Shown: one piece after another, positions 1 through 64,000 of the stretch | How the letters are laid out: every line of letters begins with the position of its first letter | How positions within the stretch are numbered: the first letter of the stretch is position 1 | Sequence record: NZ_CP044066.1 | Reading direction: 5' to 3' (one strand) | Length of the DNA stretch: 64,000 nucleotides | From: a plasmid | Notes under the pieces: model-generated | The model's input: the letters and a program-made list of their open reading frames with translations, nothing else | Told to the model about the DNA's origin: nothing | Databases searched by the model: none | Position numbers and translations under genes: made by a program

Positions 1-37
1 AGGCTCCTAGATTCGCCGGGCGCTTCGGGAGGCTGCG

Positions 38-572
38 ATGCACGGACAGGGATTGGTGACCATGAGCATGCGAGAGATAGACCGCATGAAGGTGATCCAG
101 GCGGTGGCAGACGGCCATTTGGCACGCTGGTGTGCGGCCGAGAAGCTCAGTATCAGTCGCCGCCCGGTCGAGCGGTTGGCGCAGCGATATCGACAGGACG
201 GTCCACGCGGCCTCTTGTCCCGTAAATGGGGGCAAGCCGGCCACCGTCAGTTGGCTCCCCGGGCTGGCGTCACGTGCACGGGGCTTGACCCGCGACCGCT
301 ACGCGGAATTTGGCCCGGCGCTGGCCGCTGAGATCCTGTGCGAGCGTCATGCTAAGGTGAGAGCAACAGAAAGGGAACGGCTGCACCCCACATGCCGGAA
401 GTCGACACCTTATGCGGCAGCGGATCGTCCCAGTATTCCGGACGCCGGCACAGGGTGCAGAAGTGAGCACGGGGTATTCGTTCTCTCCCATTTGATCGTC
501 ATAGTTGCCGCCCTGTGTCTACAGCGTGGACATTGCGGTGGGGCTATCTTTTCTGAAGGTGAGCGACCGTAG
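38..572 (+). pseudogene. Transposase N-terminal fragment (ISNCY-like), frameshifted and 3'-truncated
   Basis: ORF 38-331 contains 'MSMREIDRMKVIQAVADGHLARWCAAEKLSISRRPVERLAQRYRQDGPRGL', typical of the helix-turn-helix N-terminus of ISNCY/IS1202-type transposases. The continuation 'RDRYAEFGPALAAEILCERH' is in a different frame (ORF 132-572). The 3' end is cut off by the end of the 544-4647 gene. Confidence 0.45.
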
Positions 573-3500
573 TCAACAACGCATCGAGACCAATTGGCTT
601 GGATAGATGCGCATCAAAGCCTGCGCGTAAAGCTGCATCGACATCAGCTTGACGATCGAAGCCGCTTATGGCAATGGCATAGATTCCGGCCAGTTTAGGC
701 CGGCTACGCACAGCTCGCAGCAACTCGTAGCCATCCATGCCGGGCATCCCAAGATCCGATAACAAAAGATGCGGTGGCGCGCTCTCCATCTGATCCAGCG
801 CTCGCTCTGCGTTAGTCGCTACGTCGACAGTCGCTCCAATTGACTCGAGCAGCAGTCTAAAGGTCTCCACGGTCAATGCATCGTCATCGACCAAAAACAC
901 ACGCATGCCCTGGAGGACTGCAGTCGGCACTGCTGAGACATGAGCTCCCGTCTCTTGCGTTGAAACAGATGGCAGCTCGACGGTGAAGGTTGCGCCCTGG
1001 CCGATGCCCGCCGACTCGGCATGCACGGTACCATTCTGCAATTCAACCAACTCCTTCACCAACGATAGACCGATGCCGAGCCCACCGCTGCGACCGGCCG
1101 AGAATCCTCCCTGGCGGAACAAGTCAAAGATGTAGGGCAACGTCTGCGCGTCAATGCCCGTGCCCGTATTGCGGACCACCAGACGAAGCTGTGCACCAAT
1201 CCGACTCAAAACGACGTCGATGGCACCACCTTCCTCGGTAAATTTGATTGCGTTGCTGAGCAAGTTCCAAACGATCTGCTCGATACGCGTCAGATCTGCT
1301 CGTACCCACAGCGGCTCCTTACCAATGTCGCAGACCAGGGTCACGCCTCGATCATTTGCGTCTTGCGTAACCGCGTCGCACACGCGTTTCACCACGCTCC
1401 TCAGATCGATTGTCTCTCGGACAATCGATAACTTGCCTGTTCGAATGCGCGACATATCCAGCAAGTCGTCGATAATTTTGGCCTGACCGATGATCGTCTG
1501 TCTGATGGTGTTCGTTGCGCGCTCGATGACAGGATTGCGCTGTGCCTCAGGCGAGCGCGCAATCAACTCATTGCTGGCGCTAATCAGGTTTAGGGGATGC
1601 TTGAGTTCATGCGAGACAATGGCCAAGAACTCGTCACGGCGGAACTGCCCCTGCTGCCATTTGTCTTCATCCGCACGTGGCGCACCGGCGGGCAGCACCT
1701 CGTCCAGGTCGCGGGCGATCTTGGCAAAGCCTATGACGCCACCAGTGTCCAGACGGGACAAGACCCCACTGGAGCGAAAACGCTTGCCGTCCTTGCGCAG
1801 GTGCCAGCGCTCTTCTTCCACACGCCCATATTTGCGAGCCTGTGCCATCTCTTCGTCGGGGACGCCGCGCTCGCGATCTTCCGGCGTAAAGAGGGTGCTC
1901 GCGAGATTACCGAGCATTTCGCTTTCCGAGTATCCGAAGATTCTTTCCGCGCCTCGATTCCAGCTTGTTATGCGACCATCATCATCAAACGTAATGATGG
2001 CGTAATCGCGCGTGCTTTCGGCAACGATGTTCATACGATGCTCGCCTTCACGCGCCCGCTCTTCTGCGGCACGACGTGAGGTGATATCGATGAACGAGAG
2101 CACCGCGCCATCGATGCGGTCCTCTGTGGTTCGATATGGCAAGAATCGCGCGAGGTACCACCGCCCGTCGATACTGCGCAGCTCGCGCTCGATCAATCTC
2201 AGTGAGTCAAAGGCTTCGGCAGCGTCGTCGGCAAGCTTGTCGTACTCCAGACGGTGCGTGATGTCGAGCAGCGATCGGCCGATATCCGAGGGGATAATGC
2301 TAAAGACATCAGTGGCCCGTGGCGTGTAGCGCTTGATTCGGATGTTGCGGTCTACGAATATCGTACCGATGTCGTTCGCCGTAATTAGGTTTTGCAGGTC
2401 GTCGTTGATCTTGCTTGTTTCCTCGACCTTCGACTTCAGTTCCGCATTGACAGTGGTCAGTTCCTCATTGATGGACTGGAGCTCTTCTTTGCTCGTCTCA
2501 AGCTCTTCACTGGCCGAACGTAGCTCCTCGTTGATTGCCTGCAGCTCTTCGTTCGATGCCTTCAGTTCCTCCGTGGATGTCTCGGACTGTTCGATGGTTG
2601 CCTGTAGCTGCTCCTTCGTTCGTTGCAGCTCACGTTCGAGCTGACTCACGATCGGGTCCCGAGACACCACCTCCGAGACTTCACCGTCGGCACTCATGCT
2701 GTTTTCCACTTCGTCGAAGAGTACCAAAATGAAGTCCGCGCCGGATTCGGCGTCGTGCACAGGCCGCGCGATCATGTTGACAAAAAATCGGCGGCCGTCT
2801 CGCGCAAGCTCCACGCGGCGAGCCTCGACGCTGTGATTCGATTGCAATGCCTGGAAGATCGCAGTGCGCAGCTCCAAGCGCAACTCTGGCCTCACGGCAG
2901 CAATAATATTGTGCGAAGGAACGCCGCCGGCATATTGGAGAAAGCGACCGGCCCGATCCGATAGATGGACGATATCGGAGTCGCGGCTAAGCAAGACGCT
3001 CGGCGGCGCGTGTTGCTCCACGAGTCGTTGGTGAAGGTCGCCAAACGAAAACTTACGCTTGCCTGTGGGAGGCTGTAGAGTCATGGGCATTCGTGCGTTG
3101 GCCAAACCGACAGACGATAGCGGCACCGGAGAATCCGTTCTCACGGCAACATTGGCGCGGTAAATCCGCGCCTTCTTGTCAACCAATGTGAAAAGATCGC
3201 CTGCGCCGTCTGCAGTCTCCGAGCTGCCGAGAAATAAGAATCCGCCTTGCCGCAGCGCGAAGTGAAACGTACGGAGAATCTCGAGCTGCGCGTCGCGGTC
3301 CAGGTAAATTAGAAGGTTCCGGCAGCACACCATGTCCAGCCGCGAGAACGGTGGATCGCTAAGGACATTGTGGATAGCGAACAAGACATTGGCACGAAGC
3401 TCTTTCTTCACGCGATAGTGGACTGCCTCCTTGGTCAAAAATTGGCGCGACCTGCGACTGTCCACATCTGCAAGAATTGAATCAGGGTAGAGGCCGAGCC

Positions 3501-4647
3501 GTGCCGTCGCGATCGCACGTTCGTCGATGTCCGTTGCGAAAACCTGAAACGCGACGCCATCTACTGCGCGCTCAGCCGCCTCCTGAAGCGCCATCGCGAT
3601 CGAGTACGCTTCCTCGCCCGTTGCACAGCCAGCGGACCAAACTCGGATCGGCTCGTTGGCGCTCCGATTGTCCAGTAGCTGTGGAATGACAGTTGTCTGC
3701 AGCACATCGAAAGCATCCCGATCACGGAAGAAATTAGTGACGCTGATCAGCATGTCCTGCAGCAGTAACGGGGTCTCGTCCGGATGCTCGTGCAGATAGT
3801 CCCGATATTCGCGTAGATCGGTCAAGCCACTGACTTGCAGCCTTCTCTCGATACGACGAAGAATTGTTGCCCGTTTGTACTGGCGGAAGTCGTGCGAAGT
3901 ACGCGCTCGCAGAATTGCCATGATCTCGCGCAATATGCGTTCGGTATACTCCGCGGCCACCGCATGACTTTTGTTGGGTTCCGCCGCGCTAGGTATCTGA
4001 ATGCGGCTGGCGGTCACCCAGAGATCCATCAATCGCTGTGGCATCTCCGGCACCGACAACACTAGGTCGACCATGCCAGTGGTGATAGCAGCGCGCGGCA
4101 TGCTAGGGAACTCCGCCTCCTCTGGCCGCTGCGCAATGGTGATACCACCAAGTTCCTTGATGCGCGTCAAACCGACCGATCCGTCCGAGCCTGCGCCCGA
4201 CAAGACGATGGAAATGGCACGTTCACGATGTGCTTCCGCCAGTGAGCGAAAGAAAAGGTCAATCGCCGCACGTCGGTCATCTGGTGATTCTGCCGGCTGC
4301 ACTCGCAGACAGCCATCGACCATGGTCAGGAGCACCGATGGCGATATCACGTACACGTGATTGGCTTCAATTAGATTGGCATCCGCAACCTGAACTACGG
4401 GCATATCCGTCGCACTGCGCAACAGGTCGGGAAGCGTGCTATTGTGGTCGGGAGACAAATGCAGCACGATCACGTACGCGGCGCCGGAGCGCGCCGGCAG
4501 AGCTTCAAAGAAAGCTTTCAGCACTTCAATGCCGCCGGCCGAAGCACCTATGCCAACCACCGGAAAATTGAGTTGGCTTGGAGTTGGCACAGGCGGAGTT
4601 CGGACCATAGCTTGATTTAAGTTGGGTGGTGGAGCTTTGGCCACCAT
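544..4647 (-). CDS. CheB methylesterase / CheR methyltransferase / PAS / histidine kinase / receiver hybrid sensor protein
   Basis: 1367 aa. The N-terminus has a CheB-type 'VVGIGASAGG' nucleophile motif. The CheR SAM motif 'VWSAGCATGEEAYSIAMAL' follows. Then comes a heptad 'EELxxxN' coiled coil and a PAS region. The HisKA box is 'SHELKHPLN'. The HATPase has 'NLLSNAIKF...GLGIGLSLV'. The C-terminal receiver reads 'VFLVDDD...DLGMPGMDGYELLR'. An SD-like 'ggag' lies upstream of the ATG at 4647. Confidence 0.9.
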   Translation of the reverse strand: MVAKAPPPNLNQAMVRTPPVPTPSQLNFPVVGIGASAGGIEVLKAFFEALPARSGAAYVIVLHLSPDHNSTLPDLLRSATDMPVVQVADANLIEANHVYVISPSVLLTMVDGCLRVQPAESPDDRRAAIDLFFRSLAEAHRERAISIVLSGAGSDGSVGLTRIKELGGITIAQRPEEAEFPSMPRAAITTGMVDLVLSVPEMPQRLMDLWVTASRIQIPSAAEPNKSHAVAAEYTERILREIMAILRARTSHDFRQYKRATILRRIERRLQVSGLTDLREYRDYLHEHPDETPLLLQDMLISVTNFFRDRDAFDVLQTTVIPQLLDNRSANEPIRVWSAGCATGEEAYSIAMALQEAAERAVDGVAFQVFATDIDERAIATARLGLYPDSILADVDSRRSRQFLTKEAVHYRVKKELRANVLFAIHNVLSDPPFSRLDMVCCRNLLIYLDRDAQLEILRTFHFALRQGGFLFLGSSETADGAGDLFTLVDKKARIYRANVAVRTDSPVPLSSVGLANARMPMTLQPPTGKRKFSFGDLHQRLVEQHAPPSVLLSRDSDIVHLSDRAGRFLQYAGGVPSHNIIAAVRPELRLELRTAIFQALQSNHSVEARRVELARDGRRFFVNMIARPVHDAESGADFILVLFDEVENSMSADGEVSEVVSRDPIVSQLERELQRTKEQLQATIEQSETSTEELKASNEELQAINEELRSASEELETSKEELQSINEELTTVNAELKSKVEETSKINDDLQNLITANDIGTIFVDRNIRIKRYTPRATDVFSIIPSDIGRSLLDITHRLEYDKLADDAAEAFDSLRLIERELRSIDGRWYLARFLPYRTTEDRIDGAVLSFIDITSRRAAEERAREGEHRMNIVAESTRDYAIITFDDDGRITSWNRGAERIFGYSESEMLGNLASTLFTPEDRERGVPDEEMAQARKYGRVEEERWHLRKDGKRFRSSGVLSRLDTGGVIGFAKIARDLDEVLPAGAPRADEDKWQQGQFRRDEFLAIVSHELKHPLNLISASNELIARSPEAQRNPVIERATNTIRQTIIGQAKIIDDLLDMSRIRTGKLSIVRETIDLRSVVKRVCDAVTQDANDRGVTLVCDIGKEPLWVRADLTRIEQIVWNLLSNAIKFTEEGGAIDVVLSRIGAQLRLVVRNTGTGIDAQTLPYIFDLFRQGGFSAGRSGGLGIGLSLVKELVELQNGTVHAESAGIGQGATFTVELPSVSTQETGAHVSAVPTAVLQGMRVFLVDDDALTVETFRLLLESIGATVDVATNAERALDQMESAPPHLLLSDLGMPGMDGYELLRAVRSRPKLAGIYAIAISGFDRQADVDAALRAGFDAHLSKPIGLDALLTTVAHLQKR
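2400..2600 (-). repeat. Intragenic 21-nt (7-aa) tandem repeat array encoding EELKASN/EELQAIN/EELRSAS/EELETSK/EELQSIN/EELTTVN
   Basis: The reverse complement of 2455-2590 translates to 'ETSTEELKASNEELQAINEELRSASEELETSKEELQSINEEL', extending to 'TTVNAELKSKVEE' at 2400-2460. The periodic 'gagctcttc' is visible on the + strand. Confidence 0.85.
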
Positions 4648-5466
4648 GATACTCCGAGCGGTTTCCTCTTCCGCCGTCCATACGATCCGAAGTGGTTAAC
4701 CTCGAGCGCAGATTGGTCAGGCAGCTAGCTGCAAGACCGCGGCGAGCCCGCAGCGGCAGTTTGCGTGTTGACTATACGTCCGCCAGAATATGCAGTACTG
4801 GATAGCCCCTTACGGGCCGAGGGAGACGTGCTTGGGCATGCCGATCAACGCAGAGATGCACGCTGGAGCAGAAGTGAGTGGTGGTGAAATACTGGGGGGC
4901 ACGGCTTATCCCTAGCTAGTAGTTGGAGTGCCCTCGGGTGTCACGTCTGACGTCTAGCGTCCGGTAATGCCAGGCCGCTAATTGATCACTGTCGCACCTG
5001 ACGTTGCGGGAACTTCTCTGGATCTATCCCATGCCAGCGTTTACTGGCTTGAGAAAAAAACTCTAGCGGAGTGGCGACAGCGGTCGCCAGCGCCCGCTTC
5101 CTGGCATTCCAGTTCACAAGATCTTACTCCGAATGAATGACCGCTTTGAAGGCGACCTTCTGACTGGAGTGGGTTGTTTTGTGACGGTTGCGACTGCGGG
5201 CGACGCCGATGCCCTTCTTCCCCGGCCGGGACCTGGTGGTGGCTAGCTCGCCCTCAAAGGCCGCGCGGCGAATGCCAACTTGATACTCCCCACTCTGCCC
5301 GTTGACTTGACCGCTGCGGGTCGGCGCCACCGCCCTGCGGCGTCCTCACAGCAGGCATTTAACCCCGCACAAACCGCACGACCGTGCCCACATAATGGAA
5401 GGGTCAGCTCGATCTCGCGATGCATCGTCTAGGCTGGAGGCGCGTCATTTTCCGGAGGAGCCTGCG

Positions 5467-5643
5467 ATGAGCGAAGTTACCGTGATTGGCATTGATCTCG
5501 GCAGACATGTTTTTCACTTGCCGCCGAGGCTGGCCTCCAGGAGCAGGAAGATTGCTGTGGTTCTCTTGGATGCAAGACCGAAGGCGGTGGCTTCGACATT
5601 GCTGTACCCTGTCACAAGGTATTCAGAAGTCCATGCCTACTGA
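5467..5643 (+). pseudogene. Possible IS110-family transposase N-terminal remnant
   Basis: 'MSEVTVIGIDLGRHVFHL' matches the conserved IS110 transposase start (M..VTVIGIDLAK.VFQ.HG). Similarity is lost after about 20 aa and a stop follows about 60 codons in. Confidence 0.3.
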
Positions 5644-5711
5644 CCGGGCTTGGCCGGGGGCAATCGCCGCATTCGTAGCACGCTCGCGATCGGCTTATTC
5701 AAGAGAGAGCG

Positions 5712-8705
5712 ATGACGCCATCCAGCACGGTGCATTCCAAAAGTATCTTTCCTCCCATTGTTGCAATCGGTGCCGCAGCTGGTGGGGTCGTTGCCTTGCA
5801 AAAAGTGTTCCGAAGGCTACCCAAAGGCATGCCGTTTGCAATCGTCGTGCTTCAGGACCTCACTGAAGGATACTCACAACGCCTGGCGGGCTTAATATCG
5901 AGTTGGACGAATCTCCCCGTACATGAAGCCGACACCCATTTAGTGCCGAAGATCGGCGAGGTGTATTTACCTTCCCCCGGCCGTGTGCTTACCATCGACG
6001 CACGTTCGCTACGCGCGAGCAAGATCGAAGGTGATCGCCTTGTTAGCGCTAGCGTGAACATGATCGACCGCTTTCTGGAAGGCCTTGCGCAACATCATGG
6101 AAGCCGGGCAGTCGCGGTCATTTTGTCGGGAAAAGGAATGGACGGCGCGGCCGGTGCCTTGTGCATTCGTAATGCCGGCGGGATTGTGATCGTACAGGAT
6201 CCACTGACAGCGTTGCACGATAGCATGCCTAACGCGGTGATACGGCGCGGCCTTCATGATCACATACTGCCACCCGGCGCGATCGGCTCACAAATCCTAG
6301 CGTGTGGCTCCAATAGCTATTCCCGCCCGCGGAATGCTGAAGGGACGGAGCAGATGGACAACAGGGTGTTGGCTCGCATCCTTCTACTAGTCCGCGTGCA
6401 TTCTGGTATCGATTTCACGGGATACAAGACGGCCCCGCTGCTCTGGCGCGTCAAGCAGCGCATGGATCGGCGACATGTGCGAGAGATTGCGGACTACGCA
6501 AGCCTGATCTCGGAAGACCCGGTGGAACTGGAGTCCCTTATCCGCGATATTCCATTACACGTGACCGAATTCTTTCGCGATCCGGGGGCATGGGCAGCAC
6601 TCAAGGAGGAGGTTCTCCTCCCTCTTATGCGGACAGCGGACGCACATAATCCGGTGCGTACATGGACGGCCGGTTGCGCTAGCGGCGAGGAGGCATACTC
6701 GCTTGCGATGACGCTTGAGGATATCAAGCAGGAGATCGATTCTTCTGCGTGTTATCAGAGTTTCGTCACGGATGCTTCTCCCGAGATCGTGCATCGCGCT
6801 CGCTGCGGCGTGTTTGCTCCATCCGACATGGCGACCGTGTCGCAGCGACAACGGACGGAGTATTTCTTTAGTGCAGACAAGATGTTCACTGTCAGAGGTT
6901 TTTTGCGCGAGCAGATGGTTTTCTCCTCTCAGAATCTCATCTCTGACCCTCCATTCGCGAACATGGATCTTGTCACTTGCCGAAACCTACTGATATACCT
7001 AGAGCCCTCCACTGCGAGGCAGATAATCTATATTTTGCACAGTGCGCTGCGCGAAGGGGGCTATCTGTTTCTCGGCGGCAGCGAATCTTATGACCTGGAG
7101 CAAAGCGGCTTTTCAAAAGTGTCCGGGAGGTTCAACATCTTCCGGAAAACCGGGATCGTTCTGGCGCGAGCCAACGCGGAGCATGCGGCCAGTCAACAAC
7201 GTCGCAATATATCAACTTTGAATGCTGGCTTACTTCGTCAGGCCAACGAGGATTTTGTCTTTCCCTCAGTGCTTGTTGACGATCACGGGCGGCTGCTACG
7301 TGTGTATGGGGCCGCCGGTGACATCCTTCGAATACCCGCCGGAGAACCCACAAATACTCTATTGTCGCTACTACCATGGCAATGGGTGGACCCTCTGCGT
7401 CGCGCCATGTGTGAGGCGTTAGCACAAGATCAGCAGCGGATCGTACGGGATCTATATGATCGGGTGGATTTGCGCATCAGAGTGATACCCATACGTGTCA
7501 GCGCCGAGAATCCTCCCAGTCGTATGCTTCTCTCGTTCATGAGCGAGGAGAGCGGTCAATTTACCCTGGTTCCGAGTGTCCCCCTTTCGGAAAGCGTTGA
7601 CCAGCACCGTAGCGGGGTTCGCCGCTGCGCGGGACCGCCTGAGAAAATCCAATCGTCGTCTCATCAGGAATACGACGCTTTACGCGAGAGGCTGCTGGCA
7701 GTCAATGAGGAATTGCTCGCTTCCAATATTTTACTGAACACGAGCAACGATAATCTTCACGGCGCCAACGCCGAACTCCACGAGAAGATTGCGCAGCTGG
7801 AGATTCGTGCGGAAGTACTTTCATCCGGGGAGGTCATGACTATCTTCCTTGACAAGGACCGGAGGGTTCGCTGGTTCACCCCTGCCACCACGAGACTATT
7901 TCCGTTAAAACCGGAGGACGTGGGGCGAGACATCCATGACCTCGTTCCGCGGTTTCGCGATCCGTCGTTCTTGTCCGACATCCAAGAGGTCTTGCGTTCC
8001 TCCGAAATCAAGGATGCCATAGTGCACGGGGACGACGACAGATGGTATCGGCGGCGATTGGTCCCACACGAGGCAGCGATCGGAACCATAGATGGTGTAG
8101 CGGTAACCTTCGAGGACTTCACGACGCGTCGGCACGTCGAAAATGCGCTATGGGCGAGCGAAGATATGCATCGACACAGTCAGATGTGCCTGTCTTCGCA
8201 GAAAGCGGCACTGCAGTTGGCGATGAATGGGGCCCCACTGACAGAGTCGCTTGAGATCCTGCGACATACGATGACCGGAGAGTCAGGCGATAGACGATCC
8301 GCAGCGTTCTATGTAATGCGAGAGTCGAGGCTGCATCACTTGAAGGGAATGCCAGATGCATACGCTCGGTATCTGAATGGCGCTGATGAGACGCTGGAGT
8401 CGGCCTCCTGCAAGTTCGCCCTGGCGACGAACCAAACCGTCACCACATGCGACATCCTTCGCGATGAGCGTTGGAAACCGTGGGCTTTGGTTAGTTCCAG
8501 CTTCGGATATCGCGGTTGTTGGTCGTTTCCCATCCGAACCGGGAGCAGCCAGCTTGTTGGCGCTTTGGTTGTGTACTTCGGTGTCGCTCAAACTCCGGAG
8601 CCTGTTGACCTCCAATTGGCCGCCGCTATGATACACACCGCTGCGATTATCATTTCGCGAAAGGTTGGCGTCGATGTATTCGTAGCGAATGGCTCTCACG
8701 TATAA
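5712..8705 (+). CDS. CheB-like (Ser to Ala) / CheR / coiled coil / PAS / GAF signalling protein, with no kinase core
   Basis: 997 aa. The N-terminal motif is 'PIVAIGAAAGG', a CheB-type motif with Ala in place of the nucleophile Ser. The CheR motif 'VRTWTAGCASGEEAYSLAMTL' is intact. A degenerate 'NEELLASN...NDNL...NAEL' coiled coil, a PAS region and a C-terminal GAF-like region follow. There is no HisKA/HATPase or receiver. ATG at 5712 with a purine-rich upstream. Confidence 0.85.
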   Translation: MTPSSTVHSKSIFPPIVAIGAAAGGVVALQKVFRRLPKGMPFAIVVLQDLTEGYSQRLAGLISSWTNLPVHEADTHLVPKIGEVYLPSPGRVLTIDARSLRASKIEGDRLVSASVNMIDRFLEGLAQHHGSRAVAVILSGKGMDGAAGALCIRNAGGIVIVQDPLTALHDSMPNAVIRRGLHDHILPPGAIGSQILACGSNSYSRPRNAEGTEQMDNRVLARILLLVRVHSGIDFTGYKTAPLLWRVKQRMDRRHVREIADYASLISEDPVELESLIRDIPLHVTEFFRDPGAWAALKEEVLLPLMRTADAHNPVRTWTAGCASGEEAYSLAMTLEDIKQEIDSSACYQSFVTDASPEIVHRARCGVFAPSDMATVSQRQRTEYFFSADKMFTVRGFLREQMVFSSQNLISDPPFANMDLVTCRNLLIYLEPSTARQIIYILHSALREGGYLFLGGSESYDLEQSGFSKVSGRFNIFRKTGIVLARANAEHAASQQRRNISTLNAGLLRQANEDFVFPSVLVDDHGRLLRVYGAAGDILRIPAGEPTNTLLSLLPWQWVDPLRRAMCEALAQDQQRIVRDLYDRVDLRIRVIPIRVSAENPPSRMLLSFMSEESGQFTLVPSVPLSESVDQHRSGVRRCAGPPEKIQSSSHQEYDALRERLLAVNEELLASNILLNTSNDNLHGANAELHEKIAQLEIRAEVLSSGEVMTIFLDKDRRVRWFTPATTRLFPLKPEDVGRDIHDLVPRFRDPSFLSDIQEVLRSSEIKDAIVHGDDDRWYRRRLVPHEAAIGTIDGVAVTFEDFTTRRHVENALWASEDMHRHSQMCLSSQKAALQLAMNGAPLTESLEILRHTMTGESGDRRSAAFYVMRESRLHHLKGMPDAYARYLNGADETLESASCKFALATNQTVTTCDILRDERWKPWALVSSSFGYRGCWSFPIRTGSSQLVGALVVYFGVAQTPEPVDLQLAAAMIHTAAIIISRKVGVDVFVANGSHV

Positions 8706-9143
8706 GCTTACGCTCGTCCTATGTTTGGGTCGTCCTCTCGAGATATTGGTTAAGGCAACCGGGGTTCCTATCGGCCACCATTCGTATGAGGCCACCGAGT
8801 TGCTCAATGACACTCAATCGCGTTGGCAAGCGACGCGCAGCGTGCGCGCCTCTGCCGCATCTCCGCAAACAGGGATCCGATGGTCGCCACTGCGTTGCAC
8901 ACACCTGATACCACAATCCACGCAATCGACGTATCTTCTCGCCAACTGACGAGCAAAGAAGAACTGCCCTACCTGAATGAGCAACCTACTTCTTTCTCGT
9001 TGCCGGCGGAAGCCGTTGGCCGGTTGCGCAGCTGCTGCGGGGAGATAATTCTGTCGTCACCCGAGTTCCGGCGGCTTTGGAGGGTGTGGGCGACAAACTC
9101 ATAATGAACTCCGCACGGGCAGAAAAGTAACGGTTCCGTTGGG

Positions 9144-9785
9144 TCAACGGCTAGAAACCAAGCTCCCTGCTTCTTGCTTGATGCACAGACCCAGCCGATC
9201 GGCGAGACGCACCAGCTCGGGCAAAGAGTCGAGCTCGAGCTTTTGCATCACACGTGCACGATGGACCTTAATCGTCTTCTCCACCGTACCAAGCTCGCTA
9301 GCCACCTGTTTGTTACGGATGCCGGTCACTACCCATGTCAGTACCTCGAACTCTCGAGGTGTCAGCCTCTGAATCTTCATTTGCAGCTCCTGCAATTCCC
9401 GTTGTTCTTCGAAGTGTTCTGCGGCCTGGGCGCAACCCTTCTTCACTGCAGCAAGTAGTTGCGTCTCTGACACCGGTTTTTCGAGGAACGCTATGGCACC
9501 CGCTTGCATTGCTCGGACCGCCTGTGCAACGTCGGCATATCCGCTCAGAAAGATTACGGGAATCTTGCCTTCAAGACTCTGCTGGAGTACGAGTCCGTCT
9601 GTACCCGGCATCAGCAGGTCCAGCACCAAGCATGAGGGCTCGGGTCCAAGCTTCACTTCATCAAGGAAAGACTGTGCCGATGAGAACATACTTACCAGAT
9701 AACCATGAGCGGCGAGCATGCGGCTTAGCGCTCGCCTCACGCTGCCATCATCATCGACGATATAAACGGTTGCTTTTGCAAACAT
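9144..9785 (-). CDS. FixJ/LuxR-family response regulator (REC + LuxR HTH)
   Basis: 'MFAKATVYIVDDDGSVRRAL...LLMPGTDGL' is a receiver domain. 'LTPREFEVLTWVVTGIRNKQVASELGTVEKTIKVHRARVMQKL' is a LuxR-type HTH. ATG at 9785 is preceded by GGAG. The 9144-10121 ORF in the track is an unsupported N-terminal extension. Confidence 0.9.
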   Translation of the reverse strand: MFAKATVYIVDDDGSVRRALSRMLAAHGYLVSMFSSAQSFLDEVKLGPEPSCLVLDLLMPGTDGLVLQQSLEGKIPVIFLSGYADVAQAVRAMQAGAIAFLEKPVSETQLLAAVKKGCAQAAEHFEEQRELQELQMKIQRLTPREFEVLTWVVTGIRNKQVASELGTVEKTIKVHRARVMQKLELDSLPELVRLADRLGLCIKQEAGSLVSSR

Positions 9786-9832
9786 ACGTTGTCTCCAGGG
9801 AAGATTTGCAAAATGGGAGCCTGCGCCGTGTC

Positions 9833-10672
9833 CTAAGAGCCCATGACGACGTGAGTTCTCTCTTGCAGTAGTTCGAATTCGAATGTCATGCCCCGTCCGC
9901 TGTTGCAGTTGGCCTTGAGACGCCCGCCATTTCGCTCCATAAGTGCCCGACTGAGCGATAACCCCAAGCCCATACCCCTGGGCTTCGAGAAGTAGAAGGG
10001 TCGAAAAATCCTCGAGAGATCGTCTTTGGCTACACCGCACCCGTTGTCTTGAACGGCAATGCACAACGTGCCATCGCCCGCTTTGACCCGTATGACTATG
10101 GAGCGATCGTCGGTCGAGCATCCATTGGTCACAGCATCAAGCGCGTTGGCCAGCAAGTTCAGGAGCACCAAGCGAATTTCCACCGGGTCTCCCATCGCGC
10201 GCGGTAGTGGCTCTGCAAGATCGCGCTGAATCACGACGCAGCGCGATCTCGCATTCGCGCCCGCAAGTTCCACCGCTTGATCAGTCATATCGCCTACGCT
10301 GAATGGCCGCATGTGCGGCGCTTCCCCAAGGACGAGCGCCCGAACGGCGCGCACGATATCGCTTGCCCGCGACGCGTCGTCTACGATATCGTCCAGAATC
10401 TCACGTAGCAACTTCTGTTCGAGCATGTTCGACGCCAGCAACTCGCGCGCGGCGTGCGCGTTGCTCGTTATAGCCGTGAGCGGCTGGCTCAGTTCATGAG
10501 CCAGCGCACCCGCCAGTGTGGTCAGTCCAGTCCGTTGCGACGCATCTTCCGGCAGGCCTTCTGATTCCCGCGGGATCCGCGCTTGTTCGCCGCTACTTCG
10601 AAATGCCAGGGAGCAAGCACGGATGCCAATACCGACGCTTATGCATAGCATCGATACTGCTAAGGGATGCAT
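9833..10672 (-). CDS. Sensor histidine kinase (FixL/NtrB-like HisKA + HATPase) with a short membrane N-terminus
   Basis: H-box 'LAHELSQPLTAITSNAHAA'. ATP-lid motifs 'LLNLLANALDAV', 'DNGCGV', 'GMGLGLSLS'. Hydrophobic N-terminus 'MHPLAVSMLCISVGIGI'. GAGGAG RBS before the ATG at 10672. It lies 48 bp upstream of the regulator gene. Confidence 0.85.
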   Translation of the reverse strand: MHPLAVSMLCISVGIGIRACSLAFRSSGEQARIPRESEGLPEDASQRTGLTTLAGALAHELSQPLTAITSNAHAARELLASNMLEQKLLREILDDIVDDASRASDIVRAVRALVLGEAPHMRPFSVGDMTDQAVELAGANARSRCVVIQRDLAEPLPRAMGDPVEIRLVLLNLLANALDAVTNGCSTDDRSIVIRVKAGDGTLCIAVQDNGCGVAKDDLSRIFRPFYFSKPRGMGLGLSLSRALMERNGGRLKANCNSGRGMTFEFELLQERTHVVMGS

Positions 10673-10685
10673 GACCGCGCTCCTC

Positions 10686-11120
10686 TCAAATCCCTAGCTT
10701 GCTGATCTTTGTGCCTTCCAGGGACAGGTTTGCCATGAGACCAGCATTGGTGAGGACGAAAGCTATGACCGGTGCGCGCGCGGTATTAGTATTCAACCGA
10801 CCATTTGCGCCGACGCCTATCACTGCAACGGAACCGTCGACACCGGCAGTCCATCCTTTGCTTTGCTGAAAGCTTCGAAGCGAATCCTCTGTCATGAACA
10901 TCAGGATAAGCGCCTTCGATTGAGCGCCCGCAAGCAAACCGAAAGACGCCGTCGTGGTGCGGTAGTACACGCGGGAAGTATTGCCAACGCGCAGCGCGCC
11001 CTCACCATGCTCGGCGCCGACAATGAAGCCTGCCGCGAGTACACGTGGGAAGACCAGCGCACGGTGCGCATCGCTTGCAAGCGAGCTTGACGCCCCCGCA
11101 GTACTGTAGAGGCGAATCAA
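10686..11120 (-). CDS. SYLF/Ysc84-domain protein, apparently 5'-truncated (TTG start, no signal peptide)
   Basis: 'VFPRVLAAGFIVGAEHGEGAL...YYRTTTASFGLLAGAQSKALILMFMTEDSLRSF...GVDGSVAVIGVGANG...LSLEGTKI' matches the SYLF lipid-binding domain core. The ORF begins with TTG at 11120 and lacks the usual N-terminal signal or lipoprotein region. It is directly adjacent to the AT-rich tract. Confidence 0.55.
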   Translation of the reverse strand: MIRLYSTAGASSSLASDAHRALVFPRVLAAGFIVGAEHGEGALRVGNTSRVYYRTTTASFGLLAGAQSKALILMFMTEDSLRSFQQSKGWTAGVDGSVAVIGVGANGRLNTNTARAPVIAFVLTNAGLMANLSLEGTKISKLGI

Positions 11121-11219
11121 GGTACCATCGACGCCTGCATCGATCTCGCGTCTTTTAGCGGCCGCATCCGCGGGGGTCGCTGTGTGAACTCATGGGATCC
11201 ACCGTGATAGCCGGCGCCT

Positions 11220-11560
11220 CGTCGCGTTCAAGCTAGGGATTTTAAAAATCCCAGCCCTGTTGATTTGGCAGTGGAAACTAACTGAGTTTTTATAAAATAG
11301 GTCGACATTGAAATTATCGCAACACCTATTTGCGAATATTTTTTAAAAATAGCAAAGGATTTTTTCGCGGCGGCCTGAAAGTATCTTTATGAAAGCGATG
11401 ATGGATTTTTATGTTGGTAATGAAATTATTTTCTTGCCATAAATTATCCAAAAAAATATAATTGCGTAGGTCAGTAATAGAAGCTAGAGACTCTGCAAGG
11501 TCAGTGTTTTATGAGTCACTGTATTTGTCCATTGCTTACTGATCGGCAGTCTTTGGACGA
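11220..11560. promoter_or_regulatory. ~340-bp AT-rich non-coding tract with an 8-bp-arm palindrome (gggattttaaaaatccc)
   Basis: The sequence 11220-11560 is strikingly AT-rich relative to its flanks ('tttataaaataggtcgacattgaaattatcgc...'). A perfect palindrome 'gggattttaaaaatccc' lies at about 11237-11253. It sits upstream of the SYLF gene. Confidence 0.5.
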
Positions 11561-12352
11561 GTGCGTAAAGATTTGAAGCAAGCTGCGAAGCTTGGGTTTC
11601 CACGATTCAAGGCCGAGGTCTACCCAGTCTGTCTTTGGAGTCGTTGGCCGCCCTTGACCAGCTACCGCAGCAATGCACGAACACGCTCTCCGGAAGGCGA
11701 GTGGCGCACAATGTCATTGTCATGCAAGCGTCTTGGGAGATCGGTGCAGTGCGCATCACGCCGTCTCGGGCGTGGCTGTCACCACGGTCCCATCACGCCG
11801 TATGCGCTCGAAGAAAAGACGCCGTGAGCCCGAGGCAAGTACGTTCCCGGCTATCGCCCACTACTGCGGTGGCGCCAGCCGAATGTGTTGGTTGAGTTGT
11901 GCCGCCCCACGATTGCCCTCTCCGCAGACCCTTCCAACAATGTGTAAGGAAGACACAATCAGGGGGGATCATATAGTTGCTAGCTTGCCGTGTGGCAGAC
12001 ATCTTGCGTTTGTGGGGTTAAACGTGACGTGCTTTCGCCCTTTCGCCTCCCCGCCGGCGATTGTTTGCGGCGTCAATCCTCGGAGAAGCTAATGCAAGGG
12101 GCCGTCTACATACCCCCGCAGCCGGGCCTTCCCTACCTCGCCGTCGTGCTCAGTGCCGATGGTGGTTCGATGATGTGTGCGGCGCCGGTCCCGTCGTTTC
12201 AAGAAGGAGAGAAATACGTGAAGAACATCATCATCAAGCTGAGCGAGTTAGGTAAAGGACTATTGGATCGTTGAGGCTGAGGTTGAGGTCGTCGCGCAAA
12301 ACGACTCACCTATGATGGTCAACCATGCATCGCATCGTCCAAATGCAGCGTT

Positions 12353-14920
12353 TCAGTCGCGAGTATTTGGGTTTCCGCTGGCGCAGGTGTTAGCCAAACG
12401 TGGGTAAGCCTCGGGCGATGTGGGTACGCCGCAGCCGAGTTCATGAAATAGCCCGGTTGGCCCGGCGGAGCCCATGCTGTGCGCCAACGCGAACGCATCG
12501 TCGGGATGTTGCGGCCGGCCGAGCAGATAACCCTGCCCCTCGTCGTATCCTTCTTCGCGCACTACCGCTAGTTGCTCGGGAGTTTCGATTCCTTCAGCAG
12601 TAGTGCGCACACGGAATGCAGCGCCGAGACTGCGCACAGCGTGAAGAATGGCGCGCGCCTCGGTGCTGGTCGCCAGGTCCGATACAAAGGATCGGTCAAG
12701 CTTGATCTTATCGAAAGGAAAGCTGCGCAAGTAGCTTAGCGAAGAATAACCGGTGCCAAAATCATCCATCGCAACGCGCGCGCCCAAGCCGCGCAGATCG
12801 CGGAGCAATTCAAGATTCTCTCGGTCATTTCGCAGCAACACAGATTCGGTAATTTCCAGTTCGAGCCTCGAGACGTCTACGCCCGCATGGTCCACGGCGC
12901 GGCGCACGGCGTCGACTAACTCGCGCCCTCTGAACTGAAGCGGCGAGAGATTAACACCAACACTAATCCCCGATGGCCAACGGGCCAGTTGTCGGCACGC
13001 TTCGCTTAGCACCCAATTTCCAATCGGAACAATCAGACCCGTCTCTTCCGCCAACGGGATGAAATCGGCGGGCGACACAAGGCCATCAGTCGGATGTCGC
13101 CATCGCAGCAGAGCCTCGAAGCTGCGTAGCTGGCCTGAGCGCAGATCATAGATCGGCTGATAGTGAAGCTCGAGTTGCCCAGCCGCAAGCGCGTGATGCA
13201 GGGCACGTTTGCGTTCGAGCCGCTGCTTGGTCCGATCGCCTTGATCGGCTGAGAAGAAACGGTAGATACCTGGCCCTTCTGCCTTGGCTTGATAAAGCGC
13301 CATGTCCGCAGCCTGCAGTAGCTCATCAGCATTGCGCCCATCATTGGGAAAAAGCGCTATTCCGATGCAACCACCCAGTCTCACTGGCGCCTTGTTCAGC
13401 TCGAACGGGCGTGAGAGCTGCTCGACCAAACGCCGCGCCAGGCCTTCCACTGCGTATCGGTCAACGACCTGCTCTTGGATTACAACAAACTCATCCCCCC
13501 CGATGCGAGCCACCGCGTCAGCATCGGCCACGCATTCGAGCAGCCGACTAGCTACCTGCTGGAGCACGACATCGCCGGCATAATGGCCAAACGCATCGTT
13601 GACGCCTTTGAAGCCGTCCAGATCAATGTACAGCAGCGCGGCGAGCGTATCCGTTCCTGCCGCAGTGATAGTCTGCTCAATGCGTTCGCGCCAAAGCAGA
13701 CGATTAGCGATACCGGTCAGGGGATCATGGCGCGCCGTGTGCGCGAGTGCTTCTTGGTTAGCAAGCAACTGGTGCTCAGCATTCTTACGCTGGGAGATAT
13801 CGCGAAAAAACACTGAGAGGCCGTCGGCAGTCGGATACACATGGACTTCATACCAGGCCTGAAGTATTTTCATGTGATGCTCAAACACGATCGGTCTCTG
13901 AGTAGTGACGGCAGTCCGATAATGTTCCGCGAAGACTCCATCTCGCTCTTCCGGGAAAATGTCCCACACCACGCGCCCGATGGCGGGGTTGCGCCCCGCC
14001 ATCGCGCGTAACGCATTGCCATTGAAGTAGGTCAGGCGTAAGGAGTGGTCGAGTTGCACCACGCTATCGGTCGTACTCTCGAGTACGGCCGACAAGCGGC
14101 TAGCAAGCGCCTCGATCGCCATGGTCGCCGACTTGCGCTCGTCGACGTCTTCGAGTGTGCCATACCAGCGGATGACGTTCCCACAGTCGTCAGTCCGAGC
14201 GGCTGCACGCGCGCGGTGCCAGCGGTAAGTGTCATCCCACAGCTTTACACGATATTCCAGATCCACCGCTTGCTGCGTGGCAACGGCCTCGGCCCACGCT
14301 TCGCGCACGCGTGGCAGATCGTCCGGATGCACGCAACGCGTCCACCCGTCACCCAATGCATCATCCACGGGCATGCCTGTGAGCTCGGTCCAGCGCGGAC
14401 CGGCCTCAGTAATCCATCCCGTGGGATCGGCGGTCCAGGGGATCTCTGGGCTCAATTCGACCGCAGATCGATAGTGCGCCTCGCTCTCCAAGAGTGCCTG
14501 CTCGATGCGGTGTTTATCAGTGATGTCAGTGATCCAGACAAGCAACAAAGGCTCGTCCGAACCTTGCACCCATATCGGGCGCTTGCGGGTACGGAGAACC
14601 CGAGCGTCGCAGCCCGGCATCTGAAATACTTCCGTCGTCTCTCGGTACTCGCCGCGATCGAATACTTGGTCGTGGATAGCCCGGTACTCCGCTGCCCGCT
14701 CTGCAGTAAAAAGCTCGTTGTCTGTACGTCCAATTAGCTCCTGAGCGGGTCGCTGCATGAGTTGACACATCGCCGGGTTCACGAACAACCAGACGCTGCG
14801 CCGGTTCTTCAGCAGCAGAGGCTCCGGAAATTGGCGCCATATTTCCTCGAGGGTCCCGGTTGGTAATGGTGGGCATTCGGGCCTCAGGTCTTCTTTCAGC
14901 TCTGGCAACGATCCCCCCAT
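12353..14920 (-). CDS. PAS/PAC-GGDEF-EAL c-di-GMP turnover protein
   Basis: 855 aa. Multiple PAS-like segments. GGDEF motif in 'RIGGDEFVVI'. EAL domain with 'EALLRWRHP' and 'DDFGTGYSSLSYL'. Confidence 0.9.
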   Translation of the reverse strand: MGGSLPELKEDLRPECPPLPTGTLEEIWRQFPEPLLLKNRRSVWLFVNPAMCQLMQRPAQELIGRTDNELFTAERAAEYRAIHDQVFDRGEYRETTEVFQMPGCDARVLRTRKRPIWVQGSDEPLLLVWITDITDKHRIEQALLESEAHYRSAVELSPEIPWTADPTGWITEAGPRWTELTGMPVDDALGDGWTRCVHPDDLPRVREAWAEAVATQQAVDLEYRVKLWDDTYRWHRARAAARTDDCGNVIRWYGTLEDVDERKSATMAIEALASRLSAVLESTTDSVVQLDHSLRLTYFNGNALRAMAGRNPAIGRVVWDIFPEERDGVFAEHYRTAVTTQRPIVFEHHMKILQAWYEVHVYPTADGLSVFFRDISQRKNAEHQLLANQEALAHTARHDPLTGIANRLLWRERIEQTITAAGTDTLAALLYIDLDGFKGVNDAFGHYAGDVVLQQVASRLLECVADADAVARIGGDEFVVIQEQVVDRYAVEGLARRLVEQLSRPFELNKAPVRLGGCIGIALFPNDGRNADELLQAADMALYQAKAEGPGIYRFFSADQGDRTKQRLERKRALHHALAAGQLELHYQPIYDLRSGQLRSFEALLRWRHPTDGLVSPADFIPLAEETGLIVPIGNWVLSEACRQLARWPSGISVGVNLSPLQFRGRELVDAVRRAVDHAGVDVSRLELEITESVLLRNDRENLELLRDLRGLGARVAMDDFGTGYSSLSYLRSFPFDKIKLDRSFVSDLATSTEARAILHAVRSLGAAFRVRTTAEGIETPEQLAVVREEGYDEGQGYLLGRPQHPDDAFALAHSMGSAGPTGLFHELGCGVPTSPEAYPRLANTCASGNPNTRD

Positions 14921-15566
14921 GGAAACGCTTTATCGTCGTGTGTTGAAGTACAGGCACTATGCTGCGCGCAATGCTGGCAGATGGAACTGCAAGCCATTAT
15001 CGGCATTAACTCGCAAAAAATTTATGAAGGATTAGCCCTAGGGCACAGTATCAACACAACGGACGGACAATAAGGCCCTTTTTTAGAGGGATGCCAATTT
15101 AAGATCAGCGTGCTCCATGTTGGAGGTAAGTCGCTTCGGCTGTGTGCCGGCCCACGGAACTTCCTAGTCGCGCCACATGCGGCAGAGCTTGGCGTGCGGC
15201 GCGGGAGGCTCTCCAGGGGACGGCCCCCCTGAATACAGTTCGAGATGTTGCAAATTATCAGGACGCCACATGCTTCGAGGATGCAGCCTGCTTTATAGCG
15301 GGCTCCCGCCAAGCCGAAGCCGTCGAGCCTCACTTACCGTTCGGGCGTGACGCTTGTTCAACAGCGTGGGGACAAACTCGATGCGATTTCAAAGCCCGAT
15401 TCACCTCAGGCCGCGCGCTCTTACCCGGTTCTCGAATCGTCGCGCGTTTGATCGCGAGCCTAACGACTCTGCGAGTCATGGATACGTTGGTGTGCTTGGC
15501 GCTGGCCTTTAGGCACCAGCGCATAGCAGCGATCAAAAAAATCCCCGAGTCGCGAGCCGAGCGCAG

Positions 15567-16535
15567 CTACTGCCGCGGGCGCCTCTCCCTCGCCTCCGTT
15601 TCGCATTCACGGGCAGGCCTGCGGGGCACCAGCACGTCGTTGTTCTTGATCGTTGGCTTGGGCAGCCCCTTGCGCGACCCGTATCGATTCGCGTAGAGCC
15701 ACGTGAACTCTGCCCCAAGCAAGAAGATCTGAGCAGAGTAGTAGACCCAAATAAGTACGACTACGAGTGAGCCTGCAGCACCGTAGCCTGATGCGACGCC
15801 AGCCTTCCCAATGTATAAGCCGATCAGGAGCTTCCCGAATTTGAACAGCGCCGAGGTGACCAGCGCGCCAAGCCAGACGTCTGGCCATCGTACGTTGGCA
15901 TGCGGAATGGTTTTGTAGATCAATGCAAAGGCGACTGTCACCAAGCTGAAGCTGAGTAACGTGTCAGCGCCGTGCGCAAGGGCTTCAATCTCGGACAGCG
16001 GCAGCCAAGCTCGCCCTAGCGCGGAGAGCGCGGCGCTGGCCACCAGCGACACAATCAGCAGAAAGCCGATACCAAGGACCATCCCGAATGAGAGCACGCG
16101 GGTACGGAAAAACTCCACGATGCCGGATGCCTTCTTGCGTTCTGGCGCGCGCCAAATGCGATCGAGCGCATCCTGCAGCTCTGCAAATACGGTTGTCGCC
16201 CCGATGAATAGTGCCGCCACGCCGATGACTGCCGTCACCCGAGTCGCACCAGGACGATTCACGGATACCAGCATCGCCTCAATGGCCGCCGCTCCCTCAG
16301 GCCCAACAAGGCCTCCGATTCGATGCACGACAGCACCACGAGCGGCTTCCGCGCCGAATGCCACCCCTGCCACCGTGATGACGATCAGTAGCAGCGGTGC
16401 GACGGAGAAAACAGTGTAGTACGCAAGCGTGGCGCCCATGCTGGGTGCGTAATCATCGAGCCAAGCGGAAACAGTATCCCTCAGCAGGAGGAAGATGCTG
16501 CGAGACGGCGAACATCGGTCAGCTTTTTTTTGCAT
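15567..16535 (-). CDS. YihY/BrkB-family inner membrane protein
   Basis: 'LLRDTVSAWLDDYAPSMGATLAYYTVFSVAPLLLIVITVAG' is the characteristic YihY/BrkB N-terminus. The protein has multiple TM segments. Confidence 0.85.
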   Translation of the reverse strand: MQKKADRCSPSRSIFLLLRDTVSAWLDDYAPSMGATLAYYTVFSVAPLLLIVITVAGVAFGAEAARGAVVHRIGGLVGPEGAAAIEAMLVSVNRPGATRVTAVIGVAALFIGATTVFAELQDALDRIWRAPERKKASGIVEFFRTRVLSFGMVLGIGFLLIVSLVASAALSALGRAWLPLSEIEALAHGADTLLSFSLVTVAFALIYKTIPHANVRWPDVWLGALVTSALFKFGKLLIGLYIGKAGVASGYGAAGSLVVVLIWVYYSAQIFLLGAEFTWLYANRYGSRKGLPKPTIKNNDVLVPRRPARECETEARERRPRQ

Positions 16536-17619
16536 TGGGTGGGATAATCAGAGCGCCACTGTAAGCGTGGTGACTCCTGACGCAATCGGCGCAATATCGA
16601 TGCCATGCCATCTTACGTACACGCCGCCGCACATGCGTTGCGTTACTCCATAGGGGAAAACACGGATGCCTTTGCCAGCTTAAACCCGATCTTACAAACT
16701 TTCATTTGTTTCAGGCGTTAAGTACAAATAGGATGCCTACCGAGGTTATTGATACCTGCGGAATGCTCCCCGTTCTGCTAGGTTATTTGAAGCGCGGTTC
16801 ATCCTGCGCTTTTTTTTTGAGTGAGGCCTGCGCATGCCGTGCCTGCTGAAGAGGTGCGCGCGGCTTGAAGCACTCGCGAGGCCACATCGGCATTGTGCGG
16901 CCGGCGATGCCCCCGCTACCGCGCAGGAGCAAGCGACGCAGCTAGAAGCGACTCTCTGAACATGGAGGCGCCGCTCGAGCACCAGTTAACAGGCGCTGGC
17001 ACCAGGTCACGAATTTCACCAAGGCAACCCTCCCCTTTCTTTCCTACGCAGTTGCGGCTTGGCCGCTAGTGACGACGGCCTTCGCGACAGAACGTCGTCT
17101 CCACGACGGTTGCATCCGCTCATCATCCCAAAGCCTTGCACACTACAAAGCCGGTGCACAACGGGGTCTGATGTGGAAGTCCACATCAAATGCACCCATC
17201 GAATTTACCCGTTGCGCGGCACCATGGTCGTTGAGGGAGCCCTCGCGCCTCGAAATACCTCACTTCGACGCAGGAGTGACTGCGGCTGGAATGCCGGGAC
17301 GCGCCTTTAGCCGACCTGCAAACAGCATCGGCATTGCCATACTCGCAAGTGTGTGCTTGTCGCCCACGCCCGGCACGAACAGTGTGGCTCTGCCCGCGTT
17401 CGCCTTACTGGCCCTGTCTCATTAGGGTATCCAGCGCCCTGCTCTGCGGATCGAAGATGAGCTTCTATGTTCGATGACGCCGGCGGCGCGCCCGTGACAA
17501 ACATGACCTCCGGTAACAATGCGCACGCCGTGACGGCCCTCGGGTTCGAAGCACCGGATATGAGCCCACGCATACTGCGCAAATCGCATGGAATCGATTT
17601 GCTACTTGGCCACTAGCCC

Positions 17620-19167
17620 CTATTCCTCCTGAAATGCCACTTCTCGCTTGGCTTTGATCGACGGCATAGCCACGATGAGAACCAACAGCGCAGCGGCGAT
17701 CAGCAGGCCAAGCGACAGCGGGCGGGTCACGAACACGGTGAAGGCGCCGCGCGACAGCAGCAGCGAACGGCGGAAGTTCTCCTCCATCATCGGTCCCAGC
17801 ACGAAGCCGAGCAGCAGCGGGGCCGGTTCGCACTTCAGCTTGATGAACAGGTAGCCGATCAGGCCGAAGGCCGCGGTCTGGAACACGTCGAACGTGGTGT
17901 TCTGGACCGAGTACACGCCGATGCAGCAGAACGTCAGGATGGCCGGGAACAGGAAGCGGTACGGCACCTTCAGCAGCTTCACCCAGATACCGATCATCGG
18001 CAGGTTCAGGATGATCAGGATGAAGTTACCGATCCACATCGAGGCGATCAGGCCCCAGAACAGCGCGGGGTTGCTGGTCATGACCTGCGGACCCGGCTGG
18101 ATGTTGTGGATGGTCATTGCACCGACCATCAGCGCCATCACGGCATTCGGCGGAATGCCGAGCGTCAGCAGCGGGATGAACGAGGTCTGTGCCGCGGCGT
18201 TGTTGGCCGACTCCGGACCCGCCACGCCTTCGATCGCGCCCTTGCCGAATTCATGCGCGTACTTCGAGGTCTTCTTCTCGAGCGAGTAGGCCGCGAACGA
18301 AGCCAGTGCAGCGCCTCCCCCCGGAAGAATGCCCAATGCCGAACCGAGCAGCGTGCCACGTAGAATGGCTGGGATCATGCGCCTGAAGTCTTCCTTTGTC
18401 GGGAAAAGATTGGTCACGTGATCCGTGAAGGTCTCTCGATCCTCCTTCTGCTCGAGGTTCGCGATAATTTCCGCGAAGCCGAACACACCCATTGCCACGG
18501 ACACGAAGTTCAGGCCGTCGGTCAGTTCGGGCACGTCGAACGAGAAGCGCGCCGCGCCCGAGTTCACGTCGGTACCGACCAGGCCCAGCAGCAGACCCAG
18601 CACGATCATCGCGATGGCCTTGACGAGCGAGCCGGACGCCAGCACCACGGCACCGATCAGGCCCAGCACCATCAGCGAGAAGTATTCGGCGGGACCGAAC
18701 TTGAACGCCAGCTCCGACAGCGGTGCGGCAAACGCGGCCAGGATCAGCGTGGCCACGCAGCCGGCGAAGAACGAGCCGAGGCCCGCTGTCGCGAGTGCCA
18801 CACCCGCGCGTCCTCGCCGCGCCATCTGATACCCGTCGATCGTTGTCACCACCGACGACGATTCACCGGGCAGGTTCACCAGAATGGCCGTGGTGGAGCC
18901 GCCGTACTGCGCGCCGTAGTAGATACCGGCCAGCATGATCAGCGCGGCCACCGGGGGCAGCGTGTACGTGACGGGCAGCAGCATCGCGATGGTTGCGAGC
19001 GGGCCGAGGCCCGGCAGCACGCCGATCAGCGTGCCCAGGATACAGCCGAGGAACGCGTACGCGAGGTTCTGGAAGGAGAGGGCGGTCGAGAAGCCCAGGC
19101 CGAGGTTGGATAGAAGTTCCATGAGGCTGGCACCTAAACTGATTAGACAAGTCGACCGAAGGGGCAT
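17620..19167 (-). CDS. tctA: Tripartite tricarboxylate transporter TctA-family permease
   Basis: 515 aa. 'MELLSNLGLGFSTALSFQNLAYAFLGCILGTLIGVLPGLGPLATIAMLLPVTY' is a typical TctA N-terminus. Very high GC3. Confidence 0.9.
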   Translation of the reverse strand: MPLRSTCLISLGASLMELLSNLGLGFSTALSFQNLAYAFLGCILGTLIGVLPGLGPLATIAMLLPVTYTLPPVAALIMLAGIYYGAQYGGSTTAILVNLPGESSSVVTTIDGYQMARRGRAGVALATAGLGSFFAGCVATLILAAFAAPLSELAFKFGPAEYFSLMVLGLIGAVVLASGSLVKAIAMIVLGLLLGLVGTDVNSGAARFSFDVPELTDGLNFVSVAMGVFGFAEIIANLEQKEDRETFTDHVTNLFPTKEDFRRMIPAILRGTLLGSALGILPGGGAALASFAAYSLEKKTSKYAHEFGKGAIEGVAGPESANNAAAQTSFIPLLTLGIPPNAVMALMVGAMTIHNIQPGPQVMTSNPALFWGLIASMWIGNFILIILNLPMIGIWVKLLKVPYRFLFPAILTFCCIGVYSVQNTTFDVFQTAAFGLIGYLFIKLKCEPAPLLLGFVLGPMMEENFRRSLLLSRGAFTVFVTRPLSLGLLIAAALLVLIVAMPSIKAKREVAFQEE

Positions 19168-19557
19168 CGGCGATTGATGCCGTACACGCGACCCATGCTG
19201 ATTAGCCGGACGCGTTCATGACCGAACATCGGGTAAACGAACACAAGAACCAAGTCCGACAGGGCCAAACGAAAAGCTCCACCCAGCAGTCCGCACTGCG
19301 CCGCGGAGTCGGGCACACACAGCGGGATCCTCGGGCCCGAGCAGGACAGATGAGTGTCTTCTGCGTTCGAAGATAGCGCGTCTTTTAGGACCTGCTCGCT
19401 CGGCAGGGTGCGCACGACCCCGAGCGCTGATGGAAAGCATTCCTCCCCGCTATCCGGGGCAGTCTCAACGAAGCGTGGGCGACAAAGGAAGCGTCAATCC
19501 GACGAGAATGAACAACAGACCGGAAACAAGATCCTTTTGGTCACGTGTGCGGTGCAT
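19168..19557 (-). pseudogene. Probable disrupted tctB (small TctB-like membrane subunit with a premature stop)
   Basis: The minus-strand ATG at 19557 is preceded by GGGGGGA. It reads 'MHRTRDQKDLVSGLLFILVGLTLPLSPTLR*', a TctB-like start, then stops after 30 codons. A further weakly hydrophobic reading continues in another frame down to the tctA start. No tctC is nearby. Confidence 0.35.
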
Positions 19558-19999
19558 AACTCACCGTCCCCCCTGATTTCATGCTTCGGGCCGCTCGGTG
19601 GTTCTCGAGTTCATCTTCTGCTTGCGACTGCACTGGGTGAGTGAAAACTAGGGGTCGAAACTTTCAATCTCCTTTCAGTTGTATGGTGTTGCGGGTATTC
19701 ACCTGTGAGGAGCGACACCGGCTTTCACTATCGAAGTCAGGCGAGGTCTTCCGCGGGTGCGGAAGGGCTCTGCCGACAAGTGGCGGCGAGGGTTGATGTA
19801 TGTAATTGCTGCCGAATGATGCAGTTCTGCTGAACGCGATCAACATGCGCGATGCAGTTTGACTGGCCCCGCCGCCCTCGCGACATGCTTGCGTAACGAT
19901 CAAGGCCGTGTGGCTCGGTTTGTGCATGCAGCCTCCAAGCAGGCGTGCAACACGCAGCGTCGGTGCTCGCGCCGTGGCAGACCTACTGGAGGTACAGTG

Positions 20000-20161
20000 A
20001 TGACTCAGACCCCAAAGCCCCGCGAAGAGAAGAACATTCCCGAGTTGCCGCCAGCCGAGAGGCGTCCCGATAAAGATCAGCAAGACGCGCCGATGTATGA
20101 CGAGGGGCTAGGTACGCCTCCGCGTCAGCCTGGGCAAATCGACATCAAGCAAACACGGTAG
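20000..20161 (+). CDS. Small hydrophilic Pro/Glu-rich protein (53 aa), hydrophilin-like
   Basis: ATG at 20000 is preceded by 'ggaggt' at 7-nt spacing. Product 'MTQTPKPREEKNIPELPPAERRPDKDQQDAPMYDEGLGTPPRQPGQIDIKQTR' has no hydrophobic segment. Confidence 0.5.
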   Translation: MTQTPKPREEKNIPELPPAERRPDKDQQDAPMYDEGLGTPPRQPGQIDIKQTR

Positions 20162-20262
20162 GATAAGCGTCGCAGATTGATCGTGTAGCGATCCGCAAGT
20201 CGAGCGACGGGTAGGCCCGAGGCAGTTTGTCGATATGCCAATCGATGTGATCGCGACCCAGC

Positions 20263-20481
20263 TTAGTCTTTCTGGTTGCGCAGGTCATGCTCAAAGGATT
20301 TGCGGGTCTGGATATGGCCATCCAGACCATGCACGAGAAGCTCGACATGTTCGCGCTGCGCTCGCTCTGTCCCGGCGCGAATGGCTTCATGCTGCGTGGC
20401 AAAGAGGGTGCGCACACCTCCCCCCTCGACTTGCACAGCCCACGAATCCCCGGCGGGTGTGATATGGACATTCGCATTCAT
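20263..20481 (-). CDS. DUF2188-family small protein
   Basis: 'MNANVHITPAGDSWAVQVEGGGVRTLFATQHEAIRAGTERAQREHVELLVHGLDGHIQTRKSFEHD' matches the DUF2188 pattern (..VHV.P....W.V...G......T...Q.EAI..A...A......EL.IHG.DG.I). Confidence 0.75.
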   Translation of the reverse strand: MNANVHITPAGDSWAVQVEGGGVRTLFATQHEAIRAGTERAQREHVELLVHGLDGHIQTRKSFEHDLRNQKD

Positions 20482-20557
20482 GTTCGACCTCCTACCTTTG
20501 GGCTAGGGTGTGAAGCGTCAGCCAGTCCTTGGTGCACAGGCGCTGCCCATGAGGTGC

Positions 20558-21037
20558 CTATACCCAGCGAAAGTTCGGCATAAGGTCCTTATGTTCGTCA
20601 ATGCTTACACCGCCGAGCTCGTGGACGATTCGTTTCGTGACTTCCTTGGATGCGGAGTCGCAGCTGGTAACCATCAGAATTTCCTTCGGCGCTACGTCTG
20701 TTTGCTTCCGGGACAGGCTGAAGCGAGGAATCTGTCCACCAAGCAAACCACCAATCCACCAGAAGATCATGGCACCGAAGGTACTTGCGCCCAAGTAAGC
20801 CATGAAGTTGTTTGCCGAATCGGCCGAGGCTCCGAATCGATAGACTGTCACCGCGCCGATGACTGAGCCGATAAGAATCCCGGAAACCGCAAGTTCCTCT
20901 CGATAGGAGGTGTGGGCCTTGTCGACTGTGGGAAGTTCTTCCACCGGCTGGTCTCCGTTTTGCGAGAACCATGGGCCGCCGATCAAGTTGGAACTGCCGG
21001 CAATGCCGCGGAGCGCAGTTCGCGCCAGCCGCGCCAT
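20558..21037 (-). CDS. Glycine-zipper membrane protein of unknown function (possibly stress-associated, DUF1269-like)
   Basis: ATG at 21037 has AAGGAT 8 nt upstream. The TM segment has GxxxG repeats ('SGILIGSVIGAVTV', 'YLGASTFGAMIFWWIGGLLGG'). The soluble C-terminus is 'KEILMVTSCDSASKEVTKRIVHELGGVSIDEH'. The family assignment is tentative. Confidence 0.5.
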   Translation of the reverse strand: MARLARTALRGIAGSSNLIGGPWFSQNGDQPVEELPTVDKAHTSYREELAVSGILIGSVIGAVTVYRFGASADSANNFMAYLGASTFGAMIFWWIGGLLGGQIPRFSLSRKQTDVAPKEILMVTSCDSASKEVTKRIVHELGGVSIDEHKDLMPNFRWV

Positions 21038-21327
21038 GGCGAGATCCTTGATACGAAAATAGAGTAGCGTGCGCATGATGTGCCCCAGTTTAGAAACGTG
21101 GCTTCCATCGAGATTGCCGTGGAAGGGGTGCGATAGAAGATTCGCGACTCGCAACCTATCAACACGTTATAGGTAATACGCTCACCGGTCTGTCCGGTGT
21201 CGTACGGCTCCGAAAAAAGCCCTAGTCATTGTCCGTCACCGTACCGAATTTTCGTTGCCTCCATGACATCATCATTCGCAATCGAGGAATCATTTTTTTT
21301 GCTTGTTTATTCAGAATGAGGTGCCCC

Positions 21328-21762
21328 ATGGCTACGTCACCCAAACCACCGACCGATTTCACTACCATACTCGAACAGTACAAGCTGCCCGGTGTGGACA
21401 TGGCGTCTATCATCGACGCGCGCAGAAAGGATATCGAGGCTATCACCCAGGCAAACAGGGTCGCTTATGAAGGGATGCAGATGCTGGTCCAGAAACAGCT
21501 GGATATCTTCAATAAGACGATCCAGCAGATCCAGGCCGAGATTCCGAATGCTGTAGCGGGCACTGAGGGTTTCCGGACAGTGACGCAGCAAAGTGAACTG
21601 GTGCAGCAGCGCCTCCATACCGCGTTCAAGAACATGAGAGAGATGGCGGAAATGGCTCAAAAATCGCAATCCGAAGCGCTGGCGGTCATGACACGGCGCG
21701 CGGACCAGAACATCGACGCCGCGAAAGGGCTTATGAGAGGGACCGGCAAACTTGGCAGATGA
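21328..21762 (+). CDS. Phasin-family (PHA granule-associated) protein
   Basis: ATG at 21328 after 'gaggtg'. All-helical 144 aa. 'DIEAITQANRVAYEGMQMLVQKQLDIFNKTIQQIQAEI...ELVQQRLHTAFKNMREMAEMAQKSQSEAL' resembles the Phasin_2/TIGR01841 pattern. Confidence 0.6.
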   Translation: MATSPKPPTDFTTILEQYKLPGVDMASIIDARRKDIEAITQANRVAYEGMQMLVQKQLDIFNKTIQQIQAEIPNAVAGTEGFRTVTQQSELVQQRLHTAFKNMREMAEMAQKSQSEALAVMTRRADQNIDAAKGLMRGTGKLGR

Positions 21763-21841
21763 GCCGCCGCCTCGCTTGGCGGCTGGTACGCGGACATCAC
21801 GGCAACGGTGATGTGGCTTGGCAGAGCTGTGAGGAGACTAT

Positions 21842-22093
21842 ATGGCTTTGAACTTTCCGAACCCCAGTAGAAGCTACGATGCTTCGCGCAACTGTGTTCG
21901 CTTTTGGGGTTATGACGAGTCGCGCGAAGTATCGTTCCAGGTCTCCGGTGTGTTCCTGGCGCACTTGGCAAAGGATCTCTCGCTTGATGAAGAACGACAG
22001 TTGGCTTTGTTTGACCGATACCGCGAGCAGATTTACGGGATGGCGCATGAGATCTACACCGATGACCCACGCAACACCTACGTCATCGGATAA
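21842..22093 (+). CDS. DUF1488-family protein
   Basis: 'MALNFPNPSRSYDASRNCVRFWGYDESREVSFQVSGVFL' matches the conserved DUF1488 N-terminus (..FPN..R.....R.V.FWGYD...E..F.V). Confidence 0.7.
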   Translation: MALNFPNPSRSYDASRNCVRFWGYDESREVSFQVSGVFLAHLAKDLSLDEERQLALFDRYREQIYGMAHEIYTDDPRNTYVIG

Positions 22094-22129
22094 GGCGTAT
22101 AAAATGGCGCGAGATGTGTTTTCGGTTTT

Positions 22130-22834
22130 TTAGCTGCCGGGGAGCAGTCGTTCGAATTCCCGCTTCACCACGGCATAGCATTCGCAGACGCGCTCTTCCA
22201 ACCCCGCACGGTCAAGAATGGCGATGTGACCATGACTGTAGCGGATCAAGCCTGCAGCCTGTAGCTTCAGCGCAGCCTCAGTCACTCCCGATCGTCGCAC
22301 GCCAAGCATGTTTGCGATGAGTTCCTGAGTCATCGTCAGATCGTTTGTCGGCAACCGGTCCAGACTCAAAAGCAGCCATCGGCAGAGTTGCTGGTCGATG
22401 GAATGATGGCGATTGCAAACTGCTGTCTGTGCCATCTGCGTGATGAGTGCCTGGGTGTACCGCAACAAGAGTTGCTGCATCGGCCCCCCGCGCTGGAACT
22501 CCTGCCTCAATATCATGGCGCCCATGCGGTATGCATGCCCCGCGCTCTGCACGACTGCACGGCTTGGCGTCGTTTCCCCGCCCATGAAGATGGCAATACC
22601 AACGATTCCTTCGTTGCCGACAATTGCGATCTCCGCCGACGCTCCATCCTCCATTACGTACAACAGCGAAATGATCGAGTCGACCGGGAAGTAGACCGAT
22701 CGTAGCTGGTCCCCCGATTCGTACACAACGTGACCCAATGGGAGTTCCACCAACTCCACATGTGGGTAAAGACGCGCCTTATCAGCTGCCGGGAGCATGG
22801 CAAGTAAGCGATTGGACATCGGGGTGATCGCCAT
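22130..22834 (-). CDS. Crp/Fnr-family transcriptional regulator
   Basis: cNMP-binding-like barrel ('VELPLGHVVYESGDQLRSVYFPVDSIISL'). C-terminal HTH ('MTQELIANMLGVRRSGVTEAALKLQAAGLI'). Confidence 0.85.
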   Translation of the reverse strand: MAITPMSNRLLAMLPAADKARLYPHVELVELPLGHVVYESGDQLRSVYFPVDSIISLLYVMEDGASAEIAIVGNEGIVGIAIFMGGETTPSRAVVQSAGHAYRMGAMILRQEFQRGGPMQQLLLRYTQALITQMAQTAVCNRHHSIDQQLCRWLLLSLDRLPTNDLTMTQELIANMLGVRRSGVTEAALKLQAAGLIRYSHGHIAILDRAGLEERVCECYAVVKREFERLLPGS

Positions 22835-23093
22835 AGCTGTCTCTTCTTGGGAGTACCGAGATTGGTCGGGACAGCCCTTCTGAGGACAAAAATTCTCGAT
22901 ACTTCCAATCCAACTATAGGCAGTCGCCGACTTGAGACAAGTGCCCACAAAGCTTCCCTAACCTGCCCTTGACTTGCCGTATCACAACCCCTATAACATC
23001 CATATGGACGGTATGAGGATGGCTGTGGGATGGCATCTGACGGTATGTGAATAAAAATCCTCCCTTCGAGATTCGACAGCGGCACAGAGAAAA

Positions 23094-23519
23094 ATGACTA
23101 ATAAAGCATACGCGTTAGTGGATAAGCCTAAGGGTGGCGACACCGAGAAGATCACTATCAACCTAGGACCGGTGGACTTGGGGCAAATCGATTTGCTGGT
23201 GGCCGAAGGCTTCTACTCCAACAGAACCGACCTCATCCGTACGGCCATCCGAAATCAGTTGGCCGTCCACGCGCAGGCCATCCAGGAAACGGTGATACGG
23301 CGTCAGCTGGTACTGGGGCTGCATCATTTCTCGAAGCGAGATCTGGAGGCGATCCTGGAAGCCAAACAGAAGCTCGCTATCCAGGTACTTGGCTTGGCCA
23401 GCATTGCATCGGACGTGAGTCCTGACCTGGCGACTGCAACTGTCGCCTCTGTCGAAGTCTTGGGCGTCTTTCACGCATCACCGGCGGTAAAAGCGGCGTT
23501 GGCGGGACGCATACGGTAG
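23094..23519 (+). CDS. Ribbon-helix-helix (CopG/Arc-like) domain protein
   Basis: The N-terminal 'EKITINLGPVDLGQIDLLVAEGFYSNRTDLIRTAIRNQL' fits a ribbon-helix-helix fold. 141 aa. It lies immediately upstream of the esterase gene. Confidence 0.6.
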   Translation: MTNKAYALVDKPKGGDTEKITINLGPVDLGQIDLLVAEGFYSNRTDLIRTAIRNQLAVHAQAIQETVIRRQLVLGLHHFSKRDLEAILEAKQKLAIQVLGLASIASDVSPDLATATVASVEVLGVFHASPAVKAALAGRIR

Positions 23520-23568
23520 TTCGCGGTAATTACGCCGCACCTGGTTCGCCAGATTGGAGAGCATCACA

Positions 23569-24684
23569 ATGAAGATGAACGACGCCTTCCTCGCCTCAAT
23601 GCGCGAGGCCATGCACCTGCTGAAAACGGCAGGCCCGATGGAGGCGACGACTGCAATCCAGCGCGCGCTCGGCCACCACTCGACCGATCTCGGCCTCGGC
23701 AAGCACAGCGCACCGATGCCTGCGCAAATCGTGGAGTCGCTGTTGACTGACGAGAGGCCGCAGTTGGACAAGGCAGAACCCGTGACGACCGTCGTTGAAC
23801 CGAGTGTCCCTCCACACGCGGTCGCTACTGGGCATTTTTCCCAACACAACTTTGCCAACCAGGCCGGGCAGCGCTCATACAAGGTGTACGTGCCGGCGGC
23901 CGACGCTCGGGCGGAGCCAATGCCGCTCGTCGTTATGCTCCATGGATGTACACAGGACGCCAACGACTTTGCCGCCGGTACCCGTATGAACAACCTTGCG
24001 GACGATCTTGGCTTTGTGGTGGTGTATCCGATTCAATCTCCCGCCGCCAATACCTCGAAATGCTGGAACTGGTTTCGCCCAGGTGATCAACGAGCGGATC
24101 AGGGAGAGCCTTCCATCATTGCTGGTATCACGCGTGAGGTTATGGCGGCTCACCGTATCGATAGAAGTCGGGTATATGTGGCCGGGCTTTCCGCCGGTGG
24201 CGCAATGGCAGCTGTGATGGTCCACACCTATCCAGATCTCTTCGCGGCAGGAGGCGTTCACTCAGGGCTTCCGGCCGGAAGCGCGCACGACCTACCCTCT
24301 GCGCTAGCTGCGATGAACGGCGGCAAAGGAGTTGGACCTTCAAAGCGAGGCGTGGCTCAACCAGTGAAGGCGGTACGTCCCCTGATCGTCTTCCATGGCG
24401 ATGCAGATCACACGGTGCATCCGTCGAACGGGGCAAGGCTGATGGAGCCGTATCAACAAGGACAGCCCAAGGACACGGAAAGGAACAGGGCCACAACCGG
24501 CCGCAGATATACCCGCGAGAAGATTAGCTCGGCGGGCGGTGTGGATGCCGAATACTGGCTGATCCATGGCGCCGGTCACGCGTGGTCGGGGGGCGGCACT
24601 GACGGTTCCTACACTGACCCCAAGGGACCAGACGCCAGTGCGGAAATGCTGCGATTTTTCCTCGCGCATCCCTTGCCCCGCTGA
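23569..24684 (+). CDS. PHB-depolymerase-family esterase (alpha/beta hydrolase)
   Basis: 'LVVMLHGCTQDANDFAAGTRMNNLADDLGFVVVYPIQS', 'RVYVAGLSAGGAMAAV' (a GxSxG nucleophile elbow) and 'IVFHGDADHTVHP' are typical of the Esterase_phd/TIGR01840 family. ATG at 23569 after 'tggagag'. Confidence 0.8.
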   Translation: MKMNDAFLASMREAMHLLKTAGPMEATTAIQRALGHHSTDLGLGKHSAPMPAQIVESLLTDERPQLDKAEPVTTVVEPSVPPHAVATGHFSQHNFANQAGQRSYKVYVPAADARAEPMPLVVMLHGCTQDANDFAAGTRMNNLADDLGFVVVYPIQSPAANTSKCWNWFRPGDQRADQGEPSIIAGITREVMAAHRIDRSRVYVAGLSAGGAMAAVMVHTYPDLFAAGGVHSGLPAGSAHDLPSALAAMNGGKGVGPSKRGVAQPVKAVRPLIVFHGDADHTVHPSNGARLMEPYQQGQPKDTERNRATTGRRYTREKISSAGGVDAEYWLIHGAGHAWSGGGTDGSYTDPKGPDASAEMLRFFLAHPLPR

Positions 24685-24699
24685 TATCTGCTTTAACCG

Positions 24700-27600
24700 C
24701 TATTGACGACCGCGGCTGATCAATGCGTTTAGCTTTTGATAATCCGCGGGTTTGACCATGTAGTGGTCGATTGCGCCCTGCCTGTGGTGTCCGGTCGCAG
24801 GAAGGCCATAGCCGCTCAGTGCAACCACGAGCACGCTGGTTTGTTCCGGCATTTCGCGGATCCGGCGCGCCACTTCATAGCCGTCCATATCAGGCAGACC
24901 AATATCGAGCAAGATCACTTCCGGACGGAACTCTTCTACCGACGCAAGAGCCGCAGTTCCATCGGCGGCAACACGTACCTCGTGCCCATCCAGGAGCAAA
25001 AGAGCGGCCGCGCTCTGCGCGGCATCATTGTTATCATCCACCAGCAATATTCGGCGACTCGTAGGTTCGCTCGCTGGCTCAACGGGATTCGAATGGCGAT
25101 CGGCCAATGTTCCGTGGGGCAACACAGGTAATCGTACGACAAACGTGCTGCCTTGGTTCAGCCCTGGGCTCGTCGCATGGACGGTGCCACCGTGCAGTTC
25201 AACTAGCTTGCGCACCAGCGCGAGTCCGAGCCCCAAGCCCGACTGTCTCCGATCCGCAGGCGAGTCCGCCTGTACGAAAATGTCAAAAATCGGTGAAAGA
25301 AGCTCTTTCTTCATTCCGATACCGTCATCGGTCAGCGTGATAACCGCCTCATCGCCCTGGCGCTCCAGCGTGAGGGCAATATGGCCGCCATCTGGGGTGT
25401 ACTTGATGGCGTTTGCCAGCAGATTGCTAACAATCTGCTCGAGCCGTAGAGGATCTCCTTTGACAATCAGCGAGCCCGGCGGCAGCCTAAGGGTCAGCTC
25501 ATGCCGTTGCAGATCCGCAAGCGGACGAAGGGTCTGGATTGCGTGTCGCACAGGTTCCGCTAGATCTATCTGGACAGACCTAACGACGATCACGCCGCGG
25601 GTGATTCGCGAGACATCGAGAAGGTCGTCGACGAGGCCGATCTCGTGGTCCAGTTGTCGCTGCACCGATTCTTGCACCTGCCGAACGGTCACGGCGTCGG
25701 CGGTACCGCGCTGCCAGACAAGTAGCCCGCTGCGAATTGCGGCAAGTGGATTGCGCAACTCGTGTCCAAGCATAGCCAGGAATTCATCTTTCTGACGATC
25801 GGCTTCTTGCAGCCGGGCAAAATCCGCTCGCTGCCTGGTGACATCTTCAATCGTCAGGAGAACCGAGCCCTGCCCTGACCAGTCCAACCTGCGCGCATTT
25901 AGTCGCATGGTGCGCAGGCCGATTCGCGGGAAAGCGTGAACGATCTCGTAATCGCGAACCGCGGAATGTCGGGGAAGTACATTCTCGAGCAGTTCGCGTA
26001 GCGCCGGAATATCCCACTGGCCGTTACCCAGTGCGTATAGCCGGGAGCCCGCAGTGCTCTCAACAGTCGTGGCGAACATCTGGTAGAAAGCCGCGTTGGC
26101 TCGCTTTACGCGAAGGCCCCCATCGAGCACGAGGATCGGCTGTGCCGTCGTCTCGATGATACCCTCCGCAAAGTCTCTGGCCCCGGCGACATCGGTGTGC
26201 AGATCCTTGAGCTCTCGCACCCGATAGCGCAGTTCCTCATTGGTGGTCGAGAGTTCTTCATTGATCGACTGGAGCTCTTCCTTCGCCGTCTCCAGCTCCT
26301 CGTTCGTGCTGCGGAACTCCTCGTTGCTAGATAGCAGTTCTTCCTCGCTGGACTTGAGTTCCTCGCGGGCGCTCTCGTGCTCTTCCAGCGCCGCTCTGAG
26401 ACGCTCACGGGTTGCGGCAAGCTCGCTTGTCAGCCGGGCGATCTCCTCATCTTTGCCCCCGCGGGTACGGGCGTATTGCGGCCCAACACGCTGCTGCAGT
26501 AACTGTAGGATCAACGCCCTGAGAGGTGCATCTGCAAATCCTCTTTGCGTGACCGGAGGGTAGATGTGTCCCTCGAAAAAGACCAGGAACCAGCGCGAAT
26601 CAGTGCCCGATAGCTTTACGGGACGCACTTCAATGCTGGCCGCACAGTCGCTGCCAGCAAGATTGGCCCGCAATCCTGTCCGACGAGCCGGCGCACCGCT
26701 CTGGCGTACTCTATTGATCGCTTCCGTAACGGCCAGAAAAATCTCCGGCCTAGCGAGTTTTTGAAGGTTCATGCTCGGAGGACCTTCCGGATTAGATAGC
26801 CACCCACTTGTATCGCCGCGAAACATAAGGATATTGAGGTCGCTATCGCATACCACACCGGGGGGCGCGTAGCGACCGAGAGCCTGCCGGTCGGCCTCTG
26901 TGCGGAGTTGCGTTTCCTGCGTTTGTTCACGAGTGGAAGTTCCATGTCGATTTGCTCCGCCATGGGGTCGGGCTGCGATTGTGTCCGGCAACGACGGCTG
27001 AATAGTAGGTCGTGGTTTTCGGATGTAGACCTTGGAACTAGCGTCTTCCAGAACGCCAAAGTACTCGGAGAACGCTCCGACAGTTTCGGAAGGGCCGAGC
27101 ATCAAGACGCCTTCAGTGCGCAACGCATAATGAAAGAGAGGCAGCACGCGAGCTTGTAGCACCGGATCGAGGTAGATCAGCAGGTTCCTGCAACTCACCA
27201 GGCTCATGCGCGAAAACGGGGGATCCTCGGCGACGTTGTGACGCGCAAAGGTACACATGTCCCGTAAGGACTTGTCGATGCGGAAGTATTCGCCTTCGCG
27301 CACGAAATAGCGGCTCAGGCGCTCGGCCGAGACGTTGCGCGCAATATTTTCTATGTAGCGTCCGGTGCGAGCGGCTTCCAGCGCCTCAAGGCTGACGTCC
27401 GTGCCGAATATTTGTACTGAGGCTTCCGAAAGTTGGGGCCCAAGATACTCCGCCAGGCAAATGGCAAGCGAATAGACCTCTTCCCCGCTCGCGCATCCCG
27501 GCACCCAGATTCGAATGGGCCGGTTTGCGCCTGTCTCGCGGAGAATGCGGGGCAAAACGGTGTGTACCAGGGTGTCGAATGTCTTCGGGTCCCGAAAGAA

Positions 27601-28467
27601 CTCGGTTACGCGGACGAGTAGATCACGACCCAGCGCCAGCGCCTCGGCTGTATCCTCTTCAAGGACTGCACGATAGTCGGCTAGCGATGTCAATTGGCGC
27701 AAAGCCATACGACGCGCGAGTCTGCGCTCGACAGTACCGCGCTTGTAATGGGTGAAGTCGATCGTGCAGGCCGATCGTAAGAGCCAGAATATGCGCCGGA
27801 GGGCGGGGCCTCCCGAATCGGCTTCTAGGCTTGTACAAACATCATCTCCAACCCGCCGGATCGGGAGGGCTGTGATACGTCCGATCTCCGCCGCGATCTC
27901 TTGCGGCTTCATAACGAAGTCGACGCAACCAGTGGCAATGGCCGCCCGCGGCATGCTGGAGAATTTAGCGGATTCCTCGTCCTGCGCAAACGTAATTCCG
28001 CCCTCCCGCTGCAGCGCACGCAGGCCCAACGCGCCGTCCGAGCCTCCACCCGAAAGCACGACGCCGATGGCGTTCTGACCTTCATGCGCCGCCAGCGAGT
28101 CGAACAGATCGTCGATTGGCATCGGAGGGCCCAGCGTGTTGCCACCCGGCTCGAGGTGAATCTTCCAGCCATTCACGAACATTCGGGCGTTGGGCGGAAT
28201 TACGTAGACGCGATTGATCCCTAACTGCATTCCGTCAACCGCTTCGACCACCTCCATTTCCGTTCGCGTGGCCAGAATTCCGGGCAGCAAACTCTCGTGG
28301 GACGGGTCAAGATGCTGAACGATCAGGAACGCCGCACCAGTGTCGCCAGGAAGCGCGCCAAAAAAGTCGGACAGCGCCTCTAGTCCGCCAGCTGATGCGC
28401 CAATACCAACGAGCGGAATCGAGGAAGGCGTCGGTTCTGCAGAATCCGCGGACAGGCTAGTCGCCAT
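24700..28467 (-). CDS. CheB methylesterase / CheR methyltransferase / PAS / histidine kinase / receiver hybrid sensor protein (paralog of 544-4647)
   Basis: CheB motif 'PLVGIGASAGG'. CheR motif 'IRIWVPGCASGEEVYSLAICL'. A heptad EEL array and a PAS region. HisKA 'GHELRNPLAAIR'. HATPase 'NLLANAIKYT...GLGLGLALV'. C-terminal receiver 'RILLVDDNND...DIGLPDMDGYEV'. The ATG at 28467 ('MATSLSADS') is preceded by GAGGA. The track ORF extends to 28521. Confidence 0.9.
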   Translation of the reverse strand: MATSLSADSAEPTPSSIPLVGIGASAGGLEALSDFFGALPGDTGAAFLIVQHLDPSHESLLPGILATRTEMEVVEAVDGMQLGINRVYVIPPNARMFVNGWKIHLEPGGNTLGPPMPIDDLFDSLAAHEGQNAIGVVLSGGGSDGALGLRALQREGGITFAQDEESAKFSSMPRAAIATGCVDFVMKPQEIAAEIGRITALPIRRVGDDVCTSLEADSGGPALRRIFWLLRSACTIDFTHYKRGTVERRLARRMALRQLTSLADYRAVLEEDTAEALALGRDLLVRVTEFFRDPKTFDTLVHTVLPRILRETGANRPIRIWVPGCASGEEVYSLAICLAEYLGPQLSEASVQIFGTDVSLEALEAARTGRYIENIARNVSAERLSRYFVREGEYFRIDKSLRDMCTFARHNVAEDPPFSRMSLVSCRNLLIYLDPVLQARVLPLFHYALRTEGVLMLGPSETVGAFSEYFGVLEDASSKVYIRKPRPTIQPSLPDTIAARPHGGANRHGTSTREQTQETQLRTEADRQALGRYAPPGVVCDSDLNILMFRGDTSGWLSNPEGPPSMNLQKLARPEIFLAVTEAINRVRQSGAPARRTGLRANLAGSDCAASIEVRPVKLSGTDSRWFLVFFEGHIYPPVTQRGFADAPLRALILQLLQQRVGPQYARTRGGKDEEIARLTSELAATRERLRAALEEHESAREELKSSEEELLSSNEEFRSTNEELETAKEELQSINEELSTTNEELRYRVRELKDLHTDVAGARDFAEGIIETTAQPILVLDGGLRVKRANAAFYQMFATTVESTAGSRLYALGNGQWDIPALRELLENVLPRHSAVRDYEIVHAFPRIGLRTMRLNARRLDWSGQGSVLLTIEDVTRQRADFARLQEADRQKDEFLAMLGHELRNPLAAIRSGLLVWQRGTADAVTVRQVQESVQRQLDHEIGLVDDLLDVSRITRGVIVVRSVQIDLAEPVRHAIQTLRPLADLQRHELTLRLPPGSLIVKGDPLRLEQIVSNLLANAIKYTPDGGHIALTLERQGDEAVITLTDDGIGMKKELLSPIFDIFVQADSPADRRQSGLGLGLALVRKLVELHGGTVHATSPGLNQGSTFVVRLPVLPHGTLADRHSNPVEPASEPTSRRILLVDDNNDAAQSAAALLLLDGHEVRVAADGTAALASVEEFRPEVILLDIGLPDMDGYEVARRIREMPEQTSVLVVALSGYGLPATGHHRQGAIDHYMVKPADYQKLNALISRGRQ
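26225..26400 (-). repeat. Intragenic 21-nt (7-aa) tandem repeat array encoding EELKSSE/EELLSSN/EEFRSTN/EELETAK/EELQSIN/EELSTTN
   Basis: The reverse complement translates to 'REELKSSEEELLSSNEEFRSTNEELETAKEELQSINEELSTTNEEL'. The + strand shows periodic 'gagctcttc/ctcctcgtt' units. Confidence 0.85.
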
Positions 28468-28785
28468 GAGTGTCCTCTGTGCCAGTACGATACCCACGCC
28501 ACCAATCACGTCTCGCCGCACTAAGGTCTTCCCTGATCATACGCCTCGGTTGTGGGCGCTGCCCCTGAGCTCCTCCCATTACTGCAAATTTGTACCCAAT
28601 TCGGCGACGCAATGTGCAATATCGAAAGACGAAAGTCGGCAAGCTCTGCGAGGTGGTCGCCTATGCGACGCTTATTGAGGGTTTCGACGCGGTTGGGATC
28701 ACCTTTCGAAAGCATGGCTGGCGGGCACGATGATTGCGCTTCAGTGAATGCCTTGCGTTTCGCAGGGCGATCACAGAGGTTCACA

Positions 28786-29664
28786 ATGTTCATTCACAAC
28801 AAGCGTTTGCAGTACACCGTTCGTGTCTCACAGGCCGATCCGGGCCTCGCTAACCTGCTTCTCGAGCAGTTTGGCGGTCCTCAGGGGGAACTTGCTGCCG
28901 CCTGCAGGTACTTTACGCAGGCCTTGGCGGAGGAGGATCCGGGGAGAAAGGATATGTTGCTCGACATTGCCACCGAGGAACTAAGCCACCTTGAGATCGT
29001 GGGGTCAATCATTGCCATGCTCAACAGGGGCGCCAAAGGCGAACTTGCCGAAGGTGTGCAGAGCGAAGCGGATCTCTATCGATCCATGACCGGCGCAGGA
29101 AACGACAGTCATGTCACCCAGTTGCTGTTTGGCGGTGGCCCGGCGCTGGTGAATTCGGCTGGTGTTCCATGGACCGCTGCGTACATCGACAGTATCGGCG
29201 AACCCACGGCTGATCTACGCTCAAACATCGCTGCGGAATCGCGCGCCAAGATTGTCTATGAACGGCTGATGAACGTCACAACCGATCCCGGCATCAAGGA
29301 GGCACTCGGGTTTCTTATGACACGCGAGATCGCCCATCAGAAGTCGTTTGAGAAGGCGCTCTACTCGATTTCGCCGAACTTCCCGCCCGGAAAGCTTCCA
29401 GGCGATGCGCGGTTCGCGACGATCTATTACAACATGTCCAACGACGATCAACGTGGGCCGTGGAATAGCGACGAAACCTTCGCGTACGTGGAGGATCCGG
29501 AGCCGGCTGTCGATGGCGGGGATGGCACAGCTTCCGTCAAGCTTTCCGCGGATGAGCAAGAGGCTGTCATGCGCTTCGCCGCGCGCGGAAAGTCAGATCC
29601 CGAATCGGAACCGATGACTGGCGCAGAACTTGGCGCCGTCGGCGCGTTGGCAGAGCAGAAGTGA
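28786..29664 (+). CDS. Manganese catalase family protein
   Basis: ATG at 28786 after 'cagagg'. 'MFIHNKRLQYTVRVSQADPGLANLLLEQFGGPQGELAAACRYFTQA' is the canonical Mn-catalase N-terminus. The di-Mn ligand context is 'EELSHLEIVG'. Confidence 0.85.
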   Translation: MFIHNKRLQYTVRVSQADPGLANLLLEQFGGPQGELAAACRYFTQALAEEDPGRKDMLLDIATEELSHLEIVGSIIAMLNRGAKGELAEGVQSEADLYRSMTGAGNDSHVTQLLFGGGPALVNSAGVPWTAAYIDSIGEPTADLRSNIAAESRAKIVYERLMNVTTDPGIKEALGFLMTREIAHQKSFEKALYSISPNFPPGKLPGDARFATIYYNMSNDDQRGPWNSDETFAYVEDPEPAVDGGDGTASVKLSADEQEAVMRFAARGKSDPESEPMTGAELGAVGALAEQK

Positions 29665-30030
29665 TGGGCTCCATGTGGCCCTTCCTGAGCCATTGACTGG
29701 AAACACCATGCATCTGTTCGAATCGGCATGCTGGCATTGGCATAGAACACCATTTCGAATGGGTCTCGGCCTGGGCGTGGTCGTCGCAGGTGCGCTTGCC
29801 CTCTGCAGCCGTTGTTTCGCCGGATAGTATCCCCGGACTCGAAAACATCCTGAGGCGCATTCTCTCCCCCGCCGGACGTAGGCCTTTTTAACTGTCGAGT
29901 AGTACAGACAGTCCCGAATCACGCGAGACCTCAGTAGGTCAGCTTCACTGCCACTGGCAGCACGTCCGGCACGCCGGCGACGTCTACGGAAGCCAGGGCA
30001 AAAATCTCTACCAACCCACAAGGATCCTTC

Positions 30031-30495
30031 ATGGATAAATCGAAGATACCGGCCGAACAACGAGCCGTCCTCGGCATGCTTGCAGACGACCATCGTGCGG
30101 TTAGAAAACTGTTCAAGCAATTCAATAGCACCGGCAATGACAAGGAAAGACAGTCGATCGCGGCAGAGACATGCCGTCAGTTGACTGTACATGCACGGAT
30201 CGAAGAAGAGATCTTCTACCCCGGACTCCAAGGCCAGTCCGATAAGATTGATGCCATGCTGGATGAGGCGGAAGTCGAGCATGGCGTGGCTAAAAATCTT
30301 GTCTCCGCGATCGAATCGGGTGAGTCCGACATGCTGGAAGCCAACTACACCGTGCTTACCGAATACGTTGGCCATCACGTCGAGGAGGAGGAAGGCGAAC
30401 TGTTCCAGGCGGTGATCAAGGCGAAGATCGATTTGCGCGAGATGGCCGCACAGCTTGAGCAACGTAAGCTCGCGCTGATGGGCGAAGTCGCTTGA
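30031..30495 (+). CDS. Hemerythrin HHE cation-binding domain protein
   Basis: 'LADDHRAVRKLFKQF...HARIEEEIFYP...EHGVAKNLV...YVGHHVEEEEGELF' carries the H/E ligand spacing of hemerythrin-like domains. AAGGAT before the ATG. Confidence 0.75.
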   Translation: MDKSKIPAEQRAVLGMLADDHRAVRKLFKQFNSTGNDKERQSIAAETCRQLTVHARIEEEIFYPGLQGQSDKIDAMLDEAEVEHGVAKNLVSAIESGESDMLEANYTVLTEYVGHHVEEEEGELFQAVIKAKIDLREMAAQLEQRKLALMGEVA

Positions 30496-30722
30496 TATTT
30501 CCCGAATTGGGTAGCCGACGGACGCCGCAACTGATCGCGCTGGACAAGCTTCTCAAGCCCTGAGGGCTGCGAGCTGCCGGCTCGATATCCGTTTACTTTT
30601 GCTCGCCCAGTAGCGGGCTTTTTTTGTCTTCGGCCAGGGAGATGTGCGCCGTCGCTAGGTGGTGGAACGACTGTTGCGTTGAGAGGTAAGTCCCAGCATG
30701 GGGCGACACCGAGGAGACTGAC

Positions 30723-31840
30723 ATGAGGGCACTCTGCTGGCATGGAAAGCATGATGTTCGCTGTGACACGGTTCCCGATCCGGGCATCGAGCATCCGCGG
30801 GATGCGATCGTGAAGGTGACAAACTGTGCGATCTGCGGTTCGGACCTCCATTTGTTCAATGGATTCATTCCCGGCATGGAGAGCGGTGACATCCTCGGCC
30901 ATGAGTTCATGGACGAGGTTGTGGATGTAGGCGCGGAGAACCATCGCCTGAAGGTTGGTGATCGCGTGGTCGTCCCGTTCACCATCATTTGTGGGGAGTG
31001 CGATCAGTGCCGCCGCGGCAATTTTTCCCTGTGCGAACGGACCAATCGCAATAAAGATACCGCTGATAAGGCCTTCGGGCACACAGCGGCCGGTCTGTTT
31101 GGCTATACCCATCTCACTGGCGGGTATTCAGGTGTCAGGCTGAGTACGTGCGCGTGCCCTACGCCGATGTCGCAACTGTCGTAATTCCGGAGGGCATCAT
31201 CGATGAGTCAGTGCTTCTTCTCGGCGACATCCTTCCCACGGCCTGGCAGGCCGCTAAGCAGTGCGATATCCAGCCGGGAGAATTGGTAGCGGTATGGGGT
31301 GCCGGCCCCGTCGGGCAGTTCGCGGCGCTGAGTGCGTTGATGCTCAACGCAGGTCGGGTGATCGTGATTGACCGCGTCCCCGAGCGTCTGGCAATGGCCG
31401 AGCAAATCGGCGCCACTGCATTGAACTTCGATCATGTCAACGTGGTGGATGCACTCAACGAACAGACGGGCGGTAAGGGCCCAGATAAGTGCATTGATGC
31501 GGTCGGGCTGGAGGCGCATACGTCCGCCTCCATGGATTCCATGTATGACCGTGTGAAGCAGGCACTGATGCTGGAATCGGACCGCCCGCACGTCCTACGC
31601 GAAATGGCATACGTCTGTCGGCCAGGAGGAGTACTGTCGATTCCGGGCGTGTACGGCGGAATGGTCGACAAATTCCCTATGGGCGCGATCATGAACAAGG
31701 GGCTAACGATACGAACAGGTCAGACCCAAGTGAACCGCTGGACCGACGACTTGTTACGCAGGATTGTCGAAGGGGAGATCGACCCGTCGTTTGTCATCAC
31801 GCATCGGATAGCGCTCGAGCAGGGAACCAGAGATGTATAA
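30723..31840 (+). pseudogene. Zinc-dependent alcohol/formaldehyde dehydrogenase family, interrupted by a single-base deletion frameshift near 31133
   Basis: The N-terminal part (30723-31184) reads '[12 protein letters not shown]...[16 protein letters not shown]...[12 protein letters not shown]' then runs out of frame. The C-terminal part (31148-31840) resumes at '(Q)[11 protein letters not shown]...VWGAGPVGQFAA'. The expected 'tcaggtgGtcaggct' is observed as 'tcaggtgtcaggct'. Confidence 0.75.
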
Positions 31841-32056
31841 GACGTTCCGCGACAAGAAAGATGGTTGCATTAAGGCGGTTATTTCGATGTAGCTGGCGTT
31901 CAAGGCCGCCGGGGAAGCAATTCCCCCCTCGGTAGCCTACTGTAGTAGTAGCCGTCTCGTTCTTCTGAGCGACGTTCGTTGTCTAATCGTTTCATCACCC
32001 AGGCTCTGTCATGGATACCTTGCCTGCGTTATTACAACCAGACCAAGGGAGTTGCC

Positions 32057-33136
32057 ATGAGAATTGCACAGATCGCGCCCCTCGCTGAGCGCTGCCCCCC
32101 CAGCCTCTATGGCGGGACGGAGCGGATTGTTTCCTATCTGACGGAAGAGTTGGTTAGGCAAGGCCACGAAGTGACATTGTTCGCTAGCGGGGACTCTATT
32201 ACCCACGCGGCACTCGTTTCGAGTTGTGATGTTGCGCTGCGACTGGGTGTTCGAATGCGAGACCCGCTGCCGTATTACATGATGATGCTCGATGAGGTAG
32301 CCGCTAGAGCCGGGGACTTCGACATACTTCACTTCCACATCGACATGACGCATTACCCGTTGATGCGGCAGGTGCCTGCTGGGTTTGTCACGACCCTGCA
32401 TGGACGTCTTGACCTCCCGGACATTTCGCCCTTCTACGCTCACTTTCCGAACTTCCCATTGGTGTCCGTGTCCACCGCGCAGCGTTCGCCGATGCCGGCG
32501 GTGAATTGGGCCGGCACTGTTCTCCACGGCATCCCGGGTGCGCTGCTGGCGTACCGTGCAAAACCCGCCGGTGGCTACCTTGCGTTTCTAGGCCGCATCT
32601 CGCCGGAGAAGCGCCCTGATCATGCTATCGCCATCGCGGCGAAAGCCGGTCTTCCCCTCAAGATTGCCGCAAAGATCGACGAAGTAGACCGCGCCTATTG
32701 GGAGAGCACCATTCAGCCGCTGTTGGCGGCGTATCCCCAGGCGGAATACATCGGTGAGATCAACGAGCACGAGAAAGCAGAGTTTCTAGGGAATGCTTCT
32801 GCCCTGCTCTTCCCGATTGCCTGGCCAGAGCCCTTCGGACTGGTAATGATCGAGGCGATGGCGTGCGGCACACCGGTGATCGCGTTCGACTGCGGCTCTG
32901 TCTGCGAGGTCGTTGATCCCGGTGTAACTGGCTATATCGTCCGGACAGTCGAGGAGGCAGTTGCCGCCGTGCGAAAGATTCCAGACCTCCCGCGCGCAGC
33001 TGTCCGATCGGCGTTCGAGGCCCGTTTCACTGTCGAGCGGATGGCTCGCGATTACGTTCGAATCTATCGGCAATTGTCACTATCCGATACCAGCGATGCG
33101 CCGCGCGATGCGCCCGATGAACTCGTGCTCGCCTAA
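32057..33136 (+). CDS. GT4-family glycosyltransferase (glycosyl transferase group 1)
   Basis: ATG at 32057 after AAGGGA. 'MRIAQIAPLAERCPPSLYGGTERIVSYLTEELVRQGHEVTLFASGDS' is a GT4 N-terminal domain. 'EPFGLVMIEAMACGTPVIAFDCGSVCEVV' is the GT4 C-terminal EX7E region. Confidence 0.85.
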   Translation: MRIAQIAPLAERCPPSLYGGTERIVSYLTEELVRQGHEVTLFASGDSITHAALVSSCDVALRLGVRMRDPLPYYMMMLDEVAARAGDFDILHFHIDMTHYPLMRQVPAGFVTTLHGRLDLPDISPFYAHFPNFPLVSVSTAQRSPMPAVNWAGTVLHGIPGALLAYRAKPAGGYLAFLGRISPEKRPDHAIAIAAKAGLPLKIAAKIDEVDRAYWESTIQPLLAAYPQAEYIGEINEHEKAEFLGNASALLFPIAWPEPFGLVMIEAMACGTPVIAFDCGSVCEVVDPGVTGYIVRTVEEAVAAVRKIPDLPRAAVRSAFEARFTVERMARDYVRIYRQLSLSDTSDAPRDAPDELVLA

Positions 33137-35364
33137 TGAGGGACAAGAATCCCATGCCTTTAGAATCGCCCCCCCGGCTCGCCAATGCTGCACTGGTCAA
33201 AGGTGCCCCCCATGTTGCACAGTTTTATATTCCTACGTCGGCCTCCTTGCAAGAGCGCCGGCCGCGGACGCTGAAGCACGGAGATACTTTCGGGCTGTTC
33301 GATCATAACGGCGACGCGGTTGGCGCATTAGGCAGCCCTGAAGGGTTGTACCACTTAGATACGCGCCATCTGTCTTTCCTACAACTTACGCTCGACGGCG
33401 CCCGACCCATGTTGCTGTCTTCCACCTTGAGCGACGACAACTCGGCATTGACCTGTGATCTCACCAATCCCGATCTATCGGACGTGGAAGGAAATCTGAG
33501 GTTGGAGCGCGATTTGATTCATATACGCCGCACCCGATTCCTCTGGAATGGCACGTGCTACGAACGCATTATCGTGCGGAATTTTGACGAGTATCCCCGT
33601 CGCGTGCGATTCGACATAAGCTTCGATACCGATTTTGCCGACCTCTTTGAGGTGCGTGGAGCTCTGCGCCCGCGTCGGGGAACATTGCATGCGGTAAAGA
33701 TGTCCGAAGAAACGGCAACCTTGGGCTACACCGGCCTGGACAACGTTGTCCGAACTACGCAGGTGAGCTTTCATCCAGTCCCGCTTAACATGACCGGAGA
33801 CTGCGCGAGTTATGAGTTGATGCTTGAGCCGATGTCGGCGCAAAGACTCAGTGTCGAGATTCGATGTGCATCGCTCTCTGAAGAGCCCACAGGGCCAAGA
33901 ACGTTTCTGATGGCATTGCGCCAGTCCCGGCGAGAGTTGCAACGTATGTGTCGCCCCGAGGCTTTCGTCACTTCGTCCAGCGAGATGTTCAACGAACTGG
34001 CACGTCGCAGTGTGTCCGATCTGCATATGCTGCTGACCAATACGCCGTACGGCTTGTATCCGTATGCTGGGATCCCTTGGTTCAGTACGGCCTTCGGGCG
34101 CGACGCGATCATTACTGCCTTGCAGACACTATGGATGGACCCTCATCTCGCACGGGGTGTACTGCAATACCTCGGAGCGAAACAGGCTAAGTTCGTTGAC
34201 CACAAGGCTGACGCAGAACCAGGGAAAATTCTGCACGAGACACGCCACGGTGAGATGGCGCTGCTTGGGGAGGTTCCGTTCGGCCTTTATTATGGGAGTG
34301 TCGACGCCACGCCTCTGTATGTGGTTCTTGCAGGCGCGTACCTGCAGCGAACGGGAGACGTCAAGACCATCGCCGCGCTATGGCCGAATATTCTCGCTGC
34401 TCTTAACTGGATCACGGAATATGGCGACCGTGACGGAGATATGCTCGTTGAGTATGGCCGACAATCGCCGGATGGCCTCATCAATCAAGGGTGGAAGGAT
34501 AGTCGCGACTCCGTGTTCCACGCGGACGGCAAGCTCGCCCCCGGCCCTATCGCCCTCGTCGAAGTGCAAGCATATGTCTACGGTGCATGGCTAGCTGCTG
34601 CGGCAATCTGCGCGGCGCTTCAAGACACGTCGGGGGCTGCAACCTATACTTCCAAGGCTGAAGCACTACGCGAGGCTTTCGACGCGCGATTCTACGACGC
34701 AGAGCTGGGGACCTACGTTCTTGCTCTCGATGGGGACAAGCGCCCGTGCAGGGTGAGCACCTCCAATGCGGGACATGCACTCTTTACGGGTATCGCACGG
34801 CCTGATCGCGTGCCATCGGTCATCGCCAAGCTGATGGGCAACACGAGCTTTTGTGGTTGGGGAGTTCGGACAGTATCCACAGATGCGCCGCGCTTCAATC
34901 CTATGAGCTATCACAACGGCTCCGTGTGGCCACACGACAATTCGCTGATTGCGGCAGGTATGGCCCGTTATGGCTATCATGGCGAGGCTGGGCGAATCTT
35001 CGAAGGCCTGTTCGCAGCCTCTGGATACATCGATCAACGCCGTCTGCCAGAGCTTTTTTGCGGATTTCCTCGCCAGCGCAGCCAAGGCCCGACCTTTTAC
35101 CCTGTGGCATGCGCCCCACAAGCTTGGGCAGCTGCGGCGCCACTTCTGCTTCTGCAGGCTTGTCTCGGCTTGGACTTTGATCCGCACGGGCCTGTCATCA
35201 CCTTCGATGCACCATCCCTGCCCGGATTCCTCGATGAAGTCTTTCTCGGCAACCTGAGTGTCGGCGATGGGAGTGCGGATGTTGCGATCCGCCGTATGGG
35301 CGGTCGAGTGGTCGTTGATGTGATGGCACGCCGAGGTGAAGTCCGGGTGCTGACGCGAACCTAA
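33136..35364 (+). CDS. Amylo-alpha-1,6-glucosidase / glycogen-debranching-enzyme-like protein (GDE_N + GDE_C type)
   Basis: 742 aa. 'GIPWFSTAFGRDAIITALQTLWMDPHLARGVLQYLGAKQAKFVDHKADAEPGKILHETRHGEMALLGEVPF' and 'GLINQGWKDSRDSVFHADGKLAPGPIALVEVQAYVYGA' match the six-hairpin glucosidase region of this family. Its ATG overlaps the GT4 stop (TAATG), which indicates translational coupling. Confidence 0.8.
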   Translation: MRDKNPMPLESPPRLANAALVKGAPHVAQFYIPTSASLQERRPRTLKHGDTFGLFDHNGDAVGALGSPEGLYHLDTRHLSFLQLTLDGARPMLLSSTLSDDNSALTCDLTNPDLSDVEGNLRLERDLIHIRRTRFLWNGTCYERIIVRNFDEYPRRVRFDISFDTDFADLFEVRGALRPRRGTLHAVKMSEETATLGYTGLDNVVRTTQVSFHPVPLNMTGDCASYELMLEPMSAQRLSVEIRCASLSEEPTGPRTFLMALRQSRRELQRMCRPEAFVTSSSEMFNELARRSVSDLHMLLTNTPYGLYPYAGIPWFSTAFGRDAIITALQTLWMDPHLARGVLQYLGAKQAKFVDHKADAEPGKILHETRHGEMALLGEVPFGLYYGSVDATPLYVVLAGAYLQRTGDVKTIAALWPNILAALNWITEYGDRDGDMLVEYGRQSPDGLINQGWKDSRDSVFHADGKLAPGPIALVEVQAYVYGAWLAAAAICAALQDTSGAATYTSKAEALREAFDARFYDAELGTYVLALDGDKRPCRVSTSNAGHALFTGIARPDRVPSVIAKLMGNTSFCGWGVRTVSTDAPRFNPMSYHNGSVWPHDNSLIAAGMARYGYHGEAGRIFEGLFAASGYIDQRRLPELFCGFPRQRSQGPTFYPVACAPQAWAAAAPLLLLQACLGLDFDPHGPVITFDAPSLPGFLDEVFLGNLSVGDGSADVAIRRMGGRVVVDVMARRGEVRVLTRT

Positions 35365-35584
35365 TTCGTCCCGCTTAAAGAAAAGGGCGGGCGTAGCCGC
35401 CCTTCTCCGTCTGCTGTTCTTCGCTATCGGCGCGTCACGAGTGACGCGCCTGGTGCGAAAACGAACGGCAAATCAGAACATGGCACATGGGCGCGTATCC
35501 CTGCTACAGAGGAGGCCCGCTCACCGTAGGAAATCCGGGGCAGCGACAGTCATATGCTTTGCCGCCTCTGCATAGGGGCGCGCA

Positions 35585-35818
35585 TTACACGCTTTGATCG
35601 CCTTTTTCGCGGCCAGCGGTTTGCTGGGGTTCGCGTTGTTCTTTCTTGTCATCGTCTTCGAGCTGCGCATCGGTACCGCCCTCCTCCTCTTCTGGCTGCG
35701 TTCCCTGCTCGTCCTGCTCCTGAATTGGGAGCGCCCCGCTCTTGTCCTTTGCGCCGTCAACTTCGTCAGGTTGCTGCGGCTTGCCCTGCTGCTGATTCTG
35801 TCCAGGTTGCTGTGCCAT
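35585..35818 (-). CDS. Small highly acidic, disordered hydrophilin-like protein (77 aa)
   Basis: ATG at 35818 preceded by AAGGAG at 7 nt. Product 'MAQQPGQNQQQGKPQQPDEVDGAKDKSGALPIQEQDEQGTQPEEEEGGTDAQLEDDDKKEQREPQQTAGREKGDQSV'. Confidence 0.55.
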   Translation of the reverse strand: MAQQPGQNQQQGKPQQPDEVDGAKDKSGALPIQEQDEQGTQPEEEEGGTDAQLEDDDKKEQREPQQTAGREKGDQSV

Positions 35819-36230
35819 GATGAACTCCTTGTCGTGGCTGAATGCCACATGAGGGTAGTCGCAAGGCGCGTACCAACTTGGGAACGTTCGTCTCCCAGAA
35901 AGAAAAGAATCCGCGACGAGCCATGGTCATGCTGTGGAGAGTCTTCCTCAAAAGCGACGGCCATTGACCAGTTCCACATCTCTCGTATTTGTACCGGTAA
36001 CGAACCTTCTTCTTGTAGTAATCGGTGGACCGACGGTGCGTTGCCCTCCCCGGTTCGATGCCCTTCTGGTTGCCCGGATAGTGGACGAGATCCGCTCATC
36101 CAAGGGAATCTCAAGGCCCGTAGCGGGACGCTAGTGATTTTCCGGCCGGGGTAACTGAGCTCGTGAAGCATCAACGTGGGCTGGGTACAGAGCTTGCGTT
36201 GGTGTTCAGACTAATGAAGGGGCATCGTCC

Positions 36231-37442
36231 ATGAGTCATCCGAGCGGCATGCATCAGAAATCGTTCCATATTCTGCTGGGGGTGGTGACGATTGCCTTCT
36301 TCTGGCTCTTGCTTCCTTTCTATGGAGCAGTGTTCTGGGGCGCGGTGCTCGCCGTCATCTTTGCGCCGGTCCAGCGGCGCCTCGTTAAGCGCCTTCACGG
36401 CCGACGAACCATCTCGGCACTGCTGACGCTGCTACTTGTACTTGTGCTGGTCATCCTGCCACTCTCTCTCGTCACAATCTCATTGGTGGATGAAGGCGCA
36501 AATCTGTACGAGAAAATTCGAGTAGGTCAGATCGACTTTGGCGTCTACTTTCAGCAAGCCTTCGAAGCGCTACCACAGTCTGTGCGAGCGACATTGCTGC
36601 GCTTTGACATCGGAGGTGTTTCAGACATCCAGGACAAGCTAAGTGCGAGCGTGATGCAGGCAAGTCAATTCTTAGCCACGCGCGCCTTGAGCATCGGCCA
36701 GAACGCCGTACACCTTATGATCGGGTTCGGGATCATGCTTTACCTGTTGTTCTTCTTGTTGCGCGATGGCCCGGCGCTGTCGCTCAGGCTGCAGCTTGTC
36801 GCACCACTCAGCCCATCACATCAGCAGCATCTCATTCGCAAGTTCACCACGGTGGTTCGCGCGACAGTCAAAGGCAACATCGCGGTTGCGCTTGCACAGG
36901 GAGTCCTGGGCGGAGCGATTTTTGGAGTGCTCGGAATCCAGGGCTCCCTTCTGTGGGGCGCGCTCATGGCGGTGCTGTCGCTTCTCCCAGCGATTGGGGC
37001 GGCACTCATCTGGGCTCCGGTCGCGATCTACTTCTTGCTGACAGGAGAACTGGTGAGCGGATTTATCCTGCTGGGATTCGGTGTGCTGGTCATTGGCCTG
37101 GTGGACAACGTTCTGCGACCGATTCTCGTCGGAAAGGACACCCAGATGCCGGACTACGTCATCTTGATTGCCACGCTGGGCGGTATGGCGCTTTTTGGAC
37201 TCAACGGTTTCGTCATCGGGCCGCTCATCGCGGCCCTCTTCATCGCAGCCTGGGACTTGACCAGCTTCAGTACCAGCACGACCACCACTCTGTCGCAGGA
37301 CGACCGCGGTGCCTATGCAGGGTCACTGGATGAACTGACGCCATCCGAAGTTGGTGGCGTGTACGCAAAACCCTCGTTGCAAGGCTCGCTTCACCAGCAG
37401 GTGGACCTGGGCCAGCCTCGTTATCTTCTCACGAGGCGCTGA
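36231..37442 (+). CDS. AI-2E family transporter (PerM/YhhT-like permease)
   Basis: 403 aa polytopic membrane protein. 'FHILLGVVTIAFFWLLLPFYGAVFWGAVLAVIFAPVQRRLVKRL' and the overall architecture fit the AI-2E (PF01594) family. Confidence 0.8.
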   Translation: MSHPSGMHQKSFHILLGVVTIAFFWLLLPFYGAVFWGAVLAVIFAPVQRRLVKRLHGRRTISALLTLLLVLVLVILPLSLVTISLVDEGANLYEKIRVGQIDFGVYFQQAFEALPQSVRATLLRFDIGGVSDIQDKLSASVMQASQFLATRALSIGQNAVHLMIGFGIMLYLLFFLLRDGPALSLRLQLVAPLSPSHQQHLIRKFTTVVRATVKGNIAVALAQGVLGGAIFGVLGIQGSLLWGALMAVLSLLPAIGAALIWAPVAIYFLLTGELVSGFILLGFGVLVIGLVDNVLRPILVGKDTQMPDYVILIATLGGMALFGLNGFVIGPLIAALFIAAWDLTSFSTSTTTTLSQDDRGAYAGSLDELTPSEVGGVYAKPSLQGSLHQQVDLGQPRYLLTRR

Positions 37443-37634
37443 GTCGGTTTGTCGGACATGGCATCGGCAAAGGATGCGCTATCCGGGCATGAGTCCCCCG
37501 AATCCGCCCGAGGTGCGAGTACGCTCTGGTACGACTATTGCGGGACAGATAGCGGCAAGCAAGCGGGAGTCTCAGTCGTGAGGGTGGCAGTGCCGAGGCT
37601 TCCTGCGGTAGTTCAGTGGCTAGGAGATGATGTC

Positions 37635-37895
37635 ATGGAACGGACAACAGAGTATCGCGGTTTCGGCATTCGCGTCGAGCTCGAGAACGTAGCTAAGGAT
37701 ATGTTTGATGTATGGTTTCAGATCGAGGGGCCGGCATCGTCGCAAGGTACGAAGTCGATTGGGGAACGTACAAAAGTCTTCGCTGGCCCATATAGCCGAC
37801 GCTGGGCCTATCTCGTTGCAGAGCTTGGCGGCCGAGCTGCGGTGGATGTCGTCCTCAGTCTGGGCTTACTCCCGCAACAGAAGGACGTAATCTGA
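37635..37895 (+). CDS. Hypothetical small protein (86 aa)
   Basis: ATG at 37635 preceded by TAGGAGA at 7 nt. 'MERTTEYRGFGIRVELENVAKDMFDVWFQIEGP...'. No recognisable family. Confidence 0.4.
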   Translation: MERTTEYRGFGIRVELENVAKDMFDVWFQIEGPASSQGTKSIGERTKVFAGPYSRRWAYLVAELGGRAAVDVVLSLGLLPQQKDVI

Positions 37896-38014
37896 AGCGT
37901 CGGCGGTGTAGCGAAACCGCAGACGCGAAAGGCTCTGCCCGTGTGAGCCAATCGACGAACGCAGAACGTTGAACTCGCTAGCTATAACGACGCCAGCACG
38001 AAGCCGGGGCGGTG

Positions 38015-38875
38015 TTACCAGGTGGAGATGGCCTTTGCTGTGAAAACCGGCATCTCGATTCCAGCGGGCAAATCGACACATGCTTGGACGGTTACCTGAG
38101 GACGCTCAGAATCCACACTACCAAAGATTGCGGCAAATGGCATGGCGGAGGCATCAACGCCGGTGCCGATGCGTAGCAATCCGGTTGGGATCGAGATGCC
38201 GGACGGATCTAGCAGGTACCATCGGTGAGAAAGATAGACTTCCACCACCGCATGAAAGTCAGATGGGCTTCTTCTGGTGTCTGCTCCATAGTCCAGGCTG
38301 CTTGACATGCGTGCGGGAATGCTCAGCGCACGACAGATTGCTATCATCAGGTGCGCGTAGTCGCGGCAAACGCCGGCACGTTCGACAACAGTATCCAAGG
38401 CCGATGTCCGCTCGTTAGTTGAATGCGAGAGAAAGCGGACGTGATTTCGGACCCATTCTCGGATCGCGTAGACGCGGGCATATCCCTGGCGCATGGTGCC
38501 GAACTCACGCATCGAGAATTCCATGAGACGGTCCGATTCGCAGTAGCGACTGGGGGTTATGTACCTGAGAACTTCGAACGGAAGTTCCGCAACTGGGATC
38601 TCAGCTAACGATTCGGTCTCGTCGAGCGCGTGGTCGATGTTTACTACGGCCTCGTAGCTTACCGTGAAGGGTCCTCTGGGGACTCTCAGCCTCAGCAGCC
38701 GATTGCACAAGACAGGATCGGTATAACGGCTCGCTATGACTGAGGGCGGAACTTCCATTCGTTCGAATACCACGGACTGCCGAGCAGTATTCGCCGCTTC
38801 AATATTAAGAATGAAGTCCGCCCAAGCATCCTTAACGTTGTAAGAAAGTTGCACAGTGTATTGAAGTCGATTCAT
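38015..38875 (-). CDS. Transglutaminase-like family protein (Bact_transglu_N + Cys-His-Asp core)
   Basis: ATG at 38875 after AAGGGGAAG. Catalytic triad contexts 'AGVCRDYAHLMIAICRA' (Cys), 'DFHAVVEVYL' (His) and 'YLLDPSG' (Asp). Confidence 0.8.
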   Translation of the reverse strand: MNRLQYTVQLSYNVKDAWADFILNIEAANTARQSVVFERMEVPPSVIASRYTDPVLCNRLLRLRVPRGPFTVSYEAVVNIDHALDETESLAEIPVAELPFEVLRYITPSRYCESDRLMEFSMREFGTMRQGYARVYAIREWVRNHVRFLSHSTNERTSALDTVVERAGVCRDYAHLMIAICRALSIPARMSSSLDYGADTRRSPSDFHAVVEVYLSHRWYLLDPSGISIPTGLLRIGTGVDASAMPFAAIFGSVDSERPQVTVQACVDLPAGIEMPVFTAKAISTW

Positions 38876-38954
38876 CTGGCTTCCCCTTAAGTGAGCGAGT
38901 CTGGTTCCCGAGTCCCGTTCCTCGCCCGGTGCTGAACGCCATCTAGATCTTCGC

Positions 38955-40271
38955 TCACGTTGAGCTTCGCGCCGCAAACAGGAACCTCAACGCCAGCATT
39001 CCAATCGACGCGGAGATCAGCGAAGCGGCCAAGATGCCAACCTTCACCGAGCCTATCAGTTCGGGGCTAAACGACAGCCCCCCAATGAACAGCGCCATGG
39101 TAAATCCGATGCCAGCTAGCACGCTGCCTGCTGCCAGGATCGGCCAGGGAAGATCGTTTGGCCGATGGGCGAGCCCCAGTTCTACGAATAGTGCGCAGCA
39201 CACGACGATTCCTACGGGCTTGCCCACCACAAAGCTAAGGAAGATAGCGGTCGCGAGTGCGGGATCCACCGTAGCGGGAACGAAGGTAACGCCCGCGTTT
39301 GCTAACGCAAACACTGGCATGACAGCAAAAGCGATCCAGGGGTGAAGGGCGATTTCGAGCCGTTCGATAGGAGACATTGCTTCCCGAGTTGCCACTTCCG
39401 CACGTTGCAGGTCTCGTCGTCCCGCCGTATCGCCGCTCCAATGCCGCCCAGGGGGATAGGCGACTACCCTGTCGAGGATGGCGTGTAGGCGATCATCACT
39501 GACCCAGCTACGTGCAGGGGTCATCAATCCTAAGACTACGCCGGTCAAAGTGGCATGAATGCCTGACGCATCGACTGCGAGCCAGATTGCTACGCCGAGC
39601 ACAAAGTAGAACGGAAAGCTTCGAATCCCAACTTGCGCTGCTCCCAGAACAACCGCAAAACCGGATGACGCAAGAGCTAGTGGCAACCACTGCAAAGCGC
39701 CGCTATAGCTGACAGCGACCACGACGATCGCTGCAATATCGTCGAAGATGGCAAGAGCCAGCAGGAACAGTCGCAGGCTTTCGGGGATACGACGCCCGAG
39801 TAGGGCGAGGCAACCGATCACAAAAGCAGTGTCGGTGGACATCACTGTCCCCCACCCTCCCGCGCTAGGGTTGTCACCTACCAAGCCCAGAAAGATTGCC
39901 ACAGGAAATATCATTCCGCCGAAGGCGCCGGCCAGAGGCATCACCGCGATCCTGAGGTCGCGGAGCTCTCCGAGCACCATTTCTCGCTTCAACTCCAGCG
40001 CGACGACAAAGAAGAACAGAGTCATCAAGCCGTCATTGATCCAGTGCTGTATCGAGCGGGTGAATTCGAGATTCCCCAATGAGAAGCCAAAGCGCGTCTC
40101 CCAAAGTGAGAAATACTGAGAGGCCCATCCGGAGTTCGCTAGGGAAAGCGCAACGACAACGCAAACGAAGAGCACAGCCCCGGCCATCGCTTCAATGCGA
40201 AGAAAGCGCATGAATGGGCCGGTGAAGTGGTCTGCCAGCTCCCGCGGGAGGTGTCCAATATCTTCGTTCAT
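38955..40271 (-). CDS. nhaA: Na+/H+ antiporter NhaA
   Basis: 438 aa. 'FLRIEAMAGAVLFVCVVVALSLANSGWASQYFSLWETRF' and 'NDGLMTLFFFVVALELKREMVLGEL' are hallmark NhaA segments. Confidence 0.9.
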   Translation of the reverse strand: MNEDIGHLPRELADHFTGPFMRFLRIEAMAGAVLFVCVVVALSLANSGWASQYFSLWETRFGFSLGNLEFTRSIQHWINDGLMTLFFFVVALELKREMVLGELRDLRIAVMPLAGAFGGMIFPVAIFLGLVGDNPSAGGWGTVMSTDTAFVIGCLALLGRRIPESLRLFLLALAIFDDIAAIVVVAVSYSGALQWLPLALASSGFAVVLGAAQVGIRSFPFYFVLGVAIWLAVDASGIHATLTGVVLGLMTPARSWVSDDRLHAILDRVVAYPPGRHWSGDTAGRRDLQRAEVATREAMSPIERLEIALHPWIAFAVMPVFALANAGVTFVPATVDPALATAIFLSFVVGKPVGIVVCCALFVELGLAHRPNDLPWPILAAGSVLAGIGFTMALFIGGLSFSPELIGSVKVGILAASLISASIGMLALRFLFAARSST

Positions 40272-40883
40272 CCCTCTCTTCCGTTAAGGGTGCAGCGGAC
40301 CATGCCTGCTTCATCACCACGATGCGAAAAGCCGTCGCCGGGGTCGGCTTTCGCCGAGTCGCCGACGTGAGAACGAACGCGACCAGGATGTTTGATTGGT
40401 AACAGCGAACGATCGCTGACGCGGACATAGTTGCGACATTCGTGCCACCAAGCAGCGCACGACGAATGCACAGCCGTCATAGCCGAAGTGTTACTTCCTC
40501 GCGAGGCTCCGCGTATTTGGGGTCAGAAAAAGTGGGGGTATCACGCCGGTGGGCGAGGAGCGCCGTCTGCATCATCGGCAATCTAGGGTTGGCGCTTTCT
40601 TCATCCGCGTTGAGTCAAGGCGTGGACTGCGACGTTGTCTGGCGTCCGAACGTGACTTCTGAAATCACCCCTCATTTTGCGGTGCAGAGGGCGTGTGTGT
40701 GCTTGAGACACGAATGACGTCTGCTGAGGTTCCGTGATCGCAACGCGTCAGCCGCGAAATGCGCGGGAGGCGAAGAGGCCAAAACCGCCGCCGAAGCCAA
40801 AGGTTCCCGCAAGCCCCGCCGGTAATGCTCAGCGTCCTACTATGAACAAGGATGTGGCGAGTAAGAGATCGGCCTGACCCGTT

Positions 40884-41096
40884 TCAGGTCTTCGTGCGCC
40901 GTTTAGGCTTCAGAGTCTTGGGCGCGAGTACCGCGGTCCAGAATTTGGTCACCTGCGTAGCGGCTTCGGTAGCCGCTGTCACACTCTGACGTTTCGCCTC
41001 GGCAGTGATTCGCCCGCGCGCGCTACTCGAAACCCGATTGGCCTGGCTCAGCCACATACTCATAAAAGGGTTCTTCTTAATCCATGGATTTTTCAT
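40884..41096 (-). CDS. Hypothetical small basic protein (70 aa)
   Basis: ATG at 41096 preceded by 'tggagctctc'. 'MKNPWIKKNPFMSMWLSQANRVSSSARGRITAEAKRQSVTAATEAATQVTKFWTAVLAPK...'. Function unknown. Confidence 0.35.
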   Translation of the reverse strand: MKNPWIKKNPFMSMWLSQANRVSSSARGRITAEAKRQSVTAATEAATQVTKFWTAVLAPKTLKPKRRTKT

Positions 41097-41149
41097 GAGA
41101 GCTCCAGTACGGTCGTCGCTTTCGAAAATTTGATGGCGTCCGCCATCAG

Positions 41150-41449
41150 TTAGATGTTGGCTTTCTCGATCCCGCCGGCATCGGAAGGGCGGAGGCCACT
41201 AAGTGCGCTGGATAAGGTCTTGCCCTCGTGAGACCCTATGATGCCTCTCAACATGTCCGTTGCGGCCACGACCTCGCCCAGATCCTCCCCATTGCGTTCG
41301 AAGCGGAGCATTTCGTCGTACTCCTTGGCAATGCGCTTCGCTATTGACCGAACGAATCCCGGGTGCAGCTCGCCTTTGATTGACCCAGCGACAACATGCC
41401 GGGTCAACGTTGCAAGGCCCTCGAAGGTCGTTTCAGTCTTGATCGACAA
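41150..41449 (-). CDS. Hypothetical protein (TTG start)
   Basis: ORF only. TTG start and a poorly placed RBS. No family recognised. Confidence 0.2.
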   Translation of the reverse strand: MSIKTETTFEGLATLTRHVVAGSIKGELHPGFVRSIAKRIAKEYDEMLRFERNGEDLGEVVAATDMLRGIIGSHEGKTLSSALSGLRPSDAGGIEKANI

Positions 41450-42205
41450 ACTTTGTTCGATGATTCTCCCCTGGAGGCGACGGCCTCGTTCGCGGCGAAA
41501 TTCTCATGGTCTGCCAAGACTACCTGGCAGTAATTCGGCGAGTCGCAGCTGTCGCAGATCAATATCGGACGTTGACCGCATTGCCTACATCCCGAAATCA
41601 GATAATCTGGCTACGCGCTGCTTTGACCGGTGCATGCGAATGACAACTGCGAGTTGTGGTGGCCGATGTCCAGGCGATCCAATTTGCTCGCGACAAGCCT
41701 GACAGCGCGGCATAGTCTTCCATTCTGGTGATGGCTCCTAACGAGAAGGATGCCGGGATAATTAAGGTCTTCGCGGCGATCGCAGAACGGTGCCCACTTA
41801 TGACGACGGCCGGTTGGCCGTAGGTGTAGACCCTAGCGCAATGATCCCCTAGCGCAATGATCGTGCCGTGTGGGGTGCCTGACGGTCCAGACATTCCCTT
41901 AGAGCGTTCAGCGCATCGTGCTCAGCCCCCTGGCTCTGCGGGGAGCGGCGTGATTGTTATTCCCGCTAGGGCAGCGATTCCGAAGATACAGTCACGACAG
42001 GCAGCTCGTTCGACTGCGGTGTGCGGATATCGCAGACCTCCCCGATGGTGACCGTCCCGTCCAAACTGTACGTTTGCAGAAAGGTTCGGTACGTCCGGTT
42101 GACGATTGCAAAGATGGGTAGGCGCGTCGCGCGCCTCATTCGCTTGAGACGCCAGTACTTACGACTGAAATTGATGCCCATGTAGGACGCCAGCGGCTAC
42201 CGTCG

Positions 42206-42700
42206 TTGAAGAATTCGGAGAATGATCGAGCATCGTTTGCGGCGGCCTGCGCGCTACACCACCCTCTGCCGAACGGAACTCTGACGGAGGCTTCCATGAT
42301 GTTTCATCGATTCCTGATCGGATCAACGACCTCTGAGGCTGTGGTGGAGGTTCATCTCATTCAGTCTCTTCCGGCAGACTGGGACGTCCTAGTTCGGATA
42401 GAGACGGGCATCCAGGCTTTGCGCGAGACGCACCAAGCAATCCCTCCCTATCTGCTAGTGCACGATCGATCTTGGCAGCAAGTGGTTTTCCAATGCGAGA
42501 GAATGATCAAAAGGGTTCATCGTTTTTCTTATGATTCACTTCCCGATTTTCTAGACCAGCATATCCGGCACAATTTTCACGCGCACGATTTGCAGGCCTT
42601 GGGTTGCCGGGAACTTTTGAGTGAAAAGCCTGATCCGCCAGCCCCTTTGCGCCAGAAAGCAAGCATTAGGAACACGAGACGTAGCCGCCCGGTGGCATGA
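42206..42700 (+). CDS. Hypothetical protein with a possible degenerate receiver-like fold, upstream partner of the KaiC-like gene
   Basis: 'MMFHRFLIGSTTSEAVVEVHLIQSLPADWDVLVRIETGIQAL...PPYLLVHD' shows beta-alpha alternation like a receiver but lacks the acidic pocket. It ends 36 bp before the KaiC-like start. Confidence 0.35.
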   Translation: MKNSENDRASFAAACALHHPLPNGTLTEASMMFHRFLIGSTTSEAVVEVHLIQSLPADWDVLVRIETGIQALRETHQAIPPYLLVHDRSWQQVVFQCERMIKRVHRFSYDSLPDFLDQHIRHNFHAHDLQALGCRELLSEKPDPPAPLRQKASIRNTRRSRPVA

Positions 42701-42736
42701 ACGTTGCCTCTGGCAGGGGACCAGGGGAATCGAACC

Positions 42737-44212
42737 ATGACGCAATCCGATCGACTAGAAACAGGAATCCGCGGATTGGACACTATCCTCTGCGGAGGCC
42801 TCTTGCGCGGTGCATCGTTTATCGTCCAGGGGAGCCCCGGGGCTGGGAAAACGATACTCGCCAACCAAGTGGCCTTCTTCCAGGCACGGCAGGGAACTCG
42901 GGTCTTGTACGTGACTCTCCTCGCGGAATCCCACGACAGACTTCTTCGGTCACTTTCGGCGTTCGATTTCTACGATGCATCGATCGTCGACACGGAAATA
43001 CTCTATATCAGCTTGTCCAAGGTTCTCCGCGAAGCTGGATTGACCGGGCTCATCCGAGCGCTTCGCACCGAGCTCGTTCGTCAGCGCTGCACCATGCTGA
43101 TCCTGGACGGCTTTCTAATGGCAAAGGATGGCGGCGCGGCGGCGTCAGAGATCAAGACGTTTATCGCGGAGCTTCAGAGTCATGCCGCTCTCATCGGCAG
43201 CACCGTGCTTTTGCTCACTAGTGCGCAGACAGAAGCCGGAAGTTTCGAGCACACGATGGTCGATGGTGTGCTCCAACTCGAGGAAGAATTGGTTGGCATA
43301 CGCGGCGTACGTCTGATTCGCGTTGCAAAGTCTCGCGGCAGCGCATGTGTTGCCGGACTTCATCAGTTCTCCATTTCAAGCGGTGGCATCGAGGTCTTTC
43401 CTCGCCTTGAGGCGCTAGGTAGCACATCAAATGACGAGACGCACGGTATCGAAGAGCGGGTCGCAAGCGGAGTCCAGGGATTCGAAAAGATATCAGGCGG
43501 AGGACTTCTCGGTCCGTCCGTTACCCTCCTTATGGGTCCTCCGGGGAGTGGGAAGACGACATTTGGTCTGAACTTTGTTAGCACCGCTACGCCCGAGTAT
43601 CCAGCGCTGTTCTTCGGTTTTTATGAATCCCCGACACGACTCCGCATAAAGGCCCGGGAGCTTCGCCTCTCAATAGAAACACTTGAGCACGGTGGCGCGC
43701 TCCATGTCTACTGGAATCCGTTGCGCGAGAACCTGCTCGATTTCTTAGGGCACAGACTGCTCGACACCATCCGCACACATCGGATCCGGCGGTTGTTCAT
43801 CGACGGAATCGCGGGCTTCCAGCGCGCCGCGGTCCATCCTGCCCGCCAGATCGAGTTCTACTCCGCTCTTACGACCGAGCTGCGAGAGATGGGCACAACA
43901 ACCGTAGTTTCACTCGAAATGCGCGGCAGTTCTGGATCTGCTCATACGCCGCTGCCAGAGTACTCGAGCTTGATGGAAAACCTGGTGCATTTACGGCATG
44001 TCGTAATCGATGGCGAACTACGGCGCTCGTTTCACATCGTCAAGATGCGAGACAGCGTATTCGACAACGGGCTGCACGAAGTGCACATTGGGCAGGGAGG
44101 GTTGCGCATTGGCGGCCGGCTGGCGATTCCGCCCGATTGCCCTTTCGGGTGTCCTTTGGCCGCCGACTCCGGCCAGCCACTTAAATCCGGGCGCGAGCCA
44201 TGGCAACCGTAG
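42737..44212 (+). CDS. KaiC-like double-domain RecA-superfamily ATPase
   Basis: Two KaiC-type domains, each with a Walker A: 'GIRGLDTILCGGLLRGASFIVQGSPGAGKTILANQ' and 'QGFEKISGGGLLGPSVTLLMGPPGSGKTTFGLNF'. ATG at 42737 is preceded by a GGGGAA stretch. The track ORF extends to 42704. Confidence 0.85.
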   Translation: MTQSDRLETGIRGLDTILCGGLLRGASFIVQGSPGAGKTILANQVAFFQARQGTRVLYVTLLAESHDRLLRSLSAFDFYDASIVDTEILYISLSKVLREAGLTGLIRALRTELVRQRCTMLILDGFLMAKDGGAAASEIKTFIAELQSHAALIGSTVLLLTSAQTEAGSFEHTMVDGVLQLEEELVGIRGVRLIRVAKSRGSACVAGLHQFSISSGGIEVFPRLEALGSTSNDETHGIEERVASGVQGFEKISGGGLLGPSVTLLMGPPGSGKTTFGLNFVSTATPEYPALFFGFYESPTRLRIKARELRLSIETLEHGGALHVYWNPLRENLLDFLGHRLLDTIRTHRIRRLFIDGIAGFQRAAVHPARQIEFYSALTTELREMGTTTVVSLEMRGSSGSAHTPLPEYSSLMENLVHLRHVVIDGELRRSFHIVKMRDSVFDNGLHEVHIGQGGLRIGGRLAIPPDCPFGCPLAADSGQPLKSGREPWQP

Positions 44213-44565
44213 TCGTCGTCGACGATGAAACTATCAACGCCGATGCGTTGGCTGTCATGCTTGCATTGGAGGGCATCCGGACAATCACTGCAGCTGACGG
44301 CGCGGAGGGGCTGCGAATCATCGCGGCGGAAAAGCCCGACGCCGTCATTACCGACTTCATGATGCCAATCATGTCTGGGCTCGAGATGGCAAAGGCGATG
44401 CGCGCGGATTCTTTGCTCGCGAAAATACCGCTGGTCTTACTCACTGCCGCACAGGCGGAAATCGGATACCGTCACCCTGACCTATTTGATGCGGTGTTCA
44501 AGAAGCCTTGCGCCCCAGGCCACGTGATCGCGAGGCTTCTGGAGCTGATGGCGAGGTCCGCGTAG
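44200..44565 (+). CDS. Single-domain response regulator (CheY-like REC)
   Basis: 'MATVVVVDDETINADAL...PDAVITDFMMPIMSGLEMAKAM...KPCAP'. Its start overlaps the KaiC-like stop by 13 nt. Confidence 0.8.
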   Translation: MATVVVVDDETINADALAVMLALEGIRTITAADGAEGLRIIAAEKPDAVITDFMMPIMSGLEMAKAMRADSLLAKIPLVLLTAAQAEIGYRHPDLFDAVFKKPCAPGHVIARLLELMARSA

Positions 44566-44867
44566 TTGGTTTCCGGGGCGAGAAAGCGTCGATGCGTCGG
44601 CTACTATCGTCGAAGAGTGCCCCGGTGCTGCGAAGGGCGCCCGCCAACAGGCAAGCTATGTCCTCTCTATCTTCCTGGATTGTTCACTGCTGACTACTTC
44701 GTACGGGCCCTTTGACGAAGCGTACGCCCGTCATTGGCAGCCGAGGCGCGTCGAAGACGCGTGGGCTTGTGTAGGAGGCGCTTTCAGTATATAAATTTAT
44801 CCATAAAACTACGACCTGCGAGAAAGCGGCTTCCTCCAGAGCCAGCACCCCTCAGGACCCTCGCTAC

Positions 44868-45782
44868 ATGGATAGTTTGTGGCTAACCGATCCAGGCCGC
44901 GCTTATTCTGACTGGCAGCACCGTGAAGCCGCCGGCGCGGATCGGCGACCATTCTCGGAGCGTTCAATCGTCCAACATCGTGCAATGTTTGATCGGTTTT
45001 ACCGTCACCTTTTGCGGCATGGAGCAACACTATCCAGCTTTGGCCCCGAGCTTCTGGACGGGTTCTGGCTAAACAAAGATGTCGCGGACCACAGCTTGTC
45101 CACGCGCATGCGTTATCTCAAGCTGGTAGACCGTCTGTGCCGGCAGTTGATGCTTGCCGGCGTGCGCACGAGCAACCCTGCCGCAGAACTGGTTCTGCGC
45201 ATGCAGTGGCCGCAGGACGACCCGCCGCTGCATTTCCTGCCCAAGGACGTCGAACTGCGACTGCAGGCCTTTACGCAGCCGGTCGCAGGCGATGACCTTG
45301 TGGCAACTCGATGTCGCGCGATCGTGGCAATGTTTCTCGGTACCGGCGTGACGGCACGAGAAGGCCGGCATGCCCTCATGCATGACTTGCATCTTCGTGG
45401 GCGTTCGCCCTATTTGCACATACCCGCGAAGCGGCCCCGCATTGCTCGAACTGTGCCCGTCGAGCCGTTTGCCATCGCCCCCCTCTCACGGTGGCTGAAA
45501 ATTCGCGGGAGGCTGGCAGTTCAAGGCGAACTCCTATTTACTCTTCGGCAACTGGGTACCCCCGTCACTGACATGAGTTTGGGGAATATTATCCGCACGG
45601 CTTTCGTCAGTATCGGCCACACGGCGGCGGAAATGGGGCCACAGATTCTTCGAAACACGTACAGCCGACGGCTGCTTTCAGAAGGCCTTGCACCCCCGGA
45701 AGTCTCGCTGCGGTTGGGGCTGACCAGTCGCCGTACGGTCGATAGGATTTGCGCAACACTTCCTAGACCACGAAGCGATTAG
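44868..45782 (+). CDS. Tyrosine recombinase/integrase-like protein, probably degenerate
   Basis: The C-terminal 'GPQILRNTYSRRLLSEGLAPPEVSLRLGLTSRRTVDRI' aligns with the integrase box II 'HDLRHTFAT.L...G.....IQ.LLGHSS..TT..Y', but the conserved His and Tyr context is altered. Confidence 0.45.
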   Translation: MDSLWLTDPGRAYSDWQHREAAGADRRPFSERSIVQHRAMFDRFYRHLLRHGATLSSFGPELLDGFWLNKDVADHSLSTRMRYLKLVDRLCRQLMLAGVRTSNPAAELVLRMQWPQDDPPLHFLPKDVELRLQAFTQPVAGDDLVATRCRAIVAMFLGTGVTAREGRHALMHDLHLRGRSPYLHIPAKRPRIARTVPVEPFAIAPLSRWLKIRGRLAVQGELLFTLRQLGTPVTDMSLGNIIRTAFVSIGHTAAEMGPQILRNTYSRRLLSEGLAPPEVSLRLGLTSRRTVDRICATLPRPRSD

Positions 45783-46012
45783 TCGTCAGATGCGTCTCAA
45801 GGAAAAGGCGGCGCTGCTGCAGCGCTTGACCTGCGCGCAAATACCCGTTTGGGTTAGACGTAACGTCAGTCGTCGCACTACGGTGAGCCGTAAGTGAGTA
45901 CTGAACAACGGTACTTTAAGCTGACATTGTGGACAGTGGACGGGTCCCCGTTTGCACATAGACTCAAGTGCCCCTCCCGCTTTTGGAGGGTTTATCCAGT
46001 CTAAATCGGTTG

Positions 46013-46040
46013 CCCGTCTTCGGACGGGCTTTTTTTTGCG
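46013..46040 (+). terminator. Rho-independent terminator-like hairpin (gcccgtc-ttcg-gacgggc + T8)
   Basis: 'gcccgtcttcggacgggcttttttttgc' is seen directly. A second hairpin 'ccctcccgcttttggaggg' lies about 35 bp upstream. It sits between the convergent integrase-like and resolvase-like genes. Confidence 0.65.
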
Positions 46041-46056
46041 GGTCAAGAGTTCTTAC

Positions 46057-46686
46057 TTACCGTCGCTGGGACTCAACGGTATCGGTCAGTTTCTCATCCC
46101 TGATACGCATGATCGTCTGCCGAGATACGCAGAACGATCGAGCGATCTCGGTAACAGATGCGCCTGTTCGAAGCGATGCGAGGATATCGGTACGCGCCGA
46201 GGCAGAGAGGGTGGGCTTGCGGCCGAGGCGACGTCCAAGCTCCGTAGATGCCGTGGCGCTCTCCTTCATGCGCAAGCTGCGAGTCTGGTAGTCAAGTTGA
46301 CTGACTGCCGCCAATGTAAGCATGGCCGGCGAACAAGCAGATGTCAGGAGATCGCCACCACCCAGCTCTATACATTGGGCGCTCGCACCAAGTGCCTTAA
46401 AACGTTCAAGTGTCTCCAGCACGTCCCGGACATTGCGCCCAAGACTCGCCAACTTCAGCGTGAAAATGGTGTCGCCTGCGCGAATGCGCCGCAGCATACT
46501 TTGCATTCCGGGCCTTTCGAGTGCGGAGCGCGATTGAGACTCACGCTCACACCACGCACGCCGCAGATCTACCACGATGCCCGCCGCGTCGAACGCACGG
46601 ATCTCCTCCTCGAATTCCTCGAGGGTGGCGGCACCATTTGTGTAGAAGTAGTTCGCACTCATGGGATCTCCGAGCGGACCATGCAT
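46057..46686 (-). pseudogene. Serine-recombinase (resolvase/invertase) homolog that has lost catalytic Ser/Arg in its N-terminal motif
   Basis: 'ERPGMQSMLRRIRAGDTIFTLKLASLGRNVRDVLETLERFKALGASAQCIELGG...' and the C-terminal HTH 'GASVTEIARSFCVSRQTIMRIRDE' match the resolvase family. The N-terminus reads 'YFYTNGAATLEEF' where 'GYARVSTxxQ' is expected. Confidence 0.5.
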
Positions 46687-47950
46687 GGCCCGCTCTCTGA
46701 ATCATACTATCTTGCGTATCTCGCATGCTACAGGAGTGGGCCCTCCTTGCAGGGGGCGCAGATGACCTCATGTCAATCGATTAGGAAGGTCCTTGCTGCT
46801 ACCAAGTAGACGGGAGTGGACCGCAGGGTCCCAAGAAGCGTTGTTGATCAACGTGAGGGGAAGACCGCGCCGAAACTCATACTCCTTGCGTAGGGATCAG
46901 CAAGAGAAGACGCGAAAAATTCTGAAGTCGGCCACCCCGCCTACGGGCGGCGGCGGGAACGCATAGCTTCAACACGGATCCCAAATCGCCGTTGCTGTGC
47001 GATTGTTATCGCCAAGCCAGCGCATTAGGAATAAACCCATTCAATCGATTCTCGATGTGAACCAATAATACGTGCCAGTAGGTGCGATCGAGCTGTAGGA
47101 CGCGCTACATCAACCGCCGCAGAGGTTGCGGCTTCACGCGTTGTCGTGGCTTAAGTCCAAGCAGGAAAAATTTGAGTGCACATGCCTCGCCGAAGCCACG
47201 GATATATGTATATCAACAGGCCATATGTCCCTCTCTAACATCACCTGACGCATTTCCTCCTTTCTCGCGGACTCCATCCAACTAATTCCCAGTCATCTTG
47301 AATTTAGTGCACTCCTAATCGACGCATGGTTCGTGCCCCTCGTCTTTCGGTGCTACGGATCCATCCGAGGAACCTTGCACCTGATCCGTCCCCGGAACTG
47401 CGCAGACTTGTAACGCCCAGTCGCTGGACTCTGGTTCTATCCCACGACTCTTACATTGCAAGCAAGCCTAGGCGGCCGCCGCGATGTGCTGGAACCTCGA
47501 GCAGCCAAGTAAGAACCCCCGATGGTTGGCCCTCGTTGCGCTCCAATCAAACGATGTGACCGAACTAATCTCTCATAGCGTCGCGAAGAAACATGCCAGA
47601 TCCGATTCCAGTTGTCGTGCTGGGATGACTGGCCAGGGACGTGCAGATCAGAAGTCTAAAACTCAGCGCCGCAGTGCTCAAAGACGCCCTACCCCGCGCG
47701 GTCACCACCGCCGAGAACATGCGAATACGAGCCATGATGTACATACGACTGATCAACAAGCAGCTGGCAAGGATGTCTCTTAAGGCCAAGGCCATAGGCT
47801 GCTGAGGATCGGTTCTGTCTCCGTATGTTAATCACGGCTCGTGCTATCAGTACCCCGCGCTATTCGTGGCAACGGTCTACCGATCTACCGGGCGACGGGC
47901 ATGCAACGCTCCCGCGGAGCCGCCTAGCTTGATAAGGCAGGTCACAGCCA

Positions 47951-48865
47951 TCACGCCGGCAGCGTGGCGTCCCGGTGCCGGAACGCGGCTTGCCGGACGC
48001 AGTGGATGAAGTAGTCGGACGGTGCGCTCAGGATCGCGCCTTCACGTTGCAGCAAAGCCATCTGCAGCGTGGGTGGGTCCTCCGGCAGATTCAATTGGAC
48101 CAACTGAGAGTCGGGGTCGAGAATCAGCACGTGCCGCGTCAGCGCCATCACGGTGTCAACGTTGAGCAGCAACTTGCTCGTCAGCAGGTTCGAGGTGCAA
48201 CGCGTGATGCGGCGGGGCGGCGGCAGGCCATAGCGCGCGAACGCCGCTTCGAGATAGCGCGGAAACTGTTCCGTACCATCGGCGTGCAGCCATTCGGCAT
48301 CCTGCAGCTCGGCGAAGCTGGTCGCGCTGGCATGACGGCTGCCCCGGCGCGTCGCGAAGGCGGTCGGAAACGATAACAGCGGCTCGCAGGTCACGAAGGC
48401 ATCGGCCGGCGGTGCGCCCGGTATCGCCGCCAAAGCGAAGTCCAGGCGGCTATTGCGAAGGTTGTCGAGCAACTTCGGCAGGTTCCACTCGCGGAACTCG
48501 ACGGCCACCTCAGGCATAGCCGAGCGAAACGGCACAAACGCCTCCGCAATTAGCGTAGCACCAGCTAGCGGCGATAGACCGATGCGCAATTGTCCGCCCA
48601 CCACGCCGCGCAACTCCGCCATATCTGCCTCGGCGCGCTCGAACTCATGCACGATCAGACGCGCGCGCGTCAGCAGTCGGCGGCCCTCGTCGGTAATCGA
48701 TACCCCCCACGAGTTGCGAGTGATCAATGACACCCCAACTTCGGATTCCAGCTCGCGCATGGTACGCGTGACGGCAGGCTGACTCACGCACAGGGTTCGC
48801 GCGGCCGCATTGATGCTGCCTTGTTCGGCGATGGCGGTGAGGGCCCGCAAATGGTGCAACTTCAT
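47951..48865 (-). CDS. LysR-family transcriptional regulator
   Basis: 'MKLHHLRALTAIAEQGSINAAARTLCVSQPAVTRTMRELESEVGVSLITR' is a LysR HTH, followed by a LysR substrate-binding domain. It is divergent from the M20 peptidase gene. Confidence 0.9.
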   Translation of the reverse strand: MKLHHLRALTAIAEQGSINAAARTLCVSQPAVTRTMRELESEVGVSLITRNSWGVSITDEGRRLLTRARLIVHEFERAEADMAELRGVVGGQLRIGLSPLAGATLIAEAFVPFRSAMPEVAVEFREWNLPKLLDNLRNSRLDFALAAIPGAPPADAFVTCEPLLSFPTAFATRRGSRHASATSFAELQDAEWLHADGTEQFPRYLEAAFARYGLPPPRRITRCTSNLLTSKLLLNVDTVMALTRHVLILDPDSQLVQLNLPEDPPTLQMALLQREGAILSAPSDYFIHCVRQAAFRHRDATLPA

Positions 48866-49121
48866 GTCTACACGGCTCTAGGTAGGGGCGACGATCACGC
48901 GCTCGCGACGCTATAACGCATCGTTATCCACATCCGGATTTATGCGTACTCGCCTGCTAGTTATTTTCATAGCATGACGTCTTTGTATCAACGGCGTTAC
49001 AACGTGTGAAACGCGAGCGAGATACTACCGCGCCCCTGTGGCCGACAGCAACGCATTCCAGGTGTCCGCGCTTACCGGTCGATCGCTTGCAGACACCCCG
49101 TATTCATCAAGAGGAGAAGTC

Positions 49122-50378
49122 ATGAAACGTTTGGTTCTCTGCGCGCTGGCCTTGGCTGCTGCCATAGCAGTCTCGTCCGGGTGTTCCGATAGCAATGCGG
49201 CCAGCCCCACCTATGACAGCGCGCTCGACAGCGCCTCCAGAGCACAACAACCGGCCCTTATGCAGATGCTGGAGCAGTTGGTCAATATCGAAACCGGTAC
49301 AGGCGACCCCGTTGGCATGCCGCAAATGGCTGACTATCTCGCCCAGCAGTTGGCGGGACTCGGCGCGACGGTCAGTCGCCAGCAGGCTGCTGCCGGTGTC
49401 GTCGGCGAGAACATCGTTGGACGGCTCAAGGGCACGGGCTCGGTCAGAATCCTGATGATCGCGCATATGGACACGGTATACCCGCGCGGCTATCTCGCGA
49501 AGGCACCGTTTCGCGTTGACGGCAATCGCGCCTACGGACCAGGCATCGCGGACGACAAAGGCGGCATCGCGGTTATCCTCAATTCGCTCGCTATTCTCAA
49601 GGCGCGCGGCTTCAGCGAGTATGGCGAGATCGTCGTCATGTTCAACACCGACGAAGAGAAGGGCTCCTTCGGTTCGCGCGATCTCATTCAACAGCTGGCG
49701 GCCGGGGCCGACTATGTCATTTCGCATGAGCCCAGCGGCGAAACGGAAGGCATCGGCCTGGCCACCTCGGGTATTGCTTACGTCGAAGCCAAAATCACGG
49801 GCAAGGCGGCCCACGCCGGCGTCGCCCCAGAACTCGGTGTCAACGCGCTGACGGAAGCGGCCGATCTGATTCTGCGCACGCAGGACATCGACGACAAAGC
49901 CAAGGAGATGCGCTTCAACTGGACGCTGGCCAAGGCGGGCAGCGCATCGAATGCGATTCCTGATTCCGCTACACTGAACGCCGACGTCCGCTATGGACGG
50001 AACGAAGACCTCGACGCAATCCAGTCAATGCTTTCCGAGCGGGCGCAACGCAAGCGCCTAGCGGCTGCCACGGTGGAGGTCAGCATCACGCCCGGACGTC
50101 CGGCATTCAACGCCAACGATGGCGGCAAGTTCCTCGCCAGCAAGGCGGCAGCCATCTATCAGGAGCTGGGCTATACGCTGACCGTATCCGATACCCGCAC
50201 CGGTGGCGGCACGGACGCCGCTTACGCAGCGCTCTCAGGAAAACCAGTCGTCGAGAGCATGGGACTGCCCGGCTTCGGTTATCACACCTCGTCGGCGGAA
50301 TACGTGCTGATCGATGCGATCCCGCGTCGCCTTTATCTGAGCACGCGCATGCTGATGGACCTCAGCCGCGGCCGCTGA
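49122..50378 (+). CDS. M20-family metallopeptidase (carboxypeptidase G2-like), predicted lipoprotein
   Basis: ATG at 49122 after GAGGAG. Signal plus lipobox 'MKRLVLCALALAAAIAVSSGCS'. 'RILMIAHMDTVYP', 'GIADDKGG' and 'NTDEEKGSFGS' are M20 metal-binding motifs. Confidence 0.85.
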   Translation: MKRLVLCALALAAAIAVSSGCSDSNAASPTYDSALDSASRAQQPALMQMLEQLVNIETGTGDPVGMPQMADYLAQQLAGLGATVSRQQAAAGVVGENIVGRLKGTGSVRILMIAHMDTVYPRGYLAKAPFRVDGNRAYGPGIADDKGGIAVILNSLAILKARGFSEYGEIVVMFNTDEEKGSFGSRDLIQQLAAGADYVISHEPSGETEGIGLATSGIAYVEAKITGKAAHAGVAPELGVNALTEAADLILRTQDIDDKAKEMRFNWTLAKAGSASNAIPDSATLNADVRYGRNEDLDAIQSMLSERAQRKRLAAATVEVSITPGRPAFNANDGGKFLASKAAAIYQELGYTLTVSDTRTGGGTDAAYAALSGKPVVESMGLPGFGYHTSSAEYVLIDAIPRRLYLSTRMLMDLSRGR

Positions 50379-51404
50379 GTATGGAGCTGCCCCATTTAAC
50401 GGATAGCTACCAGATACAGGCAATGGGCGCAATCAAGGGGTTCCAAAAGGCCAGAAATAGGGGCACTGATGCCAACTCGTGGTTACATATACCTACCCGT
50501 GTTTCGCGGGCTTTCCGGCGAGGTCCTGCAGCGCTCGGCGTAGTGCGACCGTGGTGACCTTGTTGAGTCCCTTTTCATGAATCAGGGCCCGTTCGCTCGC
50601 CCACGGGTACCAAAGCTCTTTTTGGCTACGATCATTCCCGCGCTATACCAATCGACCATCAGTATCCGATCGCAAGAGCTGACGGGTCGCCTTGGCGAAT
50701 GGACGAGCGCATCGAGGCGGCCCGATACTCAATGCGCAACCAAAAATGCCTCTTAAAGCATTTTTATACTCGTTTAAGAGGCCAGAAGCTCACAAAGCAC
50801 AAACTTGACTGATCCGGAGAATTTCCTAATGTGAAAATCCGACCGCACCGCGTCCGCTGCGTCTGTTTCGCTGCCCTATGCAGCCCCTAGACTCCCGCTG
50901 ACATGAACATCGTTCTGCTTCGCAATCAAAGCCGCGCGCTGATTTTGCCTGCTGGCAAGGATCTATTAGCGTGCCCGCCGGTGGTGCGCTATTGGTTAGG
51001 CCAACCGTACTCCGAATGCGTGACCGAACTTACCCCGGACACTCCGATGCCGGGGATTTTTCCACCGCTAGTACTCGCAGAAGTCTTGCAGAAGGGATAT
51101 TGCGCGCTCGATATCTACGGTGTGGTGCGTGCCTTCAAGGAAGCACCGATGGTCGAGGCGAGGGAGCAGGACGCTAGGGATCTGCTGCGACGCGAGAAAC
51201 CTTAGCCGGAACCCGCTGATAGTCCTGTCAGGCCACGCCCGCAGCTAGGTATGCGCCAGGCCCATCGACGGGCGAAGGCTCAGGCGAGTTGCACAACCTG
51301 ATCGGCATCGCACTCGCCTAACGAGACGACTAACAGTCCGAATAATCCGTTGGATGCCGCCAGGGGCCCTCCGGGCAAACGCGAACCGTCATCCTGCCGG
51401 CTGA

Positions 51405-51689
51405 TCAGCTAAGCTTACGCTGCGGTGGCAAGAGGCCAAATCTGGCCAGCGCCCTAACGTTGGTCTCGACGTACGTGACCATGCCATCGATCTTTATCGC
51501 TAGGTAATGATCGAAGCAGGCTGCGTCTTGCGAGACGGCCACGGTCTCCGCGGCATCGAATGCCGCCAACAGCTTCTCGCGCTCAACGTGCCCTCCCAAC
51601 CAGCCAAACATGCGGATGAACGTGTGAACCTTTGGCCTGCGCGGGATGAGCTTCTCTGCCTCGTCGGCAGTGATAAAAATCTGAGACAT
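51405..51689 (-). CDS. Hypothetical protein (94 aa)
   Basis: ORF with ATG and a weak RBS. No recognisable family. Confidence 0.25.
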   Translation of the reverse strand: MSQIFITADEAEKLIPRRPKVHTFIRMFGWLGGHVEREKLLAAFDAAETVAVSQDAACFDHYLAIKIDGMVTYVETNVRALARFGLLPPQRKLS

Positions 51690-52199
51690 GATGATGAGCC
51701 TTGAACAGGGCGGCGCCTGTGTAGTTATCGGCGTGAAAGCGACTCAAGTCAGCCCATCCGAAGTGGGATGAAGGGATGGTGGAATGTTGCCGCGGCCTCT
51801 GTTACCTCGGAATTGAGCTTGACGACGCCCTTGAGATGGCGGAGCAGACTGAAGCGTGACAAACCGCCGGCCGGCGCGCGTGCGCGCTACGATCTGCTAA
51901 TCATGCCCAACACGCCGATAAGCGCACCCCGCATCGACGAAGGAGAAACCCTAATCGATGGCGACCGCTAGGAAACGAGAGCGGCTCTCCTGAGTCTGGC
52001 CAGCGCTTGGAGCGCCACGGAGCTCTCGGCGCTTACTTGCCCGCCCGTTGCGTCGTGTGGCTTCCTGTCGGAGGGCAAATCATCGCGTCTTCCGCGCGCG
52101 ACGAGTGACTTTTCTGGATATTTGCATCTCGCTCTGACTTCGCTATCTCATTCCGGGCTCAAAGTTGCAGGGTTGTCGTCCTCGCCATGGAAGCGGGGC

Positions 52200-52412
52200 G
52201 TGGTGAGCTCGGAAAGCTCGCTTGTCAGCCTTGCCGAAACGAAAATTGACGAAGGCCCGCACCTTTGGCAGGGGATGGCGGGTTGCCGGCCACAAAAGAG
52301 ACAGCGAACCACCTTGATTGAAGTTACCTGAGAGAAGCTCGACAAGCGATCCCTGAGCGATATGGAGCCGCACGGCAAAATCCGGAACGCATGCAATGCC
52401 GTGACCGCGCAT
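52200..52412 (-). pseudogene. LysR-family regulator C-terminal fragment
   Basis: 'GIACVPDFAVRLHIAQGSLVELL...LSLLWPATRHPLPKVRAFVNF' is the typical C-terminal end of LysR regulators. No N-terminal HTH is present upstream. It is truncated at the IS66 fragment. Confidence 0.45.
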
Positions 52413-52560
52413 CGCGCTGGCGAGCCACCATCGATACGGTCTTGCCCGGCTCCAGGCTCTCTCGAACCCTCGCCGCCTTTTCCTCCGCCGACCACCGCCG
52501 CCGACGCTCCGGCCCCGTCAATACTTCCATCACTTCCTGCTTGCTATTAGGTCTAAACAC
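52324..52560 (-). pseudogene. IS66-family TnpA (accessory protein) fragment, frameshifted
   Basis: 'MEVLTGPERRRRWSAEEKAARVRESLEPGKTVSMVARQ' matches the IS66 OrfA/TnpA N-terminus, then diverges. No TnpB or TnpC follow. Confidence 0.6.
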
Positions 52561-52761
52561 AGTCGTATGCCTACCCGCTATTTTAAGGTAGAGACCATGT
52601 CCGGCGATTCAGGGGCTGATCCAGTCGGCTGGCTGATGGAGGGGAAATAGTGGCATACGAACTGAGGCGAGCTTCCCCGTGTGCTGCGTTGCCGTCTTAG
52701 TGTCAACGCCAATCGAATGTTGCATGAATATGGCGGACGAAAATTGCATGGCCGAGTCGGG

Positions 52762-53589
52762 TCACGTCATAGATCTCGTTCGTCGGGCGCGACGATCTGA
52801 ATCTGGAGGGTCCAATAGGTCGTCGCGCAGCGCACGAAGATGCTCGGCGTGTTCACGCATGCGATAGCTGTTGCCGCGGATGTTCACCAAATGGCAGTGA
52901 TGAAGGACTCGATCAATGAGCGCCGCTGCCATGACTTCGTCTCCGAACACAGAGCCCCATTCTTCGAATCCTTTGTTCGACGTCAGCACTGTCGATGCTC
53001 GCTCGTAACGCCGGTTCATGAGCTGGAAGAAGAGGACTGCACCCGCGTGAGTGATAGGTAGATAGCCGATCTCGTCGACAACCAGAACTGCAGGGTGGGA
53101 GAGCACGGCGAGTCGGCGCATTAGCTGGCCGGCAGCTTGAGCCTCTTCGAGAGACGCGATCAGATCGATCAGTGTGCCGTAGTACACGCGGCGACCGCGC
53201 TGCGCGGCGGCGATGGCAAGGCTGATCGCGAGATGGCTCTTGCCTACGCCTGGAGGGCCGAGGAGGACAACGTTCTCCTTGCGTTCTACGAAACCAAGCT
53301 CATGCAGGCTCTCGATCTGCTCGCGCTTGATTGAGGGCTGGAAGGCGAAATCGAAGCCCTCCAGCGTCTTTATTGCAGGTAGCCGGGAAGAACGCATTGC
53401 TGCCTGAAGCCGGCGATTGTTACGTAGCGTGATCTGAGCGCCGAGCAGGCGTTGGATAGCTTCCGAGGCAGTGAGCTGGCCACCATCGACTTCGCTGAGA
53501 ATCTGATCCGCCGCTTCCAGCGCGCCGGGCATCTTGAGGTCTGCCAGCATGCTCCGAATTGATTCCCGCGGGGAGCGTGCATTGTTCAT
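52762..53589 (-). CDS. istB: IS21-family helper ATPase IstB
   Basis: 'VVLLGPPGVGKSHLAISLAIAAAQRGRRVYY' (Walker A) and 'LVVDEIGYLP' (Walker B) in an IstB-like 275-aa protein. Confidence 0.9.
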   Translation of the reverse strand: MNNARSPRESIRSMLADLKMPGALEAADQILSEVDGGQLTASEAIQRLLGAQITLRNNRRLQAAMRSSRLPAIKTLEGFDFAFQPSIKREQIESLHELGFVERKENVVLLGPPGVGKSHLAISLAIAAAQRGRRVYYGTLIDLIASLEEAQAAGQLMRRLAVLSHPAVLVVDEIGYLPITHAGAVLFFQLMNRRYERASTVLTSNKGFEEWGSVFGDEVMAAALIDRVLHHCHLVNIRGNSYRMREHAEHLRALRDDLLDPPDSDRRARRTRSMT

Positions 53590-54647
53590 CGAAAGCCTCC
53601 CGTCAGATTGCGATAAACACTCAGCGGGCGACGCTCTACTTGCGGCAAAGACGGCGGCAGCTTGGCGCGTCCCGTGTCCGGTATGGCGACAACACTGCGA
53701 TACGCCGTTCGCGCCAACGGCTGCAGCGTGGCAAGTTCACCTCGCAGAAATCGAGCGTCTGGCGCCTCTCCCGTGGTCCGATGAATACGTCGATTGGCCT
53801 TCTGGGTGACCCATGACATCGCTTGTGTGTTCAGGTCGGCATCATTGAGGAACGATCGGCCATAGAAGAAGCTCTGGCGAACGTAGCCAATCGGTCGTTC
53901 GACCTTGCCCTTCGTCTGAGCGCGGTACGGACGACATGCACGGATGCGGAAGCCCCAGTGTCCGGCGAAGCGCGCGAACTCTGCGTTCTCGAGCACCTTC
54001 CCGCCATTGGGACGTTGGTCTTCCACCACCACGGCCTTCATCTGGTCGAACAACAGCTCGACAGGCACACCGCCGAAAAAGGCGAATGCCTGCTCCAGGC
54101 CGCGCATCAGAACCTCCATGCTCTGACGCGGATAGAACTGCAGCCAAAGGCGGCGCGAGTAGCTCAGCACGACGAGCAAGGCGTAGCGCCGACCCCACGG
54201 CAAGCGGAATTCGGCGAAGTCGACTTGAGCCTGGCGGCCTGCGGGCGTCTCGAAGCGCACGACCGGCTCCGGCACTGCGCCAGGACGAGCCTTGCGCACG
54301 AACTCCTTGACCTGCGTATAGCCCCCCTCGTAGCCGGCCGCGCGGATCTCCTCGAACAAGCGCGTGGCGCTCAGCCTTGGATACTCCGCCAGTCTCGCTG
54401 TGATGATGCCGCCGAAGCGATCGATCTTGTGCGACACCTGCGGCCGCGGGCTGTAGCGCACGGGGGCATGATCCTGGCCTCGATCTAGCTCGCCGGAATC
54501 GATCCAGTAGTAAAGCGTGCGAAGGCTCACGCCCAGTTGCCGGGCGATCTCAGCCTTGGGCAGCCCTTGCTCCAGGTAGTGACGCAATAGCACGCGTTGT
54601 TCCCTCCCGTACATGGCCGGCTCCACACTCTCTCGTGAAGCTTCCAC
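53586..54647 (-). CDS. istA: IS21-family transposase IstA
   Basis: N-terminal HTH 'GLPKAEIARQLGVSLRTLYYWI'. DDE/integrase core 'VDFAEFRLPWGRRYALLVVLSYSRRLWLQFYPRQSMEV...LFDQMKAVV'. Confidence 0.85.
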   Translation of the reverse strand: MEASRESVEPAMYGREQRVLLRHYLEQGLPKAEIARQLGVSLRTLYYWIDSGELDRGQDHAPVRYSPRPQVSHKIDRFGGIITARLAEYPRLSATRLFEEIRAAGYEGGYTQVKEFVRKARPGAVPEPVVRFETPAGRQAQVDFAEFRLPWGRRYALLVVLSYSRRLWLQFYPRQSMEVLMRGLEQAFAFFGGVPVELLFDQMKAVVVEDQRPNGGKVLENAEFARFAGHWGFRIRACRPYRAQTKGKVERPIGYVRQSFFYGRSFLNDADLNTQAMSWVTQKANRRIHRTTGEAPDARFLRGELATLQPLARTAYRSVVAIPDTGRAKLPPSLPQVERRPLSVYRNLTGGFR

Positions 54648-55252
54648 CTTGCACGACCGTGCAAAATTCGTCCGCCAATACCATGCAATTTACGTCCGCC
54701 ACCCACACTTAGCCGGTAGAAGCGCGATAATTACTCGCTCAATCAGCACTCGTAGCCGCGAGCTGTGGATATTCGGGGCGACGCCGGTGGTCCGCTGAAA
54801 GACCCCAAAACAGCTTGCGCCAGCTAGTGCCTCCGCCACTAGCAGAAGGGTTCAACCGTCACCTTAAACCTTGAGTGTTCCGCAATAAACGCCGTGCCAG
54901 CACGTGCCTGTATTGCTCCCAGATCGGTCATCACGCTTCCCGTGCGGGCCACAGAATCAGGCGTTCGCGAGCAGCTAGCATCAAGTGGCAGCAGACTGCC
55001 GTAGAGAAATAGCCGGTCTGCCACGACTCCCTACCCATTACCCTTTTAGGGGGCGCCTACTTATCGGCGCCGCAGCCCGATCTTTACCGCGATTTACCTC
55101 ATTTAACTTCTGTCGAATCACATAAAAGTATATCGTAAGGCACTACGTGCACCTCACGTGTGAACCCCCGGCACCCGTTATCTAAGGCGAGAGCGATGCG
55201 CGGAGATGAGACCAGGGCGCCCGCTTACTGTCGATTGGAGACGAGTCTTGCC

Positions 55253-55654
55253 ATGAGCGCATTCTACGTGTTCGACAATTGTCAGCTTATCCCCGCGCGT
55301 CAACTTCTGCTTCGCGCCGGCCAGCCAGTTAAAGTTGGAGGGCGCGCATTCTCGATCCTCCTAGCACTGGTGCAACGACCGGGAGAGATCGTTAGCGCCG
55401 CTTACCTGCTCCAAGAAGTTTGGCAAGCGACGGTGGTCGAACCAAGCAATCTGAAGGTGCATGTTGCCGCCCTGCGACGTGCTCTAGGTGACCAGAACAA
55501 CGAGCCGCGGCTGATCTCGACCATAGTGGGACGCGGATATCGGTTCATTGCGCCCGTCGTCCAGTACGAAGTACCCGCCAGTTTTCAACAGGCCACCTCC
55601 AGCGTGCGACCAAGAATCGTGGACCCCATCACCATGTTTGAAATTTCGATATAG
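55253..55654 (+). CDS. Stand-alone OmpR/PhoB-type winged-helix DNA-binding domain protein (possibly a truncated ToxR/CadC- or SARP-like regulator)
   Basis: 'FDNCQLIPARQLLLRAGQPVKVGGRAFSILLALVQRPGEIVSAAYLLQEVWQATVVEPSNLKVHVAALRRAL...RLISTIVGRGYRF' is a trans_reg_C domain. The protein ends about 30 aa later with no further domain. Confidence 0.6.
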   Translation: MSAFYVFDNCQLIPARQLLLRAGQPVKVGGRAFSILLALVQRPGEIVSAAYLLQEVWQATVVEPSNLKVHVAALRRALGDQNNEPRLISTIVGRGYRFIAPVVQYEVPASFQQATSSVRPRIVDPITMFEISI

Positions 55655-56182
55655 GGATGTATGTCCGGGCAGCAACTTTAAGTCAGGACTGCGACTCTGC
55701 TCAGCGCAAACCTCTCAGGGCATGACACTCGGCCAGTGAGATTGTGCAGCCTACCTTCACCCTCGTCGCTGAAGGTCGCCCCTCGCCTCCCCCAGATTAC
55801 CACTGAGCGCCAGGCACGAAGAGTCTCTGCGAGAAACACTGAATTCAAGAGATTTATAAGTAACTTATGGCATGTCGGATTTTTGGGCGCGGATGCGCTT
55901 ATGCCGTAGTCGCAGATTGAACCGACGCAAGTGAGCACCATTCTCATCGAACGCATGCGTGTTTGCTCAACAGTGCGGATCGACCAATATTATTAGGGTT
56001 ACAAGAGGAATCGCCTGCGCGCTTCACCGCTTCAGTTCCGCGTTTATTGGCAGCGACTCGCCCCTCGAACAGGGCGGTGATCTTTAGTGCGCTAGAATCG
56101 CGCGCAGGCGACCCAGATTGGACGCCACCGACCTCGCTGAACGCGGCAGGACGGTACATATCTATAACCTCGGGTACGGTCC

Positions 56183-58177
56183 ATGTCTTGCCACTTTCCC
56201 CCTGGCGCTTGCGCTCGCCACTTCGCCTTATTCCCCGCCACCCACCGCAAACGCCGGTTGCTTGCGAAGCTCCAAAGGCACCGCACGATACTCTGGGTGC
56301 TATTGGCGTTGCTACTCACCTACGTGCTGTCCGGCTGCGGCAATGACGATGCGGGGCTTCAGTCCCCCTCCGGGCTGACCTACAGCATGACCTCGTCTAC
56401 CTATCAGGTCGGCGCTGCGATTGTGGCGAATCGCCCAACCGCAAGTGGTGGCGCAGTCGACCACTATACGATCACGCCCGCACTGCCAGCCGGCCTCTTG
56501 ATCGATCCGGTCACCGGCGTCATCAGCGGCACACCCATTATCGCGAGTGTGCCGACCGTCTATATGGTCACGGCGCACAACGCGACCGGCAGCGCCACCG
56601 CACGCGTAGAGATCGAAGTGCGCAGCATCGCAGCCGTTCCGGCGACGCTGACCTATCGCGAAGCGACAGTCACCTACTCGATCGGCGTCGCCATCACCGC
56701 CAACACACCCACGAGTAGCGGTGGCCCGATCACGTCCTACAGCGTCACGCCGGCGCTTCCGGCCGGTCTTTCGCTTGACCCCCAGTCCGGCGTAATCACC
56801 GGCACGCCAACCGCTATCACGCCGGAGGCGATCTACACTGTAACCGGAAGCAACGCGGCAGGAAGCACCACGGCACAGCTGCAGATTACTGTGCAGGCCA
56901 GCGTCCTCGCCCCCACCGGCCTGACGTTTTCCACGCTGTCTGCCCTCTACGTCACGACCGAACCGATTACGCCGAACGCGCCCATGGCGACTGGCGGCCC
57001 GATTGCCACATTCAGCGTCTCACCAGCGCTACCTTCCGGCCTGAGCCTCAACGCGACTACGGGGGTCATTAGCGGTACGCCTGCGGCAGTCCAATCGTCG
57101 GTTGTCTACACCATTACCGGCAGTAACGCTGCCGGCAGCGTGCAGGCACAGGTGCGAATCACTGTGACCTCGCGGGGCACCTGGAGCACAGCCGCGCCAC
57201 TCCTTGTGCCTGTGCATTACTTCACAGCCACCCGCCTGAACGACGGCCGCGTGCTGGTCGCTGGCGGATTTGGCGCCAGTGGCATTACCGCCCGGGCGGA
57301 ACTCTTTGACCCCGCAACCAATACCTGGCAGCTTACCGGCACAATGCAATCCGCGCGCAGTGGGCACACAGCGACGCTGCTGCCCGACGGCCGCGTGCTG
57401 GTTGCGGGCGGTGAGGCCACCTTTCCGGTGGCCATCGACAGCGCCGAAACCTACGATCCGGCTACCGGCGTCTGGACGCCGGCTGGCAACATGAGCGAGG
57501 CGCGAGAGAACCATACCGCCACGCTGCTGCAAAACGGCAAGGTGCTAGTCGCAGGCGGCTTTGCTCTGAGCGGCAGCGTGACCTTTCGAAACAGCATGGA
57601 CCTTTTCGATCCAGCCACCAATGCGTGGACGCCGATGACAACGGCATTGGCTGTCCCACGCGGACAGCATGCGGCGGGCCTCCTGCCGGATGGCAACGTT
57701 TTGCTGATGGGTGGAGTGAACGGACTCGGCTTTATTGCAAATGCCGAGCGAGTCGCAGTCGACGATAGCGGTACGACGACCGAGGCATTCCCTATATCTG
57801 GCAACGTGACCGTAGCAACTCGACTTGCCGATGGGACCTTCCTTGCCTCGACCGACGGCTCTATCAATGCCCAGCGCTACACACCGTCCGCATCCACCTG
57901 GACTACCAGCACGATGCTATTACAACGGTCGATACCAACGATCACAACGCTCGCAGACGGGCGCGTACTTGTAGCGGGCGGCACCACGGCCGGTGGCATT
58001 CGTACAACGTCGACCGAAATCTACAACCCCGATACCAATACTTGGACCGTCGGCGCCCCAATGGCTACCGGCCGGAACGCGGCCCAAGCTGTACTGCTTG
58101 CCGACGGCACCGTGCTTATGATCAGCGGATTCAGCGGCAGTGGCGAAGTGCCCACCGTCGAGCGCTTCCAGCCTTAG
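56183..58177 (+). CDS. Predicted lipoprotein with three tandem Ig-like (He_PIG / putative Ig) domains and a C-terminal Kelch-type beta-propeller
   Basis: Signal plus lipobox '...RKRRLLAKLQRHRTILWVLLALLLTYVLSGCG'. Three ~90-aa repeats 'LTY...Y.VG.AI.AN.PT.SGG.I..Y.VTPALPAGL.LD..TGVI.GTP...VYTVT..NA.GS..A...I.V' occupy 56369-57173. Then come six or seven 'DGRVLVAGG...' Kelch blades. Confidence 0.75.
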   Translation: MSCHFPPGACARHFALFPATHRKRRLLAKLQRHRTILWVLLALLLTYVLSGCGNDDAGLQSPSGLTYSMTSSTYQVGAAIVANRPTASGGAVDHYTITPALPAGLLIDPVTGVISGTPIIASVPTVYMVTAHNATGSATARVEIEVRSIAAVPATLTYREATVTYSIGVAITANTPTSSGGPITSYSVTPALPAGLSLDPQSGVITGTPTAITPEAIYTVTGSNAAGSTTAQLQITVQASVLAPTGLTFSTLSALYVTTEPITPNAPMATGGPIATFSVSPALPSGLSLNATTGVISGTPAAVQSSVVYTITGSNAAGSVQAQVRITVTSRGTWSTAAPLLVPVHYFTATRLNDGRVLVAGGFGASGITARAELFDPATNTWQLTGTMQSARSGHTATLLPDGRVLVAGGEATFPVAIDSAETYDPATGVWTPAGNMSEARENHTATLLQNGKVLVAGGFALSGSVTFRNSMDLFDPATNAWTPMTTALAVPRGQHAAGLLPDGNVLLMGGVNGLGFIANAERVAVDDSGTTTEAFPISGNVTVATRLADGTFLASTDGSINAQRYTPSASTWTTSTMLLQRSIPTITTLADGRVLVAGGTTAGGIRTTSTEIYNPDTNTWTVGAPMATGRNAAQAVLLADGTVLMISGFSGSGEVPTVERFQP

Positions 58178-58932
58178 TTGGAGTATCGAGAGTCCAGTGC
58201 TGGCGAGGGCAGCGTGCTTACGCTGTCCCCGCCACTAGGTATTCGGATTTGGTCGCTCCTCGGTTATGCAGGGTGCCGCACGCCTGTGCGTTCATTGCAG
58301 TGCGATCCGGAAGTTACGCCTGCAAATCCAACTCGACTTTCGCAGCCGATAACAACGGGCGCTATGTGAAGATTCGGTTGATGACGAAGCAAAGTGTGCC
58401 TGTTCCCCGCTGCAGTCGGCAATCTGCCTGTTCCCAATGGACGGCGGCGAAGGGTCCGCGTCTGCGAATGGCCGCCACTTTGCGAAGTTCTCCTGGCAAA
58501 CGGTCGCTTGCCGGCCAAAAGCGGCGGAAAGACGTTTTGGCGTAACGCCGCAACAGTACCGCCCCAACTCTCGGCCCCCGAATGAAGGCGACAAGGACTG
58601 AGGTGTCTGTTGAGTGTTGGCCAAACTATCAGCTCGCTCATGAGACCGCGGAACTCCCACGCGCCGCGCTGCCGGTTTTGGGAGGGGTCGTCCGCCTGAT
58701 CTACACCTTGTGTGTTGATAGGTGCGACGAGAGGTATGCCCGTACCAGCATACGATGATCGACGGCATATCGGAGACTCGTTGCGCAACTGATTCTTGGC
58801 ATCGGAGTCGGCGGTATGCAGAGGTCGCTGTTCGCAAGGCACACGCGAGCGTCCGATTCTGTACGATATGTCGGATTCAGACGTGCCGCCCTACGCTCCA
58901 ATTTGTTCGCCCGATGATAAGCTGTTGCGACC

Positions 58933-59562
58933 ATGTCCGTCATCGATATCCCCGACAGCGCTCTTGCTCGTGCCGCGACCCAACTGATCCGCGATACCGA
59001 AAGCGAGATGCTGTTTGCTCACTCGGTGCGCGTCTACCTCTGGGGCGCCATGATCGGCCGGCGCCGCGCGCAGAGCTTCGATCTCGAGATGCTTTACATC
59101 GCGGCGATGTTCCATGACATCGGTCTCACCGACCAATATCGCGACAGCGAGTTGCGCTTCGAAGTCGATGGTGCTCACGCAGCACGCGATTTCCTGCGTA
59201 GCCATGGCATCGCGGAAGCGGACGTCGAGCGGGTATGGCTGGCCATCGCGCTTCACACCACGCCCGGCATTCCCGAGCATCTGCATCCCGAAATCGCACT
59301 TGTGCAGGCCGGCGCTGGCATGGATGTGGCAGGGCGCGGCTACGACGACTTCACCGATGCGCAGCGCAATGCAGTAGTGTCTGCTTACCCGCGAGGCGAC
59401 GGCTTCGGCGCGCGCATGATCGATGCGTTTTACGCAGGCATGGCGCACCGTCCGGCGAGCACCTTCGGCACGTTCAACGACGACTTCCTGGCGCACAAGG
59501 ATTCCGGCTTCCAGCGCGTCGATCTGTGTCGCATCATCCTGAGTTCCCGCTGGGAGACCTGA
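58933..59562 (+). CDS. HD-domain metal-dependent phosphohydrolase
   Basis: 'HSVRVYLWGAMIG...LYIAAMFHDIGL' shows the H...HD motif of HD domains. Confidence 0.75.
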   Translation: MSVIDIPDSALARAATQLIRDTESEMLFAHSVRVYLWGAMIGRRRAQSFDLEMLYIAAMFHDIGLTDQYRDSELRFEVDGAHAARDFLRSHGIAEADVERVWLAIALHTTPGIPEHLHPEIALVQAGAGMDVAGRGYDDFTDAQRNAVVSAYPRGDGFGARMIDAFYAGMAHRPASTFGTFNDDFLAHKDSGFQRVDLCRIILSSRWET

Positions 59563-59585
59563 TCCCCTGAGGTGAGCCTTCTCGC

Positions 59586-60449
59586 TCAAGTGACGGCCGG
59601 ATGATCAGCAAACGTCCTTAGCAGGAAGTCCATAACCACCCGTATCTGCGGCGAATAGCGCAGGTCTCGATGCACCGCCATCCAGATGTCCTGAAAGAAG
59701 GCTTCGCCGTTGTGCGAGAGGCGCTGTAATGTCATATCGCGCTCAGCAAGGAAGTCCGGTAGGCCCGCCACACCAGCGCCTGCTCGCGCTGCTATCAGGT
59801 GGTTGTTGATATCCTTGATCTCGCAGGATATGGGCCTTCCCTTTGCAACCCCCATTAGCCATGCGCGCTGCCGCACGCCAGCAAATCCTGCGTCGTAGGC
59901 GATGAATTCCCATGCGGATGGATCGTGCAGATGTGCATAGTCCTTGCTGGCGTACAAGCTAAACGACACGCGTCCTAGCTTTCTTACGACACTCGTCGGC
60001 TCATCCGGCCGCGTCATTCTCAGGACGACATCCGCCTCCCGCCGGCTGAGAGACACCTGCCGCGCCTCGCCGCGGACAGAAAGCTGTATGCCGGGATTTT
60101 CATGCCGAAAACCCGCAAGATGCTTTAGCAGGAAATTCGCCATCAGCGCGGGCGGTGCGCTCACCGTTACCTTGCCGCTGGGTGGACTACGGCTCGCATC
60201 GAGGAGGCGTTCGATTGCGTCGGCGGCCTCTTCCATCGCCTGCGCGAGTTCATATACACGTTGGCCCAGCGGCGTGAGGCTGCAAGCCCTGGGCAGCCGT
60301 TCGATCAGGCGCGCGTGGATTTTCGCCTCCAGTGCAGCGAGACGACGACTGATCGTGGCGTGATCTACCTCGAGGTGTCGTGCCGCACCTGACATCGTTC
60401 CCAGGCGAGCAACGGCCAGAAAGTAACGAATGCTTTCCCAATCGGTCAT
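59586..60449 (-). CDS. LysR-family transcriptional regulator
   Basis: 'MTDWESIRYFLAVARLGTMSGAARHLEVDHATISRRLAALEAKI' is a LysR HTH. It is divergent from the MBL hydrolase gene. The ATG at 60449 was chosen over the track's longer ORF. Confidence 0.8.
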   Translation of the reverse strand: MTDWESIRYFLAVARLGTMSGAARHLEVDHATISRRLAALEAKIHARLIERLPRACSLTPLGQRVYELAQAMEEAADAIERLLDASRSPPSGKVTVSAPPALMANFLLKHLAGFRHENPGIQLSVRGEARQVSLSRREADVVLRMTRPDEPTSVVRKLGRVSFSLYASKDYAHLHDPSAWEFIAYDAGFAGVRQRAWLMGVAKGRPISCEIKDINNHLIAARAGAGVAGLPDFLAERDMTLQRLSHNGEAFFQDIWMAVHRDLRYSPQIRVVMDFLLRTFADHPAVT

Positions 60450-60552
60450 CTGTGCATTTTCGCGGGGATGGGTTGCGAGTCTGGGGAGTATCCGCGCAGT
60501 CCGGAGATCCGTATGCTCACTGCTATTCATCATTCCCGCAAGGAAGTTCCTC

Positions 60553-61536
60553 ATGTCTCGTCTGAATACCACCAAAATGTCCGAATTGAAGCTATCCGCC
60601 GCACGGGCACTGGTGCTGCTTGCATTTGGCGCTTCACATGCGTACGCGGCCGCCGCACCGGATGATTACTTCCATACCGGAGCCGGCGCCAGATATCTGC
60701 GCCGTGCCGATGAAGACATCGTCGCGAAGCCGCTGCGCGGCGGTGTGACCGTCCTGATGGGTTCCGGCGGCAACATTACCGTCCTGACGGGCGAAGACGG
60801 CAAGTTCCTCGTTGACGCTGGCATCAGCAAGAAGCATGAGAAGGTTCGGGCCGCGCTCGATCGGCTAGGAGACGCACCGATCCGTTACGTGGTCAACACG
60901 CATTGGCATTGGGACCACACCGACGGCAATGCGTGGATGCATGAAGCCGGGGCCACTATTGTTGCCCATGAGAATACAGCGCGGCACTTGACCGAGACGA
61001 CGCATGTGAACGCGTGGAATTGGACCTTCGATCCCGTCCCCGCGGCGGCACGCCCGACCGTATTGATTGACGACAGAAAGGAGTTCGACTTCGCAGGCAC
61101 CACGATTGATGTCGAGAACTTCGGATACGGCCATACCGACGGCGACTTGTGGGTCTATTTCAAGGATGCCGATGTTCTGGCGCTTGGCGATACCTTCTGG
61201 AACGGCTTCTATCCGTACATCGATAACGAGGACGGTGGCAGCATCGACGGCGCCATCAAATGGGCCAGCGAAGCCGTCGCTCGGACGACGGACCACACGA
61301 TCGTGGTACCCGGTCACGGCGCGGTGGGTACTCGCGCTCAGTTGATCGCATTCCGCGATATGCTCGTCACCGTCCGCGCAAATGTGGCAGCGCTAAAACA
61401 TCAGGGCAAGACCATCGACGAAATCGTTGCTGCTCGACCGACAGCTGCCTTCGATGACAAATGGGGAAATTTCGTCTTCAACGGCGAGCAGTTTACCCGG
61501 ATGGTTTTTGCAGGCCTGAATTCCCGCGGGAGTTAA
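60553..61536 (+). CDS. Secreted MBL-fold metallo-hydrolase
   Basis: ATG at 60553 after AGGAAG. Signal peptide '...LKLSAARALVLLAFGASHAYA'. Metal-binding motif 'VNTHWHWDHTDGN' (HxHxDH). Downstream residues 'HGAVG' and 'GH' are also present. Confidence 0.8.
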   Translation: MSRLNTTKMSELKLSAARALVLLAFGASHAYAAAAPDDYFHTGAGARYLRRADEDIVAKPLRGGVTVLMGSGGNITVLTGEDGKFLVDAGISKKHEKVRAALDRLGDAPIRYVVNTHWHWDHTDGNAWMHEAGATIVAHENTARHLTETTHVNAWNWTFDPVPAAARPTVLIDDRKEFDFAGTTIDVENFGYGHTDGDLWVYFKDADVLALGDTFWNGFYPYIDNEDGGSIDGAIKWASEAVARTTDHTIVVPGHGAVGTRAQLIAFRDMLVTVRANVAALKHQGKTIDEIVAARPTAAFDDKWGNFVFNGEQFTRMVFAGLNSRGS

Positions 61537-61953
61537 CCCTTCGCGGCGCTCGCCGCTATCTGGAGATCTCGAGTCGCCGGCAAATACGCTGGTGACGCGC
61601 TCCACGTTGCTGTACTCGCGATCGCCGCGTTGACCGATGTGACCGTACCCCGCGCACATGCCCCTCTTGCTGATCTGCGTCAGCTGGCGGCGCTGAGTAC
61701 AAACAGCCACGCCCGTTGAATAGAAAAGAACCGCCGTGGCTACCGTGAGAGCCAGTGGCGGTTGAACTACTATTGGGACAACGCCGCCAGTATCAATGTG
61801 GAAGTCAACGCTTTCAATTCAATTCTGACTGGCCAGAATCTCGGCCAATAGGCCGATCGCCGAGCGGCGGACGGAGTACGAAGCAGACACCTCGTTGCAG
61901 AGTGGTTCGATCGCTGTCAGGGCCGTATGGTCCGCGCCTCTTGACCTGCTGCC

Positions 61954-62820
61954 TCAAGGGTTGGACGGCGTCGGGTAGTCGGTCGACTCTGCCAAGGACC
62001 TCCACGCTTCCGTCTCCGTCGTGACATACGCGTTCTTCGCGCCAATCGCCTTCAGCGTATCTGTGCCCAGCGGCAGACGCAGTGGCACTGCGGGAGCGTC
62101 GACCAGTTTGACGACGGCGGCCGCAAGCCGTGCCGGATCCCCAGGTTGATGGTGATTGATCACGGGCGCGAGTTCGCGCAGCTTGCCCGACGTCTCCGCA
62201 TAGTCGGCAATGACCTCTTCCGCGATGAGAACAGATGAGCGATCGAGGAAGTCGGTACGAAAAAAACCGGGTTCGATCATGGTTGCGTGAATGCCGAGCG
62301 GCTTGAGCTCGGCATGTATCGCTTCCGTAATGCCCTCGACGGCGAATTTCGTTGCGCTATACACGCCCACGCCCGCAGCGGCCTGATAGCCAACGATCGA
62401 CGAGAGGTTGATGACGTGACCGGCCCGCTGCTGGCGCATGATGGGCAGCACGGCGCGCGTCACGCTCAGCAGCCCGAACACGTTGGTCTCGAAGATGCGG
62501 CGGACATCGGCATCGCTCGACTCCTCGACCGCGCCGAGCAATCCGAAGCCGGCATTGTTGACCAGTACGTCGATGCGGCCGAACTTGTCGATCGCGGCGG
62601 CAACGGCGGCGTGGACTTGCTGTGCGTCGGTGACGTCGAGCGGGAGAGTCAGCAAGGCCGGCGCGTCGCCGAGGCGTTCGATGACGGCATTCACATTGCG
62701 GCCGGTGGCGACTACCGCGTTCCCGTCCGCCAGCGCGGCTTTGGCGATGAGCGCACCCAAGCCACGGGAGGCGCCAGTCACGAACCAGACTCGCTTGAAC
62801 TGTGGGAGATGGGGATTCAT
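61954..62820 (-). CDS. SDR-family oxidoreductase
   Basis: ATG at 62820 after AAGGAG. 'VWFVTGASRGLGALIAKAAL' is a TGxxxGxG-type cofactor motif. 'NNAGFG' and 'YSATKFAVEG' (YxxxK) are also present. Confidence 0.85.
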   Translation of the reverse strand: MNPHLPQFKRVWFVTGASRGLGALIAKAALADGNAVVATGRNVNAVIERLGDAPALLTLPLDVTDAQQVHAAVAAAIDKFGRIDVLVNNAGFGLLGAVEESSDADVRRIFETNVFGLLSVTRAVLPIMRQQRAGHVINLSSIVGYQAAAGVGVYSATKFAVEGITEAIHAELKPLGIHATMIEPGFFRTDFLDRSSVLIAEEVIADYAETSGKLRELAPVINHHQPGDPARLAAAVVKLVDAPAVPLRLPLGTDTLKAIGAKNAYVTTETEAWRSLAESTDYPTPSNP

Positions 62821-63054
62821 TCGGACTCCTTCGATTGGATTGGCCGAACTATGGATCACGGCGTGACAGGAAACTAGCGGGAAAAATAGAGAATCTATTT
62901 TCCATCCACGCAAAAATCCCGAAGATCGTTCTGTGGCGCCGGTTGGGAGGAGATGTCAGTCGCCGGGGTCGCTCGAGTGGGAAATATTGCGTTTTACTTC
63001 GCGCCTCGCATTCCTATAGTTCGCCTCAACAAACTTTCGCTATAGGTGTGGATA

Positions 63055-64000
63055 TGAAACTCGCCGTTCCCCTTCTCGCCGCTGCCGCATTCGCGATGCT
63101 GACCAACGAATTCAACATCATCGGCATCATCCCGTTGATTGCTCGCGACCTCGACGTGCCGATACCAAAGGTCGGCTTGCTGGTGACTGCGTTCGCCTTC
63201 ACGGTCGCTATCGCCGGCCCATTCCTGACCTTGCGGCTACGCGGCTTGGAACGACGCCTGTTGTTCACGGGCGTGCTCGCCGTCACCGCCGTCGGCGCCG
63301 CGGTCGCCGCCTTCGCTCCCAGCTACGCCGTCTTGGCCGCGGGAAGAATAGTCTCCGCGCTTGCGCTGCCAGTGTTCTGGAGTATGGCCACTTCGACGGC
63401 CGCGCGGATCGCCGGGCCAGACCATGCGGGCCGCGCCATCGCGACGGTATTTTCAGGTGTGTCCATCGCGAGCGTCGTCGGGTCGCCCATCGCGACGATT
63501 CTCGCGGACGCGTTCGGATGGCGCGTGGCATTCGGTACCGGCGCAGCGATCTGCGCGCTGGTGGCCGTGCTCATCTGGACGCTATTCCCTCGCATGACCG
63601 TCGAGGCCGAAGCGCATCCGGTGTCCCCTGTGAAGGTGCTCGCGCATCCCATCATTCTGGTGAACCTCCTGATGTCGTTCTTCGCGCTGACGGCGATGTT
63701 CACGTCGTACACCTACCTTGCCGACACCCTCACGCGTCTGGGCAACTTCACCGATGGAGCAGCGGGATGGATCCTGATGGGTTTCGGTGTCGCCGGTATC
63801 GTCGGCAATGAGGTCGCCGGTCGCTTTGTCGATGGCAGCCCGATTCGCGCGGCCATCGCCTCGATTGCGGTTGCGGGCGCCGCCATGGCGATGTTCCCCA
63901 GCGCCTTGGGGAGCGTGGCGGCAACAACCCTCACGCTCGCCATATGGGGCGCGGCACATGCGGCCGGCTTCGTGACCAATCACGTCCGCGCGATGCGCTC
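63055..64000 (+). CDS. MFS transporter (partial, runs off the window end)
   Basis: Manually translated from the ATG at 63055 (preceded by 'aggtgtgg'). 'MKLAVPLLAAAAFAMLTNEFNIIGIIPLIARDLDVPIPKVGLLVTAFAFTVAIAGPFLTLRLRGLERRLL...' contains multiple TM helices with an MFS-like 'G.LSDR'-equivalent loop. There is no stop before 64000. Confidence 0.7.

Follow-up and report, generated by a model that had tools for sequence, protein, structure and literature searches.

Three diverged CheB/CheR fusion genes on a plasmid, and a Glu-Glu heptad helix between their PAS domains as a candidate methyl acceptor

What do the adaptation enzymes CheR and CheB act on where their genes stand apart from those of MCPs, CheA and CheW? 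The question is raised by a stretch of 64,000 nucleotides of plasmid DNA (NZ_CP044066.1; the window hereafter), in which the first-pass annotation had noted three very large CheB-CheR fusion genes of 1367, 997 and about 1255 aa in alternating orientation. By Pfam, as well as by our own CheB and CheR HMMs applied to every window ORF of at least 50 aa, exactly three ORFs in the 64 kb combine CheB_methylest, CheR_N and CheR, and their strand order (-,+,-) was confirmed to alternate. In all three, named A, B and C here, a CheB_methylest domain devoid of a receiver (REC) is followed by CheR_N and the CheR SAM domain on one polypeptide.

The three fusion genes and their family

Gene A (544..4647, minus strand) encodes a hybrid sensor kinase of 1367 aa when read from its first ATG; in the public annotation of a 90% cluster member the start lies 13 aa downstream, giving 1354 aa. 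Gene B (5712..8705, plus strand) encodes 997 aa without a kinase and is 100% identical to a Cupriavidus pauculus plasmid protein (QET03933.1/WP_150373998.1); the window itself is from a plasmid of C. pauculus type. Gene C (24700..28521, minus strand), again a hybrid sensor kinase, is an ORF of 1273 aa from a GTG, but since its orthologs measure about 1255 aa the start is likely Met19 at 28467 (1255 aa). Thus, the lengths given earlier match the ORFs of A and B and fit the Met19 start of C.

The common architecture claimed for the three genes was confirmed: behind CheB and CheR, each has a PAS-like domain that leads through a long helix to a PAS domain. Beyond this core they differ: HisKA with its H-box, HATPase_c and a C-terminal receiver are found in A and C only, while B ends in a GAF domain. 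Protein A is ordered as CheB, CheR, tether, PAS-like domain, EE-heptad helix, PAS_10, PAS, HisKA-HATPase and REC, with the kinase core and receiver assigned by Pfam to aa 1004-1361 (565..1638, minus strand; H-box SHELKHPL). Protein C runs from CheB and CheR through a PAS-like domain, the EE-heptad helix and a PAS domain that scores as PAS_4, not PAS_10, to HisKA-HATPase (H-box GHELRNPL) and REC. Protein B carries a CheB domain predicted to be dead, followed by CheR, a PAS-like domain, a decayed helix, PAS_10 and, at its C-terminal end, GAF.

Pairwise identity among A, B and C is only 30-37%, and we therefore regard them as old paralogs that represent three subfamilies. Their close homologs are named 'CheB/CheR fusion protein' in JGI, NCBI and UniRef. 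Orthologs of A, with 59-84% identity, are present in Cupriavidus, Paraburkholderia, Burkholderia, Pseudomonas and Massilia, under the names 'CheB/CheR fusion protein' or 'CheR family methyltransferase'. The three proteins have the same architecture as K13924 ('Two-component system, chemotaxis family, CheB/CheR fusion protein', cheBR) and show no difference from it at the family level. In the literature searched, the cheBR family appeared in gene lists only, plus one title, and neither its substrate or mechanism nor the EE-heptad helix was described. The family is thus already catalogued and mechanistically unstudied, and the helix between the PAS domains is the new point.

Genes around the fusions in the window and near their orthologs

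Between B and C lie a gene pair for a histidine kinase and a REC-GerE regulator, and a PAS-GGDEF-EAL gene. The pair had been described as FixL/FixJ-like. The 213-aa regulator (9144..9785, minus strand; gene call in L001) does have the REC and GerE architecture of FixJ, its best NCBIfam match, at 178.7 bits against a cut-off of 255. The 279-aa kinase (9833..10672, minus strand) has a FixL-like core and FixL as its best NCBIfam match, but with 143 bits against a cut-off of 850; Pfam finds HisKA and HATPase only, behind a hydrophobic N-terminus, and no PAS/heme domain. The likeness therefore extends to the core and the regulator, whereas the heme sensor of FixL is missing and both scores are far below the family cut-offs. 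The presence of a c-di-GMP enzyme between the paralogs was borne out, as the multi-PAS protein with GGDEF and then EAL (12353..14920, minus strand; Pfam, NCBIfam and motif check) keeps its GGDEF, EALLR (EAL), DDFGTG and EGIE motifs intact.

The interval also contains non-signalling genes, namely those for a SYLF lipoprotein, BrkB, TctA, phasin and a PHB-depolymerase-type esterase, and encodes a Crp/FNR regulator. Farther along the window, a CheY-like protein is encoded at 44185..44562. An HTH/transposase-like ORF adjoins A. The 1-kb spacer between A and B has short ORFs only, none with a Pfam match; one of 58 aa was considered as an IS110 remnant, for which Pfam gave no support. A whole-window Rfam scan gave no match, and promoter and terminator sites in 1-16000 were no more numerous than in shuffled sequence. 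When 25 kb were compared with the PLSDB plasmids by megablast, the TctA gene alone gave matches (72-88%), so the source plasmid is absent from PLSDB.

CheA, CheW and MCPs were absent from the large ORFs of the 64 kb by Pfam, and phmmer searches of all window ORFs down to 50 aa, for which CheA and CheW of E. coli and the signalling domain of Tar were the queries, gave no match. The three fusion proteins themselves matched neither Pfam MCPsignal nor the Tar domain. The same was seen beyond the window: no cheA, cheW or mcp gene was found within 8 kb on either side at 80 orthologous loci, a sample skewed to the A subfamily, or in five further ortholog contexts that included orthologs of B and C. 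The earlier proposal of a non-motility role agrees with these fusions of che enzymes lying outside che operons, and since no cheA, cheW or mcp adjoins the orthologs, the family is very probably not a motility component.

The earlier suggestion of a dedicated signalling hub can be cast as a co-evolved plasmid network in which all three fusions act with the FixLJ-like pair and the PAS-GGDEF-EAL enzyme to control c-di-GMP and biofilm formation, A and C passing phosphoryl groups to the FixJ-like regulator. All the genes concerned lie within 28 kb, Massilia sp. IC2-477 has three CheBR-type genes in 16.6 kb with the same -,+,- order, and a GGDEF gene is directly upstream of the B ortholog of Caballeronia. 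However, the orthologs of the three genes mostly stand alone, with neighbours that are not conserved, the paralogs are old, unrelated transport, PHB and envelope genes are interleaved, HTH/transposase-like remnants are nearby, and the hybrid kinases A and C would need an Hpt protein, of which none was identified. We consider such a network decidedly unlikely, and the comparison bears out the hub idea only in part. The clustering itself is unusual, as had been said, but not unique, for a second CheBR gene occurs at most 8 kb away in about 3 of the 80 related loci (L013, L070 and L073). The grouping of the three genes seems peculiar to the lineage of this plasmid and is not that of a conserved operon. 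Apparent CheBR-GGDEF-EAL fusions in L073 proved to be PAS matches, as the phmmer query cross-hit PAS domains, and counts of GGDEF-EAL neighbours near orthologs were discarded for the same reason.

Enzyme domains and the helix between the PAS domains

The CheB domain begins at aa 31 in A, 17 in B and 38 in C, which leaves no space for an N-terminal receiver domain. Alignment with E. coli CheB together with HMM columns placed the domain of A at aa 31-206 (4030..4557, minus strand), with the triad Ser36/His63/Asp155 intact (S164/H190/D286 in E. coli CheB). The triad of C is likewise intact in the E. coli CheB alignment. In the CheB-like domain of B (5760..6296, plus strand), the catalytic Ser is replaced by Ala22 (IGAAAGG) and the catalytic His by Asp/Gln (VLQDL), and the esterase is predicted to be inactive. 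An apparent loss of the His in stand-alone CheB genes was a one-column misalignment, and the residue is present. On the CheR side (aa 240-492 in A; 3172..3930, minus strand), the equivalents of R98, E129, D154, R230 and Y235 in the E. coli CheR alignment are invariant in A, B and C, and over 95% of about 550 family members retain them. Judged by these residues, the CheB domains of A and C and the CheR domains of all three proteins look active. Basic residues of CheR helix alpha2 reportedly recognise the acidic methylation helix (Shiomi et al. 2002); of these, K46, R53 and R57 do not vary across the alignment, and R56 is kept in A and C and is Gln in B.

In the AlphaFold2 model of A, the linker between CheR and the PAS-helix-PAS rod (aa 502-546; 3010..3144, minus strand) has pLDDT below 50 and is probably flexible, and a second linker of low confidence spans aa 649-667. 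Residues 666-757 (2377..2652, minus strand) are predicted as a single continuous helix (DSSP; pLDDT about 80-91). This helix between the PAS domains is a heptad run of the form [ST]-x-N-E-E-L-x with a period of 7 residues. Protein A has eight in-phase [EQ][EQ] pairs at aa 679-734 (2446..2613, minus strand; KEQLQAT, IEQSETS, TEELKAS, NEELQAI, NEELRSA, SEELETS, KEELQSI and NEELTTV), which are candidate methyl-accepting sites. By pattern scan, C has 7-8 in-phase EE heptads at aa 713-761 (26239..26385, minus strand; EEHESAR, EELKSSE, EELLSSN, EEFRSTN, EELETAK, EELQSIN, EELSTTN and EEL). In B the repeat has decayed to NEEL, NILL, NDNL and NAEL (7674..7811, plus strand), with one EE pair remaining. 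The net charge of the segment is -13 in A and -11 in C, and Asp is absent from it.

The sites were compared with those of MCPs by means of the pattern [EQ][EQ]xx[AST][ASTIV], the MCP methylation-site consensus being taken from PMC1079850. The pattern occurs 8 times in A, 7 times in C and once in B. In Tar it finds exactly four sites (295, 302, 309 and 491), which we take to be the methylation sites of that receptor. The two upstream pairs of the helix are Glu-Gln, as are gene-encoded sites of MCPs. Across 293 distinct helices, six consecutive EE pairs are 94-100% conserved and Asp does not exceed 3%; shuffled sequences gave EE-heptad runs of only 1-2. Among the remaining 1,834 ORFs of 200 aa or more at the related loci, 4 had runs of at least 3, and three of these four were truncated family members. 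The long helix thus looks like the usual target of CheR and CheB, as far as residue patterns can tell. Two considerations weigh against this. The helix is conserved throughout, in its Leu, Asn and small residues too, so that the EE pairs could reflect a structural or signalling constraint and not recognition by the enzymes. Known CheR substrates, moreover, are antiparallel four-helix bundles, while the helix of the fusion proteins is presumably a parallel two-stranded coiled coil.

The module of helix and PAS_10 matches 17,378 clusters at 50% identity. Across the 80 genome loci examined, helix and CheBR were fused in 72, split into abutting ORFs in 5 and cut by the contig end in 2; a single locus had the helix without CheBR. 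When four helix proteins that seemed to be devoid of CheBR were looked up, a CheB-CheR gene was immediately upstream for three of them. CheBR is missing from the surroundings of one helix-PAS_10 kinase (L009) and from one locus (L027), which speaks against the helix being their substrate. The helix is almost always fused to, or directly downstream of, a CheB-CheR gene.

One explanation would place the substrate elsewhere: CheR and CheB of the fusions would serve in trans as extra adaptation enzymes for ordinary MCPs in the host's chemotaxis or chemosensory arrays, the PAS, kinase and GAF parts would gate them according to cytoplasmic signals, and the helix would do no more than dimerise and signal. 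The domains are clearly homologs of CheB and CheR with their catalytic residues kept, and CheR is retained in B although a single EE pair is left there. Going by its title, a study of the CheR/CheB fusion of Azospirillum brasilense Sp7 ties that protein, likewise fused, to chemotaxis and also to a role beyond motility, cyst development (Wu et al. 2011, Microbiol Res 166:606, via PMC6159551). On the other hand, canonical cheR-cheB blocks reside in che operons (PMC2829493), whereas cheA, cheW and mcp never adjoin the fusion genes in the loci examined; the CheB of the fusions has no receiver domain; and the invariant EE heptads with their near-exclusive linkage to CheBR would be left unexplained. 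Action in trans on MCPs is, in our estimate, unlikely.

Protein B deserves separate comment, as its CheR keeps the catalytic residues despite the loss of the esterase Ser and His and of nearly all EE pairs. With CheR apparently active and almost no EE sites, at least the CheR of B must have another target. That a dead esterase accompanies EE decay is true for B and its two nearest relatives but does not generalise: full EE runs are kept by several lineages whose CheB triad is degenerate (Trinickia SRD, the SHN group and others), so the two losses are not generally coupled. Their coincidence in B and these relatives is anecdotal and stems from few independent events.

It may also be supposed for the whole family that CheB-CheR modifies some other protein, such as a response regulator, or is a non-catalytic sensor, for example of SAM/SAH, with the helix being used for cation sensing or partner binding. 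In Salmonella, CheR is reported to be able to methylate consecutive acidic residues of a non-MCP protein, the response regulator PhoP (PMC8546571), a FixJ-like regulator is encoded nearby in the window, and esterase-dead lineages such as that of B persist. However, strong purifying selection on the catalytic residues of CheR is hard to square with a pure pseudo-enzyme, the orthologs (80 loci and five contexts) share no neighbouring partner gene, and the heptad-phased match to the MCP consensus would have to be a coincidence. This leaves little probability for a target or a use of that kind.

A proposed adaptation within a sensor kinase

The reading that we favour is that A, B and C are anciently diverged cytoplasmic sensors of the CheB/CheR fusion type, methyl-accepting and self-contained, with no role in a chemotaxis pathway, which we hold to have about an even chance of being correct. 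Its extension to the family, namely that the EE-heptad helix is the true substrate and the fusions are widespread cytoplasmic 'methyl-accepting sensor kinases' with kinase, GAF or other outputs, is put forward tentatively, at slightly under an even chance. In its favour, no MCP, CheA or CheW presents itself as another substrate in the window, at the 80 loci or near the orthologs of B and C. Ordinary MCPs are probably present elsewhere in Cupriavidus hosts, which counts against the self-contained reading. The cluster had been called 'receptor-free'; this is probably the wrong frame, as the proteins appear to bring their own methyl-accepting helix.

In the favoured reading, CheB/CheR would be joined by the linker of about 45 residues, probably flexible, to a rod made of the PAS-like domain, the 92-residue helix and the second PAS domain, with a hybrid histidine kinase as the output in A and C and the GAF domain in B. 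The helix would be a built-in acceptor, on which the fused CheR would methylate the heptad-spaced Glu-Glu/Glu-Gln pairs and the fused CheB would demethylate or deamidate them, whether in cis, from one chain of a dimer to the other, or on a paralog; the similar helices of paralogs such as those in this window might allow such cross-methylation. With as many as about 8 acidic pairs neutralised in each chain, the packing or stability of the helix would change, and the state of the helix would then set the gain of signalling from PAS sensor to kinase, an MCP-style adaptation inside a two-component kinase. The C-terminal receiver of A and C could return kinase activity onto the enzymes. Because it has lost the esterase Ser and His and retains one EE pair beside an intact CheR, B would more likely be a regulator or a methyltransferase acting in trans than a self-adapting unit.

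The two enzymes are those of the MCP/CheR/CheB adaptation module, and in A they are predicted to be carried on a flexible linker. Unlike that module, the fusions have no MCP signalling domain, CheA, CheW or CheB receiver, and a single chain unites the candidate acceptor helix with both enzymes and the kinase. The helix of A is also predicted to be single and long, in contrast to the hairpin bundle of MCPs. Chemotaxis-type adaptation enzymes with non-motility outputs are likewise known from Wsp, Che3 and Frz types and from CheR-TPR fusions (PMC3447774). Those systems, however, keep MCP, CheW and CheA in one cluster, whereas the fusion loci are without these, and A and C use a hybrid kinase of the ordinary HisKA type.

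Taken alone, the window offers something more modest, three divergent family members clustered on a plasmid, one of them with an esterase that is predicted to be dead. The cheBR genes are routinely tallied as 'chemotaxis genes' in genome and metagenome surveys, even for organisms without flagella, and nothing ties them to chemoreceptors. If the acidic helix is the substrate, such counts are misleading. A large family of sensor kinases would then have a built-in adaptive memory of the kind hitherto tied to chemoreceptor arrays, with more than 17,000 sequence clusters carrying receptor, adaptation enzymes and transmitter in one chain, and methylation-based memory would be available to ordinary two-component signalling without a chemotaxis array.

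Architecture and catalytic residues of the CheB-CheR fusion proteins

ORF listing and Pfam scans confirmed the presence of three very large CheB-CheR fusion genes in the window, as described in the first-pass annotation. Gene A (544-4647, minus strand) encodes a CheB-CheR hybrid kinase of 1367 aa, with the domain order CheB, CheR, helix, PAS_10, PAS, HisKA-HATPase and REC. Gene B (5712-8705, plus strand) encodes a CheB-CheR-GAF protein of 997 aa (CheB, CheR, helix, PAS_10, GAF) without a kinase, while gene C (24700-28521, minus strand) encodes a CheB-CheR hybrid kinase (CheB, CheR, helix, PAS_4, HisKA-HATPase, REC) of 1273 aa when counted from GTG. Judging by the lengths of C orthologs, the real start of C is probably Met19, giving 1255 aa. 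In all three, the enzyme part opens with a CheB methylesterase domain at the N-terminus, and CheR_N and the CheR SAM domain come next. When all window ORFs of 50 aa or longer were searched with our own HMMs for both enzyme domains, only A, B and C were matched.

Alignment with E. coli CheB revealed a complete Ser-His-Asp triad in A and C, and replacement of Ser by Ala and of His by Asp/Gln in B. Equivalents of E. coli CheR residues R98, E129, D154, R230 and Y235 were kept in A, B and C. Among about 550 relatives, these CheR residues were retained in >95% and the CheB triad in roughly 80-85%. Both adaptation enzymes of A and C are, as predicted from these residues, apparently active. Canonical CheB is under the control of a receiver domain; this domain is missing from the CheB of all three proteins.

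Hundreds of homologs of each protein were found in public sources, under names such as 'two-component system CheB/CheR fusion protein', 'CheR family methyltransferase' and 'signal transduction histidine kinase with CheB and CheR activity'. Pairwise identity among A, B and C was only 30-37%, and each had a separate orthogroup across Burkholderiales, Pseudomonas, Massilia, methanotrophs and Acidobacteriota. On sequence comparison, the three are old paralogs rather than recent duplicates. A protein annotated on a plasmid of Cupriavidus pauculus matches B at 100% identity, and A shares a 90% cluster with the plasmid protein neighbouring that match. The closest database relative of C showed 92% identity. 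By these matches, the window belongs to a plasmid of C. pauculus/plantarum type or to a near relative of such a plasmid; it was not found in PLSDB.

The acidic heptad-repeat helix

A PAS-like fold followed by a long helix lies between CheR and the PAS_10/PAS_4 domain. In the AlphaFold2 model of A, computed from an alignment of 48 sequences, residues 666-757 formed a single unbroken helix (pLDDT ~80-91), with low-confidence linkers at 502-546 and 649-667. A strict heptad repeat makes up the helix in both A (KEQLQAT IEQSETS TEELKAS NEELQAI NEELRSA SEELETS KEELQSI NEELTTV) and C (EEHESAR EELKSSE EELLSSN EEFRSTN EELETAK EELQSIN EELSTTN EEL). The segment, free of Asp, carries a net charge of -13 (A) or -11 (C).

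In MCPs, the modified residue of a methylation-site pair is the second Glu, and sites 297, 304 and 311 of Tsr are spaced by one heptad (PMC1079850). We loosened the MCP methylation-site consensus to the search pattern [EQ][EQ]xx[AST][ASTIV]. In E. coli Tar, it matched positions 295, 302, 309 and 491, which we take to be the methylation sites, and no others. With the same pattern, A had 8 sites in phase, C had 7 and B had 1; the whole of A gave just two further matches. Among 293 distinct family helices, six successive EE pairs were 94-100% conserved, with Asp at no more than 3%, and the two N-terminal pairs were typically E-Q. The latter resemble the gene-encoded Gln at MCP sites, which is deamidated by CheB. 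Runs of 5-10 pairs were usual in the A and C orthogroups, whereas shuffled sequences reached 1-2. Of 1,834 unrelated ORFs of 200 aa or more at the related loci, only 4 had a run of at least 3 pairs, three of these being truncated members of the CheB/CheR fusion family.

Linkage of helix and enzymes, and genomic context

The helix-plus-PAS_10 module, used as query in an exhaustive search without profiles, yielded 17,378 clusters at 50% identity. Among the best 150 of these, 72 carried both enzyme domains, 26 were N-terminal fragments and 52 carried neither. Four of these 52 enzyme-less helix proteins were inspected; in three, a CheB-CheR gene lay directly upstream in the same orientation, the break falling exactly in the post-CheR linker in two of the three, and the fourth had none nearby. 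At the 80 best loci (a single genome per species), the arrangement was fused in 72, split into abutting ORFs in 5, cut by a contig end in 2 and without CheB-CheR in 1. In the natural split versions at loci L007 (3382-7925), L008 (3320-7946) and L075 (5904-9407), a separate CheB-CheR or CheB gene abuts or overlaps a PAS-helix-PAS_10-output gene, and in L007 and L008 the gene break is located in the post-CheR linker.

A stand-alone REC-less CheB methylesterase gene adjoins the A ortholog, usually just upstream, in about 24 of the 80 related genomes (among them L010-L020, L024, L026, L032, L033, L037, L043, L049, L060, L075 and L080; typically at ~4.7-6.0 kb in locus coordinates). Its product has a C-terminal CxxC...CHTGH tail, zinc-ribbon-like in appearance; the window has no such gene.

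MCP, CheA and CheW were missing within 8 kb at all 80 best loci, and likewise near three C and two B orthologs, which were orphans amid unrelated genes. Queries with E. coli CheA, CheW and the Tar signalling domain matched no window ORF of at least 50 aa, in agreement with the reported lack of cheA, cheW and mcp. The non-motility role proposed earlier is thus well supported.

A minus-strand operon-like run between B and C encodes a SYLF lipoprotein of the BPSL1445 family (10686-11120), a 279-aa FixL-core kinase (9833-10672) and a REC-GerE regulator. Description of the last two as a FixL/FixJ-like pair holds as far as the core of the kinase and the family of the regulator are concerned, but the PAS/heme domain that defines FixL is absent from the kinase, and the scores of both proteins fall far under family cut-offs. 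With no sensor domain and only a hydrophobic N-terminal stretch, the kinase may receive its input from a partner protein. The SYLF protein matched its NCBIfam model only from position 52 on; it apparently lacks the signal/lipobox part, unless the start is wrongly set. The interval between B and C further holds a gene for a PAS-GGDEF-EAL protein whose catalytic motifs are intact, as well as genes for BrkB, TctA, a phasin, a Crp/FNR regulator and a PHB-depolymerase-type esterase. The last three, along with Mn catalase, a GT1 glycosyltransferase and a glycogen-debranching-like enzyme, lend a storage/stress flavour to the surroundings of C (21229-35364).

No che genes were found in the 28-64 kb part, which encodes the Mn catalase, transporters and sugar-polymer enzymes along with a KaiC-like ATPase accompanied by a receiver protein; it also carries an integrase and an IS21 element. 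The double-domain KaiC-like ATPase (502 aa; region 42704-44562) overlaps the single-domain receiver gene that follows it (44185-44562), and two ORFs without family match (41238-41702, 42206-42700) lie just upstream. Mobile-element traces comprise an HTH_23/28/29 transposase-like ORF left of A (38-331, plus strand), the integrase (44868-45782) and the istA/istB pair (52762-54647). The 1-kb A-B spacer (4648-5711) contained only short ORFs, without Pfam matches. One of these starts with MSEVTVIGIDLGRHVFHL, reminiscent of IS110 transposase N-termini, but its origin as an IS110 remnant gained no support from Pfam.

The first-pass annotation, sound in its observation, was supported only in part in its interpretation. 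A dedicated, co-evolved hub is not well supported, given unconserved ortholog neighbourhoods, ancient paralogs, interleaved unrelated genes, the transposase-like ORF beside A and the A-B spacer devoid of Pfam-matching ORFs. Paralog clusters do recur occasionally: Massilia sp. IC2-477 (L073, 2491-16594) carries three such genes in a 16.6-kb stretch, likewise arranged -,+,-, showing recurrence in at least one distant genus. Since paralogs whose helices are nearly identical could plausibly interact, cross-talk between them is possible.

Proposed role of the helix

We propose that the fused CheR would methylate the helix of the same protein, its dimer partner or a paralog, and that the fused CheB would demethylate or deamidate the corresponding sites. 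The loss of charge would change helix packing and so tune transmission from the PAS sensor to the output, a kinase in A and C and GAF in B; the C-terminal receiver of A and C may close a feedback loop. The basis for this proposal is the apparently active CheR and CheB, a probably flexible tether, an invariant acidic helix fitting the substrate consensus of these enzymes, the nearly constant association of helix and enzymes, and the missing receptors and CheA/CheW. Against it, the entire helix is conserved without the Glu pairs being singled out, the repeat is kept in lineages with a dead esterase, and B keeps CheR without the sites (one pattern match). The CheR substrates known to us are, moreover, four-helix bundles. 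On balance, we consider the chances evenly divided that the helix is the substrate of the fused enzymes and tunes PAS-to-output transmission.

The name cheBR, in KEGG style, appears in many genome papers, and one genetic study deals with an Azospirillum CheR/CheB fusion, reportedly in connection with cyst (dormancy) development. No description of a substrate, helix motif or mechanism for such fusions was found in the searchable literature. With their architecture already catalogued, A, B and C therefore add new members to a kind of protein that is known but uncharacterised. The question of what orphan CheB-CheR fusions act on now becomes a testable prediction at residue level, and a methyl-accepting sensor kinase, if confirmed, would be a new form of methylation-based adaptation.

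Follow-up and report, generated by a model that had tools for sequence, protein, structure and literature searches.

A conserved glutamate-pair heptad helix in CheB/CheR fusion proteins as a candidate built-in methylation substrate

A long predicted helix in the plasmid-encoded hybrid sensor kinase p1 carries an array of glutamate pairs in strict heptad register, downstream of CheB methylesterase and CheR methyltransferase domains in the same chain. On comparative sequence evidence, such an array typifies the CheB/CheR fusion family (KEGG K13924) as a whole and is no local oddity. The reading preferred here, held with modest confidence, is that the helix serves as a built-in methyl-accepting substrate, acted on by CheR and CheB either within one chain or between the partners of a dimer. 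Such self-methylation of the EEL helix had been proposed in a first-pass annotation of this DNA; its support now comes from comparative analysis (co-occurrence, conservation and decay), which strengthens the idea short of proof, whereas the match to the chemoreceptor methylation consensus that was offered for it had been overstated.

Reversible glutamate methylation is a textbook mechanism of sensory adaptation and, to our knowledge, has been established for chemoreceptors alone. Genes for CheB/CheR fusions were matched in at least 598 species-level genomes from many phyla, and surveys of genomes and metagenomes routinely class them as "chemotaxis genes" (e.g., PMC11316352). If the self-substrate reading is true, the "chemotaxis" annotation of K13924 would be misleading, and the family would form a large class of sensor kinases with built-in adaptation or memory. 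A non-chemotaxis sensor would then possess its own adaptation memory, and a minimal, single-polypeptide model would be available for how methylation tunes a signalling helix.

In the literature searched, which took in few subscription journals, the helix of K13924 proteins is given no function and no substrate is named, and neither a functional or structural study of CheB/CheR fusions nor biochemical evidence for helix methylation was found, in agreement with the first-pass annotation, which was aware of no experimental demonstration.

The fusion protein and its heptad helix

The DNA analysed (the window) is a 64-kb stretch of plasmid record NZ_CP044066.1, and its relevant features are collected in Table 1. 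The domain order of p1 is CheB-CheR-PAS-like-helix-PAS_10-PAS-HisKA-HATPase-REC, as assigned by Pfam, with the helix and the PAS-like domain taken from the AF2 model. All features of a hybrid histidine kinase are present, namely a HisKA domain with its H-box (SHELKHPLN), HATPase_c and a C-terminal receiver. By sequence comparison p1 is a plain member of K13924 with the same domain order: a receiver-less N-terminal CheB_methylest domain is followed in the same chain by CheR_N and CheR, then by the long helix and a downstream PAS_10, with high identity to named family members. The retrieved protein P0271 is identical to p1, and 120 homologs at 60-100% identity carry CheB/CheR fusion family names, the relatives at 60-84% identity being named "CheR family methyltransferase" or "two-component system CheB/CheR fusion protein". 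No structural difference separates K13924 proteins from p1, the family being annotated by domain content alone.

Table 1. Features of the window discussed in the text (aa, residues of the encoded protein)
Feature	Position	Strand	Residues or length	Basis or content
p1, hybrid sensor kinase	544..4647	-	1367 aa	ORF listing and Pfam
p1 CheB methylesterase domain	4030..4557	-	aa 31-206	Pfam CheB_methylest, E=1.5e-51
p1 CheR_N + CheR, SAM-dependent methyltransferase domain	3172..3930	-	aa 240-492	Pfam, E=5e-57
p1 linker between CheR and PAS-like domain	3058..3135	-	aa 505-530	AF2 pLDDT <50; mean information 1.15 bits
p1 PAS-like alpha/beta domain	2704..3045	-	aa 535-648	AF2 secondary structure, pLDDT 76-95
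p1 single continuous helix	2377..2649	-	aa 667-757, 91 residues	AF2 DSSP, pLDDT 75-92
p1 two in-register Glu-Gln units	2572..2613	-	aa 679-692	EQLQATI, EQSETST; upstream of array
p1 Glu-Glu heptad array	2434..2571	-	aa 693-738, 46 residues	EELKASN EELQAIN EELRSAS EELETSK EELQSIN EELTTVN AELK
p1 six exact EEL units	2446..2571	-	aa 693-734	Translation of p1
p1 PAS_10	2080..2397	-	aa 751-856	Pfam, E=2.4e-27
p1 output part	565..2001	-		Pfam: PAS 883-983, HisKA 1004-1071, HATPase_c 1118-1227, REC 1250-1361
p2, CheB-CheR-helix-PAS_10-GAF	5712..8705	+	997 aa	Neighbouring paralog of p1
p2 degenerate array	7662..7802	+	aa 651-697	Asn/Leu core kept, Glu pairs mostly gone
p3, CheB-CheR-helix-PAS-HisKA-HATPase-REC	24700..28521	-	1273 aa	Third fusion paralog
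p3 canonical array	26218..26385	-	aa 713-768	EELKSSE EELLSSN EEFRSTN EELETAK EELQSIN EELSTTN EELRYRV

Both enzymes of p1 had been described as intact from the motifs GASAGG (CheB) and GCATGEE (CheR), and the alignments bear this out. The CheB domain, which lacks an N-terminal receiver, retains the Ser-His-Asp triad in the aligned columns (GASAGG, VLHLS and GSDG), and p1 is one of the 357 members, among 428 aligned, in which the triad is intact; carrying the full triad of an active methylesterase, it is predicted to be functional. The CheR domain keeps GCATGEE, the Arg of FFRD and the Tyr of LIY, the latter two presumably corresponding to R98 and Y235 of Salmonella CheR, and the Arg and Tyr columns are kept in 449 of 458 family members. 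The solved CheR structures 5FTW and 1AF7 match this domain. With the SAM-binding motif G-C-A/S-T/S-G-E-E and the Arg and Tyr near the site of methyl transfer, CheR activity is likewise predicted. The segment that follows CheR, modelled with low confidence and poorly conserved, is a putative flexible tether. The PAS-like domain next to it has no Pfam call and is kept 5' of the helix at other loci, as seen by tblastn, and the helix always precedes PAS_10 in the family. In the AF2 monomer model the helix runs unbroken through residues 667-757 and enters the first strand of PAS_10 without a break; neither an antiparallel hairpin nor a four-helix bundle is present in that model.

Translation confirmed the six exact EEL heptads that had been reported for this protein within 2400-2600. 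The heptad frame exceeds these six units, running from aa 670 to 757, with RELQRTK, EQLQATI and EQSETST before them and AELKSKV, EETSKIN and DDLQNLI after them, and its core is formed by Leu at d and mostly Asn at a. That six EEL units should fall in register by chance is essentially impossible. A second Glu with small residues at both i-4 and i+3 is present 8 times in p1, and seven consecutive heptads show this arrangement; 2000 shuffles that preserved composition gave 1.4 on average and never more than 6. At position 687, in the second of the two Glu-Gln units, Gln is found 128 times and Glu 47 times across the family, a variation that, on sequence grounds, is as expected for a deamidation-type site; against the substrate reading, Gln is never seen at the six core sites of the array.

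About a third of the array had been said to be visible in the DNA as a 21-nt periodicity, which is about right: TRF reports a 21-nt unit in 2.4 copies at 2522-2571 with 80% matches. Since the heptad-specific identities are conserved across phyla and TRF finds only 2.4 imperfect copies, the array is ancient and no tandem-repeat artefact, and recent DNA duplication was ruled out as the origin of the repeat.

The array region of p1 has 18 acidic and 5 basic residues in 60, with a net charge of about -13. So high a density of negative charge could serve some other ligand or partner (divalent cations, a basic protein or a different modification), the link to CheB and CheR being then indirect. This explanation is very improbable. 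It leaves unaccounted for the invariant small residues that flank the second Glu, as well as the fixed spacing from CheR and the coupling to the CheB nucleophile described below, and an unsystematic look at the surroundings of the loci revealed no conserved gene for a partner.

Relation to chemoreceptors and a proposed mechanism

Homology of the helix to methyl-accepting chemotaxis proteins (MCPs) was ruled out: Pfam gave no MCPsignal (PF00015) match in p1 at E<=0.01 and only generic coiled-coil matches on the coil, and a PDB sequence search with the helix returned generic coiled coils, with a Thermotoga MCP at E about 0.1. The MCP tip signature is absent from 86 sequences comprising the 64-kb window and a first set of retrieved loci, and no MCP, CheA or CheW is encoded in the 32 longest ORFs of the window, which bears three of the fusions. 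Nor is the sequence match to chemoreceptor methylation sites as close as had been claimed. Four of the six units were said to fit the classical E-E-x-x-A-S/T, which was overstated, as EELKAS is the one strict match (1/6, and the only one in p1); EELTTV does not fit, and the looser E-E-x-x-small-small takes in three units (EELKAS, EELRSA and EELETS). For the 10-residue consensus [ASTG]2-x2-[EQ]2-x2-[ASTG]2 there are 0 full matches and 5 half matches in p1.

In general organization the p1 helix nonetheless resembles the methylation helices of Tar and Tsr, in that Glu-Glu or Glu-Gln pairs are spaced by heptads on a long helix, small residues lie to either side of the Glu proposed to be modified, on the same face of the helix, and there are multiple sites per chain; predicted CheR-type methyltransferase and CheB-type methylesterase domains are also at hand. 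Unlike Tar and Tsr, p1 lacks an MCP signalling domain and its hairpin tip, its modelled helix is straight where theirs form a four-helix bundle, and its enzymes, including a CheB free of the N-terminal receiver, are fused to the proposed substrate. Relative to the core, the Glu pair probably also has another placement in Tar and Tsr, whereas in p1 it occupies positions b and c of a zipper built on Leu (d) and Asn (a). Tethering of the enzymes, which in Tar and Tsr is provided by a C-terminal pentapeptide arm, would be achieved in p1 by covalent linkers predicted to be flexible, and the output is CheA in the former and a histidine kinase, GAF or other domain in the fusion family. A further comparison is offered by the Wsp (WspA/WspC/WspF) and Pil-Chp (PilJ/PilK/ChpB) systems, in which CheR/CheB-type adaptation tunes a non-flagellar output, as is proposed for p1; PilJ is reportedly methylated by PilK/ChpB (PMC12129077). 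Those systems, however, employ a separate true MCP, CheA and CheW, none of which was found in the p1 gene or its neighbourhood.

The conserved unit of the family consists of CheB-CheR, a flexible linker, the PAS-like domain, a second linker, the 91-residue helix and PAS_10; in p1 the two linkers have 26 and 19 residues and the array would span roughly 65 Angstrom. At b and c, which are exposed, the helix bears pairs of Glu-Glu or Glu-Gln in register (6 exact, and 8-9 with the extended frame). In the mechanism proposed, CheR would use S-adenosylmethionine to form a methyl ester on the second Glu (position c) of several heptads, and CheB would remove the methyl groups by hydrolysis and might also deamidate Glu-Gln units. 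Neutralisation of charge along the array would affect how stable the coiled coil is or how it packs; the coil is taken to be parallel, Asn-cored and only marginally stable, and may cap the N-terminus of PAS_10. Its change would in turn reset the PAS/kinase output that follows or, in paralogs, GAF and other outputs. The result would be chemoreceptor-style adaptation or memory in a sensor needing no MCP, CheA or CheW, with the PAS-like domain or the C-terminal receiver as candidate controllers of the methylation balance. More tentatively, the whole CheB-CheR-PAS-helix-PAS_10 unit can be viewed as a receptor-free adaptation device with a methylation code of 6-11 Glu residues, written and erased in cis or across a dimer, which could provide two-component and GAF sensors in many phyla, possibly non-chemotactic ones, with an integral-feedback memory hitherto regarded as peculiar to chemoreceptor arrays.

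Conservation and co-occurrence with the fused enzymes

Conservation was measured over 134 representatives of 50%-identity clusters. The array averages 3.64 bits per column and 79% mean pairwise identity, compared with 2.7-2.8 bits and 51-55% for CheB and CheR; no other stretch of 46 residues in the module is conserved so well. By heptad position, the values are 4.1-4.2 bits at b/c (the Glu pair), 3.7 at a/d and 3.7 at f (Ala, Ser or Thr), so that the exposed Glu-Glu positions are conserved above the core, and every heptad keeps its own sequence identity across phyla. A wider set, 187 arrays with 1321 heptads in all, has Ala, Ser, Thr or Gly at position 5 (i+3 of the second Glu) in 93% of heptads and small residues at both positions 5 and 6 (i+3 and i+4) in 58%; these heptads also show the leucine-zipper pattern, 85% of them having Leu at d and 73% having Asn at a. 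Surface conservation this extreme would fit a binding site and a turned-over substrate equally well.

It had been suggested that EE heptads be checked for co-occurrence with CheB-CheR fusions across genomes. At all 80 genome loci, which come from many phyla, CheB and CheR both lie upstream of the array, as they do at 62 of 65 metagenome loci that were chosen by the motif alone among those with enough upstream DNA. In the reverse direction, the array is present in 139 of 141 complete representatives retrieved using CheB-CheR alone. The distance from the end of CheR to the first EEL has a median of 197 residues (interquartile range 188-200). The three metagenome exceptions are a variant with CheR only (L126) and two loci rejected as arrays without enzymes, one a remnant truncated by an insertion sequence and interrupted by its transposase (L169), the other a coiled coil unrelated to the family (L153).

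Many short coil-PAS_10 proteins were returned by the first protein search. Four such ORFs inspected on long contigs (P0009, P0006, P0065 and P0071) each belong to a CheB-CheR gene that has suffered a frameshift or a partial deletion, and were rejected as stand-alone coils; seven genome loci seemingly without CheB or CheR have both enzymes upstream in another frame. The first-pass annotation had allowed that the EEL region might be a generic coil also found in homologs lacking both enzymes; among the genome loci, metagenome loci and ORFs examined, no instance of the coil turned up other than in CheB/CheR or CheR fusions.

Conservation and co-occurrence together bear on another account, in which the helix is an ordinary dimerisation or signal-transmitting coil capping the N-terminus of PAS_10, its Glu residues contributing solubility or helix propensity, and the fused CheB and CheR have their targets in trans, on chemoreceptors or elsewhere. 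Much about the helix is in keeping with this. Its a/d pattern is clean (Asn and Leu, respectively), its Pfam and PDB matches are to generic coiled coils, and degenerate family members retain the a/d core; in the AF2 model it is a single long helix connecting two PAS-type domains, an arrangement common in sensor kinases. As in the signalling helices of PAS and GAF sensor kinases, a heptad helix of parallel-dimer type runs straight into a PAS domain, and the Asn at a, also shared with those helices, suggests a polar core and hence a metastable, switchable coil. However, signalling helices are conserved mainly in the core and have no linked modifying enzymes, whereas in the fusion helix the exposed face is conserved most and tracks CheB/CheR. 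A structural coil should show a conserved core and a variable surface, and the array fails this expectation, with b/c and f equal to or higher than a/d; nor would such a coil be expected to keep heptad-specific identity across phyla or to be confined, at the loci examined, to CheB/CheR and CheR fusions. Glu pairs are dispensable for a coil, yet they are lost mainly where CheB is dead. A purely structural role is accordingly considered quite unlikely, though less so than an unrelated ligand.

Loss of the CheB nucleophile and decay of the array

The CheB nucleophile Ser has been lost in four independent lineages, three of which have also lost most of the Glu pairs and keep the Leu/Asn core. The Ser-to-Ala lineages P0156, P0161 and p2/P0392, with mutual identities of 31-47% in the CheB-CheR region, retain 1-3 Glu pairs together with Asn at a and Leu at d. 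Among sequences that retain the Ser, 2 of about 324 have degenerate arrays, and the association of Ser loss with array decay gives a Fisher p of about 7e-6 when lineages are treated as independent, with the decay events being few (3-4 independent). Exceptions to the coupling occur in both directions: P0153 has lost the Ser and keeps 5 of 6 Glu pairs, and P0121 and P0393 have degenerate arrays with an intact triad.

Decay with loss of CheB, strict co-occurrence and conservation of the exposed face would be expected equally if the array were a pseudosubstrate or docking helix, bound at the CheR and/or CheB active sites or by the CheR N-domain in an autoinhibitory or scaffolding role. No methylation cycle would then take place on the helix, and the real substrates would be other proteins, such as MCPs; the departure of the array from the full chemoreceptor consensus would also suit this explanation. 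On the other hand, the 6-11 near-identical sites exceed what 1:1 docking needs and resemble multi-site methylation arrays, and the flanking Glu-Gln/Glu-Glu interchange is typical of real CheB/CheR sites. Where MCPs are supposed as the substrates, the lack of any MCP near the 86 sequences or among the window ORFs scanned is unfavourable, as is the report that a Phaeobacter chimera does not share the regulation of the che genes (bioRxiv 10.1101/2025.03.24.645028). In R. centenum, a chimera is located outside the che clusters (PMC2890560). Docking without methylation is thus regarded as unlikely, and the self-substrate reading is retained.

The two other fusions of the window, p2 and p3, belong to sister subfamilies of p1. 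The former has an exact counterpart (P0391, 100% identity) encoded on a plasmid of Cupriavidus pauculus, and its CheB is predicted to be dead, with GAAAGG in place of the nucleophile motif and the His replaced by Asp (triad columns A/D/D). The window thus holds a set of natural controls, in which p1 and p3 are intact and p2, catalytically dead as judged from its triad, has a decayed array.

Anatomy of the fusion protein and its helix

The hybrid sensor kinase p1 is an ordinary representative of the CheB/CheR fusion proteins already annotated as KEGG K13924, with HisKA, HATPase_c and receiver domains assigned by Pfam to its C-terminal part. Both enzyme motifs reported in the first-pass annotation, GASAGG and GCATGEE, were found; CheB keeps its full Ser/His/Asp triad, and CheR its conserved Arg and Tyr. 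Translation likewise bore out the six exact heptads that had been read (EELKASN, EELQAIN, EELRSAS, EELETSK, EELQSIN and EELTTVN, aa 693-734), and the run, placed at 2400-2600, maps to window positions 2446-2571. The heptad frame continues on the N-terminal (RELQRTK, EQLQATI, EQSETST) and C-terminal (AELKSKV, EETSKIN, DDLQNLI) sides, with Leu at core position d and mostly Asn at core position a. In the DNA, TRF detects only 2.4 imperfect 21-nt copies (2522-2571).

Features of the three fusion genes and their surroundings, with conservation among 134 representatives
Feature	Location	Strand	Description	Bits/column	Mean pairwise identity
p1 ORF	544-4647	-	1367-aa protein		
p1 CheB_methylest	aa 31-206		Pfam	2.74	51%
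p1 CheR_N + CheR	aa 240-492		Pfam	2.81	55%
p1 EE array	aa 693-738		Glu-Glu heptads	3.64	79%
p1 PAS_10	aa 751-856		Pfam	2.66	50%
p1 second PAS	aa 883-983		Pfam		
Linkers				~1.1	
p2	5712-8705	+	second fusion; CheB-CheR-helix-PAS_10-GAF		
p3	24700-28521	-	third fusion; canonical array		
Overlapping kinase and regulator ORFs	9144-10672	-	just 3' of p2		
Histidine kinase ORF	9833-10672	-	HisKA + HATPase_c		
LuxR-type regulator ORF	9144-10121	-	REC + GerE		
PAS-PAS-GGDEF-EAL protein	12353-14920	-	855 aa		
Manganese catalase	28552-29664	+	adjoins p3		
KaiC-like gene	42704-44212	+	double ATPase		
Integrase	44868-45782	+	phage-type		
istA/istB	52762-54647	-	IS21-type		
Transposase fragment	38-331	+			

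The likeness to chemoreceptor methylation sites was narrower than first proposed. Of four units said to fit E-E-x-x-A-S/T, only EELKAS does so strictly; EELRSA and EELETS match a looser small-small form only, EELTTV fits neither, and no p1 unit matches the 10-residue consensus [ASTG]2-x2-[EQ]2-x2-[ASTG]2. In seven successive p1 heptads the second Glu is flanked on its own helical face by small residues, at i-4 and at i+3. Shuffling p1 2000 times gave this pattern 1.4 times on average and never more than 6 times, whereas p1 itself has it 8 times. The protein is not a methyl-accepting chemotaxis protein (MCP): neither a signalling domain nor a match to the full site consensus was found, and the predicted helix is unbroken where an MCP has a hairpin bundle.

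An AlphaFold2 model of p1 aa 1-870 (106 aligned sequences, mean pLDDT 85.6) predicts a PAS-like alpha/beta fold at aa 535-648 that has no Pfam call, low-confidence linkers at 505-530 and 650-668, and an unbroken helix at 667-757 that leads directly into strand one of PAS_10. PDB structures for the family are of isolated CheR and CheB only. Searched there by itself, the helix finds nothing beyond generic coiled coils, similarity to an MCP being non-significant (Thermotoga MCP, E ~0.1).

Co-occurrence of the array with CheB and CheR

Whether such heptads accompany CheB-CheR fusions phylogenetically had been put forward as a check, and in the samples below they almost always do. The helix and PAS_10 of p1, used as query, gave 2084 matches. 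When each species was represented by one genome, the peptide patterns EELET[SG][KR]EE and NEELxTVNxE matched at least 598 loci, spanning Proteobacteria, Acidobacteriota, Bacteroidota, Verrucomicrobiota, Chloroflexota and others; CheB and CheR lie directly upstream of the array, at a constant distance, in all 80 loci kept, the seven that seemed to be without them being frameshifted. In metagenome loci picked by DNA motif alone and counted where at least 2.3 kb lay upstream, both enzymes are present upstream in 62 of 65. One exception (L126, 11383-12998) is a CheR-only variant, CheR-PAS-array-PAS, with no fused CheB and none detectable in the 11 kb upstream; another (L169, 6066-8860) is a PAS-array-PAS ORF immediately 3' of a DDE transposase gene and is apparently what an insertion left of a fusion gene after removing the enzyme half; the third (L153) is an unrelated coiled coil. 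Four small ORFs on long contigs that seemed to hold the array alone are pieces of fusion genes.

In the reverse direction, p1 CheB-CheR (aa 1-500) was used as query in a full HMMER scan, which yielded 150 representatives of 50%-identity clusters; the helix region was matched in 141. Eight of the remaining nine are truncated or frameshifted and one, P0198, has a complete, genuine CheB-CheR-REC architecture and no helix; in P0124 the helix is matched at its end only, the PAS-like domain and array having been lost in frame. The array is therefore present in 139 of 141 complete representatives, and the first EEL follows the end of CheR by a median of 197 residues (interquartile range 188-200).

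Three family entries (P0126, P0252 and P0227) are out-of-frame database translations across the array, in which Arg/Gly/Ala-rich junk replaces the EE heptads; entries of this kind would mislead domain censuses. The p1 ortholog of Cupriavidus pinatubonensis LMG23994 (L001, 7327-10235), 97% identical over helix/PAS_10, is split into three ORFs with the CheR SAM domain and PAS-like domain deleted, and the gene is thus decaying in a close relative.

Conservation and decay of the Glu pairs

Among the 134 representatives, no 46-residue window of the module is more conserved than the EE array. Within it, the exposed b and c positions (Glu-Glu) carry 4.1-4.2 bits, position f (Ala/Ser/Thr) 3.7 and the a/d core 3.7, and individual heptads retain their own identity across phyla, with the consensus EELKASN EELQA[IM]N EELRS[AT]x EELETS[KR] EELQS[IV]N EELxTVN xELK. 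Because exposed positions are at least as informative as the core and heptads are individually distinct, this is not how a purely structural coiled coil is conserved. That the helix is a structural signalling element only, the enzymes acting elsewhere, is improbable, being disfavoured both by this pattern and by the coupled decay of array and esterase described below. That the array is a site for an unrelated ligand or partner is less probable still.

In a census of 187 arrays (1321 heptads), uninterrupted [EQ][EQ] runs are 5-11 heptads long, plus two runs of 3; a small residue occupies heptad position 5 in 93% and both positions 5 and 6 in 58%, position 3 is Leu in 85% and position 7 is Asn in 73%. 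Some subfamilies have (EELQSTN EELETTN)n expansions. In the expanded-array subfamily (L088, L091, L117, L148, L149, L160 and other metagenome loci), this 14-residue unit varies in number between loci, and as many as 11 Glu-Glu heptads can follow one another without a break. At aa 686-687, the flanking unit is Glu-Gln in 128 sequences and Glu-Glu in 47, an interchange that occurs at deamidation-type sites of chemoreceptors.

The window itself offers natural controls. In p2, the CheB nucleophile Ser is replaced by Ala and the His by Asp (GAAAGG; LQDL), the CheR motifs look intact, and GAF forms the C terminus, kinase domains being absent. In the p2 helix, Asn at a and Leu at d are retained, but most of the Glu pairs are gone (NEELLAS NILLNTS NDNLHGA NAELHEK), a single classical EExxAS unit, EELLAS (aa 666), being left; the norm of the wider p2 subfamily is an intact triad with its own EE array (SREELEASREELQALNEELKASNEQLNxSNEDLN). 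Two Ser-to-Ala representatives, P0156 and P0161, likewise retain the a/d core with only 1-3 Glu pairs. As the CheB-CheR regions of these three share only 31-47% identity, no closer than to canonical members, they were treated as independent lineages. There are counter-examples: P0153 lacks the Ser yet keeps 5 of 6 Glu pairs, and P0121 and P0393 keep the triad with decayed arrays. Degenerate arrays occur in 3 of 4 Ser-less versus 2 of ~324 Ser-retaining lineages (Fisher p ~7e-6, on small numbers and with no phylogenetic correction). What matters most in these alignments is that the coil itself can do without the Glu pairs, which stay invariant with an intact esterase and are mostly lost with a dead one.

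The reading favoured here, with modest confidence, is that the p1 helix is what the tethered CheR and CheB methylate and demethylate. It builds on what the sequences show: both enzymes with their catalytic residues, a site-like geometry, co-occurrence and coupled decay. Methyl transfer, in cis or across a dimer, would presumably modify the c-position Glu. By a plausible mechanism akin to that of chemoreceptors, methylation would partly neutralise the array region, whose 60 residues have a net charge of about -13; this would alter the stability or packing of the Asn-cored, marginally stable coil capping PAS_10 and so reset the kinase. The comparative data do not separate a true substrate from a pseudosubstrate or docking element, which is considered rather unlikely. 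If it works as a methyl-accepting module, p1 would act like the adaptation machinery of chemoreceptors packed into a single chain. The module is of interest in being widespread, unexplained in the searchable literature and testable with one purified protein and the natural controls of the window; no functional study of a CheB-CheR fusion or its helix was found in that literature, which lies mostly outside subscription journals.

Genomic setting

Three CheB-CheR fusion paralogs lie within 28 kb of the 64-kb window, p1 and p2 being transcribed divergently. Protein matches assign the window to a Cupriavidus replicon: p2 is identical (100%) to a plasmid protein of Cupriavidus pauculus, and p1 shares 84% identity with one from C. 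pampae. Scanning the 32 longest window ORFs turned up no MCP, CheA or CheW, and the MCP tip signature is absent from the 86 sequences searched (window and fetched loci). Published remarks agree that CheB-CheR chimeras stand apart from chemotaxis operons: in CtrA-relay mutants of Phaeobacter the chimera showed no co-regulation with che genes (bioRxiv 10.1101/2025.03.24.645028), and the R. centenum hybrid RC1_3878 is outside all three che clusters (PMC2890560).

The overlapping histidine kinase and LuxR-type response regulator ORFs beside p2 may be partners of this kinase-less protein, and a PAS-PAS-GGDEF-EAL protein is encoded close to the fusion genes. The manganese catalase gene divergently adjoining p3, together with DUF4142 and PRC-domain genes near the L001 ortholog of p1, hints at a stress-response context. 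The KaiC-like, integrase, IS21-type and transposase genes point to a mosaic replicon rich in mobile elements.

Follow-up and report, generated by a model that had tools for sequence, protein, structure and literature searches.

What does a CheB-CheR fusion protein become when its esterase site is lost, a decayed copy of its neighbours or a functional protein in its own right? The question is raised by a gene at 5712..8705 (+ strand) in the window analysed here, a stretch of 64,000 nucleotides from a plasmid (sequence record NZ_CP044066.1). Two long CheB-CheR fusions flank the gene. The left one (544..4647, - strand), identified by Pfam and alignment, is a divergently encoded, full-length CheB-CheR-PAS_10-PAS-HisKA-HATPase-REC hybrid kinase of 1367 residues with an intact catalytic triad and seven Glu-Glu pairs. 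The second (24700..28521, - strand) is, by its Pfam matches, also a hybrid kinase with HisKA, HATPase_c and Response_reg domains. A sequence-only reading of the locus had proposed that the gene between them is a duplicate of these kinases that decayed into a pseudo-enzyme.

The gene is a complete open reading frame of 997 amino acids with a GAGAG-type ribosome-binding site immediately 5' of its ATG, and its product is 100% identical to the Cupriavidus pauculus plasmid protein QET03933.1/WP_150373998.1 (P0001). A scan for promoters and terminators gave counts no different from the range in shuffled sequence. The protein is laid out as a CheB-like domain, CheR, a PAS-like domain, a coiled coil, PAS_10 and GAF. 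Pfam matches CheB_methylest at residues 17-195 (E = 1.2e-42), directly followed by CheR_N (220-270, 1.8e-08) and CheR (284-472, 1.2e-44), then PAS_10 (702-804) and GAF_2 (865-981). No HisKA, HATPase_c or Response_reg domain was detected at E <= 0.01, in agreement with the earlier observation that the kinase core and receiver are absent. We also found no missed continuation that could encode a kinase, as the stop at 997 residues is in line with homologues of 975-1000 residues (97-99% query coverage). The proposal that PAS plus GAF replace the kinase is correct for the GAF domain, which takes the place of the PAS-HisKA-HATPase-REC portion, but not for PAS_10, which follows the coil in the left paralog as well.

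The PAS-like domain is an unannotated alpha/beta domain (residues 516-612; 7257..7547, + strand) recognized by its AF2 secondary structure and pLDDT; it has no Pfam match even at E = 1, and a disordered linker (residues 614-650) comes after it. Relative to the subfamily, the PAS_10 domain (7815..8123, + strand) is the best conserved part of the protein: none of its 23 conserved columns (0 of 23) is altered. The C-terminal GAF domain (residues 843-993; 8238..8690, + strand), delimited by Pfam GAF_2 and AF2, is strongly remodelled. Specifically, 14 of 45 subfamily-conserved columns differ, among them those of the LACGLAVATGxPVIT motif, versus 1 of 45 in the related, triad-intact protein P0003 (p = 0.0003), suggesting that the functional change may exceed the loss of esterase activity. 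No sequence relative of this domain was found among solved structures, and Foldseek PAS-GAF matches to phytochromes have an rmsd of about 19 Å and show only agreement of domain types.

The CheB-like domain (residues 16-198; 5757..6305, + strand) retains the methylesterase fold. The Pfam match covers the full model (1-174 of 174), the AF2 pLDDT is 83-93, and Foldseek aligns the domain with T. maritima CheB (3sft) at a TM of 0.89 and an rmsd of 2.2 Å. Canonical CheB methylesterases (EC 3.1.1.61; Salmonella/E. coli 1a2o and 1chd; T. maritima 3sft) share this catalytic fold at TM 0.83-0.89, with a positionally conserved elbow of the G-x-S-x-G type and an equivalent of Asp286. Unlike them, the 997-residue protein has no N-terminal receiver and is fused to CheR and sensor domains. 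The residues of the CheB triad are Ser164, His190 and Asp286 (PMC3180692). In the alignment to Salmonella CheB (1a2o/1chd), the nucleophile Ser164 falls on Ala22 (codon GCA, 5775..5777, + strand). Codons 20-25 read GGT GCC GCA GCT GGT GGG and encode GAAAGG, with no substitute Ser or Cys in the elbow, whereas both other CheB-CheR fusions of the window have GASAGG at this place, as the sequence-only reading had reported. The general base His190 falls on Asp49 (codon GAC, 5856..5858, + strand), within VLQDL in place of TQHM in Salmonella CheB and of VLHL and VQHL in the window paralogs. This loss of the catalytic His goes beyond the Ser to Ala change described earlier. The Asp286 equivalent is kept as Asp144 (codon 144, 6141..6143, + strand), leaving two of the three triad residues, Ser and His, absent.

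Both lost residues are near-universal elsewhere in the family. Ser and His are present in 98 of 98 CheB domains of fetched loci outside the window's own clade, and among representatives of 50%-identity clusters outside the clade Ser is found in 135 and His in 136 of 137, the latter count after mending a one-residue misalignment in P0138. An apparent His loss in P0138 was this misalignment and was rejected. Roughly one in four CheB/CheR family members that are otherwise intact has Asn, His or Glu at the acid position, indicating that the family tolerates some active-site variation. Because Ala22 and Asp49 align with two residues that are otherwise almost invariant, we predict that the esterase part is catalytically dead, as expected of a pseudo-enzyme. 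The Ser to Ala change is not a sequencing error, since the identical protein occurs on contigs of four independent sequencing runs and as the deposited C. pauculus protein, and GAAAGG is fixed in two clusters, 61% identical to one another, whose 10 full-length members all carry it. Codon 49 is polymorphic within the P0001 cluster, where variants 98-99% identical carry GAC (Asp) or CAC (His); the 98.6%-identical variant L094 has CAC.

The adjacent module (residues 211-480; 6342..7151, + strand) has the make-up of a CheR-type, SAM-dependent glutamate O-methyltransferase (EC 2.1.1.80), with CheR_N and the SAM-binding domain. Its four motifs, FFRD (287-290), GCASGEEAY (321-329), TD (353-354) and CRNLLIYL (423-430), are intact and all match the family consensus in a motif table of 120 homologues. 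Sequence matches in the PDB include 5ftw and 1af7, and Foldseek also returns 1af7 (TM 0.80). The module shares the two-domain fold and SAM-binding motifs of canonical CheR (1af7, 1bc5, 5ftw) and differs in sitting inside a multidomain sensor protein. We predict that it is a glutamate methyltransferase.

The protein belongs to the very common CheB/CheR fusion family (KEGG K13924); at E <= 1e-30, searches with it reach 9129 representatives of clusters at 50% identity. Within this family it is a member of a kinase-less CheB-CheR-PAS-GAF subfamily of about 1000 residues found in Cupriavidus, Paraburkholderia, Caballeronia and metagenomes. Dozens of clusters have this architecture, nearly all with an intact triad, and 33 members are colinear with the 997-residue protein, having a heptad coil, then PAS_10, then a C-terminal GAF domain and no kinase. 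Members such as C. plantarum P0003, C. oxalaticus P0007 and Paraburkholderia P0013 are colinear with it end to end at 45-50% identity and agree in domain order, length (975-1000 residues), heptad register, CheR motifs and PAS_10/GAF placement; the window copy differs from the subfamily in the loss of the Ser, the His and two of three Glu-Glu pairs, the last of these shared with P0003. Since members of the subfamily never carry a kinase core, the absence of a kinase and the C-terminal GAF domain represent its normal architecture and not decay. The window kinases share the N-terminal CheB-CheR, the heptad coil followed by PAS, and the Asn/Leu core of the coil. They differ in having HisKA-HATPase-REC and the intact triad where the 997-residue protein ends in GAF. 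At only 28-29% identity to either kinase, the protein is not a recent decayed duplicate as had been suggested; the two kinases are ancient paralogues of this member of a widespread kinase-less subfamily. What seems new here is a variant that has lost the esterase residues and kept CheR within a known fusion family. The literature searched held no experimental study of any CheB/CheR fusion, just KEGG-table mentions and unrelated papers.

The gene had no megablast match in a plasmid collection, and a single-protein scan of genome contigs found nothing. An alignment-based contig scan, among the matches listed, returned mostly distant family members (about 30% identical) and served the triad census, not synteny. 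The Ser-less clade was seen in C. pauculus plasmid, C. plantarum and C. pampae records.

Heptad alignment and AF2 place a single long helix or coiled coil at residues 644-704 (7641..7823, + strand), where the heptad region reads ...LRERLLAVNEELLASNILLNTSNDNLHGANAELHEKIAQLE. The region had been quoted correctly as having lost most of its Glu-Glu pairs. The a/d core is fully intact (Asn665/672/679/686; Leu661/668/675/682/689/696). In the GAF-terminated subfamily, 29-31 of 31 core members carry a Glu-Glu pair at positions b and c of each of three heptads in a row, with Ala-Ser after it. The window's two kinases have 6-7 Glu-Glu heptads and 6-9 pairs. The window copy departs from the run of three, with Q652-E653, E659-R660 and E666-E667 at the corresponding sites and thus a third of the subfamily's pairs. 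The description of a degenerate array is therefore apt for a lineage-specific drop from three to one, but the subfamily itself has three pairs and the core of the coil shows no degeneration. The subfamily coil resembles the adaptation region of MCPs in its Glu-Glu pairs at heptad spacing followed by Ala-Ser, although the protein has no MCP signalling domain. The residues E666-E667-L-L-A-S (7707..7724, + strand) match the methyl-acceptor consensus (PMC1079850) exactly and form a candidate site that may be methylated. Such matches number one (E666-S671) in the window copy and three in the subfamily consensus; where the consensus has its other two, the window copy has Q-E-Y-D-A-L and E-R-L-L-A-V.

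A neighbour-joining tree, (P0003,(P0002,P0001)), together with the distribution of the changes, indicates an order of loss in this small Cupriavidus-associated clade. The Glu-Glu losses are common to P0001, P0002 and the triad-intact P0003, Ser to Ala is common to P0001 and P0002, and the His/Asp polymorphism lies within the P0001 cluster; two Glu-Glu pairs were therefore lost first, then Ser, then His in the window allele. A consistent coupling of Glu-Glu loss to triad loss was rejected, as independent triad-loss lineages disagree: P0180 and P0043 retain Glu-Glu arrays and P0108 is without one.

The gene is under purifying selection. Whole-gene dN/dS values are 0.32, 0.25 and 0.16, compared with 0.20 for the neighbouring kinase. 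By domain, where each estimate rests on 5-19 changed codons, CheR is among the most constrained (0.08-0.15 and 0.09) and has the lowest value in the window's own cluster. A contrast between CheB and CheR was not significant in pooled synonymous and nonsynonymous counts (Fisher p = 1), and mean identity gave no support to preferential decay of CheB, the ratio to the core mean being 0.84 for both domains. Set against control pairs, the CheB/CheR identity ratio of P0001 and P0002 ranks at the 11.5th percentile. Only the counts of changes in strongly conserved columns set the window copy apart from P0003, with 10 of 50 CheB columns altered versus 2 of 50 (p = 0.028) in addition to the GAF difference given above.

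Given these analyses, we consider it probable that the gene encodes a selectively maintained, kinase-less CheB-CheR-PAS-coiled-coil-PAS_10-GAF protein acting as a PAS/GAF-regulated methyltransferase with a non-catalytic CheB-like domain. The esterase active site has been dismantled stepwise, with CheR, PAS_10 and the hydrophobic/Asn core of the coil conserved, leaving a glutamate methyltransferase presumably unable to undo its own modification. The CheB-like domain may have been kept for a structural role or to bind substrate without hydrolysing it. The divergently encoded full-length kinase (544..4647) is a possible partner and would then be the sole source of esterase in the pair. That CheR is active, what it would methylate and what the coil does are inferred. 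The option of a pure methyltransferase raised in the sequence-only reading fits the intact motifs and low dN/dS of CheR. We speculate further, and with considerable doubt, that CheB/CheR fusions are self-adapting cytoplasmic sensors that combine receptor-like sites, methyltransferase and methylesterase in one chain, and that this circuit has been dissected in the window clade, sites first and esterase second, to leave a write-only methyltransferase acting in trans on the array of the neighbouring kinase.

It is unlikely that the protein has no enzymatic role at all and serves as a regulatory or decoy subunit that forms coil heterodimers with CheB-CheR kinases and modulates them, its CheR activity being irrelevant. 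The invariant a/d core with loss of surface Glu-Glu pairs is what such a subunit might show, and two further CheB-CheR kinases lie within the same 64 kb. The pairing of a GAF-type gene with a divergent long kinase is shared by two genera, recurring in Paraburkholderia (L009/L010) with a long kinase 66% identical, but only 2 of the 9 contexts compared around GAF-type genes show it. A comparison of the divergent intergenic regions of the window and L009 revealed no conserved sequence. However, intact and strongly constrained CheR motifs would be unexpected if catalysis were irrelevant, no CheB-CheR kinase lies beside the sister Ser-less cluster, and the coil differs from that of the left kinase at most surface positions.

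A role for the CheB-like domain as a non-hydrolytic reader of methylated or amidated Glu sites, either shielding them from esterases or tethering the methyltransferase, is improbable. In serine hydrolases, Ala in place of the nucleophilic Ser is the classical substrate trap, the CheB fold is predicted with high confidence, and the Ser-less domain of the sister cluster is under strong purifying selection (2 nonsynonymous versus 14 synonymous changes). In the window's own cluster, by contrast, the dN/dS of the domain is 0.43-0.59 (small counts), and the altered CheB columns include the R112/G114/D116 loop, which looks more like loosening than a kept binding site.

We regard it as very improbable that the domain continues to hydrolyse or deamidate by a non-canonical mechanism. 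Retention of Asp144 and the variability of the acid position in intact members would allow it, yet nucleophile and general base are both missing, the elbow offers no alternative Ser or Cys, and Ser and His are almost invariant across several hundred relatives. A decaying pseudogene or a sequencing or assembly error, suggested by the loss of two catalytic residues and by raised substitution at conserved positions in CheB, coil and GAF, is refuted by an uninterrupted frame colinear with homologues, dN/dS far from the value of about 1 that a pseudogene would show, confidently predicted folds, and the recurrence of the sequence in independent runs with Ala22 fixed across clusters.

On the methyltransferase reading, the window lineage offers a natural separation-of-function allele for asking what CheB/CheR fusions methylate. 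Database names of the sister-cluster protein, 'chemotaxis protein CheB' and 'protein-glutamate methylesterase', are wrong for the Ser-less clade, a modest practical consequence as it concerns one clade.

No chemoreceptor, CheA or CheW genes were found among the annotated large ORFs of the window. The island also encodes Mn catalase, a GGDEF-EAL protein and a KaiC-like ATPase. Downstream, a convergent pair (9144..10672, - strand) is made up of a response regulator of the REC-GerE type (9144-9785) and a 279-residue kinase (9833-10672) that consists of HisKA-HATPase only and has no recognisable sensor domain. Only a near-identical C. plantarum contig (L093) has the regulator, the short kinase and Ysc84 conserved alongside the gene. 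The regulator and short kinase are possible output partners of the 997-residue protein.

The open reading frame at 5712-8705 (+) runs through 997 uninterrupted codons in the ORF list and translation, with a GAGAG-type ribosome-binding site directly 5' of its ATG, and its product has the same sequence as the Cupriavidus pauculus plasmid protein QET03933.1 / WP_150373998.1. Pfam places CheB_methylest at residues 17-195, CheR_N at 220-270, CheR at 284-472, PAS_10 at 702-804 and GAF_2 at 865-981, and detects no HisKA, HATPase_c or receiver domain in the protein. The AlphaFold2 model (34 homologues as input, mean pLDDT 78) predicts a disordered linker at residues 614-650, a single unbroken helix at 644-704, a second helix at 804-838 running into the GAF, and a GAF domain at 843-993. 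In Foldseek comparisons the N-terminal domain matches T. maritima CheB 3sft (TM 0.89, rmsd 2.2 A) and the CheR module matches Salmonella CheR 1af7 (TM 0.80); the CheR motifs FFRD, GCASGEEAY, TD and CRNLLIYL are those of the family consensus. A PAS-like alpha/beta domain between CheR and the coil (residues 516-612; 7257-7547, +) is also confidently predicted, with no Pfam match even at E=1. It is kept family-wide, and all three window paralogues carry its PPSVL... block.

The catalytic residues of CheB are Ser164, His190 and Asp286 (PMC3180692). Alignment with Salmonella CheB (1a2o, 1chd) pairs Ser164 with Ala22, His190 with Asp49 (VLQDL, versus TQHM in CheB and VLHL or VQHL in the paralogues) and Asp286 with Asp144, which is kept; two of the three catalytic residues are thus missing. 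The sequence-only reading had noticed GAAAGG in place of the GASAGG of both paralogues, and codons 20-25 (GGT GCC GCA GCT GGT GGG) and the paralogue alignments agree; the change at His190 had escaped it. Its description of the CheB-like domain as a pseudo-enzyme is borne out, as it has neither the nucleophile nor the general base of the esterase, and the protein falls short of what defines an active CheB.

The Ser to Ala substitution is real, fixed and rare. Sequencing error is excluded, since the identical protein occurs on contigs of four independent sequencing runs and ortholog alignment finds GAAAGG in 10 of 10 members of two clusters: the five variants of the window cluster (98-99% identical, from metagenome contigs and from C. 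pauculus and C. plantarum records) and, from the sister cluster P0002 (61% identical, a C. pampae protein among its members), five full-length sequences. Ser and His are both present in 98/98 CheB domains of fetched loci outside the window clade, and in a set of 137 representatives, one per 50%-identity cluster, only P0180 (Ala, Pro) and also P0108 (Ala, His) are without Ser. In P0043, a metagenomic protein of 1000 aa, His has independently been replaced by Asp within a QDLT stretch like that of the window protein, and Ser and the three Glu-Glu pairs remain. P0180 (1097 aa), from another independent lineage, carries Ala for Ser and Pro for His and has a complete Glu-Glu array. The Asp286 equivalent is Asn, His or Glu in about one quarter of otherwise intact CheB-CheR fusions, varying in 15/98 loci and 37/137 representatives (P0107, P0113-P0120, L012, L014, L016, L025-L028 and others), with Ser and His near-invariant.

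The protein had also been taken for a decayed copy of its flanking paralogues, which we reject: it shares only 28-29% identity with each flanking kinase and belongs to a separate subfamily of its own architecture. Its close relatives form dozens of clusters of ~975-1000 aa with the same CheB-CheR-PAS_10-GAF order, and relatives from Cupriavidus, Paraburkholderia, Caballeronia and metagenomes are 40-50% identical over 97-99% of the length. It is therefore normal in this old and separate subfamily to end in a GAF and to have no kinase. Both other CheB-CheR fusions in the window, 544-4647 (-) and 24700-28521 (-), end in HisKA-HATPase-REC by Pfam. The claimed absence of kinase and receiver domains stands, with the correction that the left paralogue also has PAS_10 after the coil, so that only the GAF replaces PAS-HisKA-HATPase-REC. 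As a rule this subfamily retains the triad: nearly all of the 120 best hits have GASAGG, QH and DG. We assign the protein to the GAF-terminated subfamily of the CheB/CheR fusions (K13924), a family that is annotated but uncharacterised. At E <= 1e-30 the protein matches 9129 representatives of 50%-identity clusters, and no experimental paper on CheB/CheR fusions was found in the literature searched.

The helix of the 31 core subfamily members reads S-R-E-E-L-E-A-S-R-E-E-L-Q-A-L-N-E-E-L-K-A-S-N-E-Q-L..., with Arg/Asn at heptad position a and Leu at d essentially invariant; three consecutive heptads carry Glu-Glu at b,c in 29-31 of these sequences. The heptad segment of the window protein, which had been quoted correctly, retains all a/d residues, and the helix scaffold of its coil is untouched. 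Unlike the subfamily, the protein is without two of the three conserved Glu-Glu pairs: the three sites are Q652-E653, E659-R660 and E666-E667, and E666-E667-L-L-A-S is the one perfect match left to the methyl-acceptor consensus of PMC1079850, a study in which Gln in place of the first Glu of one site cut the rate ~35-fold. The kinase paralogues carry six to nine pairs each (seven in the neighbouring kinase), so that the supposed degeneration of the array is only partly specific to this protein: the loss from three to one belongs to its lineage, whereas three rather than seven is a subfamily trait. In the long kinase at 544-4647 (-), residues ~669-850, comprising the Glu-Glu coil and PAS_10, are almost 100% identical to those of the Paraburkholderia kinase at L009 3216-7295 (-); at 66% overall identity, this marks unusually strong local constraint.

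A neighbour-joining tree groups the window cluster, P0001, with P0002 and places P0003, a C. plantarum chromosomal relative, outside them: (P0003,(P0002,P0001)). P0003 has an intact triad and has already lost the first two Glu-Glu pairs, and the Ser to Ala change is common to P0002 and P0001. The catalytic-His codon is polymorphic among P0001 alleles that are 98-99% identical, being GAC (Asp) at window 5856-5858 and in variant L093, and CAC (His) at 231-233 of variant L094. The tree and the distribution of losses imply that the Glu-Glu sites were lost first, then the nucleophile and then the general base, the polymorphism placing this second triad loss very recently.

The whole gene is under purifying selection. 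Pairwise Nei-Gojobori dN/dS is 0.32 against L093, 0.25 against L094 and 0.16 between the sister-cluster alleles L005 and L095, with 0.20 for the adjacent long kinase (window versus L093). By domain, dN/dS in the window cluster is 0.08-0.15 for CheR and 0.43-0.59 for CheB, the latter from small counts (5-6 nonsynonymous, 3-4 synonymous); the pooled CheB versus CheR contrast is not significant (p = 1). The CheB-fold domain is maintained by selection, and in the sister cluster the Ser-less domain shows 2 nonsynonymous and 14 synonymous changes (0.05). Mean identity to the subfamily core, as a ratio, is 0.84 for CheB, 0.84 for CheR, 0.72 for the coil and 0.71 for GAF. Across 245 columns kept in at least 29 of the 31 core members, the changes in the window protein, P0002 and P0003 number 10, 6 and 2 of 50 for CheB; 11, 10 and 13 of 83 for CheR; 7, 8 and 6 of 26 for the coiled coil; 0, 1 and 5 of 23 for PAS_10; and 14, 11 and 1 of 45 for GAF (Fisher, window versus P0003: CheB p = 0.028, GAF p = 0.0003, CheR p = 0.83). 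These counts indicate that CheB and GAF were remodelled in the Ser-less clade and that CheR, PAS_10 and the coil core stayed conserved, with the whole gene still under purifying selection; a pseudogene is excluded.

The gene is divergent from the 1367-aa CheB-CheR kinase, with 1064 bp between them. Paraburkholderia (L009/L010) has this divergent arrangement too, with a kinase of 1359 aa and a GAF-type protein of 984 aa. Identity between the window and Paraburkholderia is 66% for the kinases, whose coil and PAS_10 are nearly identical, and only 45% for the GAF-type proteins. Two of nine distinct GAF-type gene contexts are paired with a long CheB-CheR kinase; single cases are divergent from a HisKA-HATPase-REC kinase (L096) or follow a kinase-REC-REC run (L091), a GGDEF gene (L092) or an MCP gene (L097), and the remainder are metabolic or mobile.

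The protein probably acts as a PAS/GAF-regulated methyltransferase whose own modification would not be reversible by the same protein, its CheB-like domain being kept for structure or binding; a dead CheB domain serving as a 'reader' would be a variant of this model. The coil itself is the best lead for the substrate, as the subfamily coil has exactly the pattern of the methyl-acceptor consensus. Given the one perfect site left, and the seven pairs and intact esterase of the neighbour, a write-only enzyme would most likely act on its own last site, E666-E667, or in trans on the array of the neighbouring kinase. Alternatively, a non-catalytic decoy could heterodimerise through the coil; the conserved a/d core and the pairing with the long kinase are compatible with this, but the strong conservation of CheR and the unpaired sister cluster agree poorly with it. 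Residual hydrolase activity of the CheB-like domain is unlikely, as Ser and His are both missing. The gene is of value mainly because it offers a natural separation-of-function allele in a family that is very large and unstudied, and 'CheB' or 'methylesterase' annotations call for caution in the Ser-less clade.

The sister Ser-less gene lies between an integrase and a resolvase. Its C. pampae-type locus (L005 1-13977) is colinear with window 37210-46671, sharing the order AI-2E transporter, transglutaminase, NhaA, KaiC-like ATPase, REC, HU, integrase and resolvase. The 3.9-kb L005 segment between integrase and resolvase, an HTH gene and the Ser-less CheB-CheR-GAF gene, maps to window 5711-8656, and the syntenic window site (~45781-45878) has no insertion; by this comparison the gene has evidently been relocated between sites.

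The opposite strand downstream encodes a REC-GerE regulator, a HisKA-HATPase kinase of 279 aa in which no sensor domain is recognisable, a Ysc84 protein and a PAS-GGDEF-EAL protein; this set is kept with the window gene only in the near-identical contig L093. The kinase and REC-GerE genes (9144-10672, -), convergent to the gene of the kinase-less sensor protein, could form a split sensor/kinase arrangement. Stress and signalling genes are dense on the island. The gene of the third CheB-CheR kinase (24700-28521, -) is transcribed divergently from one for a manganese catalase (28552-29664, +), and other genes encode a PAS-GGDEF-EAL protein (12353-14920, -), a regulator of the Crp family (22130-22948, -) and a KaiC-like ATPase (42704-44212, +). 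An rve-type integrase ORF at 53586-54647 (-) is probably part of an insertion sequence; taken with the integrase and resolvase genes at 44.9-46.8 kb, it suggests that this plasmid region is mosaic and mobile.

What the first reader, a model, noticed from the sequence alone, without database searches (positions are those of the whole stretch)
26225..26400. Second independent EE-x-x-[AST]-[ST] heptad array in the paralogous hybrid kinase
The paralog at 24700-28467 carries EELKSSE, EELLSSN, EEFRSTN, EELETAK, EELQSIN and EELSTTN. This is the same 7-aa periodicity and the same position between the CheR and PAS domains, but the units differ. Conservation of the EE + small-residue pattern despite this sequence divergence argues for selection on the motif rather than recent duplication.
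Basis: partly seen in the sequence, partly recalled or inferred. Interest (0 to 1): 0.7.

Follow-up and report, generated by a model that had tools for sequence, protein, structure and literature searches.

The report
Glutamate-pair helix in CheB/CheR fusion kinase
The repeated Glu-Glu heptads are real, but they are one ancient, near-invariant helix found in every CheB/CheR fusion protein examined, and the evidence suggests, without proving, that it is the built-in target of the protein's own methylating and demethylating domains.

Summary
The array is real. It covers eight heptads, EEHESAR to EELRYRV, at window 26218-26385 on the minus strand. The gene (24700-28467) is identical to a Cupriavidus pauculus plasmid protein.

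It is not a second independent array. It matches the array of the paralog at 544-4647 unit for unit. It is the hallmark of the CheB/CheR fusion family (KEGG K13924) across at least 10 phyla.

- **True motif:** E-E-L-x-[ST]-x-N. E1, E2 and N7 are the most conserved positions.
- **Structure:** AlphaFold2 predicts one continuous 102-residue helix between two PAS-type domains.
- **Co-occurrence:** The array and the CheB-CheR pair went together in both samples examined. The output domains vary.
- **Natural experiment:** A third paralog (5712-8705) has a dead CheB (Ser to Ala, His to Asp). It kept the L/N skeleton but only one Glu-Glu pair. Of 309 family members, all three lacking the CheB serine (two lineages) have at most one pair, against one of 306 with it.

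Best reading (about 0.5): a built-in methyl-accepting helix modified by the fused CheR and CheB. There is no biochemical proof, and the strict chemoreceptor consensus is not met in this gene. I found no paper describing the array.

The parts
24700..28467 (-). Gene A: CheB/CheR fusion hybrid histidine kinase, 1255 aa from ATG 28467 (the ORF list starts it at GTG 28521)
   Evidence: ORF. Pfam domains. The exact sequence equals WP_150374013.1/QET03948.1, a Cupriavidus pauculus plasmid protein.
27883..28410 (-). CheB methylesterase catalytic domain, with no N-terminal receiver domain; the Ser-His-Asp triad is present
   Evidence: Pfam PF01339, E=4e-56. Alignment to S. typhimurium CheB 1A2O shows Ser164 and His190 conserved. 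Column check gives SHD.
27049..27801 (-). CheR_N plus CheR SAM-dependent methyltransferase domain, with motifs intact
   Evidence: Pfam PF03705 and PF01739. Alignment to CheR structures 5FTW and 1BC5 keeps the FFR, GEExYS, TD and CRNxxIY motifs. Column check gives RGEDRN.
26560..26889 (-). PAS-like domain between CheR and the helix; no Pfam hit in this paralog
   Evidence: AlphaFold2 model residues 1-110 form a beta-sheet/helix PAS-type fold with pLDDT above 90. Foldseek matches tandem-PAS sensors.
26455..26550 (-). Linker of about 32 residues with low model confidence, ahead of the helix; a possible flexible tether for the enzyme domains
   Evidence: pLDDT is 48-59 over model residues 111-150; residues below 50 are 114-120 and 135-145. 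The tether role is inferred.
26149..26454 (-). Single continuous alpha-helix of 102 residues (aa 690-791) linking the PAS-like domain to PAS_4
   Evidence: AlphaFold2 helix H146-247, pLDDT 94-98.
26218..26385 (-). The heptad array: EEHESAR EELKSSE EELLSSN EEFRSTN EELETAK EELQSIN EELSTTN EELRYRV
   Evidence: Family-wide conservation.
26239..26343 (-). Near-invariant core, units U2-U6; it holds 9 of the 11 invariant columns of the 361-residue PAS-helix-PAS module
   Evidence: One search lists invariant columns E184, N189, E191, E197, E198, E204, E205, E211 and N217.
25828..26148 (-). PAS_4 domain directly after the helix; the PAS_10 domain found here in paralog B and most of the family is absent
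   Evidence: the consensus, and the match lengths.
24718..25794 (-). HisKA, HATPase_c and receiver (REC) output module
2425..2571 (-). Homologous array in paralog B (gene 544-4647): EELKASN EELQAIN EELRSAS EELETSK EELQSIN EELTTVN AELKSKV
7686..7811 (+). Degenerate array in the third paralog C (gene 5712-8705): ERLLAVN EELLASN ILLNTSN DNLHGAN AELHEKI. The L/N skeleton is kept and only one Glu-Glu pair remains.
5775..5858 (+). Paralog C CheB active site, inactivated: nucleophile Ser to Ala (aa 22) and triad His to Asp (aa 49)

Best explanation
The array is the central, highly acidic part of a roughly 100-residue helix. That helix is the fixed hallmark of the CheB/CheR fusion protein family (KEGG K13924; R. 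sphaeroides 'CheBRA').

**Shown here**
- The helix links an N-terminal CheB-CheR-PAS-like unit to a C-terminal PAS-plus-output unit.
- Its heptad is E-E-L-x-[ST]-x-N.
- The Glu-Glu pair, the Ser/Thr and the Asn are the most conserved positions. The second hydrophobic position is the least conserved.
- In both samples examined, the array and the CheB-CheR domain pair went together.

**Inferred**
- The Glu-Glu pairs are reversible methylation sites. The fused CheR domain would write them with SAM and the fused CheB domain would erase them. The enzymes would act in cis or across the dimer, held near the helix by a flexible linker of about 30 residues.
- Methylation would neutralise a rod that carries about -13 charges per 49 residues. 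That would change helix packing and so the signal passed to the kinase or other output.
- The result would be a one-protein counterpart of chemoreceptor adaptation.
For: 1. **Conservation pattern.** Mean entropy for heptad positions 1-7 is 0.24, 0.21, 0.91, 1.46, 0.77, 1.72 and 0.39 bits over 82 sequences from at least 10 phyla. Hydrophobicity puts position 3 in the core, with position 6 next. On either possible register, at least two of the near-invariant E1, E2 and S/T5 face the solvent. This is the reverse of a purely structural coiled coil (inference).
2. **No charge partners.** Median net charge is -13 per 49 residues.
3. **Co-occurrence in both directions.** In 80 genome loci the array ORF carries CheR and CheB, or they lie in adjacent frames split by frameshifts. 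The exceptions are loci lacking the upstream sequence and one 5'-truncated remnant. Of 150 CheB-CheR fusion representatives, 129 of 129 with enough sequence after CheR carry the array at a fixed distance, median 190 aa. Outputs vary: HK, HK-REC, GAF or none.
4. **Enzymes intact.** The CheB Ser and His and the CheR SAM and catalytic motifs are conserved in gene A and in nearly all members.
5. **Coupling test.** Among 309 distinct full-length members, the three that lack the CheB nucleophile Ser have 1, 1 and 0 EE-L units. These are window paralog C, P0392 and P0498, in two independent lineages. Only 1 of 306 members with Ser has one or fewer, and it is the sister of the C lineage. Fisher p=8e-7, not corrected for phylogeny. 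Paralog C keeps the L/N skeleton.
6. **Resemblance to chemoreceptor sites.** Sites are heptad-spaced. The relaxed pattern [EQ][EQ]xx[ASTG][ASTG] matches 6 times in A and 4 times in B. In the type II subfamily, units 0 and 2 are EEL[ED]AS and EEL[KR]A[S/V], the classical Glu-Glu-X-X-Ala-Ser. Unit 3 is [DE]Q, with Gln at the second position in 82% of sequences.
7. **Possible tether.** A low-confidence linker of about 32 residues precedes the helix.
8. **Precedent.** CheR has a reported non-chemoreceptor substrate in a two-component system, PhoP (PMC8546571).
Against: - There is no biochemical evidence anywhere that I could find (10 literature searches).
- The strict chemoreceptor consensus EExxA[ST] has 0 matches in gene A. 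The 10-residue Alexander-Zhulin consensus has 0 matches in A and B and about 0.1 per array family-wide.
- In type I arrays Glu is almost never replaced by Gln: 8 and 2 of about 490 cells. E/Q interchange is common at chemoreceptor sites.
- The helix is predicted as one continuous rod, not the antiparallel hairpin of chemoreceptors. There is no Pfam MCPsignal hit.
- The coupling test rests on only two independent loss events.
- In paralog C the CheR motifs still look intact although the Glu pairs are gone.
- The host genus has ordinary chemoreceptors (my own knowledge), so action in trans is not excluded.
Confidence: 0.5

Rival explanations
1. The array is only a signal-transmitting coiled-coil linker between PAS modules. 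The fused CheB and CheR act in trans on chemoreceptors or other proteins, and the Glu, Asn and Ser pattern serves helix packing and dynamics only.
For: - AlphaFold2 gives one long helix between two PAS-type domains. Foldseek matches tandem-PAS sensors with helical linkers, including DosP, PpsR, FixL and LOV-HK.
- The strict chemoreceptor site consensus is not met.
- R. sphaeroides workers deleted cheBRA together with the cheB or cheR homologues when mapping chemoreceptor sites, a step that fits concern about trans activity (my reading).
- Asn and Glu at positions flanking the core could form an interhelical hydrogen-bond ladder (inference).
Against: - The least conserved heptad position is the second core position. 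The most conserved positions include ones that must face the solvent.
- The rod has no compensating positive charges.
- The array occurs only with CheB-CheR, whatever the output domain.
- The Glu pairs, but not the L/N skeleton, are lost exactly where the CheB nucleophile is lost.
- The family is abundant in Chitinophagaceae, Mucilaginibacter and Flavobacteriia. From my own knowledge these groups are mostly non-flagellated and poor in chemoreceptors; I did not test this.
Confidence: 0.3
2. The array is a docking site or pseudo-substrate. It binds the basic receptor-recognition surface of CheR, or the active sites of CheB and CheR, to hold or autoinhibit them, but it is not turned over itself.
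For: - This reading rests on the same conservation of exposed residues and the same co-occurrence with the enzymes.
- The CheR N-domain helix in A and B is rich in Arg and Lys: YKRGTVERRLARR.
- Substrate mimicry has a precedent in chemotaxis, CheC mimicking receptor sites for CheD (my memory; not checked here).
Against: - Six to eight repeated sites are more than a docking function needs.
- Loss of the Glu pairs tracks loss of the catalytic Ser of CheB, not loss of the domain. That points to catalysis rather than binding.
Confidence: 0.12
3. The acidic rod binds cations or a basic partner protein unrelated to CheB and CheR.
For: Net charge is about -13 per 49 residues, with regularly spaced carboxylate pairs.
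Against: - It does not explain the strict association with CheB-CheR or the coupling to the CheB nucleophile.
- No conserved partner gene appears in the neighbourhoods I looked at.
Confidence: 0.05
4. One reading: the two arrays arose independently by convergence, or one is a recent duplicate or gene-conversion copy of the other.
For: Both lie on the same replicon, and a third paralog sits next to B.
Against: - The units correspond one to one and to the family consensus across phyla.
- Nucleotide identity is 68%, and 13 of 34 identical residues use different codons.
- A and B belong to different architectural subtypes, without and with PAS_10.
Confidence: 0.02

Closest known systems
CheB/CheR fusion proteins (KEGG K13924; 'signal transduction histidine kinase with CheB and CheR activity'; R. 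sphaeroides CheBRA)
   Same: - The domain order is the same: CheB, CheR_N, CheR, PAS-like, helix, PAS, then an output.
- Homologs carry these names.
- The array is conserved unit for unit.
- Gene A is a plain member. Its exact sequence is already in NCBI as 'chemotaxis protein CheB' / 'response regulator'.
   Different: Nothing structural differs. [quoted passage not shown] No paper I found mentions the heptad array.
Methylation helices of methyl-accepting chemotaxis proteins (for example Tar/Tsr MH1, consensus Glu-Glu-X-X-Ala-Ser/Thr spaced 7 residues apart; from established literature, recalled)
   Same: - Glu-Glu pairs recur every seven residues on a long acidic helix.
- A small residue sits at +4.
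- CheR and CheB are the associated enzymes.
- The type II subfamily has exact EExxAS units and a [DE]Q unit.
   Different: - The helix is a single continuous rod between PAS domains, not an antiparallel four-helix-bundle hairpin.
- There is no MCPsignal domain.
- Position +5 is unconstrained in type I arrays. Leu at +2 and Asn at +6 are conserved instead.
- The 10-residue consensus is not met.
- The enzymes are fused covalently rather than recruited by a C-terminal pentapeptide.
Helical linkers of tandem-PAS sensors and the 'signalling helix' (S-helix) of sensor kinases
   Same: - A long heptad-periodic helix joins a sensor module to a PAS/kinase module.
- Foldseek's best matches are DosP, PpsR (Q-linker), FixL and LOV-HK.
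   Different: - At about 102 residues it is much longer.
- Its exposed positions are more conserved than its core, and it is strongly acidic.
- No ERT-type S-helix signature is visible in the sequence (direct reading; the signature is recalled from Anantharaman et al. 2006).
CheR acting on a non-chemoreceptor two-component protein (PhoP in Salmonella, PMC8546571)
   Same: A chemotaxis methyltransferase modifies a two-component signalling protein outside the chemoreceptor array.
   Different: In that paper CheR was assigned to Arg112, not to the Glu/Asp pairs. The enzyme and its substrate are separate proteins.

Membership tests
CheB/CheR fusion protein family (K13924) | CheB methylesterase and CheR methyltransferase domains in one polypeptide | tested here: met
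   Pfam PF01339 at E=4e-56, PF03705 and PF01739 at E=5e-49.
CheB/CheR fusion protein family (K13924) | Conserved PAS-like / heptad helix / PAS module downstream of CheR | tested here: met
   3678 hits to this module, many named 'CheB/CheR fusion protein'. 129 of 129 informative fusion representatives carry the array.
CheB/CheR fusion protein family (K13924) | Catalytic residues of both enzymes retained | tested here: met
   The CheB S-H-D triad and the CheR R/GEE/D/RN motifs are present in A and B. This is not met for CheB in paralog C.
Chemoreceptor (MCP) methylation site | Classical consensus Glu-Glu-X-X-Ala-Ser/Thr | tested here: not met
   The strict pattern has 0 matches in A and 1 in B, with a family mean of 0.3 per array. 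The relaxed [EQ][EQ]xx[ASTG][ASTG] has 6 in A and 4 in B. Type II relatives do meet it in units 0 and 2.
Chemoreceptor (MCP) methylation site | 10-residue consensus [ASTG][ASTG]xx[EQ][EQ]xx[ASTG][ASTG] (Alexander and Zhulin 2007, recalled) | tested here: not met
   0 matches in A and B. Family mean is 0.1 per array.
Chemoreceptor (MCP) methylation site | Sites spaced by seven residues along one face of a helix | tested here: met
   Eight consecutive heptads on a predicted continuous helix.
Chemoreceptor (MCP) methylation site | Located in the antiparallel hairpin of an MCPsignal cytoplasmic domain | tested here: not met
   No MCPsignal hit at E<=0.01. The model shows a single helix with no hairpin.
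Chemoreceptor (MCP) methylation site | Glutamates actually methylated by CheR and demethylated by CheB | not testable with these tools
   This needs a SAM-labelling assay or mass spectrometry. The only indirect evidence is the coupling of the EE pairs to the CheB nucleophile.
Signalling-helix / coiled-coil PAS linker | Long heptad-periodic helix joining sensor and output modules | tested here: met
   Helix at aa 690-791 with pLDDT 94-98. Structural neighbours are tandem-PAS sensors.
Signalling-helix / coiled-coil PAS linker | Core (a/d) positions more conserved than exposed positions | tested here: not met
   Entropy at position 6 is 1.72 bits and at position 3 is 0.91 bits. Positions 1, 2, 7 and 5 give 0.24, 0.21, 0.39 and 0.77 bits.
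Recent tandem DNA duplication | Detectable 21-nt tandem repeat with high identity | tested here: not met
   TRF finds nothing in A at a minimum score of 30. In B it finds only 2.4 copies at 80% identity.

The most novel reading that the evidence does not exclude
CheB/CheR fusion proteins would be self-contained adaptation devices. A methyl-accepting helix built into the sensor is written and erased by its own fused CheR and CheB. This would give histidine kinases, GAF proteins and other outputs a chemoreceptor-like memory with no chemoreceptor, CheA or CheW. It would assign a mechanism to a very large, phylum-spanning and so far uncharacterised family.
Probability: 0.45. Interest if true: 0.8.

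Novelty: new variant of a known kind. Interest (0 to 1): 0.55.

Why it matters
**Size of the family.** The gene is an ordinary member of a known but functionally unexplained family. The PAS-helix-PAS module alone drew 3678 database matches (E<=1e-5) among the 8000 candidates scored. Members occur in Proteobacteria, Bacteroidota, Cyanobacteria, Acidobacteriota, Verrucomicrobiota, Chloroflexota, Gemmatimonadota, Myxococcota and others.

**If the glutamate pairs are methylation sites.** Reversible glutamate methylation, the textbook adaptation mechanism of chemotaxis, would also operate inside ordinary two-component sensors.

**Testability.** The window offers three natural constructs:
- two paralogs (A and B) with intact arrays and intact enzymes;
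- one paralog (C) with a dead esterase and a degenerate array.

**If the sites are not methylated.** The reverse conservation pattern of the helix, with exposed positions more conserved than the core, would still need an explanation.

Tried and rejected
- **Literature.** Ten full-text searches found no description of the array and no functional study of the family. Terms included CheBR, CheB-CheR, the motif strings, K13924, PAS_10, CheBRA and Bacteroidetes. The only relevant item is that R. sphaeroides CheBRA is 'putative' (papers read).
- **Solved structures by sequence.** Nothing covers the helix. The best hits are generic coiled coils at E above 0.07.
- **Array-only profile search.** It returned only fragments of 135 aa or less. 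The tool seems to cap hit length at about 1.75 times the query. Two fragments on long contigs proved to be frameshift pieces of CheB/CheR fusion genes, not stand-alone array proteins.
- **Unnamed Pfam accessions.** The local Pfam copy does not name PF28159, PF28256 or PF24161. One such accession, PF28175, turned out to be a generic coiled-coil family seen only as a faint hit.
- **'No array' fusion representatives.** These are truncated or frameshifted sequences.
- **PLSDB search with gene A.** No match. The source was identified by exact protein look-up instead.
- **dN/dS.**
  - A versus B: I did not attempt it, because the two proteins are only 37% identical.
  - Close orthologs (92-100% identity): too few changes for a test by heptad position. 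3 of 56 array columns vary, against 139 of 1199 elsewhere.
- **NCBIfam scytonemin-kinase model.** It aligns to B from the array onward, but far below its cut-off (131.8 bits against 865). I did not pursue it.
Full report
**Observation**

The minus-strand ORF 24700-28521 has its annotated start at ATG 28467. From there it encodes 1255 aa, identical to WP_150374013.1 from a 249-kb Cupriavidus pauculus plasmid. Its domain order is CheB methylesterase, CheR_N, CheR, a region with no Pfam hit, PAS_4, HisKA, HATPase_c and REC.

Between CheR and PAS_4 lie eight consecutive heptads that begin with Glu-Glu: EEHESAR, EELKSSE, EELLSSN, EEFRSTN, EELETAK, EELQSIN, EELSTTN and EELRYRV. They occupy window 26218-26385(-). 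One further unit lies on each side.

In the six-frame translation of the whole window, such runs occur only here and in the paralog at 544-4647 (array at 2446-2571). There is no DNA-level tandem repeat in this array, and only a weak 21-nt repeat of 2.4 copies in the paralog.

**The array is not independent**

The two arrays align unit for unit:
- EELKSSE with EELKASN
- EELETAK with EELETSK
- EELQSIN, which is identical in both
- EELSTTN with EELTTVN

34 of 49 residues are identical, against 37% for the whole proteins. 13 of the 34 identical residues use different codons, and nucleotide identity is 68%.

A search with the PAS-helix-PAS module returned 3678 relatives among the 8000 candidates scored. 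Many are named 'two-component system CheB/CheR fusion protein'. The array aligns without gaps across them, with the consensus EELKSANEEILSSNEELQSTNEELETAKEELQSTNEELTTVNEEL.

The same holds in 80 genome loci. These come from Burkholderiales, Gammaproteobacteria, Alphaproteobacteria, Bacteroidota, Cyanobacteria, Acidobacteriota, Verrucomicrobiota, Chloroflexota, Gemmatimonadota, Myxococcota and Elusimicrobiota. Each unit has its own identity; for example, unit 4 is EELET[AS]K in more than 85% of sequences. The module is therefore ancient, and both paralogs inherited it.

Nine of the eleven invariant columns of the 361-residue module lie in the array. Among orthologs 92-100% identical to gene A, 3 of 56 array columns vary, against 139 of 1199 elsewhere.

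**What is actually conserved**

Over units U1-U6 in 82 sequences, mean column entropy is as follows:

| Heptad position | 1 | 2 | 3 | 4 | 5 | 6 | 7 |
|---|---|---|---|---|---|---|---|
| Entropy (bits) | 0.24 | 0.21 | 0.91 | 1.46 | 0.77 | 1.72 | 0.39 |

The motif is E-E-L-x-[ST]-x-N, with Lys at position 7 of unit 4.

Hydrophobicity marks position 3 as a core position, with position 6 next. Whether the register is a/d = 3/6 or d/a = 3/7, at least two of E1, E2 and S/T5 face the solvent. Yet they are more conserved than the core. The 49-residue stretch carries a median net charge of -13, with no basic partners. A purely structural coiled coil would show the opposite pattern. This step is an inference.

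**Structure**

AlphaFold2 was run on aa 545-905 with a 64-sequence alignment, giving a mean pLDDT of 90. It predicts:
- a PAS-like domain;
- a low-confidence linker of about 32 residues;
- one uninterrupted helix at aa 690-791 (102 residues, pLDDT 94-98);
- the PAS_4 domain.

Foldseek against the PDB finds tandem-PAS sensors with helical linkers, including DosP, PpsR, FixL and LOV-HK. No solved structure matches the helix by sequence. The helix is a rod, not the hairpin of chemoreceptors.

**Link to the enzymes**

In the 80 loci, the ORF carrying the array also carries CheR and CheB, whatever follows it (HK, HK-REC or neither). The apparent exceptions fall into three groups:
- genes split by frameshifts, with CheB and CheR in the adjacent frame;
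- loci where the contig ends before, or inside, the upstream enzyme domains;
- one 5'-truncated remnant (L053), with a transposase-like ORF upstream, that has lost two units.

The reverse also holds. Of the 150 best CheB-CheR fusion cluster representatives, all 129 with at least 330 residues after CheR carry the array, a median of 190 residues after the end of CheR. The rest are truncated or frameshifted.

Gene A keeps the CheB Ser and His, aligned to S. typhimurium CheB 1A2O, and the CheR FFR, GEExYS, TD and CRNxxIY motifs. So do nearly all members. No che genes or chemoreceptor genes appeared among the neighbours I scanned. Those neighbours include a PHB-depolymerase-type esterase, a Mn catalase and a Crp-like regulator.

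**A natural experiment**

The window holds a third paralog, C (5712-8705, +, 997 aa). Its order is CheB, CheR, PAS_10 and GAF, with no kinase. Its CheB nucleophile Ser is Ala and the triad His is Asp, while its CheR motifs look intact. Its linker keeps the Leu/Asn skeleton but only one Glu-Glu pair: ERLLAVN EELLASN ILLNTSN DNLHGAN AELHEKI.

C belongs to a second array type, here called type II. Its consensus over 104 sequences is EEL[ED]ASR EELQALN EEL[KR]A[SV]N [DE]QLNxSN [ED][ED]LNxAN. Three features stand out:
- The three leading Glu-Glu pairs are 86-100% conserved.
- Units 0 and 2 match the classical chemoreceptor site Glu-Glu-X-X-Ala-Ser.
- Unit 3 carries Gln at the second position in 82% of sequences, as in the EQ sites of chemoreceptors.

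Among 309 distinct full-length family members, the number of EE-[LIVMF] units in one frame runs from 0 to 9. The three members without the CheB Ser have 1, 1 and 0. These are C, P0392 and P0498. P0498 is an independent lineage: it is only 36-40% identical to the C clade and has a different linker architecture. Of the 306 members with Ser, only one has one or fewer, and it is the sister of the C lineage. Fisher p=8e-7, uncorrected for phylogeny, so this amounts to two events.

The Glu pairs therefore appear to be retained only where the esterase is alive. The Leu/Asn skeleton persists either way.

**Interpretation**

The best-supported reading, at a confidence of about 0.5, is that the helix is a built-in methyl-accepting element. 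The fused CheR would write it and the fused CheB would erase it. Charge neutralisation would tune helix packing and hence the output.

The following count against it:
- There is no biochemistry.
- The strict chemoreceptor consensus and the 10-residue consensus are not met in A or B.
- There is almost no E/Q interchange in type I arrays.
- The helix is a rod rather than a hairpin.
- The coupling rests on only two loss events.
- CheR looks intact in paralog C.

The main rival, at about 0.3, is a purely structural signalling helix with the enzymes acting in trans. A docking or pseudo-substrate role is possible, at about 0.12. Convergent or recent origin of the two arrays is rejected.

**Comparison with what is known, and novelty**

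Gene A is a plain member of the CheB/CheR fusion family and is already in public databases under generic names. In the literature I could search, the family is mentioned only as a 'CheB-CheR hybrid' or as the 'putative methyltransferase-methylesterase fusion' CheBRA. None of the motif strings appears in any paper.

A methyl-accepting helix fused to its own modifying enzymes, outside a chemoreceptor, would be a new variant of a known mechanism. The underlying feature is more general and more testable.

Noticed in passing
window 5712-8705 (+): A third CheB/CheR fusion paralog (997 aa; CheB, CheR, PAS_10, GAF; no kinase). It is 100% identical to a Cupriavidus pauculus plasmid protein. Its CheB is inactivated (Ser to Ala at aa 22, His to Asp at aa 49). 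Its linker helix keeps the L/N heptads but only one Glu-Glu pair.
   Followed up: yes
P0394-P0500 (relatives of paralog C); window 7686-7811: A second, shorter array type in the C-like clade: EEL[ED]ASR EELQALN EEL[KR]ASN [DE]QLNxSN [ED][ED]LNxAN. It has exact EExxAS units and a conserved [DE]Q unit, reminiscent of the EQ sites of chemoreceptors that CheB deamidates.
   Followed up: partly
window 25828-26148 (-), compared with paralog B aa 751-856: Gene A goes straight from the helix into PAS_4. It lacks the PAS_10 domain that follows the array in B and in most of the family. The loci split into a short type and a long type (match lengths about 1000 nt against about 1350 nt).
   Followed up: partly
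window 26455-26550 (-): A linker of about 32 residues with low model confidence (pLDDT 48-59) lies between the PAS-like domain and the long helix. It could act as a flexible tether that lets CheB and CheR reach along the helix.
   Followed up: no
L053:4927-5712: A Chitinophagales contig carries a 5'-truncated copy of the module with no CheB or CheR upstream. A transposase-like ORF and an opposite-strand membrane protein lie upstream of it. Its array has lost two units (EELQSTNEELMTINNEL).
   Followed up: partly
window 22130-22948 (-); L082:1-2943: A Crp-like regulator (cNMP_binding plus HTH_Crp_2) lies near gene A. Two Crp-like genes also lie just upstream of a fragmented CheB/CheR fusion gene in an unrelated metagenomic contig. 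This may be a recurring neighbourhood.
   Followed up: no
window 9144-14920: The same window is dense in signalling genes: a LuxR-type response regulator (9144-10121), a small HisKA-HATPase kinase (9833-10672) and a PAS-PAS-GGDEF-EAL protein (12353-14920). No CheA, CheW or chemoreceptor appeared among the ORFs I scanned.
   Followed up: no
P0503-P0510 (HWE_HK-type outputs): A clade has Asn in place of the CheB triad Asp (S-H-N) yet keeps 5-7 Glu-Glu units. Either the Asp is dispensable or shifted in the alignment, or this clade is a counter-example to the coupling.
   Followed up: no
window 544-4647 (-) and 24700-28521 (-): Start codons differ from the longest ORFs. NCBI annotates A from ATG 28467 (1255 aa) and B as 1354 aa. 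The ORF list gives 1273 and 1367 aa.
   Followed up: partly
window 544-4647 (-), aa 691-1228: The NCBIfam model for the scytonemin-biosynthesis sensor kinase aligns to B from the first array residue onward (model positions 114-636), far below its cut-off. That cyanobacterial kinase may carry a related helix without CheB and CheR.
   Followed up: no
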